Positions 1 to 48,842 of a stretch of 48,842 nt of DNA are shown one piece after another. The notes beneath the pieces were generated by a model. That model saw only the letters and a program-made list of their open reading frames with translations, searched no databases and had not been told where the DNA came from. The stretch is taken from positions 1 to 48,842 of the forward strand of contig DYMH01000006.1 in assembly GCA_020721645.1 (NCBI GenBank), in the 5' to 3' direction. The translations under genes and the position numbers were made by a program. Within the stretch, counting starts at the first letter, position 1. Each line of letters begins with the position of its first letter. The stretch is from Draconibacterium orientale (lineage in GTDB: Bacteria > Bacteroidota > Bacteroidia > Bacteroidales > JAADGE01).

Positions 1-7
1 TCCATAA

Positions 8-202
8 TCAGTGTTTTCTGCAAAAATAAATATTATTTATGTAATTAAGTCTAAGGATATTTTCTTTGTTTGGAGGTATAAAATAGTATAAATCAATCTG
101 AATGCCGAGTTGTGCCAAATGTTTTACCAAATTGTATGAATGCTTTTGCATTCCTCCAATACTCAAAGGAAAGATACCGTCAGTTAGGAAAGAGAGTTTC
201 AT
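8..202 (-). pseudogene. Truncated 5' fragment of a GT4 glycosyltransferase (gene-start stub)
   Basis: MKLSFLTDGIFPLSIGGMQKHSYNLVKHLA resembles a Bacteroidota GT4 N-terminus (P..GG.Q.H), but the ORF stops at 64 aa. Confidence 0.65.
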
Positions 203-240
203 TATTTGTATTTAGAGAATTGAACATTTATGCCTATATA

Positions 241-327
241 AAATATCTCTTAACCAAACTATTACAGATGTTTTATGATAGCCGAGCCGATGAATCCGGC
301 ACCGCCGGTGATGAGGATTTTTTTCAT
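241..327 (-). repeat. NAD-dependent epimerase/dehydratase 5' stub, copy 1
   Basis: Hand translation MKKILITGGAGFIGSAIIKHL**FG*EIF (Rossmann TGGAGFIGS) with in-frame stops; homologous to 1629-1724, 2924-3019 and 4421-4481. Confidence 0.9.
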
Positions 328-521
328 GTGTTTATATTTTATTTTGGCTACATGGAAGTCCACATTTAGCGGGCTTTGCAGCGTATTTTTACTTTTATCG
401 AATAATCATGCCGTTACTCATTTTTTTTATTATTTTTTGTGTTCGTGAGGGCTTCGCCGTTTTGTGATTTGCCAAAATCATGGACGTTTCATATTGTTTT
501 TGGTTACAAAATTTGAAATAA

Positions 522-1238
522 TTATTGGTTATAATCAACTTGGGCGTTTTCGATAAGGATATTTGTTTTTGACAGGGAGTTATCTGTGCCGATAATAAAA
601 TCATTTGCAATGGTTTTGATGCAATTTTGCAGATAATTAAAATCTTGTGTTTCGGTAAACCATGACACGCGCTCAAAAAGTTCAGTCGGGAAGTTGTTTA
701 TTCTTTGTTCGACATCAATTTCGTTAATCATTGCTTTTTCTTTGGCCGAAAAGAAAATGTCGGACCAATTGAACTTGTAGTTTAACGAAATATGTATGAT
801 ATCAAAAATATCCTTGGGTTCATCCCGGTTGAGGATTGCAGTTAATTTATTTGAAAGAATATTTAACGGTGTATCTATTTTTCCGAAATAGACTTCATTT
901 AAATTGCCGGCATGGTAATTAACGTCATTTACAAATTCGAGTTTTAAAAAAGTGTCGTTTTCTCGGATATAAAAGCGAGAATATCCTTCATAAATCAAGG
1001 TATTTTGTTTTTCTACCGGAAAGTTTTTGTATAATTTCTCCGAAAAATGTTCTATCAGTTGCTTATAATCGTTTCTGTTATTGACAAAAAAATCAAGGTC
1101 TTCACTGTATCGGTGATTGAGATAATATCGACCCAAAGCCGTTTCGCCGGTGAGGTAAAAGGGCATGTCGGCGGTTTTCCAAAATTTCAAAAACTTATCT
1201 TGCAGCAGGTATAATTTCTTGTAATCGTGTTTTAACAT
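522..1238 (-). CDS. AbiEii/AbiGii-family nucleotidyltransferase toxin
   Basis: LTGETAL...HRYSEDLDF, NKLTA...R.EPKDIFDI motifs; overlaps the upstream small ORF. Confidence 0.85.
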   Translation of the reverse strand: MLKHDYKKLYLLQDKFLKFWKTADMPFYLTGETALGRYYLNHRYSEDLDFFVNNRNDYKQLIEHFSEKLYKNFPVEKQNTLIYEGYSRFYIRENDTFLKLEFVNDVNYHAGNLNEVYFGKIDTPLNILSNKLTAILNRDEPKDIFDIIHISLNYKFNWSDIFFSAKEKAMINEIDVEQRINNFPTELFERVSWFTETQDFNYLQNCIKTIANDFIIGTDNSLSKTNILIENAQVDYNQ

Positions 1239-1497
1239 AAGAATATTTTTCCTTTAATGAATCTGTTCTTAATTTGCTTAGGAGAGTATCATTCAAAAGA
1301 TTTTTTATGGTTTCTGTATCAAATATTTTAAGTATTGTAAACCAAGGGAGAGATTCCAACATCTTTCGGAAAAGTGCTTTGAGGTCGTAATGCCCGGCAT
1401 GGTCTGTTTCTCCTTTAATTAGTTTATCAATTTCTTCGGGTGTGATGTCGTAATCCCACATCAGGAGGCGGTAGATCTCTTCTTTTTGCTTATCCAT
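1195..1497 (-). CDS. Putative antitoxin of the AbiEii-family toxin
   Basis: About 100 aa with an LMWDY motif, overlapping the toxin start; ATG at 1497 preferred because a TAnnTTTG box lies at 1516-1523. Confidence 0.7.
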   Translation of the reverse strand: MDKQKEEIYRLLMWDYDITPEEIDKLIKGETDHAGHYDLKALFRKMLESLPWFTILKIFDTETIKNLLNDTLLSKLRTDSLKEKYSYVKTRLQEIIPAAR

Positions 1498-1515
1498 CGT
1501 ATTTCTGTTTATATG

Positions 1516-1523
1516 CAAATATA
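1516..1523 (-). promoter_or_regulatory. Bacteroidota sigma-A -7 box (TATATTTG)
   Basis: Matches TAnnTTTG about 20 nt upstream of the antitoxin ATG. Confidence 0.55.
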
Positions 1524-1577
1524 CCTATTTTTGGAAATAGAATAATGCAAAAATGGCAATAATAATTGATGGATCAT

Positions 1578-1619
1578 TAATATTTCGTAACTAAACTCTT
1601 ATAAATGTTTTATAACTTC
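1578..1619 (-). repeat. Degenerate partial epimerase stub (EVIKHL*EFSYEIL)
   Basis: tatttcgtaactaaactcttataaatgttt aligns with tatttcgtaaccaaactcttgcagatgttt at about 2936-2965. Confidence 0.65.
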
Positions 1620-1628
1620 CGGCGAATA

Positions 1629-1724
1629 GTCTATTGCAAATGTCTCGTAACCAAACTATTGAAGATGTTTAATCACTGCCGAACCGATAAATCCGGCTCA
1701 GGCGGTGATGAGAATTTTTTGCAT
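1629..1724 (-). repeat. Epimerase 5' stub, copy 2
   Basis: MQKILITA*AGFIGSAVIKHLQ*FGYETFAID; ATG lies 4 nt after the stop of 1729-2877. Confidence 0.9.
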
Positions 1725-1728
1725 ACTG

Positions 1729-2877
1729 TTATATAAAAAGTGTTACTTTAAATTCTTCGCCGAATTCTTCAAATAAGACTGTTTTATGTCTTGACAGGGC
1801 TTCGGAGTAAACCATGGGTAATCCTCTTCCCAACTTGTCGATAAAATTGAGGTTTTCCATAAATTTTACGATGACCGGATTTACGGCATAAGATACGCCG
1901 TATTTCAGTTTATCGGGCGAAACGGTATTGGGCAATTTTCCGGGGCTGATGACTTCCAATCGGTTTTGAAAAAGGAATACTCTTATTTTTGAGCCGAAAA
2001 TTGAGTAATTTCTGTGGCAACTGGCATTTACAATAAGTTCTCTGAAAACTTTGTCAGGATATAGGTTTTCTTTGTTCACACGCTTGTTTCCGATAATGTC
2101 GGACGATTGCATTATGTTGTTCTTGATGATTGCTGTTGTCGTGTTTATTTGATAATCAAGATTCCCTTCAATGTTTTGCTTATCTATCAGTTCCGAATTT
2201 ATTTCGTTGCCCGCAAAATGGGCAAATGAAACGGATGAATTCAGCAAAAATTTTTGTGGATTGATTCCGAATATCAGCAGTCCGGCGACTGTTAAATTGC
2301 CTTCTGCTGATAAAATATCTGTATTTTGCAGTAAAACAGTTTTTTCATCTTCCGTCAGAATGTCGAAATTTAGATTGTAAGCGGAGAAATATGACGAAAG
2401 TTTTTGAAAGTTAAGATTTTTAACCGTGCTGTGGTCAACGGCTGTGGCATCGAAATGATAAACCCCGCTTTGTTGAAACAATCGCATGAGTTCATTGATG
2501 CTTGCCGTGCGGTTGGTTGAGCCGACACGGATATAAAATTTTGAATCATTTGCCTGATACGGTTTGTCTTTTCCTTTTGGTATTTCAACGATACCGATGG
2601 TTTTATTTTCGATTTCGATTTTTTGATATTTTATTTCTGCGGGGGGATTCACGTTGTTTCGGGCAATATTCATGCACCATTCTTCGTAGTTTTTTGACCC
2701 GGGAAGTCCCGAAATATCTCCGTTATCCTCAACGCCGATAAGTATTACGCCACCCGAAAGATTTGAAAATGCCACAATTTCTTTTGCCAAGGATTCGGGT
2801 TTTACATCGGCACTTTTAAATTCCAAAGATGAATTTTCGGATTGTTTGATCAGATCGTAGATTTGGTTTGTGTTCAC
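1729..2877 (-). CDS. AlbA_2 (Schlafen-like) domain plus HATPase_c_4 protein
   Basis: ENSSLEFKS...IVAFSN..GG.ILIGVED N-terminus; RELIVNA..HRNY...LEVISPG and GRG C-terminal motifs. Confidence 0.85.
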   Translation of the reverse strand: MNTNQIYDLIKQSENSSLEFKSADVKPESLAKEIVAFSNLSGGVILIGVEDNGDISGLPGSKNYEEWCMNIARNNVNPPAEIKYQKIEIENKTIGIVEIPKGKDKPYQANDSKFYIRVGSTNRTASINELMRLFQQSGVYHFDATAVDHSTVKNLNFQKLSSYFSAYNLNFDILTEDEKTVLLQNTDILSAEGNLTVAGLLIFGINPQKFLLNSSVSFAHFAGNEINSELIDKQNIEGNLDYQINTTTAIIKNNIMQSSDIIGNKRVNKENLYPDKVFRELIVNASCHRNYSIFGSKIRVFLFQNRLEVISPGKLPNTVSPDKLKYGVSYAVNPVIVKFMENLNFIDKLGRGLPMVYSEALSRHKTVLFEEFGEEFKVTLFI

Positions 2878-2923
2878 TTCTGTTTTTTGTTATTATTCGG
2901 TAAAATTATAAAAATAAACAATA

Positions 2924-3019
2924 TCAATTGCACAATATTTCGTAACCAAACTCTTGCAGATGTTTAATCACTGCCGAACCGATAAAGCCGGCTCCGCCGG
3001 TGATGATAACTTTTTGCAT
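2924..3019 (-). repeat. Epimerase 5' stub, copy 3 (open 31-codon mini-ORF)
   Basis: MQKVIITGGAGFIGSAVIKHLQEFGYEILCN*; ATG lies 5 nt after the stop of 3025-4314. Confidence 0.92.
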
Positions 3020-3024
3020 GCGTA

Positions 3025-4314
3025 TTAATAATTTTTGTTTATTTGAATCAAAAAATCACTCAGTTTCCATGCCTGAATGTGTTTTATACCGCCTTTTTCA
3101 TTAAAAATAAAATCATCCAAACTTACAATTATTTTCGGATAATTATCATGTATTGCCTCCAATGAGGAGTATTCTCTGTTTATTGTTATCTCTTCGGACA
3201 TTAGGTAAGCAACTTGAACGTATATTGTTTGGGTGTTTTTAACTGCAACAAAATCAACTTCTTTATTGCGAAGATATCCGACGTAAACATTAAAGCCGGC
3301 TTGGAGTAGTTGCAGGTAAACGATATTTTCCAATTTATAGCCTATGCCATAAGCAAAGCCGGAATACAAATAATTGTGATACGCCAAATCGTTGATATAA
3401 TATTTGTATGTTCCGGCAAGGGTTTCTTTTCCGTAAATATTATATTTTTCGACTTGATAAATAAGAAAACTGCTTTTCAAATAATTGATATAATTTGCAA
3501 GGGTTTCGTAATTTGTTCGCCTGTTTTTACTTTTAAAATAGTTTACAATATTATTGATTGATAACGGATTAGATGCATTGTTGATAAGAAAAGAAAAAAT
3601 ATCTTCCAATAATTTTGCATCTTTAATTTGGTAGCGTTGAATAATATCGCGAAGGAGTATCGTATCTTTAACCGCTGAAATGTAATGCCTTTTGGTTTCT
3701 TCGTTAGGCAGGTTAAACAATTCGGGCAAGCCTCCCGTGTTCAAATATTGTAAAAAACTTTGCTTCGAATTTTCAAGTTTTAAGAAAGAAATGTATTCGT
3801 TGTATGAAAAAGGGAAAATTTGAAATTGCACATATCGACCCGATAAATATGTAGATAACTCTCCGGACAACAGTTCAGAATTCGATCCGGTTATGAAAAT
3901 TTCAAACTCGCGTGTGTAATCCTGCGAATATGAATTGATTGTTTTTTCCCACGAAGTAACAGTCTGTATTTCATCAAAAAAAAGGTAAATTTTCCCTTCG
4001 GGTTTGATTTCGGAAATATACATTTCGACTAACTGCGATAAATCCGTATGCGATTGAATGAAGTCAAAATCTGTAAATTCTTTGTTGATGTATAAAATAT
4101 TATGAGGAGCTGTACCTTTGCCAATCAGGCTTAGGATAATTTGCCTCATCAAATAGCTTTTACCGGTTCTGCGCTGTCCGACAAGCACTTTAATGAGTTT
4201 GTTTGATATAAAATCGCCAATTTTAAGCAAATATTCTTTCCTGAGAAATCCTGCGTCCGGATTTCTTTTATTCCACAGATTGTATTTTTGAAGAATCGCA
4301 ATTTTATCAGACAC
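3025..4314 (-). CDS. AAA_14 ATPase with DUF4143 (PD-(D/E)XK-like) C-terminus
   Basis: Walker A GQRRTGKS, Walker B FFDEIQ, ITGSNS, LSGR, GGLP, LEN.V, EVDFV; TAATTTTG box at 4330-4337. Confidence 0.9.
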   Translation of the reverse strand: MSDKIAILQKYNLWNKRNPDAGFLRKEYLLKIGDFISNKLIKVLVGQRRTGKSYLMRQIILSLIGKGTAPHNILYINKEFTDFDFIQSHTDLSQLVEMYISEIKPEGKIYLFFDEIQTVTSWEKTINSYSQDYTREFEIFITGSNSELLSGELSTYLSGRYVQFQIFPFSYNEYISFLKLENSKQSFLQYLNTGGLPELFNLPNEETKRHYISAVKDTILLRDIIQRYQIKDAKLLEDIFSFLINNASNPLSINNIVNYFKSKNRRTNYETLANYINYLKSSFLIYQVEKYNIYGKETLAGTYKYYINDLAYHNYLYSGFAYGIGYKLENIVYLQLLQAGFNVYVGYLRNKEVDFVAVKNTQTIYVQVAYLMSEEITINREYSSLEAIHDNYPKIIVSLDDFIFNEKGGIKHIQAWKLSDFLIQINKNY

Positions 4315-4420
4315 AGCTTACAATTTTGTCAAAATTACAATATTTTCAGTTGTAACCAAAAATATTGCGTGTATTTTTTTACCATCTGACTTTTATGACA
4401 CCATCTTAATGTATTGTCTT

Positions 4421-4481
4421 GTGTTTAATCACTGCCGAGCCGATAAACCCTGCACCGCCGGTGATGGGGATTTTTTTTCAT
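4421..4481 (-). repeat. Epimerase 5' stub, copy 4 (frameshifted)
   Basis: ATG, an A8 run, then IPITGGAGFIGSAVIKH; ATG lies 3 nt after the stop of the DUF4143 remnant. Confidence 0.88.
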
Positions 4482-4484
4482 GTT

Positions 4485-4838
4485 CTATAATCTGAGAATA
4501 TACGGTTGGATATAGGATTGATTATCATGAGATTCAATCAGATTTTTATTGATGATGTAACTTTTTTCGATTTCCTTATCCTTAGAAAACTCAGTTATTG
4601 CTCTTATTTTGTTGTGATTTTTGAAGTCTTTATATTTCACTTCTACGGGAATTAACCTATTATTATTATAGTTTGAAATTATAAAATCAATTTCAACAGC
4701 GTCTTTTGTTTTTTAATAAAATATTTGATTTTGCTTACGGTTTTGTAATAATTGCAGATAGACGAAATTTTCGAAAATTTGTCCGTTATCAACTCTTATC
4801 GAGATGTCGTTGAAACTGTTGTAGATAATGTTTCGCAA
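4485..4838 (-). pseudogene. C-terminal remnant of an AAA_14/DUF4143 ATPase (absent from the ORF track)
   Basis: Hand translation LRNIIYNSF...NGQIFENFVYLQL...FY*KTKDAVEIDFII...IPVEVKY...QPYILRL*, one internal stop. Confidence 0.8.
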
Positions 4839-4905
4839 GTTTTTATAAGTTTTCAATTCGGATATTAAAAAATAGTCGTAAATTAGCAGAAAAATTAAGA
4901 TATTT

Positions 4906-5205
4906 ATGCAAACACAATTGACATTGAATATTGATAATCAAGCAGCCGAACTTGCAAATTATTATGCAAAAGAAAAAGGTGTATCCATAAACGAACTTTT
5001 TGAGAATTACATTCGTTTAATTGTTCTGAACGAGCAACTGTACAAATTGGGAACAGCCGAAATAAGCTCAATTTTTCTAAAATACAAACAAAATTTTGGA
5101 CTTAAAAAAACAAATTGGAAAGAACTTGATGAACATTTAAATCCCATAAGACATGGTTTGCCTGTTGATTTTAAATTTGACAGAGATATAGCAAATGAAA
5201 GATAA
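4906..5205 (+). CDS. Antitoxin (DUF6364 / RHH-like)
   Basis: MQTQLTLNID...A..YAKEKGVS..ELFENY; ends FKFDRDIANER and overlaps the PIN gene. Confidence 0.75.
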   Translation: MQTQLTLNIDNQAAELANYYAKEKGVSINELFENYIRLIVLNEQLYKLGTAEISSIFLKYKQNFGLKKTNWKELDEHLNPIRHGLPVDFKFDRDIANER

Positions 5206-5602
5206 TGTATTTATTGATACAAATATTTTGGTTTATTTCGCAACTGATAAAACCGAAAAACGAGATATAATATTAACTAAACTTGCTGAATGTGAGTATA
5301 GTTACATTTCAATTCAGGTTTTAAACGAATTCAATAATAGTTGTTTCAAAAAATCTTTATTGAAACCAGATGAAATTGAATTTGCATTAAACGAATATAC
5401 AAAAATGTTCAATGTTGTTATACTGAATATCGCAACGATTATTGATGCATTGCGATTAAAACAAAAATACGGCTATTCGTATTACGACAGTTTGATAATC
5501 TCAACAGCATTGCAAAATGATTGTAAAATACTTTATTCGGAAGATATGCAACATACACAGAAAATTGATGATAAATTGACAATTCTAAATCCATTCAAAT
5601 AA
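5195..5602 (+). CDS. PIN-domain (VapC-like) toxin
   Basis: FIDTNILVY, QVLNEF, YYDSLII, LYSEDMQH acidic motifs. Confidence 0.92.
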   Translation: MKDNVFIDTNILVYFATDKTEKRDIILTKLAECEYSYISIQVLNEFNNSCFKKSLLKPDEIEFALNEYTKMFNVVILNIATIIDALRLKQKYGYSYYDSLIISTALQNDCKILYSEDMQHTQKIDDKLTILNPFK

Positions 5603-5604
5603 AA

Positions 5605-5742
5605 AGGACTGTGACACATTTAGCCAATAATTACCGGCTTTTGTGCCAACTTGATACTTTGGTACCTCTAACGAACCTAAGTGCAAAATTGATGCGAAAG
5701 TGCTTTGAATGTGGCAACTACGGCTACAATTTTTCGATAAAC
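5605..5742 (+). mobile_element. Degenerate attC-like long imperfect palindrome after the PIN TA pair
   Basis: Arms tagccaataattaccg (5621-5636) and tggcaactacggcta (5712-5726); ends in G|ATAAAC, one mismatch from GTTRRRY. Confidence 0.45.
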
Positions 5743-5806
5743 ACATCGATAGGATTGTGTTAAGAGCCTACTGTTTTTTTTGCAAATAAAATTCTCGCTG
5801 TTTCAT
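5737..5806 (-). pseudogene. Probable N-terminal remnant of the disrupted AAA_14 ATPase
   Basis: MKQREFYLQKKQ*ALNTI followed by frameshifted IDVFI, resembling the segment just before an AAA_14 Walker A. Confidence 0.4.
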
Positions 5807-5819
5807 AATTCGATAATTT

Positions 5820-6173
5820 TTACAAAATTGTTAAAAATATCGAGATATTATTTACAGAAATGTAAAAATTATCGGTTTGTTCGCAAGATACTTTGTTTGC
5901 GGAAAAGCTGATAACGAACGAGGTTGTAAGAGTAGGATGAGATGAAATGACGTAAGGAAACTGCCCAATATCGTTAAAATACTGTTTTGCAGGAGGTAAA
6001 GTTATTTTTCGTAATATTTTTTGTAATCGTTCATACTTAGAGAGTATTGATTTAAAGCGTATTTTAGAAATTATTTCGGGAGTTATAATTCTGAAATCGG
6101 AATAATTTTCACTATTTAATTGGATATTCTTATTTTCCGAAGCTTTTGGGCTGAAAGAATGCCGGTATAACAA
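5820..6173 (-). other. Short ORF or gene fragment of unknown origin
   Basis: 117-codon open frame abutting the GT2 stop, no recognisable motif; may be another truncated gene start. Confidence 0.25.
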
Positions 6174-7038
6174 CTTTAATTAAATGATAGTCGGAAGAGT
6201 ATTTTTTCAGATATTTTTTAATAATTGTGCTCACCGAAAACATTGATGCAACAAGCATTGCTTGTAAAAACTTTTTACGTTTAAGCAGAAACAAAACTAA
6301 GTTTCGTCTTGTATAGATATATCTCCAATCAATTATTTTTTTCTCAGAAACTGATGCCCCAAAATGAATTATTGATTTAACAGATACATAGCGAAGGCTT
6401 TTCCCTGACTTTTTCAATTTGTATGCTAAGTCTTGTTCTTCAACATACATAAAATAATCTTCATCGAAACCTGAAACAGCATAAAAATCATCAGCATTTA
6501 TTAAAAAGCACACGCCATTTATTACTTCTACTGTAATTGATTCTATATTCTCGCTGAAAATGGACAGTTGTGCATATTTGTTTTTGAAATTGAGTATATT
6601 GGCAAAAGTAGGTAATGGCATTATTGTATTTTGAACTGTTCCGTCAGGTTTCAATACAGTTGGTCCGACAAGTGCTGTTTTGTTATACTTTAACAGATCG
6701 TTTTTTAATGATTCTAAATAATCGAAGTTTATAATTTGAGTATCTGTATTGATAACATGAATAAATTTTGGGGAATATATACGGGCATGAGCCGCACCGA
6801 AGTTTACGCCGGCACCGAATCCATTGTTTACGGTATTCCGGATAATATCAATGTCAAATCCTTCCGAAAGTTTCAGTAATTGATTGTATTGAACATCTGC
6901 GGAGTAATTGTCTGCAACAACGATACGGTTTTGGGCAGTTTTAAGTTTTAATAAATCGCGGACAATGTTAGCACAATATCCCGGCTCGTTGTAATGTACA
7001 ACAATGGTTACGATTTCATATTTTTGTTTAGAGTTCAA
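6130..7038 (-). CDS. GT2 glycosyltransferase (rhamnosyltransferase-like)
   Basis: VHYN, ADNYS, N.GFGAGVN, GFDEDYFMYVEEQDL. Confidence 0.92.
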   Translation of the reverse strand: MNSKQKYEIVTIVVHYNEPGYCANIVRDLLKLKTAQNRIVVADNYSADVQYNQLLKLSEGFDIDIIRNTVNNGFGAGVNFGAAHARIYSPKFIHVINTDTQIINFDYLESLKNDLLKYNKTALVGPTVLKPDGTVQNTIMPLPTFANILNFKNKYAQLSIFSENIESITVEVINGVCFLINADDFYAVSGFDEDYFMYVEEQDLAYKLKKSGKSLRYVSVKSIIHFGASVSEKKIIDWRYIYTRRNLVLFLLKRKKFLQAMLVASMFSVSTIIKKYLKKYSSDYHLIKVVIPAFFQPKSFGK

Positions 7039-7948
7039 AATGCCTAAAATTTTTTGATTTCAGAAAGCCGACAAAGCGTTGGAATTTTACCCTTCGCTTA
7101 TCGGAAAAGATTGAAATAATTGCGGTAAAAAGCAGACCAAAGAAAAACAATGCATTGTATAAAACCAAATCTTTTTTTTGCTTAAATTTTCCAAAGAAAT
7201 AGCGCATGCCGAAAGAATTGTCTAAATCTAAATACATTCTAACGACCAAGTTTGCCGTACCTGTTCCGCCTTTGGATTGATTGTGAATAACCGTAGCTGT
7301 CGGAGTTTGGATAATACGTTTGCTTTCTGTTACAATAGATTTGCATAAATCGACATCAGATACATAAATAAAATAGGTTTCGTCGAGTTTTCTATTGTTT
7401 TCAAACAAAATCGCGGCACCGGCAGGTTGTTCAACGGGCTGATTTTCATTGAAATCCATTCCGAAACATGTGTATTTTCGATAAGATTCAAATTTGTTCC
7501 AATACTTTTTCGGTACGAAACTTTCGACAAACAAAGCAAAAGGTTTTGGAAATGTGCGTGTATAATTTTGAATCGAACCGTCCGGATTTAACAGAACGGG
7601 TGCAACTGCTCCGATTTGTTCGGAACTTTCGAAGGCGGAAACGAGATTTTGTATCGTGTTTTCGGTTATCGCGGCATCGGGGTTAAGTAAAAAAATGTAT
7701 TTTCCATTTGCAATTTCAATGCCTTGATTATTTGCTTTTGTGAAACCCTGATTTTTGTTGTTCAAAATCAATTTCAACTTTTCTATATGTTTGTTCAAAA
7801 GTTCCTGTGTGCCGTCTTTGGAATTGTTGTCCACAATAATGTGCTCGCAGTGTTGTCCGTATTTTGCAACAGATTCTATGTTTTTTTCTATCAAATCGGC
7901 ACAGTTGTATGTTACTGTGATTACGGAAACGGATATATTAGTGTTCAT
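7028..7948 (-). CDS. GT2 glycosyltransferase (WbbL-like)
   Basis: SVITVTYN, VDNNSKDGT, GFTKANNQG, LLNPDA. Confidence 0.92.
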   Translation of the reverse strand: MNTNISVSVITVTYNCADLIEKNIESVAKYGQHCEHIIVDNNSKDGTQELLNKHIEKLKLILNNKNQGFTKANNQGIEIANGKYIFLLNPDAAITENTIQNLVSAFESSEQIGAVAPVLLNPDGSIQNYTRTFPKPFALFVESFVPKKYWNKFESYRKYTCFGMDFNENQPVEQPAGAAILFENNRKLDETYFIYVSDVDLCKSIVTESKRIIQTPTATVIHNQSKGGTGTANLVVRMYLDLDNSFGMRYFFGKFKQKKDLVLYNALFFFGLLFTAIISIFSDKRRVKFQRFVGFLKSKNFRHFEL

Positions 7949-8867
7949 TCCAAATTTCTTCTAATTTTTTTGTTGTCGTATTTTGATTTTTTAAAAAGGG
8001 ATTTACTGCTTTTTTCAGTATCAATTTTAAATATACTGAAAAAAAACTAATGCCGGTGCTTGACAGTCCTTTATTCATTTCCATAAAAAAATTTGCCGAC
8101 TTTGCTTTTATCATAAACAAACCGAGTGCGTAAAAATAGTTTTTCTTTTGTTCGTTATAAATTGCGGATTTTTGCAATAATGTGTAGATATTGACTAATG
8201 CTTTAACCATTGCATTGTCCATTTTTGCTTGGTTTACTGTCATGCTTGTTTTCCGTACTCTAACCATCGACAATGTTTCCGGAATATGGGCAAATCGAGA
8301 ACCGGATAAAGCCATTCGAAGCCATAAATCCCAATCTTCCAACTCACGGTATGTAGGGTTAAAATTACCGACAGCATTCACTTTTTCACGCCTCACCATT
8401 ACGGAATTGACGTGCAGAAAGTTCCCAAACCACAGATTTTGCAATACATCACCTTCGAAAACAGGAAACTCTGCAGGAAATGTATTTTGAATATCATTTT
8501 CAATAAAATTGATTGATTTTGAGTAACATACATCAATTTCAGGATGCGAATCCAAATAAGCGGATTGTATTTGAAGTTTATCGGGCAAAATTATATCATC
8601 TGAATCCAAAAAAACCAAATATTCTCCGGAACTGTTTTCTATTCCGGTGTTTCGGGCACCGGCTAAGCCTTTGTTTTTTTGATAGATGTATTTTATTGAC
8701 GAATATTTTTCGAGATAGGGTATTACGATTTCTTTTGTGTTGTCGGTTGATTCATCGTCTATTATAATAATTTCATATTCAGACATTGTTGATTTCAAAA
8801 CAGAATCTATTGCATCCGGTAGGTAGTGAGCAGTGTTGAAGGTGGGTATTATGATTGAGTTTTTCAT
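7938..8867 (-). CDS. GT2 glycosyltransferase
   Basis: SIIIPTFN, IDDESTD, GLAGARNTG, FLDSDD, EDWDLWLR. Confidence 0.95.
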   Translation of the reverse strand: MKNSIIIPTFNTAHYLPDAIDSVLKSTMSEYEIIIIDDESTDNTKEIVIPYLEKYSSIKYIYQKNKGLAGARNTGIENSSGEYLVFLDSDDIILPDKLQIQSAYLDSHPEIDVCYSKSINFIENDIQNTFPAEFPVFEGDVLQNLWFGNFLHVNSVMVRREKVNAVGNFNPTYRELEDWDLWLRMALSGSRFAHIPETLSMVRVRKTSMTVNQAKMDNAMVKALVNIYTLLQKSAIYNEQKKNYFYALGLFMIKAKSANFFMEMNKGLSSTGISFFSVYLKLILKKAVNPFLKNQNTTTKKLEEIWNEH

Positions 8868-9122
8868 TTTTTTTAATCAGCTTCTAAAAAAGATATTTTT
8901 CGTAATTTTTAAATTATAATATTCAATTTTACTTTCATCAATTAAAAAAATGTCGATTTAACAAAACTTACAGCAAAACTTCGCCGATACAGCGTAGCTT
9001 TCACGAAATAAGCATAAGAACCTATCTCTCGCACGATTATACTCTGAAACATTTGTATTTTTTTCAATAGTCGTTATAATTTTTATTTGCAATGAAACGA
9101 TTCATGACTTTAACGCTTGTTA

Positions 9123-10412
9123 TTATATTAATATCTTATCAAGTATAAATTTATAAGCCGGAATTATTGATATTTCGATGTCGTTAATTTTTTCGTATGC
9201 TTGCTCATCGTAGGTAACAATGACTGCTTTTTTTGTTTGTAAATACTCACATGCAGTTACCAAACCTTTTATTTCTCGTTGCTTAGTATCGGAGTTTTGA
9301 ATAGAATAGCTCACTTGTACAGGCAAAAATTTGTTTTTTTCTTGGATAATAAAATCACATTCCACTATGTTTTTAAAATAGCTGATTTCTTTGTTTTGCT
9401 TTAGTATTTCTAAGGCTATTAAATTCTCTAAAAGTTTTCCTTTGTTTTCGGAGAACGAATAATCTAAGGCTGTTAAAATTCCGTTATCTACTGAATATGC
9501 TTTTTTTTCGCTTTTTACTTGTTTTATTTCGGAAAAATCAAATTTATTGATTACAAGTGCTGTAAAAGTTGATTGAATAAAGTCTAAATATTCGTACAAA
9601 ACATTGTTACTTATTTTATAACCTATTGATTTAATGTCGTTATGAATTTTGTTAACTGAAATAGGCTTAGTAACTTGCTTTAATATTTTTTTGATAAAAA
9701 ATTTTAAAATAGCGGGGTGCGAAATATTATATCTTTCAATTAAATCTTTATATATTATTGTATTAAAATAATCTTGTAATTTTCGGGTTTTAAGCTCATT
9801 ATCTAATTTGCAAATTTCGGGAAAACCTCCGTAGAAAAGAAACTTGTCAAAAAGTGATAATATTTCAATTTTTTGTTTTGTACCGTAATATTCTGCTTTT
9901 GTATCGTGAAAAGATAGAAACTCACTAAAACTGAGAGGGTAAAGTGTATAACTGATAGTTCTGCCTCGCAATTCGGTTGCAATTTCGGTACTTAATAACT
10001 TTGAATTAGAGCCGGTTATAAAAATATTGGTCGTTACGGTATCGAAAATACGTCTGACAAATTTTTCCCAACCGGGAACATTTTGAATTTCATCGAAAAA
10101 AAAATAACAATTATCAAGTTTATTTTGCGGAAATAATTCCATAAATGCTTGTAAAATCAAGTCTAAATCGGATTGTTTTAAATTTAAGCGTTCGTCTTCA
10201 AAATTTATGTAAAGAATTTGATTTTTAGGGATTTCATTTTTTAAAAGTTTTTTAATTGTTTGATAAAGTAAAAATGTTTTCCCGCTCCTTCTCACACCTA
10301 TTACAGTAACAATAATACCGGTATTTATCGGCAAATCTAATTGCCTGTTATAACTATTTTTCAAGTTATCGGTCTGAAAATTAATGATTATATTTTTTAT
10401 AATATCTTTCAT
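9123..10412 (-). CDS. AAA_14 ATPase with DUF4143 C-terminus
   Basis: GVRRSGKT, FFDEIQ, ITGSNS, LRGR, GGFPE, LLEN, ECDFI. Confidence 0.9.
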   Translation of the reverse strand: MKDIIKNIIINFQTDNLKNSYNRQLDLPINTGIIVTVIGVRRSGKTFLLYQTIKKLLKNEIPKNQILYINFEDERLNLKQSDLDLILQAFMELFPQNKLDNCYFFFDEIQNVPGWEKFVRRIFDTVTTNIFITGSNSKLLSTEIATELRGRTISYTLYPLSFSEFLSFHDTKAEYYGTKQKIEILSLFDKFLFYGGFPEICKLDNELKTRKLQDYFNTIIYKDLIERYNISHPAILKFFIKKILKQVTKPISVNKIHNDIKSIGYKISNNVLYEYLDFIQSTFTALVINKFDFSEIKQVKSEKKAYSVDNGILTALDYSFSENKGKLLENLIALEILKQNKEISYFKNIVECDFIIQEKNKFLPVQVSYSIQNSDTKQREIKGLVTACEYLQTKKAVIVTYDEQAYEKINDIEISIIPAYKFILDKILI

Positions 10413-10531
10413 GGCGTAAAGCTACAAAAGTTTCGCCAATTTAACGAAAGTTTTAGCAAAAATTTCGTTGTACTGACTAAACTTTTGCGGGTAAATTATA
10501 AAAGACTGATATACAATTCTTCATTCCGGGT

Positions 10532-10627
10532 TTCATAATCTGTAAATGACTTTTTTAAAACATAATCAAGAGCATCGGGCAGATAATGGGACGTGTTGTA
10601 AGAGGGGATTATGATTGAGATTTTCAT
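10532..10627 (-). repeat. 5' stub of the GT2 gene at 7938-8867
   Basis: MKISIIIPSYNTSHYLPDALDYVLKKSFTDYE versus intact MKNSIIIPTFNTAHYLPDAIDSVLKSTMSEYE; starts 5 nt after the stop of the previous GT2. Confidence 0.9.
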
Positions 10628-10632
10628 CTGTA

Positions 10633-11580
10633 TTATTTTACAATATTTTCCCACAAACGTGTTATTCCAAAACCTTTTTTAAAGGTAAAACCAAACTTGT
10701 TAAAAAGGTAAAACAAAAATATCGTAAAACCGGAAATTTCTTTCTCATTTTTCTTAAAAATACGGTAATATTCTTTAACCGGTTTAAATGTTTTAAGTTT
10801 ATAGAAAAATAAAATGGCGTGCATTGTATTATAAAAAAATGTTTGCAGATGTTCGGTTGAATTTAGCTTTCTCACATCGGAGACATATAGAAAAAGACCG
10901 TTAATCATTTTATCCAATGCTTCTTTTTTGTATTTAATTTCATTTGGGGTTAAGCGATAGAAACAATCCGGCTTGGTATCATTAAATACGTCAAATGACG
11001 GTTTGTATTTTAATAATATTTTTGTATGAAATTCAGGATCTTGCAGGCGTTGGTATCTTTCGTCAAATCGTATATTATTATTTTTCAGAAACGAGGATCG
11101 CCAGATTGGGCAAGTTATAGCCCAAGATAAGTCATATTTTAAAAACATTTCTAAATATTCGTTGTTTTGGCAATATTTATTTACTAACGTACCAGTATCG
11201 CCGGGCGTTTTGCGGAATATTTCCATTTTGAACACGGCAAAATCCAATTGCGAATTGGTTTCCATGTATGCTACTCTTTCATCAACGCACTTCGGAGCAA
11301 GCAAATCATCGGAATCTAAAAAAATAACATATTCCCCATTTGCCTCTGAAATTCCGATATTTCGGCACGCAGAAGCTCCCTTGGGTTGTGTTTCTCTATA
11401 CTTTATACTCACTCGACTGTCGTGTTTTATAAAATTCCCTGCAATTTTTGCTGATTCATCGGTCGAGCCGTCGTCAATAATTATTATTTCGATATTTTTA
11501 TATGTCTGATTTAAACACGACTCTATTGTCTCGGAAATGTATTTTTCGGAATTGAACAGAGGGATAATGATTGAAACCAT
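10633..11580 (-). CDS. GT2 glycosyltransferase
   Basis: VSIIIPLFN, IDDGSTD, CRNIG, FLDSDD. Confidence 0.95.
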   Translation of the reverse strand: MVSIIIPLFNSEKYISETIESCLNQTYKNIEIIIIDDGSTDESAKIAGNFIKHDSRVSIKYRETQPKGASACRNIGISEANGEYVIFLDSDDLLAPKCVDERVAYMETNSQLDFAVFKMEIFRKTPGDTGTLVNKYCQNNEYLEMFLKYDLSWAITCPIWRSSFLKNNNIRFDERYQRLQDPEFHTKILLKYKPSFDVFNDTKPDCFYRLTPNEIKYKKEALDKMINGLFLYVSDVRKLNSTEHLQTFFYNTMHAILFFYKLKTFKPVKEYYRIFKKNEKEISGFTIFLFYLFNKFGFTFKKGFGITRLWENIVK

Positions 11581-11587
11581 ATTTTTA

Positions 11588-12754
11588 TTAAGATTTGTAA
11601 AGGTTTGTATATAAATCTAAATAGGCTTTTCTCATTTTATCAATCCCGAAGTTATCAATAGCTTTTACACGAGCTGCTACTGATATATTTTGCCTTAACC
11701 GGTCATCTGTACATAATCTTTTAATTGCATTTTCCAATGCAACATTGTCTTTCTCATCTACTAATAAGCCGGTAATATCATTTTCGACTGCATCCGGAAT
11801 TCCGGCATGGTTAGTAGAAACTACTGCACATCCTGCAGCCATTGCTTCGATAATTGTGTTGGGATAACCTTCCATATCTCCATTTATACCAACTCTGCTG
11901 TTTAAGATAAATATATTTGCTTGTTTTATCGCATCAATAACTTGATTGTGAGGTTGTTTTCCCCAAAAAACTATGTATTTCTCCAAATTCAACTCCTTCA
12001 CAAGATTCTCTGAAATTTCTCTTTCATCACCGTCCCCGATAATATCCAGTCTGATATTTTTAAGATTACCGGAGATTACTAAATTTCCGAAGACTCTTAT
12101 TAAATCAGGAACTCCCTTCTTATTCGCGATCCTTCCTGCATGCAGTAATCTGATTATGGTTTCATCTTTTGCTATATTATTGTCAAAAAGGGTAATATTT
12201 GTTCCGTAAGGTATTAAAACATTTTTAGTAAGGTCTAAGCCGTAATTTGTTAATCTGGCTGTCATGTCCTTAGATACTGTAATTGTAGCAGATATGCTGT
12301 GAAACAGTTTTCTAAGGTGTTTGCAGTATTCCGTTTCTTTCAATAACTGCGAGGCATCATACCCGTGGAAATGACAGATAAGAGGAATTGTGAACTTTTT
12401 AGCAATATTTAAAAACTTTAATGCATTATTACCATAGTTACAATGTATTATATCTATACTTTCATTAAGTATGATTTTTTCAATTTGATTTCTGGAAGAG
12501 GCAGGGAAACTATATTTTCCGGTTCTTTGTATATTGCGTTTTATATAACTGAAAATACGATCAATAAAAGATACTGGAATCGTATTTATTTTAAAAACTT
12601 CAAACTTACTAAAATCATAAACACCTTCATTTTGTGTTTTTTCACACAATATAACAGGTTCAAATTTGTCGGTTTTATATATTTGATTGAATATAAAAGT
12701 TTCGGATATCGCAAATGCTGTTTCTGTGTAAAATAATACTTTCATTATAGGCAA
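11588..12754 (-). CDS. GT4 glycosyltransferase (WcaL-like)
   Basis: SETFI, HFHGYD, GR...KKG, EGYP..IIEAMA.G, HAGIP; true start may be 12745. Confidence 0.92.
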   Translation of the reverse strand: MPIMKVLFYTETAFAISETFIFNQIYKTDKFEPVILCEKTQNEGVYDFSKFEVFKINTIPVSFIDRIFSYIKRNIQRTGKYSFPASSRNQIEKIILNESIDIIHCNYGNNALKFLNIAKKFTIPLICHFHGYDASQLLKETEYCKHLRKLFHSISATITVSKDMTARLTNYGLDLTKNVLIPYGTNITLFDNNIAKDETIIRLLHAGRIANKKGVPDLIRVFGNLVISGNLKNIRLDIIGDGDEREISENLVKELNLEKYIVFWGKQPHNQVIDAIKQANIFILNSRVGINGDMEGYPNTIIEAMAAGCAVVSTNHAGIPDAVENDITGLLVDEKDNVALENAIKRLCTDDRLRQNISVAARVKAIDNFGIDKMRKAYLDLYTNLYKS

Positions 12755-14079
12755 TTATTAAAATCTTTAAAATTCATTACACCTGTATTTATGTTAATAG
12801 TAACGAGTTTTGTTTTTGAAATCGGAAATGTGTCAATTTCATTTACTGTATTCTCTCTCTGTATTTCAATAATTTTGTTAATATTTATATCGGGGAGATA
12901 TATTTTATCAAAGCCTTTTAATAAAGGGGTTGCCGGATATTTTTTTCTAATTTTACAATATAACGGAATCAGCTTTGTATTATCAAAATCTAATTGCATT
13001 GATAAAGCGACAACTTCGCAAAACTCAAGCGAATGTGCATTGAAATTATGAAACATTAAGTATTGGTATGCCTTATTTTTTTGTATGTATGTTAATCCTT
13101 TTTTTATTATTCCCTTTATTTTGGTGATCATTTTTTCATCACTCAAATTTGGTTGTTTCAAACTTAATATACAATATTTTGTTAGATCATTTAAGTTGAT
13201 TAAATGGTAATGATAATTGGTACCGGACAATTTAACTTCTCTTTCGGTATAACCATCGTTGTGAAAAATAAATGGACTTTTGTATTTTTCTTTTAGTCGT
13301 ATTTTGTATAAATACTTTTCAAATATCCAATTAATGTGTTTATATTTCCTTTTTCTTTCATTCATAAACAACAGAATGCGAAATAAAGGGTCAATATATT
13401 TAAAATAAAAATTCACCTTTTGGTTGATAAAGAAATGAAGACATTCAACTCCTTCTTCAAAATCAAATTTTAATTTTCTTATTAATTCTTCGTAACCAGA
13501 GCAATCTTTAAGTACTAAATAGGTGTTAAGAGTGTGGAGATGGGTGTTGAAAATTAACATGTTATTCTCAGATTCGCCTATTATACTTTGTGTAAAATGA
13601 TAATCATGATAAGGCAGGAACGATCTTTCTTGTGAATCATGAAAAAACCATTTTCCCATTGTAAGATCTTCCTTAAAACTAAAATGGTAAATAATGAGTT
13701 TTTGAATAAGGTCATCGCTGAAAAAGACACCTTCCTTTCTAAGTGCCACAATAAGCTGAATTAATGTTGCAGTAAACCTTAAATGAGTTTCATTTTTCCC
13801 CCAACTATCGTGTATAAAATAATCATCATTTTCCGATAGTCTTTTTTGAATTGATAAAGTTAATTTTTTTAAGAAATACTTTATGTCAGAATTATATACA
13901 GATTGAAAAAAAAGCAAGGCGTGAAACAGACCGTATGCATCCATTTCCATGAGCTTGCCCGTTCGCCTATCTATAAGAAACTCATTATCGAAAAATAATT
14001 CGAAATTATCCGGGAAATTAAGTTCGGTAAATGAGCCGGGTATATTGAATTTGAAGTTTTTGTAGTCTTGTAAATTCAT
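12745..14079 (-). CDS. Hypothetical 444-aa protein in the polysaccharide locus
   Basis: Long ORF overlapping both neighbours; helical, with FNTHLHTL and YHYHLINL motifs. Confidence 0.75.
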   Translation of the reverse strand: MNLQDYKNFKFNIPGSFTELNFPDNFELFFDNEFLIDRRTGKLMEMDAYGLFHALLFFQSVYNSDIKYFLKKLTLSIQKRLSENDDYFIHDSWGKNETHLRFTATLIQLIVALRKEGVFFSDDLIQKLIIYHFSFKEDLTMGKWFFHDSQERSFLPYHDYHFTQSIIGESENNMLIFNTHLHTLNTYLVLKDCSGYEELIRKLKFDFEEGVECLHFFINQKVNFYFKYIDPLFRILLFMNERKRKYKHINWIFEKYLYKIRLKEKYKSPFIFHNDGYTEREVKLSGTNYHYHLINLNDLTKYCILSLKQPNLSDEKMITKIKGIIKKGLTYIQKNKAYQYLMFHNFNAHSLEFCEVVALSMQLDFDNTKLIPLYCKIRKKYPATPLLKGFDKIYLPDININKIIEIQRENTVNEIDTFPISKTKLVTININTGVMNFKDFNNCL

Positions 14080-14867
14080 TTAATATTAAAAAAGTTCCGA
14101 TAAAACTTACTTTTAAGAAACTTGCTGTATCGCTGGATAAGCCTTGAATTCCTGTATATTAAAAGCTCTGAAAGATTTTTTTTATAAGTCAAATAAAAAT
14201 CAAGTTCCTCAGGGAAGTACTTTGATATTATTTTTTGTCTTTCATTTTCTTTATTAAGTAATTGTGTTTGGCTTACACCATTCAAATCAAAATAGACACA
14301 GTTTATATCAAGGTATTCATATGTGCATTTTTCGATTATGATTTTTTTTATAAAGAAATCATAATCAGATAGTATCTTGTAGTTTTCGTCGTAAAGGGTG
14401 TTTTTAAGTAAATCTGATTTTAAATACGTTGATGGGTGCCCGATATTACTTGTCAGAAAGAATGTTAATGAAAGTTTAGCCGGAAATTTCCAATTCTTAG
14501 CATGTGTGCGTACATTACAATACATTAAATCCTTATTTTGATAAGTTTCGAAAATTGCCCTCAGGACTCCTTCATCAACCAACCAATCCCCCGAGTTCAA
14601 AAACTGACAATACTCCCCCTTTGCAACCTTAATGCCTTTGTTCATGGCGTTATAAATGCCTTTATCCGGTTCGGAAACCCAATAGATGATTTTATCGGCG
14701 TATTGTTTTATGATTTCTACACTGCCGTCAGTACTTCCGCCATCTATGATGATATATTCATAATCCGTAAAAGTTTGAGAAATAACACTTTCGATGGTCT
14801 TTGTCAGACCTTCAGCATTGTTGAGGTTTACTGTAATTATGGAGAGTTTGGGCGTATTAGAGTTCAT
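14076..14867 (-). CDS. GT2 glycosyltransferase (WcaE/WfgS-like)
   Basis: KLSIITVNLNN, IDGGSTDGS, WVSEPDKGIYNAMNKG, FLNSGD, SDYDF. Confidence 0.95.
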   Translation of the reverse strand: MNSNTPKLSIITVNLNNAEGLTKTIESVISQTFTDYEYIIIDGGSTDGSVEIIKQYADKIIYWVSEPDKGIYNAMNKGIKVAKGEYCQFLNSGDWLVDEGVLRAIFETYQNKDLMYCNVRTHAKNWKFPAKLSLTFFLTSNIGHPSTYLKSDLLKNTLYDENYKILSDYDFFIKKIIIEKCTYEYLDINCVYFDLNGVSQTQLLNKENERQKIISKYFPEELDFYLTYKKNLSELLIYRNSRLIQRYSKFLKSKFYRNFFNIK

Positions 14868-14912
14868 TGAGAAATTGCTTGTTTTTATCTATACCTTTTT
14901 TTCCGATAACAT

Positions 14913-15014
14913 TTACTTGTTGTCGAGTGTTGAAAAGCATTCGATGCAGCTAAAACTCTGCAAGTTTTTTAGAAGTTCCAGTGTACTTGCTTCGATTGTA
15001 TTTTTGTATAGCAT
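14913..15014 (-). pseudogene. Truncated AbiEii toxin start
   Basis: MLYKNTIEASTLELLKNLQS matches MLYYKTIEQDTLDILKKIQS of 21302-21922, then stops at codon 34. Confidence 0.8.
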
Positions 15015-15274
15015 TTAAATTCATTTTTAGGGATATTCAAAAATATGCTTGCAAAGTTTAATGTTTTTTTATCTAAAAATCCGGCTTTAACGATTTCTTG
15101 TTTAATCGTTTCTACGCCATAAAATTGTATAACAATCTGTAAATCTTGCAAATTGCCTCGCGTAAAAACACGTTCGATAATTGTTGTTTTGTTCTTCTGA
15201 AAATCTAAACTTTTTCTGTCTATATCCCAAAAAAGGTGTTCGGATAAATTGTTTATATCAAATTCTATGTTCAT
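14969..15274 (-). CDS. DUF6922-like antitoxin (orphan)
   Basis: HLFWD...IIERV..RG...D; paralog of 21877-22182 and 24925-25209. Confidence 0.8.
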   Translation of the reverse strand: MNIEFDINNLSEHLFWDIDRKSLDFQKNKTTIIERVFTRGNLQDLQIVIQFYGVETIKQEIVKAGFLDKKTLNFASIFLNIPKNEFKCYTKIQSKQVHWNF

Positions 15275-15393
15275 AAAACAGATTTTATTTTTAAAATACC
15301 TGTAAAATATTGACTAACAACGCTTTCAATGGTTTTCTGCAAGCCGGCAGCGTTGTTGAAGTTTACTGTGATTATGGAGAGTTTGATGAGCAT
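15271..15393 (-). repeat. GT2 (KLSIITVN) 5' stub; 40-aa mini-ORF whose TGA overlaps the antitoxin ATG
   Basis: MLIKLSIITVNFNNAAGLQKTIESVVSQYFTGILKIKSVL*. Confidence 0.9.
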
Positions 15394-15469
15394 GAAGAAA
15401 AATTGATTTAGATATTCGGATTACTACTTGTGGAATAATTCTTTTTAAGGGATTTTTCAATACCTTAAT

Positions 15470-16600
15470 TCATTTTTGTAAACAATTTATAATAGAATCA
15501 ATTTCATTTATGGTCAGTTCGTAATACATGGGCAGCCGTAATAGAGAGTTTGTAAATTTGTCGGAATTCGGCAGTAACCTGCCGTCGTGTTTTAGTGTGT
15601 AATAAGTGCTTGAATGTAGCGAAATATAATGAAATACGGCTAAAATATCGTGTTTTTTTAATTTGTCAATGCTTTTAGTTCTTTCATCTAATGAAGAAAA
15701 CCTGATATAAAACATGTGTCCGTTGTTGACTGCATATATTGGAATTTGTGGCATAATTATTTTTAATTTATCGGCAATAGGAAGAATACATTTATAATAA
15801 TACTCCCAAAGATTTTTTCTTTTCTTTTGAATTATCTCAATATTCTCTAATTGTGCCCAAAGGAAAGCCGCAGTAATTTCAGAAGGTAAAAAACTTGATC
15901 CGATATCAACCCAACCATATTTATTTATTTCGCCTCTAAAAAACTGTGCACGGTTAGTTCCTTTTTCCCAAATAATTTCGGCTCTTTCTAAAAAACGTTC
16001 ATCGTTAATGGCAAGCATTCCGCCTTCGCCCGAAATTATATTTTTAGTTTCGTGAAAAGAAAAAGCTGCCAAATGACCAATGCTACCTAAGGCTTTTTTA
16101 ATACCATTTTCCCCTATATAAAAACTATCAATTGCTTGTGCTGCATCTTCAATTACCAAAAGATTATGGCGCACTGCAATTTCCATAATTTTATCCATAT
16201 CGCAAGCAACCCCTGCGTAGTGAACAGGAACGATGGCTTTAGTTTTAGGCGTAATCAACACTTCTATTTTACCGGCATCGATATTTGGATTATCAGAATA
16301 AGAATCTGCAAAAATAATTTTAGCACCTTGTCTTACAAATGCTAATGCAGTAGAAACAAATGTATAACTTGGTATTATTACTTCATCGCCTGTTTTAATA
16401 TCAGCAAGTATAGCTGCCATTTCCAATGCATCTGTGCAAGATGTTGTGAGTAAAGCCTTTTTAAAACCGTATTTCTGTTCAAGAAAATCTTGAGACATTT
16501 TGGTAAAGATTCCATTTCCTGAAATTTTACCTGATTGCACAGCTTTTTCAATGTATTTTAATTCACTGCCGATTAAGAATGGTTTATTAAAGGGTATCAT
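15470..16600 (-). CDS. wecE: dTDP-4-amino-4,6-dideoxygalactose transaminase
   Basis: MIPFNKP, SCTDALEM, SFHETKN, EKGTNR..FFRG, KY.WVD.GSS; DegT family RffA signature. Confidence 0.92.
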   Translation of the reverse strand: MIPFNKPFLIGSELKYIEKAVQSGKISGNGIFTKMSQDFLEQKYGFKKALLTTSCTDALEMAAILADIKTGDEVIIPSYTFVSTALAFVRQGAKIIFADSYSDNPNIDAGKIEVLITPKTKAIVPVHYAGVACDMDKIMEIAVRHNLLVIEDAAQAIDSFYIGENGIKKALGSIGHLAAFSFHETKNIISGEGGMLAINDERFLERAEIIWEKGTNRAQFFRGEINKYGWVDIGSSFLPSEITAAFLWAQLENIEIIQKKRKNLWEYYYKCILPIADKLKIIMPQIPIYAVNNGHMFYIRFSSLDERTKSIDKLKKHDILAVFHYISLHSSTYYTLKHDGRLLPNSDKFTNSLLRLPMYYELTINEIDSIINCLQK

Positions 16601-17325
16601 TTATTATTTCTAAAGTGATAAATATATTTAGTCTCTTCTATCTTATTGAATCCCATCTTTAAATGAAAGTTGAAAGAGTCGGAATTTTTAAAAGAAAATG
16701 GACTTTTTATTGTGTTAATATCGGTTTCATTTGAAAAAAAACCAAAAGCTTGATTCCATAATTTCCGACCAATCCCCAATCTCTTGTAATTTGGGTTTAC
16801 GCCGGTTAAGGTAAAATAGCCAACTTTATTTTCTTTATCTACTTTTATTAAATGTATTCCAATTGTTGTGTCTTTTTCTTTAATTAAAAACAAACCATCT
16901 GAAAAAGTTTTATTCAATCCGTTATCAATCCATTTTCTATAAAGCATTTTGGTTTTTTCCGGACCGATTAGTTGTTCGTTGTAAAATCTTGAAACGACAG
17001 AAGTTTTTTCAGCAATGTCATAACATTCAATAATTTCGTTCTGAGTGAGTGTATTTTTAAAATTATATTCTTTATTAATGTTTGTAATTTTATCAAAAGG
17101 CATTGACATCGTTATCATTATGTCTACTAAATCCAAATTAGCAAGTCGGATTGTTTCATGAGAAAGCATATTTTTATTGCTGTAAATATAAACAAGATCG
17201 AAATTTTGCTTCGCTTCAACTATAAAACTACGTGTATCGAAATGAGTTTGATTTTCTAATAAAACTCGCCCGATTCTCTTCCCGAAAAAATCCGAATCCC
17301 AATCTAATCTATTAATTTGCTTCAT
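16597..17325 (-). CDS. GNAT acetyltransferase, WecD/RffC-like (dTDP-fucosamine acetyltransferase)
   Basis: L.WDSDFFG.RIG N-terminus, SRF, YRKW, RLGIG; adjacent to wecE. Confidence 0.75.
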   Translation of the reverse strand: MKQINRLDWDSDFFGKRIGRVLLENQTHFDTRSFIVEAKQNFDLVYIYSNKNMLSHETIRLANLDLVDIMITMSMPFDKITNINKEYNFKNTLTQNEIIECYDIAEKTSVVSRFYNEQLIGPEKTKMLYRKWIDNGLNKTFSDGLFLIKEKDTTIGIHLIKVDKENKVGYFTLTGVNPNYKRLGIGRKLWNQAFGFFSNETDINTIKSPFSFKNSDSFNFHLKMGFNKIEETKYIYHFRNNK

Positions 17326-17402
17326 AAAACAAAATCGGTTTTAATATAGACTACACAGTTTACTGCTATAGGTTTGGGATAATTAATAACTCCAAGTATT
17401 TA

Positions 17403-18704
17403 TTAAAAAATTTCATTGAAAACTTTATTTGCATATTCAAATGAAGAAAAATCGACAACTTGTTTTACAGAATTGTCTGAGTATTTGTTGTATGCTTCTT
17501 TCGATAATTCAAAAATCAATTTTATCCCAAATGCCAAATCATGCGAATCTTTTAATTTTGCTTTATATCCATTATAATTATTAATAACCATATTGTTTAC
17601 AATCCCCATATCAAAACCAACGACGGGTGTTCCGCATGCCAAGGCTTCCGTTACCATCATCGGTCCGGAATCTTCTATTGAAGTATTTATAAAAACATCA
17701 GACGCTTGATATAATAGTGATAACAAACGGTAGTCTTTAATGTAGTTGATATGTTTTTTTTGAAAGGGTATATCGTTAAAAGAATTTGAAATTTTTGTTG
17801 AAACTATTAATACTTCTATTGTATCTCTTTGCTCATCAGTAATGTTTTTATTAAGAATATTTAATGCGTCTATTAAATATTCAAAACCCTTTCTTTTTTC
17901 AATAGCATTTTGGCACCCCATTAGCATATAGAACTTATTTTTGTCTAAATTAAAAATATCTTTAGCATAAGTCCTATTTCTGTTATGCATAATCTTTGTA
18001 TCAATTAAGCTGTTTATATTAAATATTGTAGTTTGATTTTTATAGATTTTAGATAAAGAGGCTTGTTGTATAGTCCAACCCGAACCGGTTAAAATCTTAA
18101 AATTGCCTAATTTTGCATTTTTGTATTTAGTTTCAAAATTGATTTGTGCCAGCTTTTTTTTGTCTTTATTTATTATAGCAGGACAATTTTCATCGCAACC
18201 GGTAATGTATCCTTTACAATCCCATGCATAATGACAACCGCCGGTAAAATGATTCATGTCCACCGTAATGTTATATACAGCAGCCTTTGAAAATTGTTGA
18301 ATATACAATAAATCAGTAGAATTCATAAAGCCATATGTTATTCCGCTAAAAATATATTCAGGTATAAATCCAATTTGTTTTATAACTTGATCAACAGAGA
18401 TATTGACACTTGTTTCGTCTTTACTAAAAAAATAAAAATTAGAATCGAACGAAATATTATTTTTTTTTGGCGGCTGGAAGTAATTTTTTAGTTTAATCCA
18501 AATACGAATAAGTAAACTTCTTTTTATATTATTAATTGGCTGATATTGAATGACAATATTATCATGTTGTGTTTTGTGTTTAACTAACATTGCTACTATA
18601 TGACCCTTATCCACAAATAATTGTGCAACCTTAAAAATATATTCAGCAGCTCCGTTTGTGTCGCTTGTAGAAAGTAATAATATTCGTTTCTTTATATCTC
18701 CCAT
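17403..18704 (-). CDS. GT4 glycosyltransferase (WcaC-like)
   Basis: FTGGCHY, RKG, EALACGTPVVGF. Confidence 0.9.
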   Translation of the reverse strand: MGDIKKRILLLSTSDTNGAAEYIFKVAQLFVDKGHIVAMLVKHKTQHDNIVIQYQPINNIKRSLLIRIWIKLKNYFQPPKKNNISFDSNFYFFSKDETSVNISVDQVIKQIGFIPEYIFSGITYGFMNSTDLLYIQQFSKAAVYNITVDMNHFTGGCHYAWDCKGYITGCDENCPAIINKDKKKLAQINFETKYKNAKLGNFKILTGSGWTIQQASLSKIYKNQTTIFNINSLIDTKIMHNRNRTYAKDIFNLDKNKFYMLMGCQNAIEKRKGFEYLIDALNILNKNITDEQRDTIEVLIVSTKISNSFNDIPFQKKHINYIKDYRLLSLLYQASDVFINTSIEDSGPMMVTEALACGTPVVGFDMGIVNNMVINNYNGYKAKLKDSHDLAFGIKLIFELSKEAYNKYSDNSVKQVVDFSSFEYANKVFNEIF

Positions 18705-19939
18705 TCTACGGGTATTTTAAAATAACCATTTTCTCTATCGCCTTCCTTAAATTCTTCTTGTGTTAAATTAATAATGTTTAGATTTATTTTGTCGCTCGGT
18801 AAATCTAATATTTTAATTTTAGGAATATCTAATGCCAAACCGATTTTATATAAATTTGCAATTAATAGATTACCTGGTATTTTAATAGTCCAAGTTTTAA
18901 TTCCTATAAAATCCAACTGTCTTCTGTTTATAAATATTAAATTATCGTACTTATCTTGTATTGAAAAATTCAAACGTGCGTTTTCTTGATAATAGTCGTT
19001 TCTAAGGGTTATGTTTACAAAAATCTCTTGCTCTGCGAAATATTCAATCACAACATTCTTATCTTTATCTTTCAGTTCAACTTTAATTATTTGTGTCGCT
19101 TTACTCTCATCTTGTTTGTAGAATATAGTTGAAATATTTTGGTCAGTTGAGTTTGTATTTAAATATTTAGTTAAAGTTTCGTCTATTCCCCCTTCAAAAA
19201 TCAGTTTTCCGTTTTGCAAAACCACGCCCTTGTTACACAACGCCTTTATACTCCCCATATTATGACTCACAAACAACACAGTCCTCCCCCCTTCCCTCGA
19301 AACATCCTGCATTTTTCCGATGGCTTTTTTCTGAAATTCGGCGTCGCCCACTGCAAGCACTTCGTCCACCACCAAGATTTCGGGTTCTAAATGGGCAGCA
19401 ACGGCAAAGGCGAGGCGAACGTACATTCCGCTGCTGTAACGTTTTACGGGTGTGTCCACGTATTTGGCTACGCCGGCAAAGTCGATAATTTCGTCGAATT
19501 TGGATTTTATTTCTCGTTTAGTCATGCCGAGGATTGCCCCGTTAAGGAAAATATTTTCTCTACCTGTCAATTCGGGGTGAAAGCCGGTGCCTACTTCGAG
19601 CAAACTTGCAATACGACCGTTTACTTTTATGCTGCCGGTGGTTGGTCCGGTAACGCGGGAGAGTATTTTGAGCAAAGTTGATTTTCCTGCTCCGTTTTTG
19701 CCAATGATTCCGAGTATTTCGCCTTTTTTTACCTCTAAGTTAATGTCTTTGAGAGCCCAAACCAAGTCGCCGTCCACAGTATCGAGGCGGTTTGTTTGCC
19801 CGATTTTAAGTGTCGGATCTTCCTTGCCGCGAATTTTTGCAAACCATCGGTTGAGGTCGTGGCTGAGTGTTCCGGTACCTATTTGCCCGAGGCGGTACTG
19901 TTTGGAAAGGTTTTCTATTTTAATGGCAAGGTCGGACAA
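18692..19939 (-). CDS. wzt: Polysaccharide ABC transporter ATP-binding protein with Wzt C-terminal domain
   Basis: GKNGAGKST, GFHPELTGREN, YSSGM, VDEVLAVGD, VSH; TTG start. Confidence 0.95.
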   Translation of the reverse strand: MSDLAIKIENLSKQYRLGQIGTGTLSHDLNRWFAKIRGKEDPTLKIGQTNRLDTVDGDLVWALKDINLEVKKGEILGIIGKNGAGKSTLLKILSRVTGPTTGSIKVNGRIASLLEVGTGFHPELTGRENIFLNGAILGMTKREIKSKFDEIIDFAGVAKYVDTPVKRYSSGMYVRLAFAVAAHLEPEILVVDEVLAVGDAEFQKKAIGKMQDVSREGGRTVLFVSHNMGSIKALCNKGVVLQNGKLIFEGGIDETLTKYLNTNSTDQNISTIFYKQDESKATQIIKVELKDKDKNVVIEYFAEQEIFVNITLRNDYYQENARLNFSIQDKYDNLIFINRRQLDFIGIKTWTIKIPGNLLIANLYKIGLALDIPKIKILDLPSDKINLNIINLTQEEFKEGDRENGYFKIPVEWEI

Positions 19940-19973
19940 AATAATTATGAATTATGAGTTATGGATGGTGGGG

Positions 19974-19981
19974 CAAAAATA
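19974..19981 (-). promoter_or_regulatory. TAnnTTTG promoter box upstream of wzt (repeated at 21010, 23841 and 26941)
   Basis: TATTTTTG about 30-35 nt upstream of TTG in all four copies. Confidence 0.6.
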
Positions 19982-20040
19982 GTAAAAATTTTGTTTATTG
20001 TCGTTTCTGCGATGAAGTCTTATGGTAAAATTGTGTCTGT

Positions 20041-20457
20041 TTAATGGATGAACGGATTTATTATTTGTAATCTGTTCTCAATAATTTGTTGATGTTGCAT
20101 GTCTTCTGTGTATAGGATTGAGCAATTATTTTGTAATGCAGCAGAAATAATTAAACTATCCCAATAAGAAAAACCGTATTTTTCTTTTATTTTTAAACAC
20201 AGTTTTATGTCAGAATAATTTAACGGAGTAACGTTAAATAATTTAGATATTTCAATGATATTGTTCTTAATATTTTTGTGTTCAATTTTATTTTTAAACA
20301 GAACTGAATAAAATTCGTTGATAACTTGTACACTTACAAAAAATGTGTTTCCTAAGTTAAGAGAAAACAGCTCTTTAATCTTTTTTTGTTTGTCATTATT
20401 CTGTAGAATGTATCCATAAACAAGAATATTTGTATCAATAAAAATATTATCTTTCAT
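20041..20457 (-). CDS. PIN-domain (VapC-like) toxin
   Basis: FIDTNILVY, QVINEF, WDSLII, LYTEDMQH; homolog of 5195-5602. Confidence 0.92.
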   Translation of the reverse strand: MKDNIFIDTNILVYGYILQNNDKQKKIKELFSLNLGNTFFVSVQVINEFYSVLFKNKIEHKNIKNNIIEISKLFNVTPLNYSDIKLCLKIKEKYGFSYWDSLIISAALQNNCSILYTEDMQHQQIIENRLQIINPFIH

Positions 20458-20701
20458 AAAGTTCGTCCCGAGAATAAGTTATAAAATTGATACATTGAAT
20501 GGGATTGTTGATAAAATTAGGTATTTTTTTTAATGGTTTTTCGTTTTTGGATTTTTCGGACACGGAAGTAATTTTAATGTCATATTTAAAAATAATGAAT
20601 TCCAATAAATTAGTAAATTCCTTTTCAGCATCCTTATCTAATTTGGAAAAGAAAAGTTGCGGATTTTCTTTCAGCATGTTGATATCAATAGTTTTATTCA
20701 T
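20447..20701 (-). CDS. Putative antitoxin of the PIN toxin
   Basis: 84 aa ending SRDELYER, overlaps PIN start; TAAATTTG box at 20718-20725. Confidence 0.75.
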   Translation of the reverse strand: MNKTIDINMLKENPQLFFSKLDKDAEKEFTNLLEFIIFKYDIKITSVSEKSKNEKPLKKIPNFINNPIQCINFITYSRDELYER

Positions 20702-20782
20702 GGTCGGTTTTTTAATGCAAATTTACGACGAAAATTTAAATAAAAAACATCATAATAATTTTTCCCTTTTTAAAAACGGTGT

Positions 20783-21031
20783 CTTTGAGAGTTCGTACAT
20801 ATTCGCCGTCCCCGGTATCGAGACGGTTGGTTTGTCCGATTTTAAGTGTCGGGTCTTCCTTGCCGCGAATTTTTGCAAACCATCGGTTGAGGTCGTGGCT
20901 GAGTGTTCCGGTACCTATTTGCCCGAGGCGGTACTGTTTGGAAAGGTTTTCTATTTTAATGGCAAGGTCGGACAAAATAATTATGAATTATGAGTTATGG
21001 ATGGTGGGGCAAAAATAGTAAAAATTTTGTT
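20783..21031 (-). repeat. wzt 5' stub with promoter and UTR, copy 2
   Basis: Near-identical to about 19745-19995; first 54 aa identical, similarity ends after LKD. Confidence 0.95.
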
Positions 21032-21104
21032 TTGAGCGAGGGTTTTATAAGAAACTGTTTTCTTTTCATTAAACAGAGAATATTCTCCTTTTGTCTGCAA
21101 AATT

Positions 21105-21296
21105 GTGTTTGTCGGGTTCTGAAACCCACTAAGCAAGTTGGTCGGCATGTTTTTCGATGATTTCGCAGCTGCCATCGGTGCTGCTGCCGTCGATGATGAT
21201 GTACTCGAAAGTGGTAAAAGTTTGCGATACAACGCTTTCTATGGTCTTTTGCAAGCCGGCGGCGTTGTTGAGGTTTATTGTTGAGAGTTTCGGCAT
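21105..21296 (-). repeat. GT2 (KLSIITVN) 5' stub, long version
   Basis: MPKLSTINLNNAAGLQKTIESVVSQTFTTFEYIIIDGSSTDGSCEIIEKHADQLA*WVSEPDK; ATG lies 5 nt after the toxin stop. Confidence 0.92.
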
Positions 21297-21301
21297 TAAA
21301 T

Positions 21302-21922
21302 TCATTTATTTTTAATAAAATCTGTAAGCGTATTTTCAATAAATATTTTTACTTCGTTCCAATCTGTCGGAATAAGCATATCCGGTTGTTCGTCTTCATC
21401 TGCATCTTTAAAATATGTGAGACTTCTTAAAACTAAAAAAATAGAACCTTCGGGATATTTTTGCATATAAAAATCTAATATTTCTTTTAGATTATATCGT
21501 TTCAATAAAAAGTATAAATCTATAAAATCTTTTTTTGTTCCTCTGCCTGTAATTGCGGCAATTTTCATTGCAGCAATATCTTTTATACCGGCGAGTAATA
21601 AATTATCTTCAGTAATTGCATTTTCTAACCATGTATAATGGTAATTAACAAAATCTACTTTAATATTATTAACAGAAAAGATATTAATATTTGTTGAATT
21701 TTTAAGAACAGTTATTTTTCCTACCTTTTCTAATTCTTTGGAAAAGGTAATAAAATCATTTTCAATCAGTCCAAAAAAATCTAAATCTATTGATTTTCTG
21801 TGTCCTATTTGTAGAGCCAATGCTGTTCCGCCTACAAGTCTTAATTTAGAAAACTCTGTAATGCTCTGTATTTTTTTTAATATATCCAGTGTGTCCTGTT
21901 CAATTGTTTTGTAGTATAGCAT
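21302..21922 (-). CDS. AbiEii-family nucleotidyltransferase toxin
   Basis: LVGGTALALQIGHRKSIDLDF, AAMK..AI..RG.KKDF.D. Confidence 0.92.
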   Translation of the reverse strand: MLYYKTIEQDTLDILKKIQSITEFSKLRLVGGTALALQIGHRKSIDLDFFGLIENDFITFSKELEKVGKITVLKNSTNINIFSVNNIKVDFVNYHYTWLENAITEDNLLLAGIKDIAAMKIAAITGRGTKKDFIDLYFLLKRYNLKEILDFYMQKYPEGSIFLVLRSLTYFKDADEDEQPDMLIPTDWNEVKIFIENTLTDFIKNK

Positions 21923-22182
21923 AAGAATTTTTCTTTTGGTATTTTAGATAATAATGAAATAAAAGTTATGGATTTTTCATCCAAATCTCTGGCATTCATG
22001 GCGATTTTCGCTATTTCATCTATTCCGTAGTAATTGTATATAATATCCCAATCGTTTATTAAGCCGTAATCAAGAACATTTGTAATAATCGTTTTCTTAC
22101 TTCTTTCAAAGTCGAGATTATTTCTATTTACGTCCCAAAACAGATGTTTTGAAAAATTGTTTATATCAAATTCTTTGCTCAT
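21877..22182 (-). CDS. DUF6922-like antitoxin
   Basis: HLFWD motif; ATG at 22182 gives 101 aa, collinear with 14969-15274. Confidence 0.8.
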   Translation of the reverse strand: MSKEFDINNFSKHLFWDVNRNNLDFERSKKTIITNVLDYGLINDWDIIYNYYGIDEIAKIAMNARDLDEKSITFISLLSKIPKEKFLCYTTKQLNRTHWIY

Positions 22183-22206
22183 AAAATTGATTTTATTTGT
22201 AATTTC

Positions 22207-22303
22207 CTGTAAAAATTTGTATAGCAATGATTTCAATGGTTTTTATCAGTCCTTCGGCATTGTTAAGGTTTACGGTGATTATTGAGAGTTTTGGGGTATG
22301 AAT
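22207..22303 (-). repeat. GT2 5' stub (start codon degraded to ATT)
   Basis: IHTPKLSIITVNLNNAEGLIKTIEIIAIQIFTG. Confidence 0.9.
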
Positions 22304-22310
22304 AAGTAAA

Positions 22311-22922
22311 TTAAAAATTTAGTGCAGTTTCGGTTAAGAAGTTTTTGATTTCGTTTTCAGTGGGTTTTTCTTTCAAAAATTCAACAGGTTCCGAATGGTC
22401 CATATCTTCAAAATAACAAAGTTGCGCTCGGAAAAGTTTTTCGGAAAACAAGTCGCCGTAAATAGCACTAGCTTTTTCAGATATTTGATTTACAGTATGA
22501 TAACTTTTAAGTATGTAGTATAAATCAACATAATCTTTCCATTTCGATCTTCTGCCTAATGCGTAAGATTTCATGGCTGCCAATGTTAATAAGTCGGGCA
22601 ATTTGAACACGTCTTCGTATTTGCAGGGCGTATCTATGTGGAATGGGTATTGGAAAAAAGTAAGTTTTACTTTGTTCAGTATCAGGTTTAATTGTTCGGA
22701 TACACGACGTGTAACTGTGTGGTTGTATCCGGACTCTGAAATTTTTGAGATAATCTTCGGGATTTTGAGGTCTGTTTTTTTGAACATGTCAAAATCAATG
22801 GATTGTCGGTGTCCGATATGCAAGGCAATTGCCGTGCCGCCGACTAAGTAAAATTCGCGTTTAAAGCCGGACATCAGCGGAAGTAATTGTACTTGTTTTT
22901 GATTAAATATCTCGCTATGCAT
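22311..22922 (-). CDS. AbiEii-family nucleotidyltransferase toxin
   Basis: LVGGTAIALHIGHRQSIDFD, AAMK.YALGRR.KWKDYVD. Confidence 0.92.
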   Translation of the reverse strand: MHSEIFNQKQVQLLPLMSGFKREFYLVGGTAIALHIGHRQSIDFDMFKKTDLKIPKIISKISESGYNHTVTRRVSEQLNLILNKVKLTFFQYPFHIDTPCKYEDVFKLPDLLTLAAMKSYALGRRSKWKDYVDLYYILKSYHTVNQISEKASAIYGDLFSEKLFRAQLCYFEDMDHSEPVEFLKEKPTENEIKNFLTETALNF

Positions 22923-23187
22923 GGTTTTTAAAATAGAGTGAAAAAAGGTGATGTATTTCGGGATAAAAATTTCCTATTTTTCTATCCTGCATTGAAAAAA
23001 ATACCGATGCTACGGTTTTTAATCCTAAGATGTGAAATAATTTTCTTATTGTTGCCATTTCGCCGTAATTCAAAATAAATTCCACCAAAACTTCGTGGCT
23101 GATATTTTGTTTTTCCGCTTCGGGAGTATACCAAAATAAATCGGCGTTTTCGGCAATAAATTGTTTTATTTCGGGGGTGTTTTGCAT
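22915..23187 (-). CDS. Putative antitoxin (LFWY motif)
   Basis: ATG at 23187 (MQNTPEIK); overlaps the toxin start; TATTTTTG box at 23232-23239. Confidence 0.75.
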   Translation of the reverse strand: MQNTPEIKQFIAENADLFWYTPEAEKQNISHEVLVEFILNYGEMATIRKLFHILGLKTVASVFFSMQDRKIGNFYPEIHHLFSLYFKNHA

Positions 23188-23260
23188 TGATTTTATTATT
23201 ATTGCGAGCTTGGGTACTCGAAAGTATCCCGCAAAAATACGAAATTTTATGTTTTTTTTC

Positions 23261-23666
23261 TTAATCAAAACTCTTTATTTGGATTAAAATATCGCGAAAT
23301 GTTTCTCCGAATTTGATGTTGTTGGTTTTATAATCTGAAATTTCGGATTTTGGTTTGTAGTTTTCGAGAATTTTCGCAAGTTGGACGGTATTTTCGGGTT
23401 CAAAGAAAACCACATTTCGGATGATTTGTTCGCGATGCACCCGAATGTCCGATAAAATAAGCGATTGATTCATCGCTTTTACATCTTCAACCACCGTACT
23501 CCAACCTTCAAAAAGAGACGGTTGAATGATGGCTTGCGAATGTTTCATGAGTGCCAATTGGTCGATTCTGTCAATAAATCCGAGAAAACGAACATTGTCT
23601 TGAATATTATTTTGTAAAACATAGTTTTGCAATTCGTTGAAAAATTCAGGGTTTCTGTAATCGGAT
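23261..23666 (-). pseudogene. 3' fragment of a GT4 glycosyltransferase, copy B
   Basis: DYRNP...FLGFI...QPSLFEGWSTVVED...SDI.VHRE; no N-terminal domain, fused to a wzt stub. Confidence 0.85.
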
Positions 23667-23667
23667 T

Positions 23668-23862
23668 ATTTGCCCGATCTTAAGTGTCGGGTCTTCCTTG
23701 CTGCGAATTTTTGCAAACCATCGGTTGAGGTCGTGGCTGAGTGTTCCGGTATCTATTTGCCCGAGGCGGTACTGCTTGGAAAGATTCTCAATTTTAATGG
23801 CAAGGTCGGACAAAATAATTATGAATTATGAATGGTGGGGCAAAAATAGTAAAAATTTTGTT
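23668..23862 (-). repeat. wzt 5' stub, copy 3
   Basis: TTG at 23813; identity to the wzt start ends at PTLKIGQ. Confidence 0.95.
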
Positions 23863-23902
23863 TTGCAGGGATTTTATTTTTGTTTTTACATCTTCCCATT
23901 AT

Positions 23903-24170
23903 TAATGCGAATCAAGAGTCGCATTATTAAAAGTTGAATATGTTTCATAGTGTGAAGTATGAATTGCCGGCGGAGTGATTTCTTTTATTTATATCGGAGT
24001 CTCCTCCGGCTAATTTCTTGATATTTATCGAATTTGTAATTTAGTATACCGGAAAAAACAATTGTTTCTAAAACTAATTCCATCCGCCGTTAGCTTGTTC
24101 AGCTTTGCAATACACCGGCATAAATGCCGGAGATAGTCAATACAATGATTTTAACTCTTGATTCGCATTA
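23903..24170. mobile_element. MITE-like non-coding element with 17-bp terminal inverted repeats
   Basis: taatgcgaatcaagagt (23903-23919) and actcttgattcgcatta (24154-24170) form a perfect IR; internal hairpins; no ORF. Confidence 0.6.
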
Positions 24171-24206
24171 TTAATCTTTCATTATCATGCGTATTGGTTC
24201 GGAAAA

Positions 24207-24302
24207 CGAAAAGATTTGTGCAAGCACGCTGTCGATTGTCTTTTTAAGACCCTTGGCATTGTTAAGGTTTACGGTGATTATTGAGAGTTTGGGGTGGTGC
24301 AT
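24207..24302 (-). repeat. GT2 5' stub
   Basis: MHHPKLSIITVNLNNAKGLKKTIDSVLAQIFS. Confidence 0.92.
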
Positions 24303-24331
24303 TGTTTTATTTGATTCGGAAAATGAGTTCT

Positions 24332-24955
24332 TTATAGTTTATTTTTAAGAACACTATCGCTTATTGTTTTTTTTATCTTATTCCACGTCAATTGAGGGTC
24401 TTTTATCATGACCGGCCAGTCGGCTAAATCAACATCATCAAACCACACCAAACTTTTCAACACGTTAATATCGTTGGTTTGATTGTATTTTGTTTTGTAA
24501 AAACGGATCATTTCCGGTAATTGTATTTGCTGTAAAATATAAAAAATATCAATAAAATCCTTAACTCTTTGTCCGTTAGTGCAAACCGCATTCAATTTCA
24601 TAGCCGATATATCTTGTATCGATAACATTTTTATTTTTTCCGAAACATGCAAATCCGCTATATGTGGATATCGGTGTGCCAAAATATCAACCTGTACATT
24701 GTTTATACTGCCTTTTAATGTATTTGCCGCACTATAAAAGATTTTGAAATTAAAATCGTTTGAAATTTTTTCGAAAATATCTTGAGCATCAAAATTGAAA
24801 TTACAAAACAAATCGATATCAACAGATCTTCTGTGGCCCAGCCGGAGTGCTAATGCAGTTCCGCCTACCAGGTAAAATCCTTCAAGATATGGTTTCTCTT
24901 GTAATTTGATAATTAGGTCAAATGTTAATTGATCGACTGTTTTTTTGAATAGCAT
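24332..24955 (-). CDS. AbiEii-family nucleotidyltransferase toxin
   Basis: LVGGTALALRLGHRRSVDIDLF, SAMKLNA...G.R.KDF.D. Confidence 0.92.
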   Translation of the reverse strand: MLFKKTVDQLTFDLIIKLQEKPYLEGFYLVGGTALALRLGHRRSVDIDLFCNFNFDAQDIFEKISNDFNFKIFYSAANTLKGSINNVQVDILAHRYPHIADLHVSEKIKMLSIQDISAMKLNAVCTNGQRVKDFIDIFYILQQIQLPEMIRFYKTKYNQTNDINVLKSLVWFDDVDLADWPVMIKDPQLTWNKIKKTISDSVLKNKL

Positions 24956-25209
24956 TTGAATTGTTTTTTTGGAATTTTGAAATATAAGGAAAAAAAATTT
25001 AAAGTTTTGTCATCTAAAAAATTCAAACAACAAATCGTATTCATAATCGTTTCTTTTCCGTAAAAATTCATAATCAGCGAAAGTTCATCTGAATTCCCGA
25101 AATTTATCACACGCTCTATAATTAATCGTTGATTTTTTTGGGCATCCATTTTCGAAATATCGATATCCCAAAAATATACAGGGTTTATATGTTGCAATAT
25201 ATTTTCCAT
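24925..25209 (-). CDS. DUF6922-like antitoxin
   Basis: YFWD...LIIERVINFG; overlaps the toxin; TAATTTTG box at 25236-25243. Confidence 0.82.
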   Translation of the reverse strand: MENILQHINPVYFWDIDISKMDAQKNQRLIIERVINFGNSDELSLIMNFYGKETIMNTICCLNFLDDKTLNFFSLYFKIPKKQFKCYSKKQSIN

Positions 25210-25316
25210 TTCCGAATTTTCTTTTTAGCCTTTTACAAAATTAATGCTTTTTGGTGTAATATGAATTTCAGAGCGTTTCTATTTTGCAGAGAATTGTTGT
25301 ATTCCTTTTTCGGAAA

Positions 25317-25401
25317 AGACTAACACCGCGAGCATCGCATTTTTTTGCAATCCTTTGGCATTGTTGAGGCTTACGGTGATTATGGAGAGTTTGGTGGGCA
25401 T
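25317..25401 (-). repeat. GT2 5' stub
   Basis: MPTKLSIITVSLNNAKGLQK; ATG lies 7 nt after the toxin stop. Confidence 0.9.
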
Positions 25402-25408
25402 AAGTAAA

Positions 25409-26010
25409 TTAAAAATTTAGTGCTGTTTCAGTTAGAAACGTTTTGATTTTTTCATCTGATGGCTTTTCGTTTAAGTAAATAACGGGTTCGGAATTGTCTA
25501 TATCTTCGTAAAACGATAATTGTTCTAAAAGCAATTTAGCATTAAAAAAATTTCCGAAAACGATATCTGTATTGTCGATTATTTGATTTAAAGAGAAATG
25601 ATTTTTCAAAATAAAATATAAATCGACATAATCTTTCCATTTTGCTCGTCCGCCGAGAGCATAAGTCATCATGCTTGCTAAATTGAGCAAAGAAGGTAGT
25701 TTTATGATATTATTAAAATCAGTATCGGCCTCAATTTTGTGCGGAAATTGGAAAAAGGTCAATTTGACAGAATTAACAATTAGATGCATTTGGTCAAAAG
25801 CTTCATATATTACACGATAGGTATTATTATAGTATTTTTTATTTGAGTTCTTTTAATTTCGTCATACGAGAACAAATCAAAATCAATTGATGAACGATGT
25901 CCCAGATACAGTGCAATTTCTGTTCCACCGACAAGATAATATTTATTTGAAAATTGGTTGATTAACGGGAGTAATGCTTTTTGTTCTTCAGACAGGATAA
26001 ATATTTGCAT
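25409..26010 (-). pseudogene. Split AbiEii toxin (frameshift near 25810)
   Basis: N-half MQIFILSEEQ...GGTEIAL..GHRSSIDFD (26010-25810) and C-half ...RAKWKDYVD...FLTETALNF are in different frames; paralog of 22311-22922. Confidence 0.88.
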
Positions 26011-26275
26011 GGCGTTTAAAATATAAATTGAAGAAATGAACGGTACTTTTATGGTAATTGACTCTTGAATTACTGACCTGTTTAAAAAATATTTTGGCAA
26101 CAGCATCTATTCCAAGAATTAGAAAAAGTTTTTTTAGTGATAATATTGTTCCGTAATTCAAAATAAATTCCACCAAAACTTCGTGGCTGATATTTTGTTT
26201 TTCCGCTTCGGGAGTATACCAAAATAAGTCCGAATTTTCGGCAATGAATTGTTTTATTTCAGGGGTGTTTTGCAC
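25988..26275 (-). CDS. Putative antitoxin (LFWY motif)
   Basis: First 42 aa nearly identical to 22915-23187; overlaps the toxin pseudogene; GTG start. Confidence 0.7.
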   Translation of the reverse strand: MQNTPEIKQFIAENSDLFWYTPEAEKQNISHEVLVEFILNYGTILSLKKLFLILGIDAVAKIFFKQVSNSRVNYHKSTVHFFNLYFKRHANIYPV

Positions 26276-26365
26276 GGATCCGAATATTTTGCATGGCTTA
26301 TCGGCAAATTATTGTTATGCTTTATGCAAAGATATGAAATTTTCCTTTTACCCCTTATCAAAACC

Positions 26366-26759
26366 CTATATTTGTTCTAAAATATTGCGAAATGTTTCGC
26401 CGAATTTGGTGATGTTGGTTTTATAATCCGAAATTTCGGATTTGGGTTTGTAGTTTTCTAAAATTTGTGCAAGCTGTTTGGCATTTTCAGGCTCAAAGAA
26501 ATCGACATTTCGGTTAATTTGTTCGCGATGCACCCGAATGTCCGATAAAATAAGCGATTGATTCATTGCTTTTGCATCTTCTACAACAGTACTCCAACCT
26601 ACAAAAAGAGACGGCTGAATAATTGCTTGCGAATGTTTCATGAGTGCCAATTGGTCGATTCTGTCAATAAATCTGAGAAAACGAATATTGTCTTGAATAT
26701 TATTTTGTAAAACATAGTTTTGCAATTCGTTGAAAAATTCAGGGTTTCTGTAATCGGAT
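26366..26759 (-). pseudogene. 3' fragment of a GT4 glycosyltransferase, copy A
   Basis: Close duplicate of 23261-23666; LFEGW is changed to LFVGW. Confidence 0.85.
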
Positions 26760-26760
26760 T

Positions 26761-26958
26761 ATTTGCCCGATCTTAAGTGTCGGGTCTTCCTTGCTGCGAA
26801 TTTTTGCAAACCATCGGTTGAGGTCGTGGCTGAGTGTTCCGGTATCTATTTGCCCGAGGCGGTACTGCTTGGAAAGATTCTCTATTTTAATGGCAATGTC
26901 GGACAAAATAATTATGAATTATGAATTATGAATAGTGGGGCAAAAATAGTAAATTTTA
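26761..26958 (-). repeat. wzt 5' stub, copy 4
   Basis: TTG at 26906; same truncation junction as copy 3; three ATTATGA heptamers in the UTR. Confidence 0.95.
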
Positions 26959-27192
26959 TTTGGTTTGAAAGGATAATAAAAATTCACTATGCGTTCTTTT
27001 TATTGTCGTTGAGATTATTTCTGCTGATTATCAAATTAATATCGTTAATGCAAAATCAATTTACATTTTTTTATTGGGAGCTATATCGTTTTCAATACTG
27101 TTTTCGGTTGCAAATATTTTTTTAAGTGCGTATTCAGTATAATGCGTGAAATAGCAGAGTGCTTTATATTTCTTAGCGACTGCATGCGTGTT

Positions 27193-27918
27193 TCATGTAA
27201 AAACACTTCTCAAAACTTCGAGCGATTTTAATTTCCCGCTTTTTTCGAGATGTAGATTATAGTATTCGATAAAAAAATCGAGGATTTCGTTGCGTTCGTA
27301 TGTCGATATTGAGAGTAAATGCGTGGAGTTGAGTAAGATATTGAAAAGCGAGTGAAGCAAGCGACTTTTTTCGGCATTTAAAAAATGAAGGTGTTGTGGT
27401 ATTCCGACAATAAATTTTCCTGAAATCATATCGAAAATTTGCCGTGAATCGGAATAGTTGTTTTCGGGAAAAAAACCTAAATGTCGGCAAAATTGAAGCA
27501 AAAAAATAATATGAAAATTAGCATACGATTCTTCCAACAAATCAAATATTTGTATCGACTTTTCGATAAAATTGAAACAGCGTGCATCGGCTTCGTTTTC
27601 TTTGAGTGCCCGGTCTATGATTTCGGCAAGAAAAAAGGCGATTGTTGTTTTTTGAATCGAATTGGGTAAGGAGTGTAAAGGCAGTGATACTGTGTATTCC
27701 TTTGCTTTTTGTAAACCAACTTCGGGCTTGTAATATGCTGTTAAATCGACAAGAAAGAGAGGTTGTAAAAGATTCGATTTCGATTTATTTTTCTTTGACC
27801 CGATTCCATAGATAAGATACGCTTGTTTCCCGAATTTTTCGGTGTATATGCGAACAATCATTGAATTATCGGCATATTTTTGTCGATACAGAACGATGCC
27901 TTTTGTTTGATGTAGCAT
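27193..27918 (-). CDS. recO: DNA repair protein RecO
   Basis: TKGIVL...Y....IV.IYT..FG N-terminus, LQPL, LKSLEVL C-terminus; follows porZ as is usual in Bacteroidota. Confidence 0.92.
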   Translation of the reverse strand: MLHQTKGIVLYRQKYADNSMIVRIYTEKFGKQAYLIYGIGSKKNKSKSNLLQPLFLVDLTAYYKPEVGLQKAKEYTVSLPLHSLPNSIQKTTIAFFLAEIIDRALKENEADARCFNFIEKSIQIFDLLEESYANFHIIFLLQFCRHLGFFPENNYSDSRQIFDMISGKFIVGIPQHLHFLNAEKSRLLHSLFNILLNSTHLLSISTYERNEILDFFIEYYNLHLEKSGKLKSLEVLRSVFT

Positions 27919-27920
27919 TT

Positions 27921-30248
27921 TTAATTCACAAAAAGTATTTTTGTAACCATGGCTTTTGTTCCATCGTTATTAGCACAAAATACGAGATATACGCCTGTAT
28001 TTACGCGGTTTCCTGTAAATGTGTTGCCGTTCCAAATTGCCTGTCCGCCGAGTGCCGTGGTTTCAAAGACTAAGTTTCCGGCAATATCCGTAATTTTCAC
28101 ATTGGCATCAGCCAAAAGACCTGTTATGGTGATAATTCCTGAATAGTCCGGGCGAACGGGATTGGGAAATGCGTAAATATTTCCGAAATTCTCGCCGCCT
28201 TCGGTCGCTTCGGCACGGAATGCTACCATGCCCTTATCAGTTCCAAAATAGACTTCTCCGCTTTCGGGGTCAATTTTAATATCAACGATTGAGTTTGAAG
28301 GCAGCAGGCTGTTGTCTTGGCTGAAATGATATATTTCGTTGCGTCCGTCCGGAGAAACAAGAAAAACACCGGAATTTGAAGTGCCTATCCATTTTCTGTT
28401 TGCCCCGTCAACGGCTATACATGTAACATTTTCGGTAAACAGAAGATATTGTTCGGTTGTATCGTTTCCAACGGCAGTGAGTTGAATCCGGTCGGCATAA
28501 AAATCGGTTTCCGAAAAAACATTTTCCGGATTGTGATACACAACAACACCTTGGTCTGTTCCTACCCATATATCTTCATCTTTATCTTCGGCAATGCAAT
28601 TAACAACTTGGGCGATGGAATTATCATTAGAAATTTTAGGATAAAAAAGGGAATATTCGTCATCGTCCGGATTTTCGGGTGTTGCTTTGCTGTTGAAAGC
28701 AAATATGCCGCCGCCTCTTTGTATCTGAACCCAAATATTTCCGCTCGAAGTGATGAGAATTTGTCCCGTGGGTTTAAGTGTGAGTATTCCTCCAAAATTA
28801 TACGACAGCCAATTTCCTTTGTTCGACAGTACAGAAATCGGATTGTTTACCGTGGCATTAGAAATCCATAAATTTTTATCTTTATCGTATTTAATGGAAG
28901 CAATGCGGATTGTTCCCGGATATGCTCCCATATATTGCAGCGAACTGTTGGTTTGTGTATAATGATTGATTAATTTGTTATTCTCGTACTCGAATAAACC
29001 GTCGCCCCATGCTCCCATAAAAAATTTATCGGAGTCGAATGGATTGGGATAAATAGAATAAACATCGTGCCAACATTCGGACGGAATAATTGACAGCGTA
29101 TTTATTTTATCATAAATAGAAATTTCCGGTTTTCTGACAAGCGGTACCAAAGCCGAGCTATATCCCCCGGGAGTTGAATAAATTTTCCCGTTTGCAACGG
29201 CTATTTGTCCGATATAGTTTGACAGCGGACCATCGGGTGAAAGATTGTCGAATGTTGTGCCCGAAAAATTGTAAGTAACCAATCCGAAACGTGTATCTCC
29301 GATTCTTAAAAGATTTTCGTTTTCTAAGTATGAATCATTAAGGGAAATCGAATTTACCAAAGTATCATCGAAAGCATATTGATGAATATCGGTTTTCAAA
29401 ATTTCATTTCCAAAGATTTTTATTGAGTTTTTATCGGTAACTATCAATTTCCCGAATTGTTCGGATATTGAAAGTATTGTGTACTGTTGTGTATCGAAAA
29501 GATTCCAATTTTCTCCTTGTATTTTCAAAATCTGTGTGTTTCCGTTTGAGGTTTTCTGCGAAAGATAGATTTTTTGGTCATCTGCAAAAACTGCTGTTAC
29601 CGGATTGTTGTAATTCGGAAATAATGTCATCTGTTGCCAATTGCGATAATCGGCAAGATTTGTATTTGTTTTTTCGGCTTTCAGCAATCCGATGTCGGTT
29701 GCGGCATAAAAATAGGTATTGTCCTGTGCAAAATCATAGACATTTACCAGTGTCGCATTGGAACCTATGTACCACGTATCGGAAAATTCCATATTTTCTG
29801 TATCGAAAACCACAATGCCGAATCCGCAGGATAAGTATGCAAAATTATTGAAAAATGTTATCTTGTTGATTTCTTTATTCCCATTGATTTGTTTTCGTTT
29901 GATGTCGGGAAAGTTATAAATTTTGTTATCTTTTATAATATCAATATTGGAATTTTTATAGGTTATAAACAAACAATTGGTTGAGTTGTTGTATCGGGCT
30001 GATTTTATTTCACTTTCTGTAAGACCTTGAATTTTGCCTAATTTTTCAATTTCGGAGGTCGATTTATCGAAAGTAAAAATTCCTAAGTCGCAGGCACAGT
30101 AGATAAGATTTCCGTTATCTGCCAATGAATGCACATTGTTGTACGAAAAATGGTCTCGCCATTGCCCAATTGCAAGTTGTGCTTTACTTTGCAATGATAA
30201 TATCAAGAGGGATAATATTGATATTGATAAAAGAATCACTCGATTCAT
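27921..30248 (-). CDS. porZ: T9SS component PorZ (beta-propeller plus CTD)
   Basis: Signal peptide, GQWRDHFSY, IAVDGANRKWIGT, AFPNPVRP...VKITDIAGNLV..GGQAIWNG CTD. Confidence 0.85.
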   Translation of the reverse strand: MNRVILLSISILSLLILSLQSKAQLAIGQWRDHFSYNNVHSLADNGNLIYCACDLGIFTFDKSTSEIEKLGKIQGLTESEIKSARYNNSTNCLFITYKNSNIDIIKDNKIYNFPDIKRKQINGNKEINKITFFNNFAYLSCGFGIVVFDTENMEFSDTWYIGSNATLVNVYDFAQDNTYFYAATDIGLLKAEKTNTNLADYRNWQQMTLFPNYNNPVTAVFADDQKIYLSQKTSNGNTQILKIQGENWNLFDTQQYTILSISEQFGKLIVTDKNSIKIFGNEILKTDIHQYAFDDTLVNSISLNDSYLENENLLRIGDTRFGLVTYNFSGTTFDNLSPDGPLSNYIGQIAVANGKIYSTPGGYSSALVPLVRKPEISIYDKINTLSIIPSECWHDVYSIYPNPFDSDKFFMGAWGDGLFEYENNKLINHYTQTNSSLQYMGAYPGTIRIASIKYDKDKNLWISNATVNNPISVLSNKGNWLSYNFGGILTLKPTGQILITSSGNIWVQIQRGGGIFAFNSKATPENPDDDEYSLFYPKISNDNSIAQVVNCIAEDKDEDIWVGTDQGVVVYHNPENVFSETDFYADRIQLTAVGNDTTEQYLLFTENVTCIAVDGANRKWIGTSNSGVFLVSPDGRNEIYHFSQDNSLLPSNSIVDIKIDPESGEVYFGTDKGMVAFRAEATEGGENFGNIYAFPNPVRPDYSGIITITGLLADANVKITDIAGNLVFETTALGGQAIWNGNTFTGNRVNTGVYLVFCANNDGTKAMVTKILFVN

Positions 30249-30315
30249 AATTTGTATTTTTTTAGCGGGATAAATGAAATATAAAAAGAAACGGGAAAAA
30301 AACGGAGTTCGTATT

Positions 30316-30894
30316 TTATTTGATATTTTTTAGAAAATCGACTAATTTACCTACCGCAATACCGCGATGACTGATAGCATTTTTAAGTTCCGATGACATT
30401 TGTGCGTAGGAAACCGTGTATCCTTCGGGAATAAAGACCGGGTCGTATCCAAATCCAGATTGTCCGTTGCGATTTTCGGCAATTGTTCCGTTTACAATAC
30501 CTTCAAAAAAATATTCTTTCCCATTTAATATCAATGAGATAACTGTCTTGAAACGTGCTTTTCTGTTTGTTTGTCCTTGCATTTTGGACATTACTTTGAG
30601 CAAATTGTCCTCAAACGAAACATTTTTTCCGGCATACCGAGCCGAATAAACTCCGGGTTCGCCGTTCAATGCTTCAATTTCCAAACCTGTATCATCGGCA
30701 AAACAATCGTATCCGTAATTGTTTTTCAGGTAATGAGATTTTTGCGAGGCATTGCCTTCAATTGTGGGGCAGGTTTCCGGAATTTCTTCGCGACAATTAA
30801 TGTCTTCGGTACTGAGTATTTCAAAGTTGCTGCCAAGTATTTCTCGAACTTCACGCAGCTTGTGTAAATTATTTGTTGCAAAGACTAATTTCAT
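30316..30894 (-). CDS. rdgB: Non-canonical purine NTP pyrophosphatase (HAM1 family)
   Basis: FATNN.HK, ADDTGL, PGVYSARY, FGYDP, ISHR; ATG at 30894. Confidence 0.95.
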   Translation of the reverse strand: MKLVFATNNLHKLREVREILGSNFEILSTEDINCREEIPETCPTIEGNASQKSHYLKNNYGYDCFADDTGLEIEALNGEPGVYSARYAGKNVSFEDNLLKVMSKMQGQTNRKARFKTVISLILNGKEYFFEGIVNGTIAENRNGQSGFGYDPVFIPEGYTVSYAQMSSELKNAISHRGIAVGKLVDFLKNIK

Positions 30895-31047
30895 CGTTTT
30901 TTTTAGCAAATGTACTTTTTCAATGTTTGATAAAAAATAATTTTCACTTTTTTTAAAAAAAATGGCAATGGTTGGGTGTTATTTTTTATCGAACGGTATA
31001 AAAATCAATTAAATTTGAGAGTAAAATCTTGTCTGTTTTCACATTGT

Positions 31048-32190
31048 TTATTCAGTCTTTTGTCCGGGATTTTGTAAGAGAAAATAAAGAAAAAAAGGAA
31101 TGCAGAGAATGAAATACGAAATGTCGGCTTTATTTCCAAAATATGCCGATTGAAATCCATAAAAATAAATTTCCCAAATAAAATATACCGAAATGGTAAA
31201 AAACAGAGATATGCCGCTGTAAAAATAGACATCTTGGGTGTTCCGAATAAAAAAATATAAGCCCAAACTAGCAAAAATACAAAAGACAGAAAGCCATGCC
31301 GGCATAAGATACGATGATTGAATGACGAAAGGATTCAATAATAAAAAATCCGAAAAGTGATTCACGATGAAGGGCAAAAAAGTGAGAGCGAAAGTCGTAA
31401 TTACAATAAGTGCTAATGTTAATATTTTGTGAAATTTGATTTTTTTATTTTTAATTAAGTAAAGCATAAGAATTGAATAGGGTATAACAAATACATTTCG
31501 TGTCGAAAGTAAAAGCCCGATAATAAGCCCGTTTATAAAAAGATGCTTAAAATTATTGTCAGTATTGGATTTTAAAAAATAAAAAATTGAAAACAAAACA
31601 AGGCTGCTGTTAGTGAAAATATTACTTCGCGTAACAACTTCCCATAAGTAAAATGCAGAAATAAGCAGCAAGAACAGCATTAAAGTACGGGTTCTTACAA
31701 ACTCTTTTGAATAATATAAGATGAAATAGAAAACAAGCAAACCTATTAATGAAAAATATCCTAAATCACCGACAAAATAGAAAGGCAATGCCAAAATAAA
31801 ATAAAACGGCATGGGACCCGGGTGATTTCCCATGTGAGATTTGGCAAAATAGGCATATTTCCTCTCAAAAAAATTATCCCAAAACGATGAAATAACACTC
31901 CACCTGTCCACATTCAATTGTTCTTGAGGAAGAAAATGAAAAACAAGAACAGAAAAACCAATAAAACCCAGAAGCATTATCGGATTAGAAATTTTTAAGA
32001 GCCGTTCATTTTTGAAATTGAATATTAGAGTTTGTTTTCGCCAAATCAGATAATAAATGCCCAAAATCCCAAGAGCTAAAAAGACGAAAAACGGTGTTAG
32101 GCGAATACCATATTTTATCAAAAAAAGAAAATTAATAAACAGGATAAAAAAAAATGAAATTTGAGTTTTACTTATGTTAAATAATTTCAT
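31048..32190 (-). CDS. Polytopic membrane protein (possibly GT-C-like)
   Basis: About 10 hydrophobic segments, with a loop carrying NVDRWS...GPMPFYF. Confidence 0.7.
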   Translation of the reverse strand: MKLFNISKTQISFFFILFINFLFLIKYGIRLTPFFVFLALGILGIYYLIWRKQTLIFNFKNERLLKISNPIMLLGFIGFSVLVFHFLPQEQLNVDRWSVISSFWDNFFERKYAYFAKSHMGNHPGPMPFYFILALPFYFVGDLGYFSLIGLLVFYFILYYSKEFVRTRTLMLFLLLISAFYLWEVVTRSNIFTNSSLVLFSIFYFLKSNTDNNFKHLFINGLIIGLLLSTRNVFVIPYSILMLYLIKNKKIKFHKILTLALIVITTFALTFLPFIVNHFSDFLLLNPFVIQSSYLMPAWLSVFCIFASLGLYFFIRNTQDVYFYSGISLFFTISVYFIWEIYFYGFQSAYFGNKADISYFILCIPFFLYFLLQNPGQKTE

Positions 32191-32395
32191 GTTACAATTA
32201 TTTTAGAAATGAAGAATCACAAAATCGGTCGAAAACTCAAAATTATGAATAATATTTACATTTTAAGATATAAGTTTTCTATAAATTCATTTATATCTAC
32301 ATAAGGAATGCAGACGATAAATATTTGAAACCACAAATTACATATCAATCCCGGTACAAAATTTGAATTATATATGAAATAAAATAATCTCTATC

Positions 32396-32866
32396 ATGTC
32401 AGTAAAAATTATACAACTCAAAAATTTCTTCTTTTTAATCTCATTTTTTCTTGTTTTTGCCCAAAACAAAGCCTTTTCGCAATCAATTATTATCCCCGAG
32501 AAAGTACAATGGCGTGCCGATCGTACCGAAGTATCGCTTAAAACCGGTTTTGATGTAGGTATCGATGCCCCAAAATCATTGACATTGGAATTGATATTCA
32601 GTAACGAGCTGTTAAAAGAAATTCCAAAAGATAAATTATCGTTTGAGTTTCGCTGGTTTCATTATTATTCCACACGAAAAGATTTTATGGATTCATACAC
32701 AATACCTTATGACAAGGATAAGCCTGAAACCGGCAATTTTTTTTCCATTTCATCGACACGTAAAAACATTACTCGAGGTTGGTGGGAAGTGCAGGTTATT
32801 TCCAAACTCGATGAAAAAGAAGTTCAATACAAGGAACTAAAAAAATTTCAAATATATATTAAGTAA
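32396..32866 (+). CDS. Hypothetical secreted protein
   Basis: Signal-peptide-like N-terminus (AFS-Q); beta-rich, GWWEVQV. Confidence 0.65.
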   Translation: MSVKIIQLKNFFFLISFFLVFAQNKAFSQSIIIPEKVQWRADRTEVSLKTGFDVGIDAPKSLTLELIFSNELLKEIPKDKLSFEFRWFHYYSTRKDFMDSYTIPYDKDKPETGNFFSISSTRKNITRGWWEVQVISKLDEKEVQYKELKKFQIYIK

Positions 32867-33063
32867 TGGTTAATTATTAATTGTTAATGAAATAATGATT
32901 TGATTTTGATAAGAATACGGACATTATAATATACAAATAAATCTGTCCGATTACTTAAATAGACATTATCAAACTCAAAATAAATAAGTTACAATTTTAG
33001 TTTTAATCAGTTTAGTAAAACAAATAATTGAGTAATGAGGTCATAATTTGAAAGATTGAAAAA

Positions 33064-33090
33064 AAAAATCCGGGTTTTACTCGGATTTTT
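33064..33090. terminator. Hairpin, possible intrinsic terminator
   Basis: aaaaatccggg-tttt-actcggattttt. Confidence 0.45.
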
Positions 33091-33135
33091 AATTTATATT
33101 TAGCAGATTTGTAAAGCGATAGAAAAAAGACAAAA

Positions 33136-34263
33136 ATGGAAAATATAAGTTATGTTGATGAAGTTGTGAATACTTCCGGATTGCTCAATAATGCTGTGGA
33201 ACATGCCGAACTACTGCTTAGTTACGCAACCGAACACGGTTTGGAAATAGACCGAGAGTGGGTTTCGTCTATCATCGAATCCAAACGGTTGAAAGAAAAT
33301 AAACATTGGACTGTTGATTCGGAAATAAAATTTTGGATGGCTTATAAATCGCTTTCAAAAACCGTGCAGCCGGTTTCGGTCGAAAGTTTATTAGCAACCG
33401 AACGTGAAATTGTTGTTCATCCCAATTTTTTTCAACGCCTCCTGAAAATAAAATCACGCCTGTCGTTTTCCCGGCGTTCGGTTCGTTATTATATTTTGAC
33501 AGCTGCCGCATTTATGACAGCATTGCTTTTTATTCAAATATTTTCGCTCAAAGGCACAACTTTGCTGAACAATATCCAAATAAATTCTGCCCGAATTGAT
33601 GAAATTACCCTTCGCGACGGCGAACTTCGATTGCTTTTAAATGCTGATGCAACCAACCAGAGTGCAACACAGGAACGCTATCGCCTGGAAAGCGAAAAAA
33701 GCCAGCTCGACCAAGAAATAAGAGGAAGTATCGAACTTTTGGAACCTTGGGTTAAAACGCTTCGACGTTTTGCTTTTTTAAGTCCCAAAGTCGATAATGC
33801 AACGGAAAAATCCACTCAGGTTAAGGCATCTTCCGCAATTACGGACTCCGGACCGCCGCCAATTCCTTCGGGCGAAAATATTGCCGAAATGGATATGAAC
33901 ACCCAAATCGGAATTATTCAGGAAGCTCAAAATTTCACTCAAATCATTCAACTCTACCTTTTGCCTTTACTTTATGGACTTATCGGCGGTTTTGTTTTTG
34001 TGCTGAGAAGTTTAACCAATGATATTAAAAATTTGGTTTTTTCGCATTATTCCGATATCAAATATTCGCTTCGAATAATACTTGGAGCATTGGCAGGTTT
34101 AATTGTTGGATTGCTTTGGGGTGATATCGAAAATCAACAAATCAGTTTTCTCAAATCCTTATCAAATTCCGGTTTTGCGTTTATTGCCGGTTACGGTGTC
34201 GAATATTTATTCGATGGAATCGACAGATTGGTGGGGTCAATCGGTAAAAAGAAAAGTGAATAA
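33136..34263 (+). CDS. Hypothetical membrane protein with periplasmic coiled coil
   Basis: One TM, a coiled coil, then LPLLYGLIG...RIILGALAG...AFIAGYGVE TM cluster. Confidence 0.8.
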   Translation: MENISYVDEVVNTSGLLNNAVEHAELLLSYATEHGLEIDREWVSSIIESKRLKENKHWTVDSEIKFWMAYKSLSKTVQPVSVESLLATEREIVVHPNFFQRLLKIKSRLSFSRRSVRYYILTAAAFMTALLFIQIFSLKGTTLLNNIQINSARIDEITLRDGELRLLLNADATNQSATQERYRLESEKSQLDQEIRGSIELLEPWVKTLRRFAFLSPKVDNATEKSTQVKASSAITDSGPPPIPSGENIAEMDMNTQIGIIQEAQNFTQIIQLYLLPLLYGLIGGFVFVLRSLTNDIKNLVFSHYSDIKYSLRIILGALAGLIVGLLWGDIENQQISFLKSLSNSGFAFIAGYGVEYLFDGIDRLVGSIGKKKSE

Positions 34264-34293
34264 AAAAAAGCAGTCATTCGACTGCTTTTTTTT
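34262..34293. terminator. Bidirectional intrinsic terminator
   Basis: A8-gcagtc-attc-gactgc-T8 between convergent genes. Confidence 0.85.
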
Positions 34294-35341
34294 ATAATAT
34301 CAGCATGGCATCGCCATAAGTACCAAAACGATATTTCTCTTTGATAGCCACATCATAAGCTTTCATCAAAAAATCAAAACCTGCAAAAGCGGCAGCTGTC
34401 ATTAAAGGTGTGGAAAGCGGAATGTGGAAATTGGTAATAATGCGTGTGGGCACTTTAAAATCGTAGGGCGGAAAGATAAATTTATTAGTCCAACCTTCAT
34501 ATTCAGTCAAAAGACCCTGTGGTGAAACACAACTTTCAAGCGTCCTCAAAACGGTGGTTCCCACGGCACAGATATGTTTTTTTGCTTCTTTTGCGGCGTT
34601 TACAATATTAACTGTTTTTCCGATGATTTGAATTTGTTCGGAATCCATTTTATGTTTAGTTAAATCTTCCACATCAACGCTTCTGAAATTCCCAAGCCCC
34701 ACGTGAAGTGTAACTTCGGCTATTTTAACCCCTTTAATTTCGAGGCGTTTAATCAGATGTTTACTGAAATGTAAACCGGCAGTGGGAGCGGCAACAGCAC
34801 CTTCAACTTTGGCAAAAATGGTTTGATACCGTTCTTTGTCATCGGCTACAACTTCTCTATTTATAAACTTGGGCAAAGGCGTTTCACCTAACGAATCCAA
34901 AGTATTTTTAAATTCATCGTAATCGCCGTCGAATAAAAATCGGAGAGTTCTGCCTCTCGATGTTGTATTATCAATCACTTCGGCAACAAGGGTTTCGTTT
35001 TCGCCAAAAAATAGTTTATTTCCGATTCTGATTTTACGTGCCGGGTCCACCAATACGTCCCACAGGCGTTGTTCTCGGTTCAATTCGCGAAGTAAAAAAA
35101 CTTCAATTTGTGCCCCTGTTTTTTCTTTATAACCAAACAGGCGGGCTGGGAAAACTTTTGTATTGTTGAAAACAAAAACATCGTTTTCGCCAAAATAGTC
35201 GATAACATCTTTAAAGATTCGATGTTCAATTTTTTGTGTTTTTCGGTCGATAACCAGCAAACGGGATTCGTCTCTGTTTGGCACCGGATATTTTGCAATC
35301 AACTCTTTGGGAAGTTGATAATCGAATTTTGAAAGCTTCAT
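34292..35341 (-). CDS. queA: S-adenosylmethionine:tRNA ribosyltransferase-isomerase
   Basis: [46 protein letters not shown]. Confidence 0.97.
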
Positions 35342-35411
35342 GAAGTCGATTTATAATTTAGAGAAATGTATCAAAATGTAACGTATTTTGAAATTAAAAT
35401 AGTGTGCTAAG

Positions 35412-36110
35412 TTACATCTTTTTTACAAATTCGGGAAGAGTAATTGCATCTGAGAGTAAAAAAAATCCGATTCTCGTGCGGATTAAACCCGATAAATGAG
35501 CCCCACTGTTGAGTTGCTTGCCAAAATCATAAGCCAAACTTCGGATATAAGTTCCCTTGCTGCATACAATTCGTACTTTTGCGGTGTTTTCTGAAAATGA
35601 AATCAGTTCGGCTTCTTTGATGTCGATAATGGCTGTTTTCATTTTTAGGGGTTTTCCTATACGTGCACTCTCATATGCACGCTTTCCGTCAATTTTTTTC
35701 GCCGAAAATACGGGCGGGGTTTGCGCTTGTACTCCGATAATTTTTTTGAGATTTTCTTCAATCAATTCTTTTGTGATGTGCTTTGTTTCGTAACGACAAT
35801 CAATGGGGGTTTCTAAATCGAACGAAGGTGTGGTGGCTCCGAAAGTAATATCTGCAATGTATTCTTTTTCTTGTGCCGAATAGTTATCAATTTTTTTTGT
35901 TTTTCGTCCGGTGCACAGTATAATTAATCCGGTTGCAAGAGGGTCAAGGGTTCCGGCGTGTCCTACTTTCAGTTTTTTTAATTTTAAATGCTGTGTCAGC
36001 ATTTTTCTTATTTTATTCACTACATCGAACGAAGTCCATTCTATTTCTTTATTGATGAGAATTATTTCGCCGTCTTCGTAATTTTTGAGGTTCTCTTGTT
36101 TTTCGTCCAT
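35412..36110 (-). CDS. truB: tRNA pseudouridine(55) synthase
   Basis: WTSFDVV, KVGHAGTLDPLATG, PP.FSA.K, CSKGTYIRS. Confidence 0.96.
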   Translation of the reverse strand: MDEKQENLKNYEDGEIILINKEIEWTSFDVVNKIRKMLTQHLKLKKLKVGHAGTLDPLATGLIILCTGRKTKKIDNYSAQEKEYIADITFGATTPSFDLETPIDCRYETKHITKELIEENLKKIIGVQAQTPPVFSAKKIDGKRAYESARIGKPLKMKTAIIDIKEAELISFSENTAKVRIVCSKGTYIRSLAYDFGKQLNSGAHLSGLIRTRIGFFLLSDAITLPEFVKKM

Positions 36111-36129
36111 TTTTTGTCTTTTCAGTTTT

Positions 36130-36909
36130 CTATACAACACTCAAATCAATACCCAAAGCCAAGAGTATCAGGATAATAGAGCCAACAATTATGCGATAAT
36201 AACCGAAGAGTCGAAAACCGTTTTTTGAAAGAAAACGAATAAAGGTTTTTATTGCGAAAGCTGCGACTATGAATGCGATGATGTTTCCAAAGAGTAAAAT
36301 TCCGATTTTATCGTTGGTTATGCTGTGATAATTTTTCAGAAGTTTGTATGCTGCGGCTGCCGCCATTGTGGGAACTGCAAGAAAAAACGAAAACTCGGCG
36401 GCGTTTTTTCGATTTAATTTTTGAGCCATACCGCCTATGATGGTTGCCGCCGAACGAGATACGCCGGGTATCATGGCTATGACTTGAAAGAAACCGATAA
36501 CCAATGCTTTTCGCGGACTGATTTCTTGATTTTCATCAATTTTAACAAACCATTTATCGACAAAAATCAATATAATTCCGCCTACAACCAATGAAATGGC
36601 AACTACGGTAACATTTTCGAGCAAGGCATCGATATAATCGCCTAATAAAAAACCGATTATGGCTGCGGGTATGAATGCCACAAAGAGTTTGAAATAAAAA
36701 TTCACCGACTGTACAAAGCGTTTCCAATACAAAACAACCACCGAAAGAATAGCTCCAAATTGAATATTAACAATGAAGGCTTTCACAAAGTCGTCATCGG
36801 CTATACCAAGAATTTTTTCGGTAATTATCATGTGTCCGGTCGAAGATATGGGCAAAAATTCGGTTATTCCTTCGACAATGGCAATAATAAAGGCTTGAAG
36901 AAAACTCAT
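36130..36909 (-). CDS. uppP: Undecaprenyl-diphosphate phosphatase
   Basis: [28 protein letters not shown]. Confidence 0.96.
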
Positions 36910-37160
36910 GCTTGTGGCTCTTGGTTTTTTGGTTTTTTCATAATTGCATAGATTTCAAAAATAAAACCTGCTAAAATGATAATGGGTGCCAAGGTGATGC
37001 GACGAAAACTGAACATTTCTTCGCTGAAAACATTCGGGTCTTTTGTTTCGCCGCCCGAAAGCAATAGCAGTCCGATAATGACTACCGCAAAACCGATTGC
37101 CATTAAAATGTAATTTTCTTTGGATAAGGCAAAACCAAATTTTTGAGAATCTTGACTCAT
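36906..37160 (-). CDS. DUF3098 membrane protein
   Basis: KENY.LM.IG...[10 protein letters not shown]; conserved ftsX-DUF3098-uppP-truB order. Confidence 0.88.
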
Positions 37161-37447
37161 AAGTATCGTATTTTTAATTAGCTTGTTAAAAAATTATAAT
37201 GAGGGATATAAAAAAATAGTGTTTCTTATTATTTAAGCTCTGTTATTAATCAATAGTTCTGTAAAATTTGAAAATTATTTATTTTCAATGATTTATCTAA
37301 TAAATATCAGTTTTTGTATTCTGTTGATTATTACGTGCAAATGGTTTTTGGCGAAGTATTGATTCATTGAATTTTAATAAATGATTATCTTTTTGAAATT
37401 AAAAACAATCAGCATATCAGCACATCAAAAAAATAAACTAATTAAAG

Positions 37448-38314
37448 TCAAAGTATTGATTCCGGAACTGTTTCAGGTAAATATTTTTTAACGGCAAAAT
37501 AAGCCGAAATGCCGGACATACCAACAGCAAAGATAAAAATAAATATGAGAATCAACCAAATTCCGTTGAGTGATAAAAAACCCTGAGAGTTGGGTTGAAA
37601 TATCAAAAGCAAAATTACTAAAACGAGTGAAGTGATAGATGCTGAGATAGTTCCTGTTGTTATTCCGGAGATGAGCAATTTTTCCCTTTCCGATTTAATA
37701 TTGTGTTGTTCGTTGAAAACCGGAAGCCCCAACAGCCCGTTTTCGATAACCGATAATTTTATGGTGTGGTTGATATAGATGGCTATAATCAAAATAAATA
37801 TAAAAAATAAGCCTGATGTGATAAGATTGAATCTTGTGAGGTTAAAGTCGATGGCTTTTACCAAAGACTGTTCCCAAAAAAATTCACGAATAATCGGAAA
37901 ACGTTCCAAATCGGTTCTTATTGCGGAAATGCTGTCGGCAGAAGAGAAGCTGCTTTTAACTCGCACTTCAAATGAATTTGGAAGTGGATTGTTGCCCAAA
38001 AAATCGATAAAATCTTCGCCAAGTTCGCTTTCCATTTCGGCGGCGGCTTTTTCTTTACTCACAAATTTCAGTGAATCTGTGTAATATGTTGATTGTAAGA
38101 AATTTTGCAATTCCGTAATTTCCGATGATTTGGCGTTATTATCTAAAAAAAGTGTAAACCCAACGTTTTTTTTTGCCGAATCTGTAATTTTTTTTGCATT
38201 CAGCAGTGTAGTCAAAACAAAACCAAATAGTATCATTATCAATGAGATACTTAGAATTGATTTTGTCGAAATCAAATATTTTGAGCGATTTATTTGCGGG
38301 TTAGGGGTTTCCAT
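37448..38314 (-). CDS. ftsX: Cell division permease FtsX
   Basis: VSKE.A..E....LGEDF..FLG.NPL, four TMs, gene context; start uncertain. Confidence 0.8.
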   Translation of the reverse strand: METPNPQINRSKYLISTKSILSISLIMILFGFVLTTLLNAKKITDSAKKNVGFTLFLDNNAKSSEITELQNFLQSTYYTDSLKFVSKEKAAAEMESELGEDFIDFLGNNPLPNSFEVRVKSSFSSADSISAIRTDLERFPIIREFFWEQSLVKAIDFNLTRFNLITSGLFFIFILIIAIYINHTIKLSVIENGLLGLPVFNEQHNIKSEREKLLISGITTGTISASITSLVLVILLLIFQPNSQGFLSLNGIWLILIFIFIFAVGMSGISAYFAVKKYLPETVPESIL

Positions 38315-38373
38315 TTCAAGTATTTTACAGATAGTCAAAAATAGTGTATTTTTGTTATTTATTGCATACTTTT

Positions 38374-39921
38374 TTAAAAATCGTAGTAAAAATTGCTTAA
38401 TTGAGTTCTAAAGCCTACGAATAGGTATTTTTCATTTCGGTTGTTAAAAGTCCTGATGTCCAGACCGGTAAAAATAACAAAAAAGGTTCGCGGATTGCGT
38501 ATCCAGTCAATGGTTATAATTTTGTGTGAAATCTGATTTTCGGAACCCGAAGAGAATGGATTTTGTGTCGCTAAATAAATATCCGAAGTCATATCGTCTT
38601 CATTAACAATGGCTTTTGTGTATTTAAGATTGATATCGAATTTGTAGAAGCGATAGTTTATTTCTGTAAAAATTTCGCCGAACGAGCCGCCCAGCGGGTG
38701 TGCCAGTTCTTGATTGTAGTGCGACCAACTCATAAATTTATTCCTGTCGGCATACGTTCCGGCTGAGGCTTTGTTGTATTCAAACTGAAAATAGAGTTTT
38801 TGTTTTCGAATTTGATTTAAAAACATATCAAATATTTTTATTCCGCCTTGATAAGCATATTTGGATTTTTCGGGATTGTTTAGTGCAAACTGTCCATAAA
38901 GTTGTATCTGTCGTGTAATTTTTACTTTTGCATTCAGTCCCACAAGCAGATTGTTGTTTGAATAGAATCCGTATTTTGCTGTGTGCACTCCGATTATCGG
39001 AATGAAATAGTCCGGTGGAATTTTATTGATATACTTTGCTGTATCGCTTGTTTGAAAAATCATGCCTTCGAAAAATCCAAGTTCAAAAATATTTTTAAAC
39101 GAATAGCTCACAAAATTAAAAGCCGCATGTTTGGTGATATGCCTGTCGTAATACACGTTTTCAAAATCTTCCAATTGGGCGAATACCGAAACATATTTTA
39201 AACCTTTGTAATTTGTTGTAAATTTGATATTTGGGTAGTTGAAAGCGTTGTCTGAAAGCAGAACCGAACGATAACCTTCGCCAACAAAATTTTTGTCGTT
39301 TCCAATTTGAACATTAAACCAAGCAACGGGAGAGTATGACAAATATGCAACTGACGATGCAAAATCGAAGCCTGTTGTTTTATATGATTTTGGTGCCCCC
39401 TGGCCGGGTACAATTAATCTTTCGTTAACTTTTTGGGTGATGTATGGACGAAAAAAAGCTTGATTTTCTCGAAATGCTGTGTAAAATCCTAATTTAGAAC
39501 CTACAAATCCTTTTATTTCGAGTCCGCGAGTGTTGATTGAAAATAATTTTGAGCTGTCTTCGCTTTTATCATATTCAATATAAAAAAGAGGGTTGATATA
39601 AATTGAATAATCGGATTTTTCGATACCGATAAAATTTTCATAAAATAGTTTGCGATAAATTGCATTTTTTTGCCACCATTTTGCGTACATCACATCTCTT
39701 TGGTAGGTGAATAGGAGCGAGTCCATGTCGGTGTCGCGGTTGGTTTCCGAAATACGCAAAGGCTTGAAGCCTGTATTTATAGGATAATTTGAAGTATTTA
39801 TTGATGCTTCAATGGTTTGACTCATTTCGTGCCCAAGCGGCAGATTGATTTCTTGGGCAGAAATATCTGTAAATAGAAGAATCGCAGAAAAAAAAATGAT
39901 GAGCCGGAATATTATTTTCAT
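38374..39921 (-). CDS. Outer-membrane protein, RemB/Wzi-like
   Basis: Signal peptide, G..KNFVGEGYRS.LLSD, H.NQ.LAHPLG, C-terminal YYDF. Confidence 0.65.
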   Translation of the reverse strand: MKIIFRLIIFFSAILLFTDISAQEINLPLGHEMSQTIEASINTSNYPINTGFKPLRISETNRDTDMDSLLFTYQRDVMYAKWWQKNAIYRKLFYENFIGIEKSDYSIYINPLFYIEYDKSEDSSKLFSINTRGLEIKGFVGSKLGFYTAFRENQAFFRPYITQKVNERLIVPGQGAPKSYKTTGFDFASSVAYLSYSPVAWFNVQIGNDKNFVGEGYRSVLLSDNAFNYPNIKFTTNYKGLKYVSVFAQLEDFENVYYDRHITKHAAFNFVSYSFKNIFELGFFEGMIFQTSDTAKYINKIPPDYFIPIIGVHTAKYGFYSNNNLLVGLNAKVKITRQIQLYGQFALNNPEKSKYAYQGGIKIFDMFLNQIRKQKLYFQFEYNKASAGTYADRNKFMSWSHYNQELAHPLGGSFGEIFTEINYRFYKFDINLKYTKAIVNEDDMTSDIYLATQNPFSSGSENQISHKIITIDWIRNPRTFFVIFTGLDIRTFNNRNEKYLFVGFRTQLSNFYYDF

Positions 39922-39951
39922 AAACTGTTATACTGAAATGGAATTTGATGA

Positions 39952-40893
39952 TTAAAAATCTTTATATAAATCTTCGCGGTATTTTCCGTCTTTTTCGTCC
40001 AAAATGCTCAAATAACTTCGATAGCGGCTCTCGCCTACAATTCCCTTCCGAACAGCATCTTTAACGGCACAACCAGGCTCGTTAACATGTGTGCAATTGT
40101 AGAAACGACACTGTTTTTGTAAACGAAACATTTCCGGAAACCAAGCTGTGATTTCTTCTTTTTTAAAATCATCGATTCCAAAAGATTTAATTCCCGGAGT
40201 GTCAATAATGCGAAAATCGCTGAATATAAACATTTCGGCAAAAGTTGTGGTATGTGTTCCCGTGCCGTGTGAATCGGAAATTTGAGAAGTTTTTTGCATG
40301 TAATCAGGTTGAAACGCATTCAATAAACTTGACTTTCCGACACCGGAATTTCCCGAAAAAACAACAGTTTTACCTCTTAAAAATTGTCTAACATTTTCGA
40401 GATTTATTTTCTCTTTTATCGAAATTTCAAAACACGTGTAACCAATGTTCTCATACAGATTGAATAGTGATAATGCTTCATTTTTCGTTTTTTCGTTGTA
40501 AAGGTCTATCTTATTGAATACAATGGTTGCCGGTATATTGTAAGCTTCGCAGGAAACTAAAAAACGGTCGATAAATTCGGGATATGTTTTTGGATTTGTT
40601 AATGTTACCAAAAGCACAGCTTCGTCTATATTTGATGCGATAATTTGTCTTTGGTGTGAAAGATTAACCGAGCGGCGAATGATATAATTTTTTCGGTCGT
40701 GTATCCTTTTAATGACCCCGAGTTTTTCACTTTCCGAAATCTCAAAATCGACAATATCTCCTACTGCAACCGGATTTGTCGTTTTAATTGCCGAAATACG
40801 AAATTTTCCTTTTATCACGCATTGAAAAAGCTCTTTTTCAGATAATACCGTATATCGACTTCCTGTAGATTTAATAATTGTTCCTGTTTTCAA
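39952..40893 (-). CDS. rsgA: Ribosome small subunit-dependent GTPase A
   Basis: NKID, GNSGVGKSS, HTTT, DTPG, C.F.NC.H..EPGC. Confidence 0.96.
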   Translation of the reverse strand: MKTGTIIKSTGSRYTVLSEKELFQCVIKGKFRISAIKTTNPVAVGDIVDFEISESEKLGVIKRIHDRKNYIIRRSVNLSHQRQIIASNIDEAVLLVTLTNPKTYPEFIDRFLVSCEAYNIPATIVFNKIDLYNEKTKNEALSLFNLYENIGYTCFEISIKEKINLENVRQFLRGKTVVFSGNSGVGKSSLLNAFQPDYMQKTSQISDSHGTGTHTTTFAEMFIFSDFRIIDTPGIKSFGIDDFKKEEITAWFPEMFRLQKQCRFYNCTHVNEPGCAVKDAVRKGIVGESRYRSYLSILDEKDGKYREDLYKDF

Positions 40894-41076
40894 AATATTT
40901 TTTTTTGTAAATTAATTCATTTTGTGGTATTTTTTTACGGAAAATAAACATACTTTTATTCAAATGTATAGTGGAAAATGAAGTTGAAATAAATAAATGC
41001 GAATTTAACTAATTTGATACCATATCTAAATTATTCGCAATGTAAACTTTGAATTAAGATGTTATAATTCAGAATA

Positions 41077-41847
41077 TTAAAAATCAACTAAAAGTCCTAT
41101 CGGGCAATGGTCTGAATGTTTAACATTCGGTAAAATATTTGCGTCAATAATCTTGTACGAAAATTCTTTGTTTGTAATATGGTAATCAATTCTCCAACCT
41201 TTATTTTTATTTCTTGCTACGGCTCTGTAACTCCACCATGAGTATTGTTCTTTTTTCGCCGGATACAATTCTCTAAAGGTATCACAAAATCCAGAATCGA
41301 TAAACGATTGAAACCATTCTCTTTCTTCGGGCAGAAAACCTGAGCTGTTCAATTGTTTTTCGGGATTATGAATATCAATCCATAACCGACAAATATTGTA
41401 ATCACCCGAAATTATCAGGTTTTTTCGTGTTTTTTTTAGCTCATTCATATAATCAGAAAAATCGGCAAGCCATTGCATTTTAAATGCCTGACGCACATCG
41501 CCCATCGACCCCGAGGGGTGATAAACACTGATTATTGAAATATCACCGTAATCAATCCTGAGTAATCGCCCTTCATCATCGTATTTCTTATTATTTATTC
41601 CCAAAACAATATTGTCGGGTTCTATTTTTGTTAATATCCCCACGCCGCTGTACCCATTTTTTTTTGCAGAAAACCAGTACGAATAATATCCAAGATTTTT
41701 AAAAACCGAGCTGTCAATTTGTTCAGGCTGTGCTTTTATTTCCTGAATACAAACAATATCCGGATTTTCTTCTTTTAGCCATTCTGCAAAGCCTTTACTC
41801 AATGCCGAACGAATACCGTTCACATTGTATGAGATAATTTTTTTCAT
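41077..41847 (-). CDS. xth: Exodeoxyribonuclease III
   Basis: SYNVNGIR, QEIK, GYSGV, GDYN, WWSYR, GWRIDY, SDHCP. Confidence 0.96.
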   Translation of the reverse strand: MKKIISYNVNGIRSALSKGFAEWLKEENPDIVCIQEIKAQPEQIDSSVFKNLGYYSYWFSAKKNGYSGVGILTKIEPDNIVLGINNKKYDDEGRLLRIDYGDISIISVYHPSGSMGDVRQAFKMQWLADFSDYMNELKKTRKNLIISGDYNICRLWIDIHNPEKQLNSSGFLPEEREWFQSFIDSGFCDTFRELYPAKKEQYSWWSYRAVARNKNKGWRIDYHITNKEFSYKIIDANILPNVKHSDHCPIGLLVDF

Positions 41848-41873
41848 AAATATTTCTATTTATTATGTTGAGA

Positions 41874-44336
41874 TTAATGAAAATAGATTCTTTTTACCCG
41901 TTCGGAAATACCTGTGATGATTTCATAAGGAATTGTTTTTAAAATTTTTGCAAGTTCGTTGGCAGGAAAAGAATCACCAAAGACAATTACATCATAGCCT
42001 TCTTGTGCTTCAATTCCTGTAATATCGAGCATACACATGTCCATGCACACATTTCCAATTATCGGAGCGAATTGGGAATTTACAAGCATTTTCCCCTTCC
42101 CGTTACTCAGTTCTCGACGAAATCCATCGGCATAGCCCACCGGTACCACGGCGATTACAATGTCCGATTCGGTTTTCCCCATTCTGCTGTACCCAACTGT
42201 TTCACCTGCCTTCACTCTTTTAATTTGCGATATTTTAGTTTTCAATGTTCCAACATTCAATAATTTGGCTTGATTGTTCGGACTGAAACCGTACAGTCCG
42301 ATTCCAAGGCGAATCATCTCATAAGCAGCCCCGTTGAAACGTTCGATTCCTGATGAGTTTAGAATGTGTCTGATAATTTTATACCCGATTTGTTCCGTAA
42401 TTTGCCTGCTGATAAATTCAAACAGATTGATTTGCGATGCAGTGAAAGTGTCATGAACCGCTTCATCGGTAGCAACTAAATGCGAAAATATTGATTTAAC
42501 TTTGATACTACGATTTTTCTTTAATTCAATTATTAAATCATCAATTTCAATGTCTGTAAAACCAAGACGTTTCATTCCGGTATCAATCTTTACATGTATC
42601 GGATAGTCGGTAATACCTCGTTTTTGGGTTACTTCCGAAAAATAATTCAAGATGCGGAAACTGTAAATTTCGGGTTCCAGATTAAAATCTATCATGTTCG
42701 CGAAATTGTCGATTTCCGGATTCATCACCATGATTGGCAGCGAAATGCCGGCTTTCCTCAAAGAAATACCTTCATCGACATACGCTACACCCAGATAATC
42801 AACACGTTGATGTTGGAGCAAATTAGCAATTTCGTAGGTTCCGCTGCCATACGAAAATGCTTTCACCATTACCATAATTTTCGTTTTTTCGGGAAGTAAT
42901 GAACGGTAGTAGTTTAAATTATGAATAAGTGCCGACATATTGATTTCTAAAACCGTTCGATGTGTTTTTTCTTGTAAAAATTCGGAAATTGTTTCAAATT
43001 CAAAGAATCGTGAACCTTTCAGCAATATTGCTTCGTTATTAAAATCAGAGGAATGAACGCTGTTGAGAAATGTTTGTGTAGATAAATAAAATGAAGATTC
43101 TCCTATGAAATTAAATTGATTTCGTTGTTTCATCAGCGATTCACCGATACCGATAATCCTGTGAATATTGTATTTCCGAAAAATTGATGCAATAGCAGAA
43201 TACAGTGATTTGGAAGAATAACCGCTTTGCAAAATATCCGAAATTATCACTGTTTTTTTTCGATGTTGGTTTTGATTAGCCAATAAATCCAATGCTATCG
43301 AAAGCGAAGTGATGTCCGAATTGTACGAATCATTAATAATCGTACATTGATTACTCCCTTTTTTAATTTCCAGACGCATCTCAATATGAAATAATTCCGA
43401 AAATTTATCTAAATTAAAAGTATTAATATTACGAGTTAAAATTATATAAGACAAGCAATTCATCGTGTTTTCAAATGAAGCTCGGTCTTTAAATGGTATC
43501 GTAATGTTAAATATTTTCGACTGATAACTGAAAAAAATGCGTGTTCCGTGTTCCGTCTTTTCTGATTTTTCTACCAATAAATCGGCTTGTTTTTTTTCAG
43601 ACCATGTAAACCTTCGTATTTTTGAGAATCTACTGTCTTTATCTAATATCATATCTAAATCTTCATTATCTTTACAGTAAATTATTGATTCAGAATTGAT
43701 AAATAATTGTAGTTTCTCCAAAATTTTCAAATTTAAGTCCCTAAAATTTTCTTGATGTGCATTTCCGATACTCGTAAAAATTCCTATTTCGGGCTGTATT
43801 ATTTTTTCTAATAACTCCATTTCGCCCGGCATCGAAATTCCGGCTTCAATCAATGCCTCATCTGCCGAATTATCGAGCAAAGCTATTGATAATGGAACTC
43901 CAACTTGTGAATTAAAACTCTTCGGACTGCGAATGATTTTTGAATTATCCTGTAGAAGTTGAAACAACCATTCCTTAACGATTGTTTTTCCGTTACTTCC
44001 TGTAATACCTACAACTCTTTTTTTAAATTTTTTGCGAAAATATACAGCCAGGTCTTGCAGTGCTCTTGTCGTATTTTCGACGGTAATGTAATTGATATTT
44101 TCGACACTTTCGCCTTCCGGAATTTTACATACAATAAAATTTCGTACCCCTTTTTTTATCATATCCGGAATAAAATCGTGTGCATCGTGTCGTAACCCTT
44201 TTAATGCAAAAAAGAGTGTTGTATCTGAAAAAACAGCAGAACGGCTGTCAGTGAGAATACCGGCAATTTCTTGTTGAGGATTTCCAAATAATTTTCCACA
44301 GACAGCTTTTTCTACTTCCGACAGAAATATATTCAT
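41874..44336 (-). CDS. alr: Bifunctional MurF-like ligase / alanine racemase
   Basis: TDSR, GITGSNGKT, INDSYN, KGSR, then MVKAFSYGSG, DTGM.RLG, GYADG, CMDM; Bacteroidota fusion; ATG at 44336. Confidence 0.93.
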   Translation of the reverse strand: MNIFLSEVEKAVCGKLFGNPQQEIAGILTDSRSAVFSDTTLFFALKGLRHDAHDFIPDMIKKGVRNFIVCKIPEGESVENINYITVENTTRALQDLAVYFRKKFKKRVVGITGSNGKTIVKEWLFQLLQDNSKIIRSPKSFNSQVGVPLSIALLDNSADEALIEAGISMPGEMELLEKIIQPEIGIFTSIGNAHQENFRDLNLKILEKLQLFINSESIIYCKDNEDLDMILDKDSRFSKIRRFTWSEKKQADLLVEKSEKTEHGTRIFFSYQSKIFNITIPFKDRASFENTMNCLSYIILTRNINTFNLDKFSELFHIEMRLEIKKGSNQCTIINDSYNSDITSLSIALDLLANQNQHRKKTVIISDILQSGYSSKSLYSAIASIFRKYNIHRIIGIGESLMKQRNQFNFIGESSFYLSTQTFLNSVHSSDFNNEAILLKGSRFFEFETISEFLQEKTHRTVLEINMSALIHNLNYYRSLLPEKTKIMVMVKAFSYGSGTYEIANLLQHQRVDYLGVAYVDEGISLRKAGISLPIMVMNPEIDNFANMIDFNLEPEIYSFRILNYFSEVTQKRGITDYPIHVKIDTGMKRLGFTDIEIDDLIIELKKNRSIKVKSIFSHLVATDEAVHDTFTASQINLFEFISRQITEQIGYKIIRHILNSSGIERFNGAAYEMIRLGIGLYGFSPNNQAKLLNVGTLKTKISQIKRVKAGETVGYSRMGKTESDIVIAVVPVGYADGFRRELSNGKGKMLVNSQFAPIIGNVCMDMCMLDITGIEAQEGYDVIVFGDSFPANELAKILKTIPYEIITGISERVKRIYFH

Positions 44337-44349
44337 TTTTTTGAGAAAA

Positions 44350-45837
44350 TTATTTATTATTTTCGGGTGACCATTCACGGTATTTAATCTGTTTTGGAAA
44401 TGCTTCCGGCTTGAAAACAGATGATTTGTCGAACAATCGCAGGCACTCTTCAATTCCTTCTGTTACACCTGGGTGCGGATGCACAGTTTTATTCACTTCA
44501 TACAGTCCATTCTCTTCCCCGATTAAGTGGGCAACCGATACGATAAAAGCTGATGCCTGCGGGCTGGCAGCTCTCATGCCAAGAATTCGATTTTTTCCGT
44601 CGTTGCTGACAATTAATTTTACAAAACCTCTCGTGTTACGCATAGCAATGGTACGACTCACCATTTCGTTGGAATAATAGGATATGCGATACGGTATTTT
44701 TCGCTCTTGAAGTTGTTTCTCATTCAGTCCCACTGCGGCAACTTCGGGTTTAAAAAACATAAGAGTGGACATGTTTTCGTAGCTTATCGGATTGTTCACC
44801 GTGCCGTATATTGAATCCACAATGTAGCGACCTTGAAGTTGGGCTACGTTGTATAATTGTCCATGCCCAGTAATATCTCCTGCTGCGTAGATATTGCATT
44901 TTCCGATGTTTTTTATTTCGCAAAATTCGTTCATTCCTAGAGCCCCTCTTTTATCCACAGGAAAACCTATTTTTCCCAAGTTCAATTTATCGGTATTCGG
45001 AATTCGACCGATTGCTATCAATGCGACATCAACTTCCAAAACTTTACTTTCACCGCTGTCATAATCTAAAACAATTTCAAGAAAATTCTTACGTTTCCGC
45101 AGTGAACGTAAACTTGCTTCATGGTGAATAATAACTCCGTTTGCCTCAAGATTTTCAGAAACAAAATTGCTCAAATCGTCATCTTCAAAAGGAACAACAC
45201 GCTTTGCCCTGTCGAGTAAATGAACTTCTGTTTGGCGAAAATTAGAAAATATTGTTGCAAATTCGCAACCAATTATCCCGGACCCGATAATCATTATTCG
45301 TTTTGGAAATTTCTCCAAATCAAGTATCGTATCCGAATCGACAATCATTTTCCCATCGGTTTCAAAATCTGGGTGTTGGCGTGGACGAGAGCCGGTTGCT
45401 ATGATAAAAAAATCTGCACTTAACTTTGTGTCGCCTTCTTCCGATTTAACAAATACGGTATTTCGGTCAATAAAAGTAGCAAATCCACGAACTAAACTTA
45501 AAGAACCTTTCTTCGATTTTTCGGGAGAAAATGTTTCTATTTGCGAAAGCATCTGATATTGTCGTTCTTTGGCTGCCTGAACAACGGTATCTTTTACACA
45601 ATCGTAATCAACTGTCAAACCAGATGCTCGATAGCCTCTGTCGATACGTGCAGCTACCGAATAATCGCCCGAAAGTTCCCACATGGTTTTCGAAGTCAAA
45701 GCTCCGTTCATGATGCCTGCACCGCCAAGTTCGCCTGCCTCAATGATGCAAACTTTTTTTTCATAATCCAAGGCCCGTATTGCTGCCGAAAAGCCGCCCG
45801 GTCCGCTGCCTATGACTATTATATCAAAATCGTGCAT
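44350..45837 (-). CDS. Pyridine nucleotide-disulfide oxidoreductase family protein (Lpd/SthA-like)
   Basis: GSGPGG, ATGSRP, GSGIIGCE, YAAGD, HPHP..TE. Confidence 0.88.
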   Translation of the reverse strand: MHDFDIIVIGSGPGGFSAAIRALDYEKKVCIIEAGELGGAGIMNGALTSKTMWELSGDYSVAARIDRGYRASGLTVDYDCVKDTVVQAAKERQYQMLSQIETFSPEKSKKGSLSLVRGFATFIDRNTVFVKSEEGDTKLSADFFIIATGSRPRQHPDFETDGKMIVDSDTILDLEKFPKRIMIIGSGIIGCEFATIFSNFRQTEVHLLDRAKRVVPFEDDDLSNFVSENLEANGVIIHHEASLRSLRKRKNFLEIVLDYDSGESKVLEVDVALIAIGRIPNTDKLNLGKIGFPVDKRGALGMNEFCEIKNIGKCNIYAAGDITGHGQLYNVAQLQGRYIVDSIYGTVNNPISYENMSTLMFFKPEVAAVGLNEKQLQERKIPYRISYYSNEMVSRTIAMRNTRGFVKLIVSNDGKNRILGMRAASPQASAFIVSVAHLIGEENGLYEVNKTVHPHPGVTEGIEECLRLFDKSSVFKPEAFPKQIKYREWSPENNK

Positions 45838-45887
45838 GAATGCTGTTTTTATGCAAAGATATAATTTTTGAAGAATTATTCCGAATC

Positions 45888-48833
45888 TTAAATATTTAAA
45901 GCCTGATATAATATTTCTACCGGGTGTAGTGCTTTCCTGTCAGTGCCGTGTTCTATTTGATGGCGGCAACTTGTTCCGGAAGCCGCTATAATATCACTTT
46001 TGTTCAAATTTCTGATATATGGAAATAGTACGGTTTCTCCAATCTGCATCGACAATTCGTAGTGATTTTTTTCATATCCGAAAGCTCCTGCCATGCCGCA
46101 ACAACCGGAAGGAATTTCCGTACATCGGTAATTTTCCGGAAACGATAAAATAAATTGTGTCGGATTTCCTTTCGATAAGGCTTTTTGATAACAATGTCCG
46201 TGAAAATATAAGTCTTTATTTTCTTTGTGAAATTTATTTTTGCTGATGTTTCCGTTCTTCATTTCTTGCTCTAAAAATTCTTCTATGGTATAACTTTGTT
46301 TGGAAAGATTCAGTGCACTATTCAATAATTTTTTTTCATGGGGGTTATTCGGATTAAAGAAATCGATATATTCATCACGAAGAGTTAAAATTGTAGAGGG
46401 TTCAATACCCACAATCGCTGTTTCATTATCATTCTGCGATTCAAAAAAAATTATATTCGCTTCGGCGATTTGTTTTGCCTTTTTTACAAATCCTTTTGAA
46501 AGATATGTTCTTCCGCTTTCTTTAATCGGTATAATCCGAACCTGATAATCGAGCTTTTCGAGTAACAATAGTGCTGTTATGCCTATTTCTGAATCCGTCG
46601 TATTAGTAAATTCATCGGCAAATAACCAAACATTTCGACACGTGGAGATTTCTTTTGGTTTATTTTTTTTGTGATATTTCTCTACATTTATTTTCGAGAT
46701 TTTTGGTAATTTTCTTCTATCTGTAAAACCAAATTGGCGTGCTAAGAGTTTGCTGATAATTTTATTTTGAATAATAAAATTCGAGATTGCAGGCATTCGC
46801 GACATGATTCTGAATATTTGTCCAAAATTTGCAATAAAATGGCTTCTGAGTGGTGCACGATAGTGTTTGTAATATCCTTGCAAAAATTCCGCTTTTAATT
46901 TCGTAATATCTACATTCGACGGACATTCTGATTTGCAGGCTTTACATGAAAGGCAAGTATCCAGAACATTGAAGAGTTCCTTATTTTTGTACGGCTCATT
47001 GTCTTGCGAAAGTATTTCGCGAAGTAAATTGGCTCTGCCTCGTGTCGAGTGTGTTTCGAGTCCCGTTGCTTTGTACGATGGGCACATTGTTCCGCCCGAA
47101 TTTATCGGTTTCAGACAATCGCCTGAGCCATTGCATTTTTCGCTTGCAGACAGAATGCTTCCCGTTTTTGCGAAACTGAAAATTGATTTATAATTCGGAA
47201 TTTCGCGGTCGGCTTCGTATCGCAGAAAGCTGTTCATGGGTGGAGTATCTGTAATTTTTCCCGGATTAAAGATGTTTTCGGGGTCCCATGTTTTTTTTAT
47301 CTCTTTAAAAACAGAGTAAATTAATTCGCCGTACATCAAGAGTATAAATTCTCCGCGAAGTCGCCCGTCTCCATGTTCTCCGCTCAACGAACCCTTATAT
47401 TTTTTTACCAGCATGGCTGTTTCAAAAGCAAAATCATGAAATATCTGCACTTCTTTTGATTTCTTTAAATCAAGTATCGGACGCAAATGCAATTCGCCCG
47501 AACCGATATGGGCGTGATAAACGCAATTCAAGTGATATTTATCGAGTAAGATATTAAATTCAGTGATATAATCTTTTAATTTTGAAGGATTTATTGCGGT
47601 GTCTTCCACCAAACTGACCGGTGAACCCGCATCGGGAAAGTTGGATAATAAGCCTAAACCCGCTTTACGAAAATTCCAGACTTTCTCGATCTCCGAACCA
47701 TATACAACTGAATAATGATAGGGCAGGCGAGATTTTTTTAGCTCATTTTCGGTTTTATGTATCAAAAAGTCTAATTCTTCGGGTGATTCTGCCAAAAACT
47801 CAATAATCAACAAAGCTTCCGGATTGCCTTTTATAAAGAATCGGTTTTCGTTTTGCTCTTTATTTTTGAGTGCGGCATCTAATATTTTTTTATCGCTTAG
47901 TTCTATGGCGGTTGGGTGATTTTTCAGTGCAATAAGATTTGCATCGAAAACGTCATCGAGTTTAGTAAAATGAGGAATTAAAAGTGCTTTGTGTTTTGGA
48001 GGAAGAGGCAAAAGATTTAGGCTGATTTCGTATATAAATGCCAAAGTTCCTTCTGAACCTGCAATAAATTGTGCGAAATTAAATTGCCTCTCGCAGCCGG
48101 TGAAAACAGAAGTATTGAGTAAAATGTCGAGTGCATAACCTGTATTTCGGCGTTTAATGTCCCTGTCGGGGTATTCTTTTTCTATGGATTCTGAAATTTC
48201 CTTTTGGGTCAATATTTTTTTTATCGAACGATAGATTTTGCCTTCAAGTGAATTGAGTTTACATTTTGTTTCAAATTCCTCAGCCGACAGCTTACCAAAT
48301 TCCGCAACGCTGCCGTCTGCTAAAAAAACTTTTACAGATTCAATATGGTCGCGTACACTGCCATAGACAAGCGAATGGAGTCCACAGGCATTGTTTCCTA
48401 CCATTCCGCCCAAGGTACAGCGATTGGCGGTTGATGTTTCGGGGGCAAAAAATAATCCAAACGGCTTGAGATATTGATTCAAATCGCTCAAAATCAAACC
48501 GGGCTGAATTGTTACTTGTCGTTTAACTTCATTTATGTGCAAAATTTTATTTAGATGTTTAGAAATATCAACAACAATACCCGGACCGGTAACCTGCCCG
48601 GCAAGCGATGTGCCTGCTCCTCGAGGTATTAATGAAATGTTTTCGCGAATCGCAAATTCTATTAATACACGTAAATCATCATTTGTTTGGGGAACAGCAA
48701 CAGTTGCCGGAAGTTCTTTGTAAGCGGAGGCATCGGTTGAGTAAAGTACCCGATGTGTTTCATCGGTAAATAATTCGCCTTCGAGCAAATTTCCAAGTGT
48801 GATAAATTTGTCGTGCAAAAATAAATTTAGCAT
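45888..48833 (-). CDS. FAD-binding plus Fe-S oxidoreductase (YdiJ / GlcD-GlcF-like)
   Basis: PRGAGTSLAGQ, GSEGTL, SGEHGDG, CNG.G.C, MCPS, CLSCKACKSECP, CCGMAGAFG. Confidence 0.92.
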   Translation of the reverse strand: MLNLFLHDKFITLGNLLEGELFTDETHRVLYSTDASAYKELPATVAVPQTNDDLRVLIEFAIRENISLIPRGAGTSLAGQVTGPGIVVDISKHLNKILHINEVKRQVTIQPGLILSDLNQYLKPFGLFFAPETSTANRCTLGGMVGNNACGLHSLVYGSVRDHIESVKVFLADGSVAEFGKLSAEEFETKCKLNSLEGKIYRSIKKILTQKEISESIEKEYPDRDIKRRNTGYALDILLNTSVFTGCERQFNFAQFIAGSEGTLAFIYEISLNLLPLPPKHKALLIPHFTKLDDVFDANLIALKNHPTAIELSDKKILDAALKNKEQNENRFFIKGNPEALLIIEFLAESPEELDFLIHKTENELKKSRLPYHYSVVYGSEIEKVWNFRKAGLGLLSNFPDAGSPVSLVEDTAINPSKLKDYITEFNILLDKYHLNCVYHAHIGSGELHLRPILDLKKSKEVQIFHDFAFETAMLVKKYKGSLSGEHGDGRLRGEFILLMYGELIYSVFKEIKKTWDPENIFNPGKITDTPPMNSFLRYEADREIPNYKSIFSFAKTGSILSASEKCNGSGDCLKPINSGGTMCPSYKATGLETHSTRGRANLLREILSQDNEPYKNKELFNVLDTCLSCKACKSECPSNVDITKLKAEFLQGYYKHYRAPLRSHFIANFGQIFRIMSRMPAISNFIIQNKIISKLLARQFGFTDRRKLPKISKINVEKYHKKNKPKEISTCRNVWLFADEFTNTTDSEIGITALLLLEKLDYQVRIIPIKESGRTYLSKGFVKKAKQIAEANIIFFESQNDNETAIVGIEPSTILTLRDEYIDFFNPNNPHEKKLLNSALNLSKQSYTIEEFLEQEMKNGNISKNKFHKENKDLYFHGHCYQKALSKGNPTQFILSFPENYRCTEIPSGCCGMAGAFGYEKNHYELSMQIGETVLFPYIRNLNKSDIIAASGTSCRHQIEHGTDRKALHPVEILYQALNI

Positions 48834-48842
48834 GTCCTATTT

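Follow-up and report, generated by a model that had tools for sequence, protein, structure and literature searches.

Restriction-modification systems are described as inserting with target duplications of 30-420 bp and without mobility genes, and their amplification through the resulting repeats is proposed (PMC2853133; PMC3874152). The window analysed here is the whole stretch of 48,842 nucleotides, a contig of 48.8 kb from a metagenome bin of 285 contigs, and contains, in an uncultured Bacteroidales bacterium, a gene cluster for an O-antigen-like glycan of the ABC-transporter type, interspersed with toxin-antitoxin (TA) and defence genes. At least 10 cassettes of AbiEii, PIN, AAA14/DUF4143 and Schlafen types, each hardly more than its own ORFs, are set apart by truncated gene starts. 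Five are pairs built on an AbiEii-family nucleotidyltransferase, of which two have a DUF6922 partner and three a partner from no known family (in one of these three the nucleotidyltransferase gene is broken). The others are an orphan DUF6922 gene, two PIN pairs, a Schlafen/AlbA_2 protein and two AAA_14/DUF4143 (PDC-S01) ATPases, along with an ATPase remnant.

The repeats, the stubs, the one empty/filled site, the strain-level recombinant joints and the duplicated unit that we observed are best accounted for by insertion with long target duplication and later unequal crossover among the repeats (probability roughly 0.6). Self-BLASTN, together with tblastn of the 33 called proteins and of N-terminal queries, yielded 13 truncated 5' copies, every one on the minus strand (four epimerase-type, five GT2a, one GT2b and three wzt). 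The first-pass annotation had counted about 15 truncated starts from five genes; those from the epimerase, GT2a, GT2b and wzt genes stand, whereas the GT4 start is ambiguous. The features at the left end of the window are as follows, cassette identities here and below being predictions from profile matches.

1..202, minus strand: GT4 N-terminal piece (202-8 by translation), a 14th candidate, cut by the contig end and ambiguous as a stub
241..331, minus strand: epimerase-type 5' stub no. 1 (72% aa to the stub at 3019, E 1e-8)
522..1518, minus strand: cassette, small partner of no known family (1195-1518) and AbiEii nucleotidyltransferase (522-1238) (Pfam AbiEii, E 4.4e-11; PADLOC AbiEii); flanking direct repeat of 87 nt, 83%
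1625..1724, minus strand: epimerase-type 5' stub no. 2, with an internal stop (88% to 2920-3019 over 101 nt)
1729..2877, minus strand: cassette, Schlafen/AlbA_2 and HATPase_c_4 protein (Pfam; weak PADLOC pAgo-associated and PDC-S50 matches), stop 4 nt ahead of the stub ATG; flanking repeat of 101 nt, 88%
2920..3019, minus strand: epimerase-type 5' stub no. 3, a 31-codon ORF
3025..4314, minus strand: cassette, AAA_14/DUF4143 ATPase (Pfam; PADLOC PDC-S01, a candidate defence family, E 7.6e-139), stop 5 nt ahead of the stub ATG
4422..4481, minus strand: epimerase-type 5' stub no. 4 (self-BLASTN, tblastn)
4485..4640, minus strand: remnant, C-terminus of another AAA_14/DUF4143 ATPase (BLASTP E 6e-5) matching residues 350-406 of the ATPase at 9123-10412, stop 3 nt ahead of the stub ATG
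4906..5602, plus (opposite) strand: DUF6364-PIN toxin-antitoxin pair (Pfam)

The final ~15 codons of the GT4 piece belong to a dispersed repeat of ~54 nt (1-54), found with 92-100% identity at the ends of 30 or more other contigs, so that the piece could not be called a stub of the same kind. The ATPase fragment at 4485-4640 is an addition to the features listed before. No flanking repeat was found for the DUF6364-PIN pair, whose best flank match scored 17.5 bits.

The epimerase/dehydratase-type stubs carry the N-terminal motif MxKxxITGGAGFIGSAxIKH and are 81-91% identical among the four copies. The ATG is the exact starting point of all four repeats, and the stop codons of three unrelated cassette genes lie 3-7 nt ahead of it; boundaries this regular are unexpected from independent insertions with random ends, and favour either the spread of ready-made units of cassette and stub or strong selection. 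They fit the scenario first put forward for this locus, in which the mobile unit consists of a cassette plus a replacement gene start, enters by a Campbell-type crossover within a conserved N-terminal motif and builds up an integron-like array. Also in its favour, different cassettes lie behind the same type of stub (four at the epimerase start, five at GT2a), no intact epimerase parent occurs in any of the genome's 285 contigs, as if these stubs had been imported with their cassettes, and 4554-2993 (stub-ATPase-stub) has a counterpart of 97.8% identity in a 1561-nt contig assigned to a bin of another genus, although this may be a binning error. Yet homologous recombination alone cannot make a cassette-plus-stub unit for a new target, and no stub is clearly nearer to a foreign orthologue than to the resident gene. 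We consider the scenario rather unlikely; such crossovers are possible as a secondary route of spread at most, not as the origin of the units. All six of the 3-7 nt gaps previously noted between a cassette stop and the next stub start were recovered, the start codon at 22303 being ATT and not ATG.

The GT2b and GT2a sites are organised as follows.

7938..8875, minus strand: intact GT2b (7938-8867; Pfam) with the downstream copy of an 83-nt direct repeat (8793-8875)
9123..10412, minus strand: cassette, second AAA_14/DUF4143 ATPase (Pfam; PDC-S01, E 2.5e-109)
10532..10635, minus strand: GT2b 5' stub, upstream repeat copy (tblastn 10606-10532, aa 8-32, 60%)
14076..14867, minus strand: intact GT2a, parent of five stubs (Pfam Glycos_transf_2)
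14969..15274, minus strand: orphan DUF6922 gene (Pfam DUF6922, E 2.6e-21), with no nucleotidyltransferase after it
15271..15393, minus strand: GT2a 5' stub, a 40-codon ORF (tblastn 15384-15301, aa 7-34, 82%) whose stop overlaps the DUF6922 ATG (ATGA)

By self-BLASTN, the GT2b repeat (8793-8875 versus 10553-10635) extends over 83 nt at 76% identity, its stub beginning 5 nt past the GT2c stop codon. In alignments of 87 nt, GT2a stubs share 56-79% identity with their intact parent and 54-79% with one another, the minimum of 56% coming from the stub at 25401, which matches in its first ~43 nt only (88%). The divergence between stubs described earlier is borne out; the wzt repeats are 92-95% identical (self-BLASTN). 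The stub-to-DUF6922 joint at 15301 recurs in the stub at 22208..22303, the two window copies being 77% identical, which again suits units that travel with their own gene start. Against a crossover confined to a conserved motif, stub end points vary (aa 23, 34, 39 and 69 for GT2a, 52 and 65 for wzt, 31 and 50 in a relative), and the wzt stubs end ahead of the Walker A motif, outside any conserved motif.

Between 20 and 27 kb the locus consists of two parallel units of ~3.1 kb (A and B) and a shorter third one (C), a layout that the first-pass annotation had missed.

18692..19996, minus strand: intact wzt (18692-19939; Pfam ABC_tran) and ~57 nt of upstream repeat carrying TATTTTTG
20041..20701, minus strand: cassette of unit C, small partner gene and PIN toxin (Pfam PIN)
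20736..21032, minus strand: wzt stub C and upstream repeat (tblastn 20975-20781, aa 1-65, 91%)
21108..21305, minus strand: GT2a stub (tblastn 21293-21108, aa 6-69, 73%), its ORF's ATG overlapping the TGA of the nucleotidyltransferase
21302..22236, minus strand: cassette of unit B, DUF6922 and AbiEii nucleotidyltransferase (Pfam)
22208..22303, minus strand: GT2a stub (tblastn 22300-22208, aa 4-34, 77%; ATT replaces ATG)
22311..23268, minus strand: cassette of unit B, partner of no known family and AbiEii nucleotidyltransferase (Pfam)
23261..23632, minus strand: GT4 C-terminal fragment of unit B (Pfam Glycos_transf_1, profile positions 63-154 of 172), 87% aa to 26357-26725
23646..23872, minus strand: wzt stub B and upstream repeat (tblastn 23813-23658, aa 1-52, 90%)
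23897..24172, no strand: MITE-like insert with ~21-nt inverted repeats at its ends (read from the sequence), filling the end of unit A; stretches inside it recur on other contigs at 84-96%
24171..24302, minus strand: GT2a stub (tblastn 24293-24192, aa 6-39, 71%)
24332..25209, minus strand: cassette of unit A, DUF6922 and AbiEii nucleotidyltransferase (Pfam)
25279..25401, minus strand: GT2a stub (tblastn 25392-25342, aa 7-23, 82%)
25409..26275, minus strand: cassette of unit A, partner of no known family and AbiEii nucleotidyltransferase (tblastn), the latter in two ORF pieces (frame break), 49-52% to that at 22311-22922
26366..26725, minus strand: GT4 C-terminal fragment of unit A (tblastn)
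26739..26974, minus strand: wzt stub A and upstream repeat (tblastn 26906-26751, aa 1-52, 88%)
27193-27918: RecO, beyond wzt stub A

The intact wzt has an NCBIfam Wzt/TagH-like match below the cut-off. Both the extension of the wzt repeats to ~57 nt upstream of the start codon and the two GT4 C-terminal fragments (23261-23632, 26366-26725) had previously gone unnoticed. The PIN cassette of unit C is flanked by a 253-nt repeat (94.9%), and no flanking repeat was detected for the cassette at 22311-23268. All three cases described as complete (GT2b stub, AAA14 ATPase, GT2b; GT2a stub, DUF6922, GT2a; wzt stub, antitoxin-PIN, wzt) could be confirmed.

Units A and B share 87% identity along 839-853 nt that take in a common deletion joint of wzt(1-52) and the GT4 C-terminus; decay and in-situ duplication therefore also shaped the array. 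To this extent the alternative offered alongside the first proposal is upheld, namely that stubs are the wreckage of stacked locus copies, whole or partial, arisen by replacement or duplication and eroded by deletion until addictive TA genes and adjoining bits remained. Such a fusion is a typical deletion joint, a related genome (G006) keeps the intact order GT4 then GT2a with wzt upstream, and the order of the units (wzt ... GT2a stub - DUF6922 - GT2a) parallels that of the main locus. Decay is also visible as a nucleotidyltransferase in two ORF pieces, another one lost, the ATPase remnant and the stop within a stub. Random deletion, however, predicts equal numbers of 5' and 3' remnants, whereas the biosynthetic genes of the window have left 13 5' stubs versus two 3' fragments. 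Wreckage also leaves unexplained four epimerase starts with no other epimerase remains and single cassettes with matching repeats at unrelated sites (cysC and a YhcG nuclease, below), and would still require duplications to make the copies; as the whole explanation we judge it distinctly improbable. Fragments other than gene starts equally speak against a crossover at gene starts: an unbiased fragment scan gave five C-terminal and three internal pieces beside 18 N-terminal ones.

The tandem arrays might be a chimeric assembly of strain variants, given that the bin is metagenomic and in 285 contigs, that other samples contain variants, and that the Logan unitigs break at each repeated stub and so give no order for units A, B and C. 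Each stub-cassette junction is nevertheless covered at 100% identity by independent unitigs in two samples from different studies (X1, which may be the source sample, and X3). Word depths of the unit unitigs (7.8-11.7 in X1, 15.9-23.5 in X3) equal those of the flanks (9.8-11.3 and 20.9-21.1), contig depths not being copy numbers. The unit unitigs start in truncated wzt and end in the wzt upstream repeat, so that any host genome needs two wzt starts; the cases at 8867-10635 and 14722-19847 each lie inside single unitigs, and similar structures recur in other bins. This check with unitigs gives a chimera hardly any credence.

In a contig from sample X4, 22256 is joined to 24254, linking the stubs at 22303 and 24302 through 36 shared nt without a mismatch. 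Contigs from X4 and X7 join 23259 to 26358, leaving one unit in place of A and B. The repeats serve as recombination substrates. Such recombinant joints, the bracketing of cassettes by truncated and full starts and the twofold stub-DUF6922 joint agree with entry of a cassette and replacement start by a single crossover; the att specificity attached to that proposal does not hold.

Direct repeats flank cassettes far more frequently than they flank ordinary genes. Scored between 400-nt flanks, repeats of at least 39 bits were found for five of the seven window units and for 12 of the 23 in relatives, versus 8 of 450 background ORFs (random ORFs of at least 200 aa elsewhere in the source genome); the 95th percentile of 177 cross-locus control pairs was 27.4 bits. 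Among 34 unique DUF6922-AbiEii modules, 10 reached at least 35 bits and 12 exceeded the control 95th percentile of 28.8 bits. Roughly one cassette in two lacks a detectable repeat, and some repeats scored in relatives (12 inspected) lie between starts or leaders of adjacent paralogous cassettes and are not target duplications (a Schlafen pair at L011, a DUF6922 pair at L027). One match in the background sample, found blind, is a YhcG/DUF1016 nuclease gene on another contig, with a flanking repeat of 170 nt (86%) that covers -48 to +122 of the next gene.

The stub-cassette pattern extends beyond the window into related genomes, all of them metagenome bins. In G004, which also encodes a 79% aa homologue of the 22311..23268 cassette, an AAA_14 ATPase too is bracketed by GT2a-type stubs, as a crossover with imported starts would predict, and PIN cassettes adjoin wzt starts in two other genera; that the wzt repeats of the window are nevertheless 92-95% alike points to recombination between them. 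The anticipated empty/filled polymorphism was seen at cysC in a sister genus: G015 and G019 carry a DUF6922-AbiEii pair with ~79 nt present on both sides, a promoter-like region plus start codon that runs from a TAtaTTTG box to ATG+5, and in G014 the left flank is joined directly to the cysC upstream region. The motif TAnnTTTG shows no overall enrichment (95 found versus 76.9 +/- 9.6 expected, with 4 of 100 shuffles reaching 95). Target duplication is directly shown only for this one related module in another genus, and the polymorphism could equally reflect precise loss through the repeats; no empty-site genome for the window's own insertions was found among the compared genomes. Repeats around the DUF6922-AbiEii family come from a GT2 start in the window, from the promoter and start of cysC in one genus, and elsewhere from the start of a deacetylase-like gene and the leader of a further gene; with one TA family at unrelated targets, the repeats therefore stem from the target and are not cassette cargo. 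That a single family is flanked by repeats of four or more unrelated targets, including two non-coding leaders, counts against a ready-made replacement start, and gene starts do not act as specific att sites. Given the variable repeat ends, the many targets and the 3' fragments, there is only partial support for an integron-like system with gene-start att sites.

Elements that accrete at an att site form tandem arrays with repeated gene ends between them, and the cassettes might be non-autonomous, CIME-like integrative elements with attL/attR repeats, mobilised in trans by the nine tyrosine recombinase genes on other contigs. As claimed from the start, no recombinase is nearby: the tyrosine recombinase domain is absent from the 48.8-kb contig, and no serine recombinase was found in the whole genome. 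At least five target genes within 27 kb would each call for a site specificity of their own, the repeats differ in length and end points, their identity of 71-95% falls short of near-identity, and no common core or hairpin was seen at cassette ends. We regard such elements as very improbable here.

Under insertion with target duplication, most cassettes would have entered at the boundary of a resident gene, with a long and variable direct duplication of the target (~45-250 bp). Because the duplicated piece would span the promoter/leader and/or the first codons, the upstream copy would be left as a dead stub, which might feed transcription and translation into the cassette, and the downstream copy would keep the host gene whole. 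Ordinary homologous recombination on the repeats could then amplify or delete units by unequal crossover, gene conversion may limit the divergence of some repeats, and genomes could gain or exchange cassettes that have the same conserved gene start on either side. The toxins would penalise loss by repeat-to-repeat recombination, so that arrays would build up. The insertion chemistry, with no recombinase, may have been break repair or template switching or, alternatively, Campbell-type entry of a circle already carrying target DNA.

A wholly new kind of system, proposed initially as a candidate, is not what we find, since target-duplicating addiction modules without a mobility gene are already described for restriction-modification systems (PMC2853133). 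The likeness to that mode of insertion lies in the addiction modules, the long and variable target duplications and the lack of a mobility gene. Recombinase-free gene insertion has so far been described mainly for restriction-modification systems; here the insertions would be TA and defence cassettes.

The cassettes of the window, i.e. toxin-antitoxin or defence genes or gene pairs lying between truncated 5' gene copies (stubs), most likely derive from insertion with long target duplication, and we give this reading a probability of about 0.6: duplication of the target would have generated the units, and later homologous recombination between the repeats would have given the arrays their shape. 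The window is one complete contig (48.8 kb) out of the 285 that make up a metagenome bin, and the cassettes are embedded in a glycan cluster that extends leftwards from 27.2 kb, with genes nearly all on the minus strand.

Gene content of the glycan cluster (Pfam, NCBIfam) and of its cassettes
18692-19939, Wzt-like ABC ATPase, one gene
GT4 glycosyltransferases, two genes
GT2 glycosyltransferases, five genes
DegT aminotransferase
GNAT acetyltransferase
AbiEii nucleotidyltransferase pairs, five (partner DUF6922 in two, of no known family in three)
Orphan DUF6922 gene, one cassette
PIN pairs, two cassettes
AAA_14/DUF4143 ATPases, two, plus one C-terminal remnant
Schlafen/AlbA_2-HATPase_c_4 protein, one cassette

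The intact wzt matches Pfam ABC_tran, its NCBIfam Wzt/TagH-type matches falling below the cut-off; no ABC-2 (Wzm) permease (PF01061) is found on the window contig, and six matches lie on other contigs. The cluster also holds a 444-aa ORF (12745-14079) without Pfam or NCBIfam match. Both AAA_14/DUF4143 ATPases belong to the PADLOC candidate defence family PDC-S01 (E-values of 7.6e-139 and 2.5e-109), and the nucleotidyltransferases to the PADLOC family AbiEii, with Pfam PF08843 E-values between 3e-15 and 4e-11 for the four intact genes, the fifth being split into two ORF pieces. Searches with Pfam, NCBIfam and PADLOC revealed no AbiEi antitoxin upstream of AbiEii, where the partners are DUF6922 or unmatched.

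Self-BLASTN together with tblastn of the called proteins and of N-terminal queries retrieved 13 stubs: four of an epimerase-type gene, five of GT2a (parent at 14076-14867), one of GT2b (parent at 7938-8867) and three of wzt. The first-pass annotation had listed about 15, including one of a GT4 gene; a GT4 start is indeed seen, and its status as a stub is ambiguous because it runs into a dispersed repeat of ~54 nt in which at least 30 contigs terminate. A copy of this repeat forms the left end of the window contig (1-54), shares 92-100% identity with the copies that terminate at least 30 other contigs, and fragments the assembly; a contig of 3.4 kb (C64) has the repeat on either side, with ordinary genes and without transposase. 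The succession of stub, cassette and intact gene described at three places is as reported (an ATPase between 10627 and 8867, DUF6922 between 15393 and 14867, a PIN pair between 20975 and 19939), and all six gaps of 3-7 nt from a cassette stop to the next stub start hold, one stub starting with ATT instead of ATG. Four-base ATGA overlaps occur at two places in the window: the end of the stub ORF 15271-15393 overlaps the ATG of DUF6922, and that of the nucleotidyltransferase at 21302 overlaps an ATG in the stub ORF that follows. About 57 nt 5' of the start are part of the wzt repeats, each of which carries TATTTTTG at the same position. The motif TAnnTTTG, which we take to be a promoter consensus, lies at the same position in all four of them and shows no enrichment across the window.

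No parent of the epimerase stubs was found in the genome, and the family gave only short matches, at contig ends or to ordinary rfbB. Over the 87 nt compared, the GT2a stubs are clearly nearer neither to foreign orthologues nor to the resident GT2a. The regular ATG boundaries and these orphan epimerase stubs are better accounted for by the model of the first-pass annotation, in which units are inserted by homologous recombination alone, through a single crossover within gene starts; that model has no means of making units for new targets, and we consider it unlikely as a full explanation, while homologous recombination may serve as a route by which ready-made units spread. One stub, its joint and the first ~33 DUF6922 codons (15177-15384) are 77% identical to their counterpart at 22085-22291, against ~44% for the remainder of the two proteins, which points to a recombination breakpoint within the antitoxin-like gene. 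Short ORFs resembling gene starts in such loci are to be read as scars and not as genes.

The array at 20-27 kb follows, in transcription order, RecO, and consists of three blocks (units A, B and C) leading into the main locus. Unit A parallels unit B, both comprising a fusion of wzt(1-52) to a GT4 C-terminus, an unknown partner with AbiEii, a GT2a stub, DUF6922 with AbiEii, and a further GT2a stub; unit C runs wzt(1-65), partner, PIN, and the main locus echoes the motif GT2a stub, DUF6922, GT2a. The first ~840 nt of A and B, deletion joint included, are 87% identical, against 67-71% beyond, and their DUF6922-AbiEii pairs share 33-35% protein identity. The array is therefore a mosaic built by unit duplication, deletions and exchange of parts, and no simple run of clean insertions. 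After the GT2a stub at 24302 lies a MITE-like insert of ~275 nt (23897-24172), bounded by inverted repeats of ~21 nt, the inner parts of which match at least five other contigs at 84-96%.

Every stub-cassette joint is spanned without a single difference by Logan unitigs from two sequencing runs (X1 and X3; two samples from two studies), X1 possibly being the source sample of the window. The unitig of each unit begins in a truncated wzt and finishes in the wzt upstream repeat; the unitigs do not settle how A, B and C succeed one another. Word depths of the units are on a par with those of the flanks, which supports the serial arrangement without proving it, since depths are not copy numbers. 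That the tandem arrays are a chimeric assembly of strain variants, a concern raised with the first annotation, is rejected in view of unitig structure and depth, and we hold it to be extremely improbable. Two further runs contain rearranged forms: contigs of X4 and X7 join 23259 to 26358 and so have a single unit instead of the two of the window, and in one contig of X4 position 22256 is fused to 24254 with 0 mismatches and 36 shared letters, a recombinant of two GT2a stubs. Ten further joints with sides of 20-25 nt were left out, including one (21254-22257) that resembles an empty DUF6922 site. Several parts of the window have low or zero cover by near-identical contigs in X4 and X7, from which we draw no inference.

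None of the 30 window proteins scanned carries a recombinase or transposase domain; PF00589 is absent from the window contig, and with it an IntI tyrosine recombinase with attI and promoter, and PF00239 is absent from the whole genome. Recombinases acting in trans would supply the missing activity from elsewhere, a possibility that we regard as very improbable: alignments of the three stub families showed variable 3' ends and nothing shared between families, hence no att core common to the array junctions. Nor do hairpins recur at cassette ends among the 25 longest of 45 inverted repeats (1-27200), and attC-like hairpins or a shared core at these ends were accordingly dismissed. Two near-palindromes of ~63 nt (5811-5874 and 10425-10487, 80-81% complementary) are unlike one another, the second occupying part of the interval from the GT2b stub to the start of the ATPase. 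Of the integron-like array with gene starts as 'att' sites that had been proposed for this locus, there remains a possible route of spread; the variable ends, the several targets and the lack of core and hairpins speak against the rest.

The direct repeats of the window measure 43-253 nt and are 71-95% alike, most of them 71-88%, which we take as a sign of age. When flanks were compared by BLAST, a direct repeat of at least 39 bits bracketed five of seven units in the window and 12 of 23 in relatives (available no closer than the family level), against eight of 450 random ORFs (at least 200 aa, from other contigs of the genome), and the 95th percentile of cross-locus controls was 27-29 bits. 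Among 12 repeats inspected, at least two join leaders or starts of adjacent like cassettes and are not target duplications. For DUF6922 modules, 10 of 34 unique ones (five short-flank and five duplicate rows removed) reach at least 35 bits. Several of the eight background ORFs sit in tandem paralogue families (TolB-like, BMC). Another is a YhcG/DUF1016 PDDEXK nuclease gene on contig C130 of the same genome (20874-21908; locus L062), flanked by a 170-nt direct repeat (86%) that reaches from -48 to +122 relative to the lipoprotein-like gene lying downstream: the same architecture, at a place where there is no glycan locus.

DUF6922 occurs in 14 of 25 genomes of the family, the window genome counted, and glycan loci of relatives hold the same cassette types with stubs of their own: an AAA_14 ATPase surrounded by GT2-type stubs (G004), a wzt stub, partner-PIN and again a wzt stub (G007), or partner-PIN immediately before the wzt start (G003). 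The finding is genuine and recurrent, and its statistical backing is strong. A contig of 1561 nt from the bin of a different genus (C33 of G005) is 97.8% identical to the stub-AAA_14 ATPase-stub segment at 4554-2993, reflecting either recent transfer or mis-binning.

The repeats derive from the target, since one and the same DUF6922-AbiEii family is flanked by GT2a starts in the window, by the cysC leader in a sister genus, by the decayed start of a deacetylase-like gene in another genome and by the leader of yet another gene elsewhere. At the cysC site, one genome (G014) has an empty site, the left flank abutting the cysC upstream region, and in two (G015 and G019) the module is present with ~79 nt repeated on both sides, from a TAtaTTTG box through the ATG and five more bases; in G019 the DUF6922 ORF opens with the duplicated ATG-CAA-AA of cysC. 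This difference, seen across three genomes only, represents either insertion or precise loss. For the insertions of the window itself no genome with an empty site turned up, and in other samples the stubs showed recombinant joints only.

When 38 sources were scanned without bias for pieces of long ORFs, 18 N-terminal, five C-terminal and three internal cases came out (nine, five and three in relatives alone), showing that gene starts are favoured and not exclusive. In the window, the fragments other than starts are two GT4 C-termini and an ATPase remnant, and a relative provides a 3' fragment of DegT behind a Schlafen-type cassette. In that locus (contig C34 of G004, 3673-7606), a DegT-like gene is followed by a Schlafen-type gene, the DegT 3' fragment (aa 317-370, 44%) and a second Schlafen-type gene, and a 78-nt repeat (95%) across the DegT end and the cassette start marks a duplication at the 3' end of a gene. 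Selection alone may account for the bias towards starts, because a duplication is harmless only where it crosses from one gene into the next, and it is only on the 5' side that a cassette lacking a promoter acquires one. The decay of locus copies stacked by successive replacements, which would have eroded except for their addictive genes, would leave gene fragments between cassettes; we judge it distinctly improbable next to insertion with long target duplication.

Several known systems resemble parts of this locus. Integron arrays consist of serial, mostly promoterless one- or two-gene cassettes read from an upstream promoter, many of them toxin-antitoxin in chromosomal arrays; a toxin-antitoxin cassette case has reportedly been described in V. 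cholerae by Pandey and Gerdes (2005). The window shares the serial cassettes between repeated elements and the single reading direction, but has no IntI, attI or attC, and its separators are host gene fragments with variable ends. We tentatively propose, as a rather unlikely generalization, that Bacteroidales may possess a recombinase-free route by which promoterless defence or addiction cassettes would enter at start codons with long duplication of the promoter or gene start; the duplicated start would express the cassette, keep the host gene intact and serve as a portable homology arm for stacking, swapping and passage between genomes, making this an integrase-less functional analogue of the integron, held by toxin addiction. 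Where integrative elements and CIMEs accumulate in tandem at the end of a gene, they do so by site-specific recombination, with an integrase and one specific att core. There, too, a repeated gene end punctuates the array and the intact gene stands at one end, whereas in the window the targets are many, the ends vary and the contig lacks an integrase. The orphan toxin-immunity modules behind rhs/cdiA likewise form arrays of selfish modules, each with a short piece of a conserved gene for swapping by homologous recombination; those pieces are retained from the interior or the 3' portion of the toxin gene and lie downstream of it, and those of the window, lying upstream, are the 5' ends of unrelated genes with housekeeping or biosynthetic roles.

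AbiE has been described as a type IV toxin-antitoxin and abortive infection system (Dy et al., 2014, PMC3985639). The window pairs are comparable two-gene operons with an AbiEii-family nucleotidyltransferase as second gene, as judged from sequence, and appear to differ in their partner, which in place of AbiEi is either DUF6922 or a protein that falls into no known family; 'DUF6922' finds no mention in the literature searched.

The closest precedent concerns restriction-modification complexes, for which insertion with long target duplication has been on record since 2000 (Nobusato et al., cited by Furuta, Abe and Kobayashi, 2010, PMC2853133). In that case the repeats range from >30 bp up to ~420 bp, without mobility genes and mostly in naturally competent species (PMC2853133, PMC3874152), match a single-copy target in the empty-site genome and can overlap gene ends (PMC2853133). 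A cycle of entry, amplification via the repeats and release has been proposed (PMC2853133, PMC3874152), for which PMC2853133 reports direct evidence of amplification through the repeats and none of release or re-entry. Common to both are an addictive or defence unit, the lack of transposase and integrase, and long direct repeats of variable length. In place of restriction-modification R and M genes, the cargo comprises toxin-antitoxin pairs (AbiEii, PIN), PDC-S01 ATPases and a Schlafen-type protein, with the PDDEXK nuclease at L062, and the locus is therefore a variant of the phenomenon outside the published set. Unlike that set, the host belongs to Bacteroidales and the insertions are stacked in arrays, with as many as five at a single gene start; most of the repeats span a promoter or start codons, hence the stubs resembling gene starts. 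The literature searched yielded only this restriction-modification precedent: no paper described such insertion for toxin-antitoxin or ATPase cassettes or in glycan loci, and none described glycan loci in which duplicated gene starts flank toxin-antitoxin or defence cassettes; Supplementary Figure 7 and the supplementary tables of PMC2853133 may hold nearer cases.

This locus bears on how single defence or toxin-antitoxin genes move without a mobility gene of their own. Together with its relatives, it brings AbiEii, PIN, PDC-S01, Schlafen-type and PDDEXK cassettes from a different phylum into the pattern and indicates that dense arrays can form inside a surface-glycan locus; such loci, often exchanged, may carry defence genes between lineages, and junctions of many ages could help to work out the chemistry of insertion. 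A phenomenon that is known, if poorly understood, accounts for part of the finding, and the finding in turn adds new cargo, a new phylum and an array form to that phenomenon.

What the first reader, a model, noticed from the sequence alone, without database searches (positions are those of the whole stretch)
241..4838. Four-unit cassette array punctuated by NAD-epimerase starts (TGGAGFIGS), with no intact epimerase in view
Stubs start at 327, 1724, 3019 and 4481, about 1.3-1.5 kb apart, with a nested partial at 1578-1619. They separate an AbiEii TA pair, an AlbA_2/HATPase gene, an AAA_14-DUF4143 gene and a DUF4143 remnant. Three stubs break off within a few codons of FGYE(I/T), implying a preferred crossover region about 85-95 nt into the gene. 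Even the most downstream copy is dead and is followed by a GT4 stub, so the target gene was lost or lies outside the window.
Basis: seen in the sequence. Interest (0 to 1): 0.8.

Follow-up and report, generated by a model that had tools for sequence, protein, structure and literature searches.

The report
Gene-start scars between inserted defence genes
Four dead copies of the first ~100 bases of a sugar-epimerase gene separate small toxin-antitoxin and candidate anti-phage genes, and they look like scars of repeated gene insertions that each duplicated the target's start, a little-studied way of building defence islands without a dedicated integrase.

Summary
Four epimerase 5' stubs (ATG at 327, 1724, 3019, 4481, minus strand) and a nested partial (1579-1621) separate an AbiEii pair, an AlbA_2/HATPase_c_4 gene, an AAA_14-DUF4143 gene (PADLOC candidate PDC-S01) and a DUF4143 remnant. 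No intact parent gene is in the assembly. The downstream GT4 start runs into a multicopy IS-like end at the contig edge.

The pattern is not epimerase-specific. The same window has a GT2 5' stub before a second AAA_14-DUF4143 gene, and two ABC-ATPase 5' stubs around toxin-antitoxin pairs. A relative (G004) has the same layout with the target gene intact. None of 61 homologue loci carries an epimerase start. But 8 of 25 AAA-homologue loci are flanked by direct repeats of local sequence of at least 60 nt, against 14 of 600 random genes.

Best reading: serial "insertion with long target duplication", described for restriction-modification genes (Furuta 2010, citing Nobusato 2000). Here the cargo is toxin-antitoxin and PDC-S01 genes in Bacteroidales polysaccharide loci. 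The mechanism is unknown. Stubs 1 and 2 share a nonsense codon, so a dead stub was duplicated (or one stub converted the other).

This scan noted the same pattern on other DNA (e1-1091988).

The parts
1..54 (.). End of a multicopy IS-like repeat that stops the contig and cuts the GT4 gene
   Evidence: Near-identical matches (91-100%, most 100%) at or near the ends of 32 other contigs of G000. A 764x Logan contig overlaps 1-53.
8..202 (-). 5' fragment (64 codons) of the GT4 glycosyltransferase gene that normally follows the epimerase
   Evidence: Glyco_transf_4, E=7e-4, below the Pfam cut-off. Its start resembles the GT4 genes that directly follow the intact epimerase in L012, L014, L015 and L018. 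No remainder was found in the genome.
232..327 (-). Stub 1: epimerase 5' end, 3 in-frame stops
   Evidence: 83% identical to the intact L006 5' end. Shares TAG at codon 23 and GAG at codon 26 with stub 2.
328..500 (.). Interspersed MITE-like repeat that fills the long gap between AbiEii and stub 1
   Evidence: 58 BLAST pieces on more than 20 contigs of G000; depth 85-585 in the laid runs.
522..1238 (-). AbiEii-family nucleotidyltransferase toxin gene
   Evidence: PF08843, E=4e-11; PADLOC AbiEii.
1195..1497 (-). Putative antitoxin (100 aa from the ATG), overlapping the toxin start
   Evidence: No Pfam, NCBIfam or PADLOC hit. Homologues precede AbiEii homologues in G004, and one follows the intact epimerase in G008. 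TATATTTG lies 26 nt upstream of the ATG.
1579..1621 (-). Nested partial stub (epimerase +43 to about +85), keeping the ancestral GAG/GAA codons
1620..1724 (-). Stub 2: epimerase 5' end to about +105, 2 in-frame stops
   Evidence: 88% identical to L006.
1729..2877 (-). Schlafen/AlbA_2 + HATPase_c_4 gene; its stop lies 4 nt before the stub 2 ATG
   Evidence: Pfam; weak PADLOC matches to pAgo-associated and PDC-S50 models.
2920..3019 (-). Stub 3: the best-kept stub, an open 31-codon frame
   Evidence: 94% identical to the L006 5' end.
3025..4314 (-). AAA_14-DUF4143 ATPase gene (PADLOC PDC-S01); its stop lies 5 nt before the stub 3 ATG
   Evidence: Pfam; PDC-S01 E=7.6e-139; TAATTTTG 23 nt upstream of the start.
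4421..4481 (-). Stub 4: epimerase 5' end to about +60, with one extra A that shifts the frame
4485..4856 (-). 3' third of a second AAA_14-DUF4143 gene (remnant); its stop lies 3 nt before the stub 4 ATG
   Evidence: 69-76% identical to residues 260-375 of L059:10904-12031, which has AAA_14 + DUF4143.
4906..5602 (+). DUF6364 + PIN toxin-antitoxin pair on the opposite strand, bounding the array
   Evidence: Pfam.
10520..10627 (-). Same architecture, second target: a GT2 5' stub (breaks after codon 32) upstream of AAA_14-DUF4143 gene 9123-10412; the intact GT2 is at 7938-8867
   Evidence: direct repeat of 83-105 nt at 72-76% identity.
20736..21032 (-). Same architecture, third target: a 5' stub (-57 to about +195) of ABC-transporter ATPase gene 18692-19939, with an antitoxin + PIN pair (20041-20701) between stub and gene
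   Evidence: 253-nt repeat at 95% identity; Pfam.
23662..23863 (-). Second ABC-ATPase 5' stub (to about +150). Two DUF6922/AbiEii-like pairs and a GT1 3' fragment lie between it and the stub at 20736-21032

Best explanation
The array records at least four or five successive insertions of self-contained toxin-antitoxin or candidate-defence gene units. All went into the first ~60-105 nt of one gene at the downstream end of a surface-polysaccharide locus. That gene is a ~303-aa SDR-type sugar epimerase/dehydratase that is normally followed directly by a GT4 gene. Each insertion left the target's start (about -5 to +60..+105) on both sides of the insert. This is 'insertion with long target duplication'.

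In a tightly packed operon only insertions whose duplication spans a start or stop codon leave both neighbours intact, so those are the ones that survive. Once a dead stub exists, it is a harmless landing place. It is also a stretch of homology for later events. At least one later event duplicated an already dead stub, and the epimerase body was lost. An IS-like element then cut the GT4 gene.

Shown: the repeats, their coding origin, the boundaries, the recurrence at other genes and in other genomes, the enrichment around PDC-S01 genes, and the absence of an integrase in the window.

Inferred: the order of events, and the molecular step. That step could be staggered joining of incoming DNA, or single-crossover integration of an excised circle made of one cassette plus one stub.
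For: (1) The stubs are coding-derived. They are 78-94% identical to the 5' end of the intact orthologue L006 (G008, same family). Orthologues elsewhere are single and intact and are followed by GT4.

(2) The same layout occurs at two other genes in this window. One is a GT2 stub with an intact gene downstream. The other is the ABC ATPase, with two stubs at 92-95% identity.

(3) G004:C34 has stub A / MNT+HEPN pair / stub B / AAA ATPase / intact GT2. It also has an AAA1 homologue flanked by a 121-nt repeat, which is the 5' end of an intact GT-like gene.

(4) Repeat lengths and sequences differ from site to site (45-253 nt), so the repeats come from the target and not from the element.

(5) 8 of 25 AAA1-homologue loci with both flanks have flanking direct repeats of at least 60 nt, against 14 of 600 random 300-600-aa ORFs of G000 (Fisher p=4e-7). 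Within G000, the three genes matched by the AAA queries are all flanked by direct repeats.

(6) No PF00589 integrase lies in the window; the 9 matches in the genome are on other contigs.

(7) Stubs 1 and 2 share TAG at codon 23 and GAG at codon 26 against stub 3, the partial and L006. So a dead stub was duplicated, and the duplication did not depend on saving the gene.

(8) Furuta et al. 2010 (PMC2853133, passages read) describe insertion with long, variable target duplication and no other mobile element. They note that the repeats often span translation start or stop sites.
Against: No isogenic empty site was found, so 'target duplication' is inferred from orthologues and from the intact downstream copies at the GT2 and ABC sites.

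Copies are only 72-96% identical. Either the events are old, or one copy came in with the donor DNA.

Four or more hits in one ~100-nt stretch, plus an independent stub broken at the same place in a distant host (L017), suggest more site preference than a random process filtered by selection would give.

Three different cassette genes end 3-5 nt before the next stub's ATG, a tidy right boundary that the model does not predict.

AbiEii homologues show little enrichment: 1 of 21 loci with a repeat of at least 60 nt (p=0.4). AlbA_2 homologues show none, 0 of 3.

The control genes come from one genome only. The 8 positive loci include two from one genus.
Confidence: 0.6

Rival explanations
1. Site-specific accretion. 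A recombinase encoded elsewhere recognises a site about 90-100 nt into the epimerase gene. Each cassette carries a replacement 5' end. Arrays grow the way tandem integrative elements or CIMEs do at a gene-end att site.
For: 5 of 6 epimerase stubs break between about +84 and +105. L017, from a distant AT-richer host (stub about 70% identical, frame still open), breaks at about +90-96 and is also followed by an AbiE-type pair. Cassette stops lie 3-5 nt before the stub ATGs. Three different 5' stubs (epimerase, GT2, the G004 GT-like gene) break at or a few bases after TAYGAA.
Against: There is no integrase in the window. Different targets are used in the same locus. Breakpoints in the other arrays differ by 45-75 nt. 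No conserved junction motif appears across 13 junction sets. The stubs have no consistent hairpin (DNA-fold z-scores -0.1, +0.5, -2.4, -1.7). None of 61 homologue loci carries an epimerase start.
Confidence: 0.15
2. Homology-driven shuffling. After one founding event, the stubs act as portable homology. Circles made of one cassette plus one stub pop out by recombination between stubs and re-enter by a single (Campbell-type) crossover. Alternatively, donor DNA of the form stub-cassette-gene recombines with its left arm in the recipient's gene start, which adds units.
For: The nested partial (+43 to about +85) directly after stub 2 (+105) looks like a circle joint or an older illegitimate joint carried along with the AbiE unit. 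Stubs 1 and 2 share derived changes. Contigs of other samples and of G005 and G008 end inside stubs, as expected if several paths leave each stub.
Against: No stub-to-stub deletion or go-back joint was listed in the 4 runs laid (contigs only). This model cannot create new cassettes or new targets. At 70-90% identity over about 90 nt, with a longest shared run between L017 and stub 3 of about 14 nt (my reading of the sequences), homologous recombination would be poor.
Confidence: 0.15
3. Artefact or trivial decay: an assembly chimera at a conserved Rossmann motif, or remnants of tandem full-length paralogues.
For: The genome is a 285-contig MAG. Several related contigs end in stubs.
Against: An independent single-run contig covers 464-4979 with no differences at even depth. 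The repeats extend well beyond the GxGxxG motif, and stubs 1 and 2 share stop codons. No epimerase body fragments lie between the stubs.
Confidence: 0.03

Closest known systems
Insertion with long target duplication (Nobusato et al. 2000, Gene 259:99, seen only as a citation; Furuta, Abe and Kobayashi 2010, PMC2853133, passages read)
   Same: A gene unit without transposase or integrase is flanked by direct repeats longer than 30 bp of target sequence. Repeat length varies between events. Repeats often span a start or stop codon, so the neighbouring gene survives. The cargo is selfish or defence genes.
   Different: There the cargo is restriction-modification genes, mostly in naturally competent Proteobacteria, seen as single events with repeats of 26-65 bp in the table rows I read. 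Here the cargo is toxin-antitoxin pairs, PDC-S01 ATPase-nucleases and a Schlafen-type gene in Bacteroidales polysaccharide loci. Repeats reach 253 nt. Events are stacked 4-5 deep on one gene start, and later hits fell in dead copies. No empty site was available here.
Tandem accretion of integrative elements and CIMEs at gene-end att sites
   Same: Arrays of cargo are separated by repeated copies of one gene end. The units lack their own recombinase.
   Different: Those repeats are short conserved att cores made by a known integrase at one fixed site. Here the repeats are long and differ by target, and no integrase is linked.
Integron cassette arrays, including chromosomal integrons rich in defence genes (recalled)
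   Same: A one-directional array of mostly single-gene units, with defence and toxin-antitoxin cargo and a recurring punctuation element.
   Different: There is no intI and no attC-like hairpin. Two of the four cassette starts checked carry a promoter-like TAnnTTTG box of their own. The punctuation is a pseudogene fragment of the target.
Arrays punctuated by partial tRNA genes at island hot spots (recalled)
   Same: Fragments of the target gene mark successive insertions.
   Different: The target here is a protein-coding 5' end. No integrase-bearing element is present.

Membership tests
Insertion with long target duplication | The inserted unit is flanked by direct repeats longer than 30 bp | tested here: met
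   Repeats of 45-101 nt between neighbouring epimerase stubs; 83-105 nt at GT2; 253 nt at the ABC ATPase.
Insertion with long target duplication | The repeat is target sequence, present once at the empty site of a related genome | tested here: inconclusive
   The repeat equals the 5' end of a gene that is single and intact in L006, L012, L014, L015 and L018. At the GT2 and ABC sites the downstream copy is the intact gene's own start. No same-species empty allele was found.
Insertion with long target duplication | No transposase, integrase or other mobile element inside the insert | tested here: met
   Pfam of the cassette genes; no PF00589 match on contig C84. A MITE-like repeat (328-500) and an IS-like end (1-54) are later additions.
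Insertion with long target duplication | Repeat length and sequence vary between events; repeats often span a start or stop codon | tested here: met
   5' ends: epimerase, GT2, ABC ATPase, and the G004 GT2 and GT-like genes. 3' ends: L027, L091, C22. Non-coding: L040, L043, L046, L076.
Integron | intI tyrosine recombinase next to the array | tested here: not met
   No PF00589 match in the window.
Integron | attC-type imperfect palindrome at each cassette boundary | tested here: not met
   The boundaries are coding 5' ends. DNA-fold z-scores are -0.12, +0.45, -2.41 and -1.67 with no common hairpin.
CIME / site-specific tandem accretion | An identical short core at every junction, plus a cognate integrase | tested here: inconclusive
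   Breaks cluster (+84 to +105 in 5 of 6), but no shared core appears in 13 junction sets. 9 integrase matches lie elsewhere in the genome and are not linked to the array.
PADLOC PDC-S01 (the AAA_14-DUF4143 genes) | Match to the PDC-S01 profile; AAA_14 ATPase plus DUF4143 domains | tested here: met
   E=7.6e-139 and 2.5e-109; Pfam. [quoted passage not shown]
AbiE type IV toxin-antitoxin system | An AbiEii nucleotidyltransferase toxin together with an AbiEi antitoxin | tested here: inconclusive
   The toxin matches PF08843 and PADLOC AbiEii. The upstream 100-aa protein matches no family.

The most novel reading that the evidence does not exclude
Bacteroidales surface-polysaccharide loci host an integrase-free cassette system. 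Long duplicated gene ends serve as portable recombination arms, letting toxin-antitoxin and defence units be added, stacked and lost. The abundant PDC-S01 ATPase-nuclease genes, 32% of whose close homologues carry such flanking repeats, may be self-inserting selfish genes that make the staggered breaks themselves.
Probability: 0.15. Interest if true: 0.85.

Novelty: new variant of a known kind. Interest (0 to 1): 0.6.

Why it matters
If this reading holds, a mechanism known from a few restriction-modification cases is a major route by which toxin-antitoxin and candidate defence genes colonise operons in Bacteroidales. It would stack them into arrays without any integrase. It would explain why polysaccharide loci in these genomes are littered with short 'pseudogene' starts, and why metagenome assemblies break there. 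It would give a datable scar record of insertions. It also raises the question whether PDC-S01, described in the papers read as among the most abundant defence candidates detected, is a defence gene or a selfish mobile gene. The many near-identical repeat pairs make the unknown molecular step open to testing.

Tried and rejected
- Wider searches for stubs. The family-level search (25 genomes) added nothing. Global exact-pattern scans found 6 genome contigs and 6 metagenome contigs. All are single copies. Where enough sequence was held the gene reads as intact (three, L013, L016 and L019, are cut by the end of the held sequence). The one exception is the L017 stub. Exact patterns miss decayed stubs.
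- Parent gene. It was not found in G000, G004 or G005 (best paralogues 30-31% identical). The GT4 remainder was not found either.
- Laid contigs. No stub-to-stub deletion or circle joint was listed. One joint, 143->1669 in X9 (30 letters on the shorter side, likeness threshold 90), is not trusted. Low or no cover of 622-2898 in X9 and X12 cannot be read as absence of those cassettes. The 40x versus 11x depth of the AAA cassette variant in X4 may mix organisms.
- Junction motifs. TAYGAA stands at or a few bases before the break in 3 different 5' stubs. CCG stands at the insert's left end in 4 of 13 junction sets. Both are suggestive, but neither was tested against chance.
- The 38-nt leader before the AbiE pair. 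It is shared with L017 (37 of 38) and, with 2 mismatches over 32 nt, with 2 of 400 order genomes. There it precedes a longer, L017-type antitoxin and no stub was identified. So it is a toxin-antitoxin promoter or operator, not a cassette boundary.
- Hairpin test of the stubs: no consistent structure.
- Paper search 'DUF4143/AAA_14' returned mostly unrelated hits.
- Supplementary files of Furuta 2010 (Supplementary Figure 7) could not be seen. They may list longer repeats or more examples.
- Structure and complex prediction were not used.


Full report
OBSERVATION. The finding is real and is more than chance. A back-translated GGAGFIG pattern hits the 48.8-kb window four times, all on the minus strand, at the stated places. 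The expected number is 0.01, and 0 of 100 shuffles reach 4. The repeat finder returns one four-copy family spaced 1397/1295/1461 nt, plus the nested partial at 1579-1621.

Read on the minus strand, the order is as follows:
- remnant of an AAA_14-DUF4143 gene (4856-4485)
- stub 4 (ATG at 4481)
- AAA_14-DUF4143 gene (4314-3025)
- stub 3 (3019)
- AlbA_2/HATPase_c_4 gene (2877-1729)
- stub 2 (1724), followed by the partial stub
- small unclassified gene + AbiEii (1497-522)
- stub 1 (327)
- GT4 start (202-8)
- contig end

The stop codon of the gene before stubs 4, 3 and 2 lies 3-5 nt before the stub's ATG. The 195-nt gap before stub 1 is filled by an interspersed MITE-like repeat (58 BLAST pieces in the genome). 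The window is the whole contig. Its first 54 bases match 32 other contigs, at or near their ends, so the GT4 gene runs into a multicopy IS-like repeat. An independent single-run contig covers 464-4979 without a difference, so the array is not an assembly chimera.

THE PARENT GENE. G008, a relative in the same family (a MAG titled Draconibacterium orientale), has an intact 303-aa gene (L006). Its first 84 nt are 94% identical to stub 3, 88% to stub 2, 83% to stub 1 and 78% to stub 4. The protein is an SDR sugar epimerase/dehydratase that stays below every NCBIfam equivalog cut-off; the best match is GalE at 185 bits against a cut-off of 262.

Global exact-pattern scans found 6 genome contigs and 6 metagenome contigs with this motif, always as a single copy. 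Where the downstream gene is visible (L012, L014, L015, L018), a GT4 gene homologous to window 8-202 follows directly. No orthologue exists in G000, G004 or G005; the best paralogues are 30-31% identical. The rest of the GT4 gene was not found either.

BREAKPOINTS AND KINSHIP OF THE STUBS. Against L006, the stubs run to these positions:

| Stub | Runs to about |
|---|---|
| Stub 4 | +60 |
| Partial | +85 |
| Stub 1 | +90 to +99 |
| Stub 3 | +93 to +100 |
| Stub 2 | +105 |

Stubs 1 and 2 share two derived changes against stub 3, the partial and L006: TAG at codon 23 and GAG at codon 26. They are therefore copies of a stub that was already dead, unless gene conversion spread the changes. This means the duplication did not need selection for an intact epimerase. 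It also explains why even the last copy is dead.

NOT SPECIFIC TO THE EPIMERASE. The same architecture recurs with other targets.
- Window 10627-10520 is a GT2 5' stub that breaks after codon 32. It is followed by a second AAA_14-DUF4143 gene (10412-9123) and then by the intact GT2 gene (8867-7938).
- Window 21032-20736 and 23863-23662 are two 5' stubs of the ABC-transporter ATPase gene 19939-18692. They run from -57 to about +195 and about +150 and are 92-95% identical. An antitoxin/PIN pair lies between the first stub and the gene. Two DUF6922/AbiEii-like pairs lie between the two stubs.
- In G000, contig C22 has two further single-gene inserts flanked by repeats of 117 nt (99%) and 163 nt (89%). 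Both repeats are 3' ends of the upstream gene.
- In G004, a polysaccharide locus carries: GT2 stub A / MNT+HEPN pair / stub B / AAA_14-DUF4143 gene / intact GT2. It also carries an AAA1 homologue flanked by a 121-nt repeat that is the start of an intact GT-like gene. Stubs A and B are 96.5% identical to each other, but B is only 73% identical to the intact gene. This again suggests insertion into a dead copy.

None of 61 homologue loci (28 AAA1, 6 AlbA_2, 27 AbiEii; 1.5-kb flanks where the contig allowed) carries a TGG[AS]GF[IVL]GS start.

Flanking direct repeats of local sequence, however, are common around the AAA genes:
- Of 28 AAA1-homologue loci, 25 have both flanks. Of those, 8 have a repeat of at least 60 nt: L024, L025, L027, L040, L043, L046, L048, L051. 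The last two are from one genus.
- With the same settings, 14 of 600 random 300-600-aa ORFs of G000 have such a repeat (600 drawn from 708 eligible). Two of the 14 are the AAA_14-DUF4143 genes themselves. Fisher p = 4e-7.
- The repeats are 5' gene ends, 3' gene ends, a whole duplicated 187-aa gene, non-coding DNA, or tandem-repeat blocks.
- AbiEii homologues: 25 of 27 loci were analysed and 21 have both flanks of at least 500 nt. One has a repeat of at least 60 nt (L076) and three more have repeats of 39-58 nt (L071, L088, L091). This is not significant.
- AlbA_2 homologues: 0 of 3 loci with both flanks.

Kin are not independent, and the control comes from one genome.

EPIMERASE-SPECIFIC SUPPORT. 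One activated-sludge contig (L017) carries an independent stub. It is about 70% identical to the window's stubs, differs at many codon third positions, and its frame is open for 31 codons. It breaks at about +90-96 and is followed by a different AbiE-type pair. It shares a 38-nt leader (37 of 38) with the window's AbiE unit. That leader also precedes a similar, longer antitoxin at two other polysaccharide loci where no stub was identified, so it belongs to the toxin-antitoxin promoter.

G005 (another genus of the same family) has a 1561-nt contig. It equals window about 2995-4556, the AAA protein is 97% identical, and the contig ends inside stub 3. Contigs of three other samples hold the same variant, and in two of them (X4, X9) contigs end at stubs 3 and 4. 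This is the same array in another bin or population, not an independent insertion.

MECHANISM. The closest documented phenomenon is 'insertion with long target duplication'. Furuta et al. 2010 (PMC2853133, passages read; they cite Nobusato 2000) describe restriction-modification units that are:
- without other mobile elements,
[quoted passage not shown] The mechanism is not established.

My findings fit each of these features, apart from the missing empty site. What differs is the cargo: toxin-antitoxin pairs, a Schlafen-type gene, and PDC-S01. According to PMC13356809 and PMC12988326 (passages read), PDC-S01 is a very abundant, unvalidated candidate defence gene that encodes an ATPase domain fused to a PD-(D/E)XK-superfamily member. 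The phylum also differs, as do the repeat length (up to 253 nt) and the stacking of four to five events on one gene start.

I infer a two-part process. Insertions that duplicate a gene boundary survive in a packed operon. Once a stub exists, it is a neutral landing place and a stretch of homology for later events. The nested partial, which sits directly after stub 2's +105, is what a circle joint of 'cassette plus stub', re-inserted by one crossover, would look like. This is inference only.

No integrase lies in the window. No shared junction core appears in 13 junction sets. The stubs form no consistent hairpin.

WHAT REMAINS ODD.
- The clustering of epimerase breaks, and the L017 coincidence.
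- The tidy 3-5-nt spacing between cassette stop and stub ATG.
- TAYGAA at or a few bases before three different 5'-stub breaks, and CCG at four insert starts.
- In both the window and G004, a second-type AAA_14-DUF4143 gene sits just upstream of the AAA1-type gene, yet the stub between them comes from different genes: the epimerase here, a GT-like gene there.

VERDICT. The array is a stacked, decayed instance of a general insertion-with-duplication process that has riddled this polysaccharide locus. It is not an epimerase-dedicated cassette system. I class it as a new variant of a known but poorly understood kind.

Another note (e1-3174031) reported repeat modules around swappable defence genes.

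Noticed in passing
window 19700-26750: A second, larger array. It holds two 5' stubs of the ABC-transporter ATPase gene, one antitoxin/PIN pair, four DUF6922/AbiEii-like pairs (one broken), and two copies of a GT1 3' fragment (23261-23632 and 26366-26725).
   Followed up: partly
G000 contig C156:5150-7650: Non-coding repeats of about 115-125 nt that contain inverted ATCTTA/TAAGAT motifs. They flank both a GxxExxY-type small gene and an AAA_14-DUF4143 homologue. G004:C34 (L059 14926-16167) has a similar block around another GxxExxY gene.
   Followed up: partly
window 328-500 and 5590-5796: 328-500 is a MITE-like repeat with 58 BLAST pieces in the genome. 5590-5796 has 4-10 times the neighbouring depth in all four laid runs but is single-copy in this assembly.
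   Followed up: partly
window 1-54: A terminal sequence shared with 32 other contigs of the assembly, at or near their ends. It belongs to a high-copy insertion sequence that was never assembled and that cuts the GT4 gene.
   Followed up: partly
window 4485-4856 and L059 10904-13730: The order 'second-type AAA_14-DUF4143 gene, stub, AAA1-type gene' is kept between the window and G004, although the stub comes from different target genes.
   Followed up: no
window 1500-1537; L017 254-291; L096; L097: A 38-nt leader (TTTCCAAAAATAGGTATATTTGCATATAAACAGAAATA) is nearly identical in front of non-homologous antitoxin genes in distant hosts. It is possibly an operator.
   Followed up: partly
G000 contig C22:4400-12050: Two single-gene inserts with long flanking repeats lie on either side of a 1281-aa gene. 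One repeat looks like the 3' end of an integrase-like gene and sits next to a withheld (N) stretch.
   Followed up: partly
13 junction sets: Four inserts begin with CCG right after the duplicated segment: CCGGTTTTT, CCGTTTTT, CCGAAAT, CCCGG. Three of the four are ATPase cassettes.
   Followed up: no
L006 (G008:C45): The only intact orthologue in the family is followed, 12 nt after its stop, by a homologue of the window's putative antitoxin instead of GT4. The 1040-nt contig starts exactly at the epimerase ATG.
   Followed up: no

Follow-up and report, generated by a model that had tools for sequence, protein, structure and literature searches.

AbiE is a type IV toxin-antitoxin, or abortive infection, system made up of AbiEi and AbiEii. 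Toxin-antitoxin cassettes are also carried by chromosomal integron arrays, and orphan toxin-immunity modules sit behind CDI/Rhs genes. In O-antigen and capsule loci, gene remnants occur at recombination junctions. For restriction-modification genes, insertion with long target duplication has been described as a further way of moving (Nobusato et al. 2000, ref. 37 in PMC2853133; Furuta et al. 2010, PMC2853133). In the cases described there, the target duplications are long and variable, in many cases include a start or stop codon, and can serve as repeats for amplification (PMC2853133). Addiction gene complexes amplify through flanking long direct repeats (ref. 84, as summarised in the Discussion of PMC2853133).

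Here we describe the interval that separates recO from a sugar-export gene in an uncultured member of Bacteroidales, in which small toxin-antitoxin cassettes are stacked among leftover copies of gene starts. The locus lies where the core genome (recO) borders on a wzt-type polysaccharide locus, within a 48,842-nt stretch that was analysed as a whole (the window). We consider it reasonably probable that recombination built this segment as a stack of small addiction/defence cassettes, in which a block was doubled via 5' copies of wzt and received an interior from a diverged allele. Like the long-target-duplication inserts described in PMC2853133, these are small addiction/defence gene sets without a mobility gene, flanked by direct repeats of >30 bp and variable length that in many cases reach across the start or stop codon of a neighbour, which remains intact. 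They differ from the cases described there in cargo (AbiEii-type pairs, VapBC, PDC-S01 or Schlafen-like genes instead of restriction-modification genes), in host (Bacteroidales), in being nested and stacked ~10 times in one sugar locus, and in that the older repeats differ mainly at third codon positions. The head-to-tail block copies, bounded by one long repeat and holding addictive cargo, resemble the amplification of addiction complexes summarised in PMC2853133. Unlike in that process, the copies are non-identical, with a mosaic interior that holds different cargo lineages, so that amplification alone is insufficient.

Truncated glycosyltransferase and transporter pieces at the module borders of a hypervariable sugar locus are also reminiscent of O-antigen and capsule loci, except that here the pieces bracket selfish cassettes instead of sugar genes, and are many, repeated and partly common in their end points. 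With integron arrays and CDI/Rhs orphan modules the locus shares addictive or toxin-immunity modules separated by repeated linkers that permit recombinational exchange. However, it has no integrase or attC, its linkers are the 5' ends of unrelated housekeeping sugar genes, and its modules are complete rather than tips of a larger gene. As in AbiE, the toxins belong to the AbiEii nucleotidyltransferase family (PF08843) with a GG...DxD-type motif, and have a small, upstream, overlapping partner; yet they are short (~205 aa) and are paired, in place of AbiEi, with DUF6922 or an unannotated relative. Weak PADLOC AbiEii matches (1e-5 to 1e-8) were obtained for the toxins of both units. We regard the locus as a rich example of the known, poorly understood spread of such genes without an insertion enzyme of their own.

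A repeat search and self-BLAST of the window detected two tandem units, A and B, of 2.75 kb each, with a period of 3,093 nt (range 3,088-3,098) and a spacer of 340 nt. All features of both units are on the minus strand, as are the other features given below. Each unit reads, in order, a fusion of a wzt 5' stub with a family-4 glycosyltransferase (GT4) tail, a small antitoxin and AbiEii, a GT2 stub, DUF6922 and AbiEii, and another GT2 stub. The longest match between the units pairs 23034-23872 with 26122-26974 (86.7% over 860 nt, E = 0); weaker ones pair 22240-22583 with 25341-25681 (70.7%) and 21773-21985 with 24806-25018 (67%). Pfam matches place AbiEii at 21302..21922, 22311..22922 and 24332..24955 and, weakly, at 25810..26106, DUF6922 at 21877..22236 and 24925..25209, and Glycos_transf_1 (C-terminal part only) at 23261..23632. 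These searches bear out an earlier note on this DNA, which had described two 2.75-kb tandem units of equal architecture; its inventory has to be amended in that there are four wzt 5' copies instead of two, and toxin 1A is split in two frames. The inter-unit spacer (23871..24206) consists of pieces of short repeats found elsewhere at contig ends of the assembly.

The four wzt 5' copies are A, B, stub 2 (20780..21032) and that of the intact gene at 19939. Intact wzt (415 aa; 18692..19996 with its 57-nt upstream region) is the source type of the stubs. Copy A (26751..26963; stub ORF 26739..26906) comprises 57 nt of upstream sequence and the ~50 first wzt codons, and ends at the fusion junction; its coding part differs from intact wzt at 10/150 nt and from copy B at 2/150. 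Copy B (23658..23870) ends at the same junction, resembling the intact gene and stub 2 in the upstream 57 nt and copy A in the coding part: at six upstream sites where A is private it agrees with the intact gene and stub 2, and at eight coding sites it agrees with A. Judged from these ~14 sites, stub B is a hybrid. Stub 2 is 95% identical to the intact gene, and its 3' end point is unlike that of A and B. Between it and intact wzt lie a VapB-like gene and a PIN-domain toxin (20041..20701; Pfam PIN 6e-14), a stub-VapBC-stub order also found in G007. According to the alignment, the fusion junction GGGCAAATAATCCGATTACAG is present in units A and B and absent from the other two wzt 5' copies; the 31-nt junction had 0 matches in metagenome contigs.

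Past the junction, GT4 tail A (26366..26725) is an open frame with the last ~119 codons of a family-4 glycosyltransferase. Tail B (23261..23632) is an open frame of 123 codons that covers positions 63-154 of the 172 in Glycos_transf_1; its protein relatives in genome contigs are full-length genes (381/388 aa) at 2/2 loci. The tails are 87.8-89.1% identical in amino acids and differ at 35/354 nt, distributed 8/8/19 over codon positions (dN/dS 0.20). The 13 amino acid differences compare with 24.9 +/- 2.4 under neutral simulation, and 0/20,000 simulations gave a value as low. Just 2 of the 35 differences are in the first 100 nt, with a breakpoint ~100 nt into the tail. Given this distribution and the predominance of third positions, the tails acquired most of their differences in genes that still worked, and the junction region was copied recently. 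Units A and B agree completely over a stretch of ~200 nt that begins at wzt nt 25, shortly after the start, and runs to tail nt 38. The near-identity of the previously proposed 'conserved scaffold' is thus a recent recombination tract and not a conserved functional frame. Deeper in the GT4 tail the copies differ by 13%, mainly at third codon positions.

The basic cassette consists of a DUF6922-type protein of ~90-120 aa followed by an overlapping AbiEii-type nucleotidyltransferase of ~205 aa; it ends at the toxin stop codon, after which comes a copy of the first 20-65 GT2 codons. From family and gene order, it is presumed to be a toxin-antitoxin or abortive-infection pair. In unit A, antitoxin 1A (25988..26275, 95 aa) has no Pfam match or annotated family and is distantly DUF6922-like (hhalign probability 57-71% to DUF6922 relatives). 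The AbiEii-like toxin 1A (25409..26106) occupies two frames (25810..26106 and 25409..25789), and the frame break recurs in a 0-difference contig of run X3. The second pair consists of the DUF6922 antitoxin 2A (24925..25209; PF21956, 2.3e-19) and the intact AbiEii-like toxin 2A (24332..24955, 207 aa; PF08843, 3e-15). Unit B codes for antitoxin 1B (22915..23268, start probably 23187), whose 36 related protein clusters all lack a name or Pfam domain, the DUF6922 antitoxin 2B (21877..22236; 6.1e-18), and two intact AbiEii-like toxins, 1B (22311..22922, 203 aa; 2.9e-11) and 2B (21302..21922, 206 aa; 2.8e-13).

The strong divergence of toxins and second antitoxins between units, pointed out earlier, amounts to 33% amino acid identity for Tox2, 35% for DUF6922 and 51-54% for the Tox1A pieces against Tox1B. 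On a toxin tree of 24 rows, the four toxins need 4/4 separate placements: Tox1B is sister to G004, a protein from another genus (79% amino acid identity; support 100/100), and Tox2A and Tox2B are in different clades (94/79 and 95/95). Antitoxins 1A and 1B ('LFWY') share 41/42 residues (98%) in the N-terminal half and 19/48 (40%) in the C-terminal half, where 1A is closer to G012 and G017 (24-25/49). Antitoxin 1A is thus a mosaic with a breakpoint in mid-gene.

Four GT2 stubs of 45-200 nt match the 5' end, at 14867, of an intact GT2 gene (14076..14867) with 71-88% identity. They are A1 (25341..25408), A2 (24207..24296; start codon and ~30 codons), B1 (22208..22299), whose junction into DUF6922 is common to a stub at 15.3 kb, and B2 (21108..21306, ~200 nt; 71% over 208 nt to 14661-14868). 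By hand count, stub A2 has 19 differences from intact GT2, 4/2/13 by codon position; over the stub-versus-gene comparisons, partly hand-counted, third positions account for 63/108 differences. The predominance of third-position differences in the older bracket repeats points to one copy having arrived together with the cassette instead of being duplicated in place. A smaller excess is expected even after in-place duplication, because the intact copy remains under selection.

The stub-cassette-stub pattern spans the whole 27-kb sugar locus, with ~10 occurrences on the contig. All off-diagonal repeat pairs of the window (29/29) fall below 27,000 and 0 in the 21.8-kb housekeeping part; such repeats bracket 8/11 selfish cassettes on the contig. 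In family relatives, repeats lie around DUF6922 cassettes in 11/21 loci, and non-cassette repeats of 38-117 nt form the brackets in 6/18 regions. Repeats were found around 9/28 loci of PDC-S01 genes, bracketing the gene in 7 of these, compared with 2/28 and 0 for the controls, queA and its paralog. Among metagenome loci, 3/7 distinct sequences have cassette-bracketing repeats (96, 257 and 33 nt). Two bracket repeats in relatives (L080, L084) are 98.6-100% identical, and in-place target duplication would fit these just as well. This pattern, a copied gene end without an integrase, which also occurs in other genera and in metagenomes, matches insertion with long target duplication. Its generality on the contig and in relatives, and its match to a described mode of gene movement, had been missed before.

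According to our preferred reading, cassettes would enter beside either end of a gene and leave that end in duplicate, most likely through single-crossover integration of circularised DNA carrying the cassette and a bit of the donor's neighbouring gene; no circular cassette form was seen. An earlier composite block would have consisted of the wzt promoter region and ~50 codons, joined through a deletion to the final third of a GT4 gene and followed by two cassettes. Two such blocks would have come to lie in tandem when wzt 5' copies underwent unequal homologous recombination, the interior of one, from ~100 nt into the GT4 tail on, deriving from a diverged allele; this would have arrived from another strain in that event or have been exchanged afterwards. 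A further exchange point would lie halfway through antitoxin 1. This is the order of events we infer for a history that is unrooted. Counter-selection against loss of toxin-antitoxin pairs and the promoter copy supplied by each wzt stub may explain persistence.

Compared along their length, the units are strongly non-uniform in identity: 98-100% in the wzt stub and junction, 95% dropping to 85% in the GT4 tail, 63-74% in the tail end and intergenic patch, 94% dropping to 85% over the initial ~100 nt of antitoxin 1, and 47-62% in the rest of the cargo. If a 3.1-kb unit had simply been duplicated in place, in tandem, and its toxin and antitoxin genes had then diverged fast under diversifying selection, the equal architecture and junction and a period constant within 10 nt would be accounted for. 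We consider this extremely improbable, since cargo of 33-54% amino acid identity lies beside noncoding or dead scaffold at 85-100% nucleotide identity, the closer relatives of each toxin are in other genera and not in the sister unit, and the breakpoint inside antitoxin 1 is sharp. The non-uniform identity, separate toxin lineages, mosaic antitoxin 1A and hybrid stub B together speak against it. The earlier note had already judged simple duplication insufficient and invoked recombination; the slot phylogeny, for toxins, and the breakpoints within antitoxin 1 and the GT4 tail agree with both. Its second alternative was that two independently acquired, diverged wzt ... GT4-cassette-GT2 loci were stacked by successive locus replacement and both collapsed, leaving cassettes as survivors of dead sugar loci; the junction would have been copied by gene conversion. 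This is possible, if rather doubtful. The divergence of the GT4 tails under purifying selection, a junction lying within the ~200-nt identical tract, the uncollapsed order wzt ... GT4-GT2 retained in the relative G006 and a functional third locus downstream are all in its favour, but it requires a conversion carrying a multi-kb deletion and, alone, leaves hybrid stub B and the single-cassette brackets in relatives (e.g. L080) unexplained. It is a variant of our preferred explanation, and the present data fit refilled slots and stacked loci alike.

It might also be argued that the gene-start stubs are attachment sites of a site-specific, integron-like cassette system whose enzyme is encoded elsewhere. 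The cassette ends are discrete, stubs B1 and 15.3k have a common junction, and linkers with matching end points precede unrelated cargo: Schlafen-like, AbiEii and GT4-like genes each follow an epimerase-type stub, three in all. Nevertheless, such a system is highly improbable: the stubs are ordinary coding sequence, repeats range from 33 to 257 nt over many different target genes, nine inspected insert ends have no common motif, and no integrase or transposase domain was found in 35 of the 39 window ORFs of at least 130 aa (the remaining four: three antisense shadow frames plus one PIN paralog). The tandem itself is unlikely to be an assembly artefact, with A and B from co-existing strains, or A a separate 3.09-kb circle, chained via the identical wzt stub. 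The assembly does consist of 285 contigs, the repeat graph permits a path closing unit A on itself, and none of the four runs examined had a Logan contig bridging a wzt stub; as ~200 nt are identical between A and B, only the assembly and equal depth speak for the unit order. Runs X1 and X3 have 0-difference contigs for the interior of both units at equal depth (~10/10 and 18/18); depth is also equal in the minor strain of X4 (6.6/6.3). Coverage, raised earlier as a check, thus supports both units in three samples of differing total depth, while other strains in X4 and X6 have a one-unit form joining 26358 to 23259 (depth 48 with 101 nt on the shorter side, and 7.8 with 41 nt, respectively). 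In X4 this form is a third allele, neither A nor B alone, with a TA1 region of 90% identity. In addition, unique sequence is present at the junction of the spacer with stub B and at a 7-nt deletion peculiar to stub B, and genome contamination is 0.24%.

Another GT2 stub, the fifth, lies directly upstream of the intact GT2 gene, together with an orphan DUF6922 gene that has lost its toxin (14868..15401; DUF6922 76 bits at 15092-15247, open frame of 114 aa); both are additions to the earlier note.

The locus is a nested, partly doubled stack of repeat-bracketed addiction/defense cassettes. By bracket we mean direct repeats, each a copied gene start or end, on both sides of such a small gene set. 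Insertions of this kind are known, and the nested and doubled stacking is a variant of them. The window is one entire contig (C84) of an assembly of 285 contigs (3.83 Mb, 97% complete, 0.24% contamination). On the minus strand, recO (27918..27193) comes first and is followed by unit A (26963 to about 24207), a spacer of 340 nt (23871-24206), unit B (23870 to about 21108), a third copy of the wzt 5' end (stub 2, 21032-20780), a VapB-like/PIN pair (20701..20041) and an intact wzt preceded by its upstream region of 57 nt (19996..18692). Downstream of the intact wzt, also on the minus strand, lies a long series of sugar genes (GT4, GNAT, DegT, GT2 and others). According to Pfam and BLAST, each unit starts with the 57 nt upstream of wzt and ~50 wzt codons, to which the final ~120 codons of a GT4 gene are joined. 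The first slot holds a gene for a ~90-aa protein without a Pfam family, which overlaps an AbiEii-type gene and is followed by a GT2 5' stub; in the second slot a DUF6922 gene overlaps another AbiEii-type gene, and a second GT2 5' stub ends the unit. The repeat search gave a tandem period of 3,088-3,098 nt, and 3,093 nt was taken as the unit period. Together with the alignment described below, these searches confirm the two units of the same architecture and diverged cargo reported in the earlier note.

Several features of the surroundings were recorded along the way. The spacer (23871-24206) consists of pieces of short interspersed repeats and contains a palindrome around 23900-23946. Other copies of these repeats are found at or near contig ends (C214, C196, C86, C6, C211, C64 and C226), some with inverted partners nearby (C80, C248 and C226). 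A PorZ-type gene of type-IX secretion adjoins recO, which fits Bacteroidales. The wzt gene (18692-19996) has no adjoining wzm; the only wzm ortholog of the genome (C204:15523-16395; 67% aa identity to relatives) lies alone among housekeeping genes, and in two relatives (G010 and G006) a gene of ~288 aa is directly upstream of wzt. The 444-aa ORF at 12745-14079 in the sugar locus had no match in Pfam, even with the E limit raised to 10, and no Rfam family reached the gathering score in 19000-28000.

The reality of the tandem was examined in Logan contigs of sequencing runs. For two samples (runs X1 and X3, of which only X3 is assigned to a study), contigs with 0 differences cover the inside of both units, GT2 stubs included. 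The break that splits toxin 1A into two frames is likewise present in a 0-difference contig of an independent run. Cargo of A and B has equal depth in X1 and X3 (about 10/10 and 18/18) and again in X4 (6.6/6.3), where the strain identical to the genome is minor. None of the contigs listed bridges the wzt stubs, as is to be expected when A and B have about 200 nt in common without a difference, and a different path is possible, with recO joined to tail B and unit A forming a loop. A one-unit form was detected in X4 (depth 48.1, shorter side of 101 nt) and X6 (depth 7.8, 41 nt). It joins an A-like tail end to a B-like antitoxin 1, with 3,098 nt skipped and 6 letters replaced, and is 90% identical to B in the cassette-1 region and 98.4% in the cassette-2 region. 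Therefore, both the copy number of the block and its allele content vary between strains. Three weaker observations were not relied on. A joint from 21254 to 22257 (loss of cassette 2B) has 23 nt on the shorter side, and high-depth cover is missing in X4 for parts of the GT4 tail. In another X4 contig, of depth 6.3, the toxin 1B end with GT2 stub B1 is connected back to the spacer and stub A2 (24254 to 22256, back 1999); two GT2 stubs may have formed a circle or duplication junction here, or the joint may be a graph artefact of the 36 bases that B1 and A2 share.

A global alignment of the units, scored per 100-nt window, revealed a non-uniform identity profile, as the earlier note had anticipated. 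Identity is 98-100% in the wzt stub and shared junction, falls from 95 to 85% along the GT4 tail and reaches 63-74% in the tail end and intergenic patch. It is back at 94%, falling to 85%, in the first ~100 nt of antitoxin 1, beyond which it is 47-62%, near noise for AT-rich DNA, except for a bump of 70-83% at the toxin 1 3' end and GT2 stub. At the protein level, Tox2A and Tox2B are 33% identical, the two DUF6922 proteins 35%, and the two pieces of Tox1A 51-54% identical to Tox1B. The first antitoxins agree at 41 of 42 positions up to the motif ILNYG and at 19 of 48 beyond it; the C-terminal half of antitoxin 1A is nearer to proteins of G012 and G017 (24-25/49), and that of 1B to a G004 protein (35/48). 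This break marks a clean exchange point within the antitoxin 1 gene.

The separate origin of the cargo was also revealed by a maximum-likelihood tree of 24 toxins, namely 20 from other genomes of the family, the three intact ones of the source genome and Tox1A with X at the break (the AbiEii gene at 522..1238 was excluded). The four array toxins occupy four positions, the label of the source genome requiring four changes, which is the maximum. Tox1B is sister to the G004 toxin (100/100), and Tox2A and Tox2B belong to different clades (94/79 and 95/95). As all four toxins need separate placements, the tree rules out a simple duplication with later divergence. The earlier note was right that a simple duplication does not suffice and that recombination was involved; the two routes that it proposed, refilling of slots and stacking of two collapsed loci, are both compatible with the present data.

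At 8 sites of the coding part, wzt stubs A and B have a common state that differs from the one in the intact gene and in stub 2. The 57-nt upstream part behaves otherwise: at 6 sites where A has a state of its own, stub B agrees with stub 2 and the intact gene, and it further has a private deletion of 7 nt. Stub B is therefore a hybrid, its crossover lying close to the start codon, as unequal recombination would produce if an A-type copy upstream paired with another copy downstream. Tandem amplification is represented by head-to-tail units (period 3,093 nt), the same repeat boundary and a hybrid repeat at the joint, but the units are not alike throughout, since identity drops in sharp steps from 100% down to about 50%.

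Between the GT4 tails, 35 of 354 nt are different (8/8/19 across the three codon positions, dN/dS of 0.20). The resulting 13 amino acid differences compare with 24.9 +/- 2.4 when the same 35 changes are placed at random, and none of 20,000 simulations gave a value as low. Only 2 of the 35 changes fall in the first 100 nt: the identical tract of about 200 nt begins shortly after the wzt start (nt 25) and ends at tail nt 38, and just these 2 differences follow up to tail nt 100. The shared fusion junction therefore sits within a recently copied tract, and the remaining tail carries older divergence from the time when the gene was functional. The ‘conserved scaffold’ of the earlier note holds as to near-identity, but what looked like a conserved frame is a recombination tract with older divergence beyond it. 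As for the parent of the tail, both genes in genome_contigs related to the tail B protein are full-length GT4 genes, yet distant (53-64% aa), and the parent itself was not found among these sole matches. In G006, a GT4 gene follows 8 kb after wzt with GT2 directly behind it, and the first 40 residues of this GT2 are 92% identical to the local GT2. Based on this gene order and the full-length GT4 relatives, the ancestral order wzt ... GT4-GT2 is real. The 31-nt fusion junction had no match in metagenome_contigs, and alignment of the wzt upstream region with three relatives revealed no conserved intergenic sequence explaining the -57 boundary.

Repeat bracketing is not confined to the units. All 29 off-diagonal repeat pairs of the window are in the sugar locus, below 27,000, and repeats of 43-253 nt (hence over 30 bp) bracket 8 of the 11 cassettes on the contig. 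Copies of wzt bracket the two units as well as the VapBC pair (95%, 253 nt). Cassette 2A has a bracket of 43 nt (91%), and that of cassette 2B is weak. The orphan DUF6922 gene in front of the intact GT2 (14868-15401) is bracketed by 84 nt (79%), and a PDC-S01-type AAA_14/DUF4143 gene by the GT2 start (83 nt, 76%). Epimerase-type starts (MKKILITGGAGFIGS; 81-91%) flank each of three further cassettes at the contig start, namely a second PDC-S01 gene, a Schlafen-like gene and another AbiEii pair. Three cassettes lack a bracket of their own: the two in the first slots and, on the plus strand, a DUF6364/PIN pair. Of the 39 window ORFs of at least 130 aa, the 35 scanned contain no domain of an integrase, transposase or resolvase, and nine insert ends have no common terminal motif.

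Some of these cassettes deserve a brief description. The orphan DUF6922 gene (76 bits, the best of three in the genome) lies between a GT2 stub and the intact GT2, its toxin deleted. The region 241-4483 holds three unrelated cassettes in a row between epimerase-type starts of ~100 nt: a PDC-S01-type ATPase-nuclease, a Schlafen/AlbA_2-HATPase_c_4 protein and a small gene with AbiEii. Three copies of these starts have a common end point, and no intact epimerase occurs before the contig end. At 4906-5602, on the opposite strand, there is a DUF6364-type antitoxin with a PIN toxin, parts of whose gene have 72-90% DNA identity to the PIN gene at 20041..20457.

Furuta et al. (2010; PMC2853133) describe restriction-modification genes that lack a mobility gene and lie between direct repeats of >30 bp and variable length. 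The target gene stays intact, as a start or stop codon often lies within the repeats; the mechanism is given as unknown. Repeat-flanked complexes can amplify, and a virus-like cycle of invasion, amplification and release was proposed. The present cassettes match insertion with long target duplication, including the lack of a mobility gene in or beside the insert (35 of 39 ORFs scanned), whereas cargo and host differ, and the A/B tandem resembles an amplification step with exchange of alleles superimposed. Where a related genome should show an empty site with one repeat copy, the candidates are the one-unit form of X4 and X6 for the 3.09-kb block and, for a single cassette, just the weak joint from 21254 to 22257. 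An integron array is not a match: no integrase was identified in 35 of 39 ORFs, and in place of attC sites the linkers are coding 5' ends without a common motif, by inspection only. The literature seen in part on toxin-antitoxin genes in O-antigen clusters, AbiEii in Bacteroid* and defense in capsule loci does not feature this pattern. The long-target-duplication pattern has been known since 2000; here, one locus combines about ten nested events, a natural doubling of two cassettes and a one-unit allele in other strains.

The same pattern recurs in relatives. DUF6922 is present in 14 of 25 genomes of the family, and 11 of the 21 loci outside the source genome have direct repeats (E at most 1e-3, >300 nt apart). 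Non-cassette repeats of 38-117 nt bracket the pair in 6 of 18 DUF6922 regions, one more having a repeat of 24 nt; the other repeats are paralogous cassettes side by side. Among PDC-S01 loci, 9 of 28 have repeats and 7 of these bracket the gene, compared with 2 of 28 control loci (queA and a paralog), in neither of which the gene is bracketed. The repeats consist of start or end pieces of a wide variety of genes: GT2 (L080; 138 nt, 98.6%), GT4-like (L059, L066) and deacetylase-like (L033) genes, a methylthiotransferase-like housekeeping gene with its promoter (L077), and 3' ends of DegT-like and other genes (L049, L078, L084). First-slot-type pairs were found at 8 metagenomic loci (7 distinct sequences), and 3 of these 7 sequences are bracketed, by 96, 257 and 33 nt. 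In another genus (L024, G007:C120, 4866-6027), a wzt stub, VapB, a broken PIN gene and a wzt start follow one another; the downstream wzt copy also has just 31 codons, with Schlafen-like remnants behind it.

How the spare gene ends arose can be approached through codon positions. The local GT2 differs from stubs A2, B1 and 15.3k by 4/2/13, 3/5/11 and 6/4/9 changes by codon position, counted by hand on one alignment and not independent, as the reference is common. The 257-nt repeat of L119 has 4/1/11 changes with 72 of 78 residues kept, and the 3 changes between wzt stub 2 and the intact gene are all silent. Pooled with the GT4 tails (8/8/19) and without these three, 63 of 108 differences are at third positions. 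This excess suggests that the spare copy usually comes from another working allele, either as donor flank moved with the cassette or as a relic of an earlier locus; that it is unlike an on-the-spot duplicate that later decayed is suggestive only. It is also possible that both bracket copies derive from the target, duplicated in place: repeats of two relatives are still 98.6-100% identical and some third-position excess is expected in any case, although the 63 of 108 points to copies of two working alleles. Silent-site-biased repeat differences are a signature able to separate an imported flank with single crossover from on-the-spot duplication.

Extending the reading of spare copies as working alleles, we tentatively consider an enzyme-free system, itself rather doubtful, in which one repeat copy is a piece of the donor's neighboring gene that moves with the cassette. 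Toxin-antitoxin and single-gene defense cassettes of Bacteroidales would loop out as circles via the flanking gene-end repeats and re-enter by single crossover at conserved sugar-gene starts (wzt, GT2, epimerase) that provide homology; they could also be doubled or swapped slot by slot. If so, polysaccharide (phage-receptor) loci would be self-renewing defense arrays, and the long-unexplained ‘insertion with long target duplication’ would gain a concrete mechanism; the significance of the locus would rise if this mechanism were shown. The locus also shows that candidate anti-phage genes of Bacteroidales can be stored in the sugar loci that define phage receptors.

Regarding the cargo, the three intact unit toxins exceed the Pfam cut-off for AbiEii (PF08843; 44-57 bits vs 22.5) and keep the GG...D-x-D stretch in their translations; the N piece of the broken fourth is below it (19 bits). 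PADLOC AbiEii matches are weak, and the upstream partner genes have none. Since these partners are DUF6922 or proteins without a Pfam family, and not of AbiEi type, the pairs were not filed as AbiE systems, and we infer that they work like a toxin-antitoxin or abortive-infection pair. NCBIfam had no match for any toxin, antitoxin, PDC-S01-like or Schlafen-like protein. The first-slot antitoxin family comprises 36 unnamed protein clusters. Neither of the two window members is above the PF21956 (DUF6922) cut-off, and 9 of 32 family members match it below threshold (best E 3.5e-4); in profile-profile comparison the probability is 57-71% (E about 1e-4). The first (‘LFWY’) antitoxins are thus likely a distant relative of DUF6922 and not a member. 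Both DUF6922 and this related unannotated family are flagged here as unstudied partners of AbiEii-type toxins; our searches found no literature under the name DUF6922, nor on DUF4143 with polysaccharide in Bacteroid*. DUF4143 is listed among PD-(D/E)XK nucleases in PMC3424549. One PDC-S01 homolog (L069, G031:C27:4586-5764), from a genome 70% complete, has 9 in-frame TGA codons and may be a dead gene or DNA of an organism reading TGA differently.

All four wzt copies keep the 57-nt upstream region, in which TATTTTTG occupies positions 35-42 nt ahead of the start. It fits TAnnTTTG, the -7 promoter consensus of Bacteroides, and each unit may in this way bring its own putative promoter.
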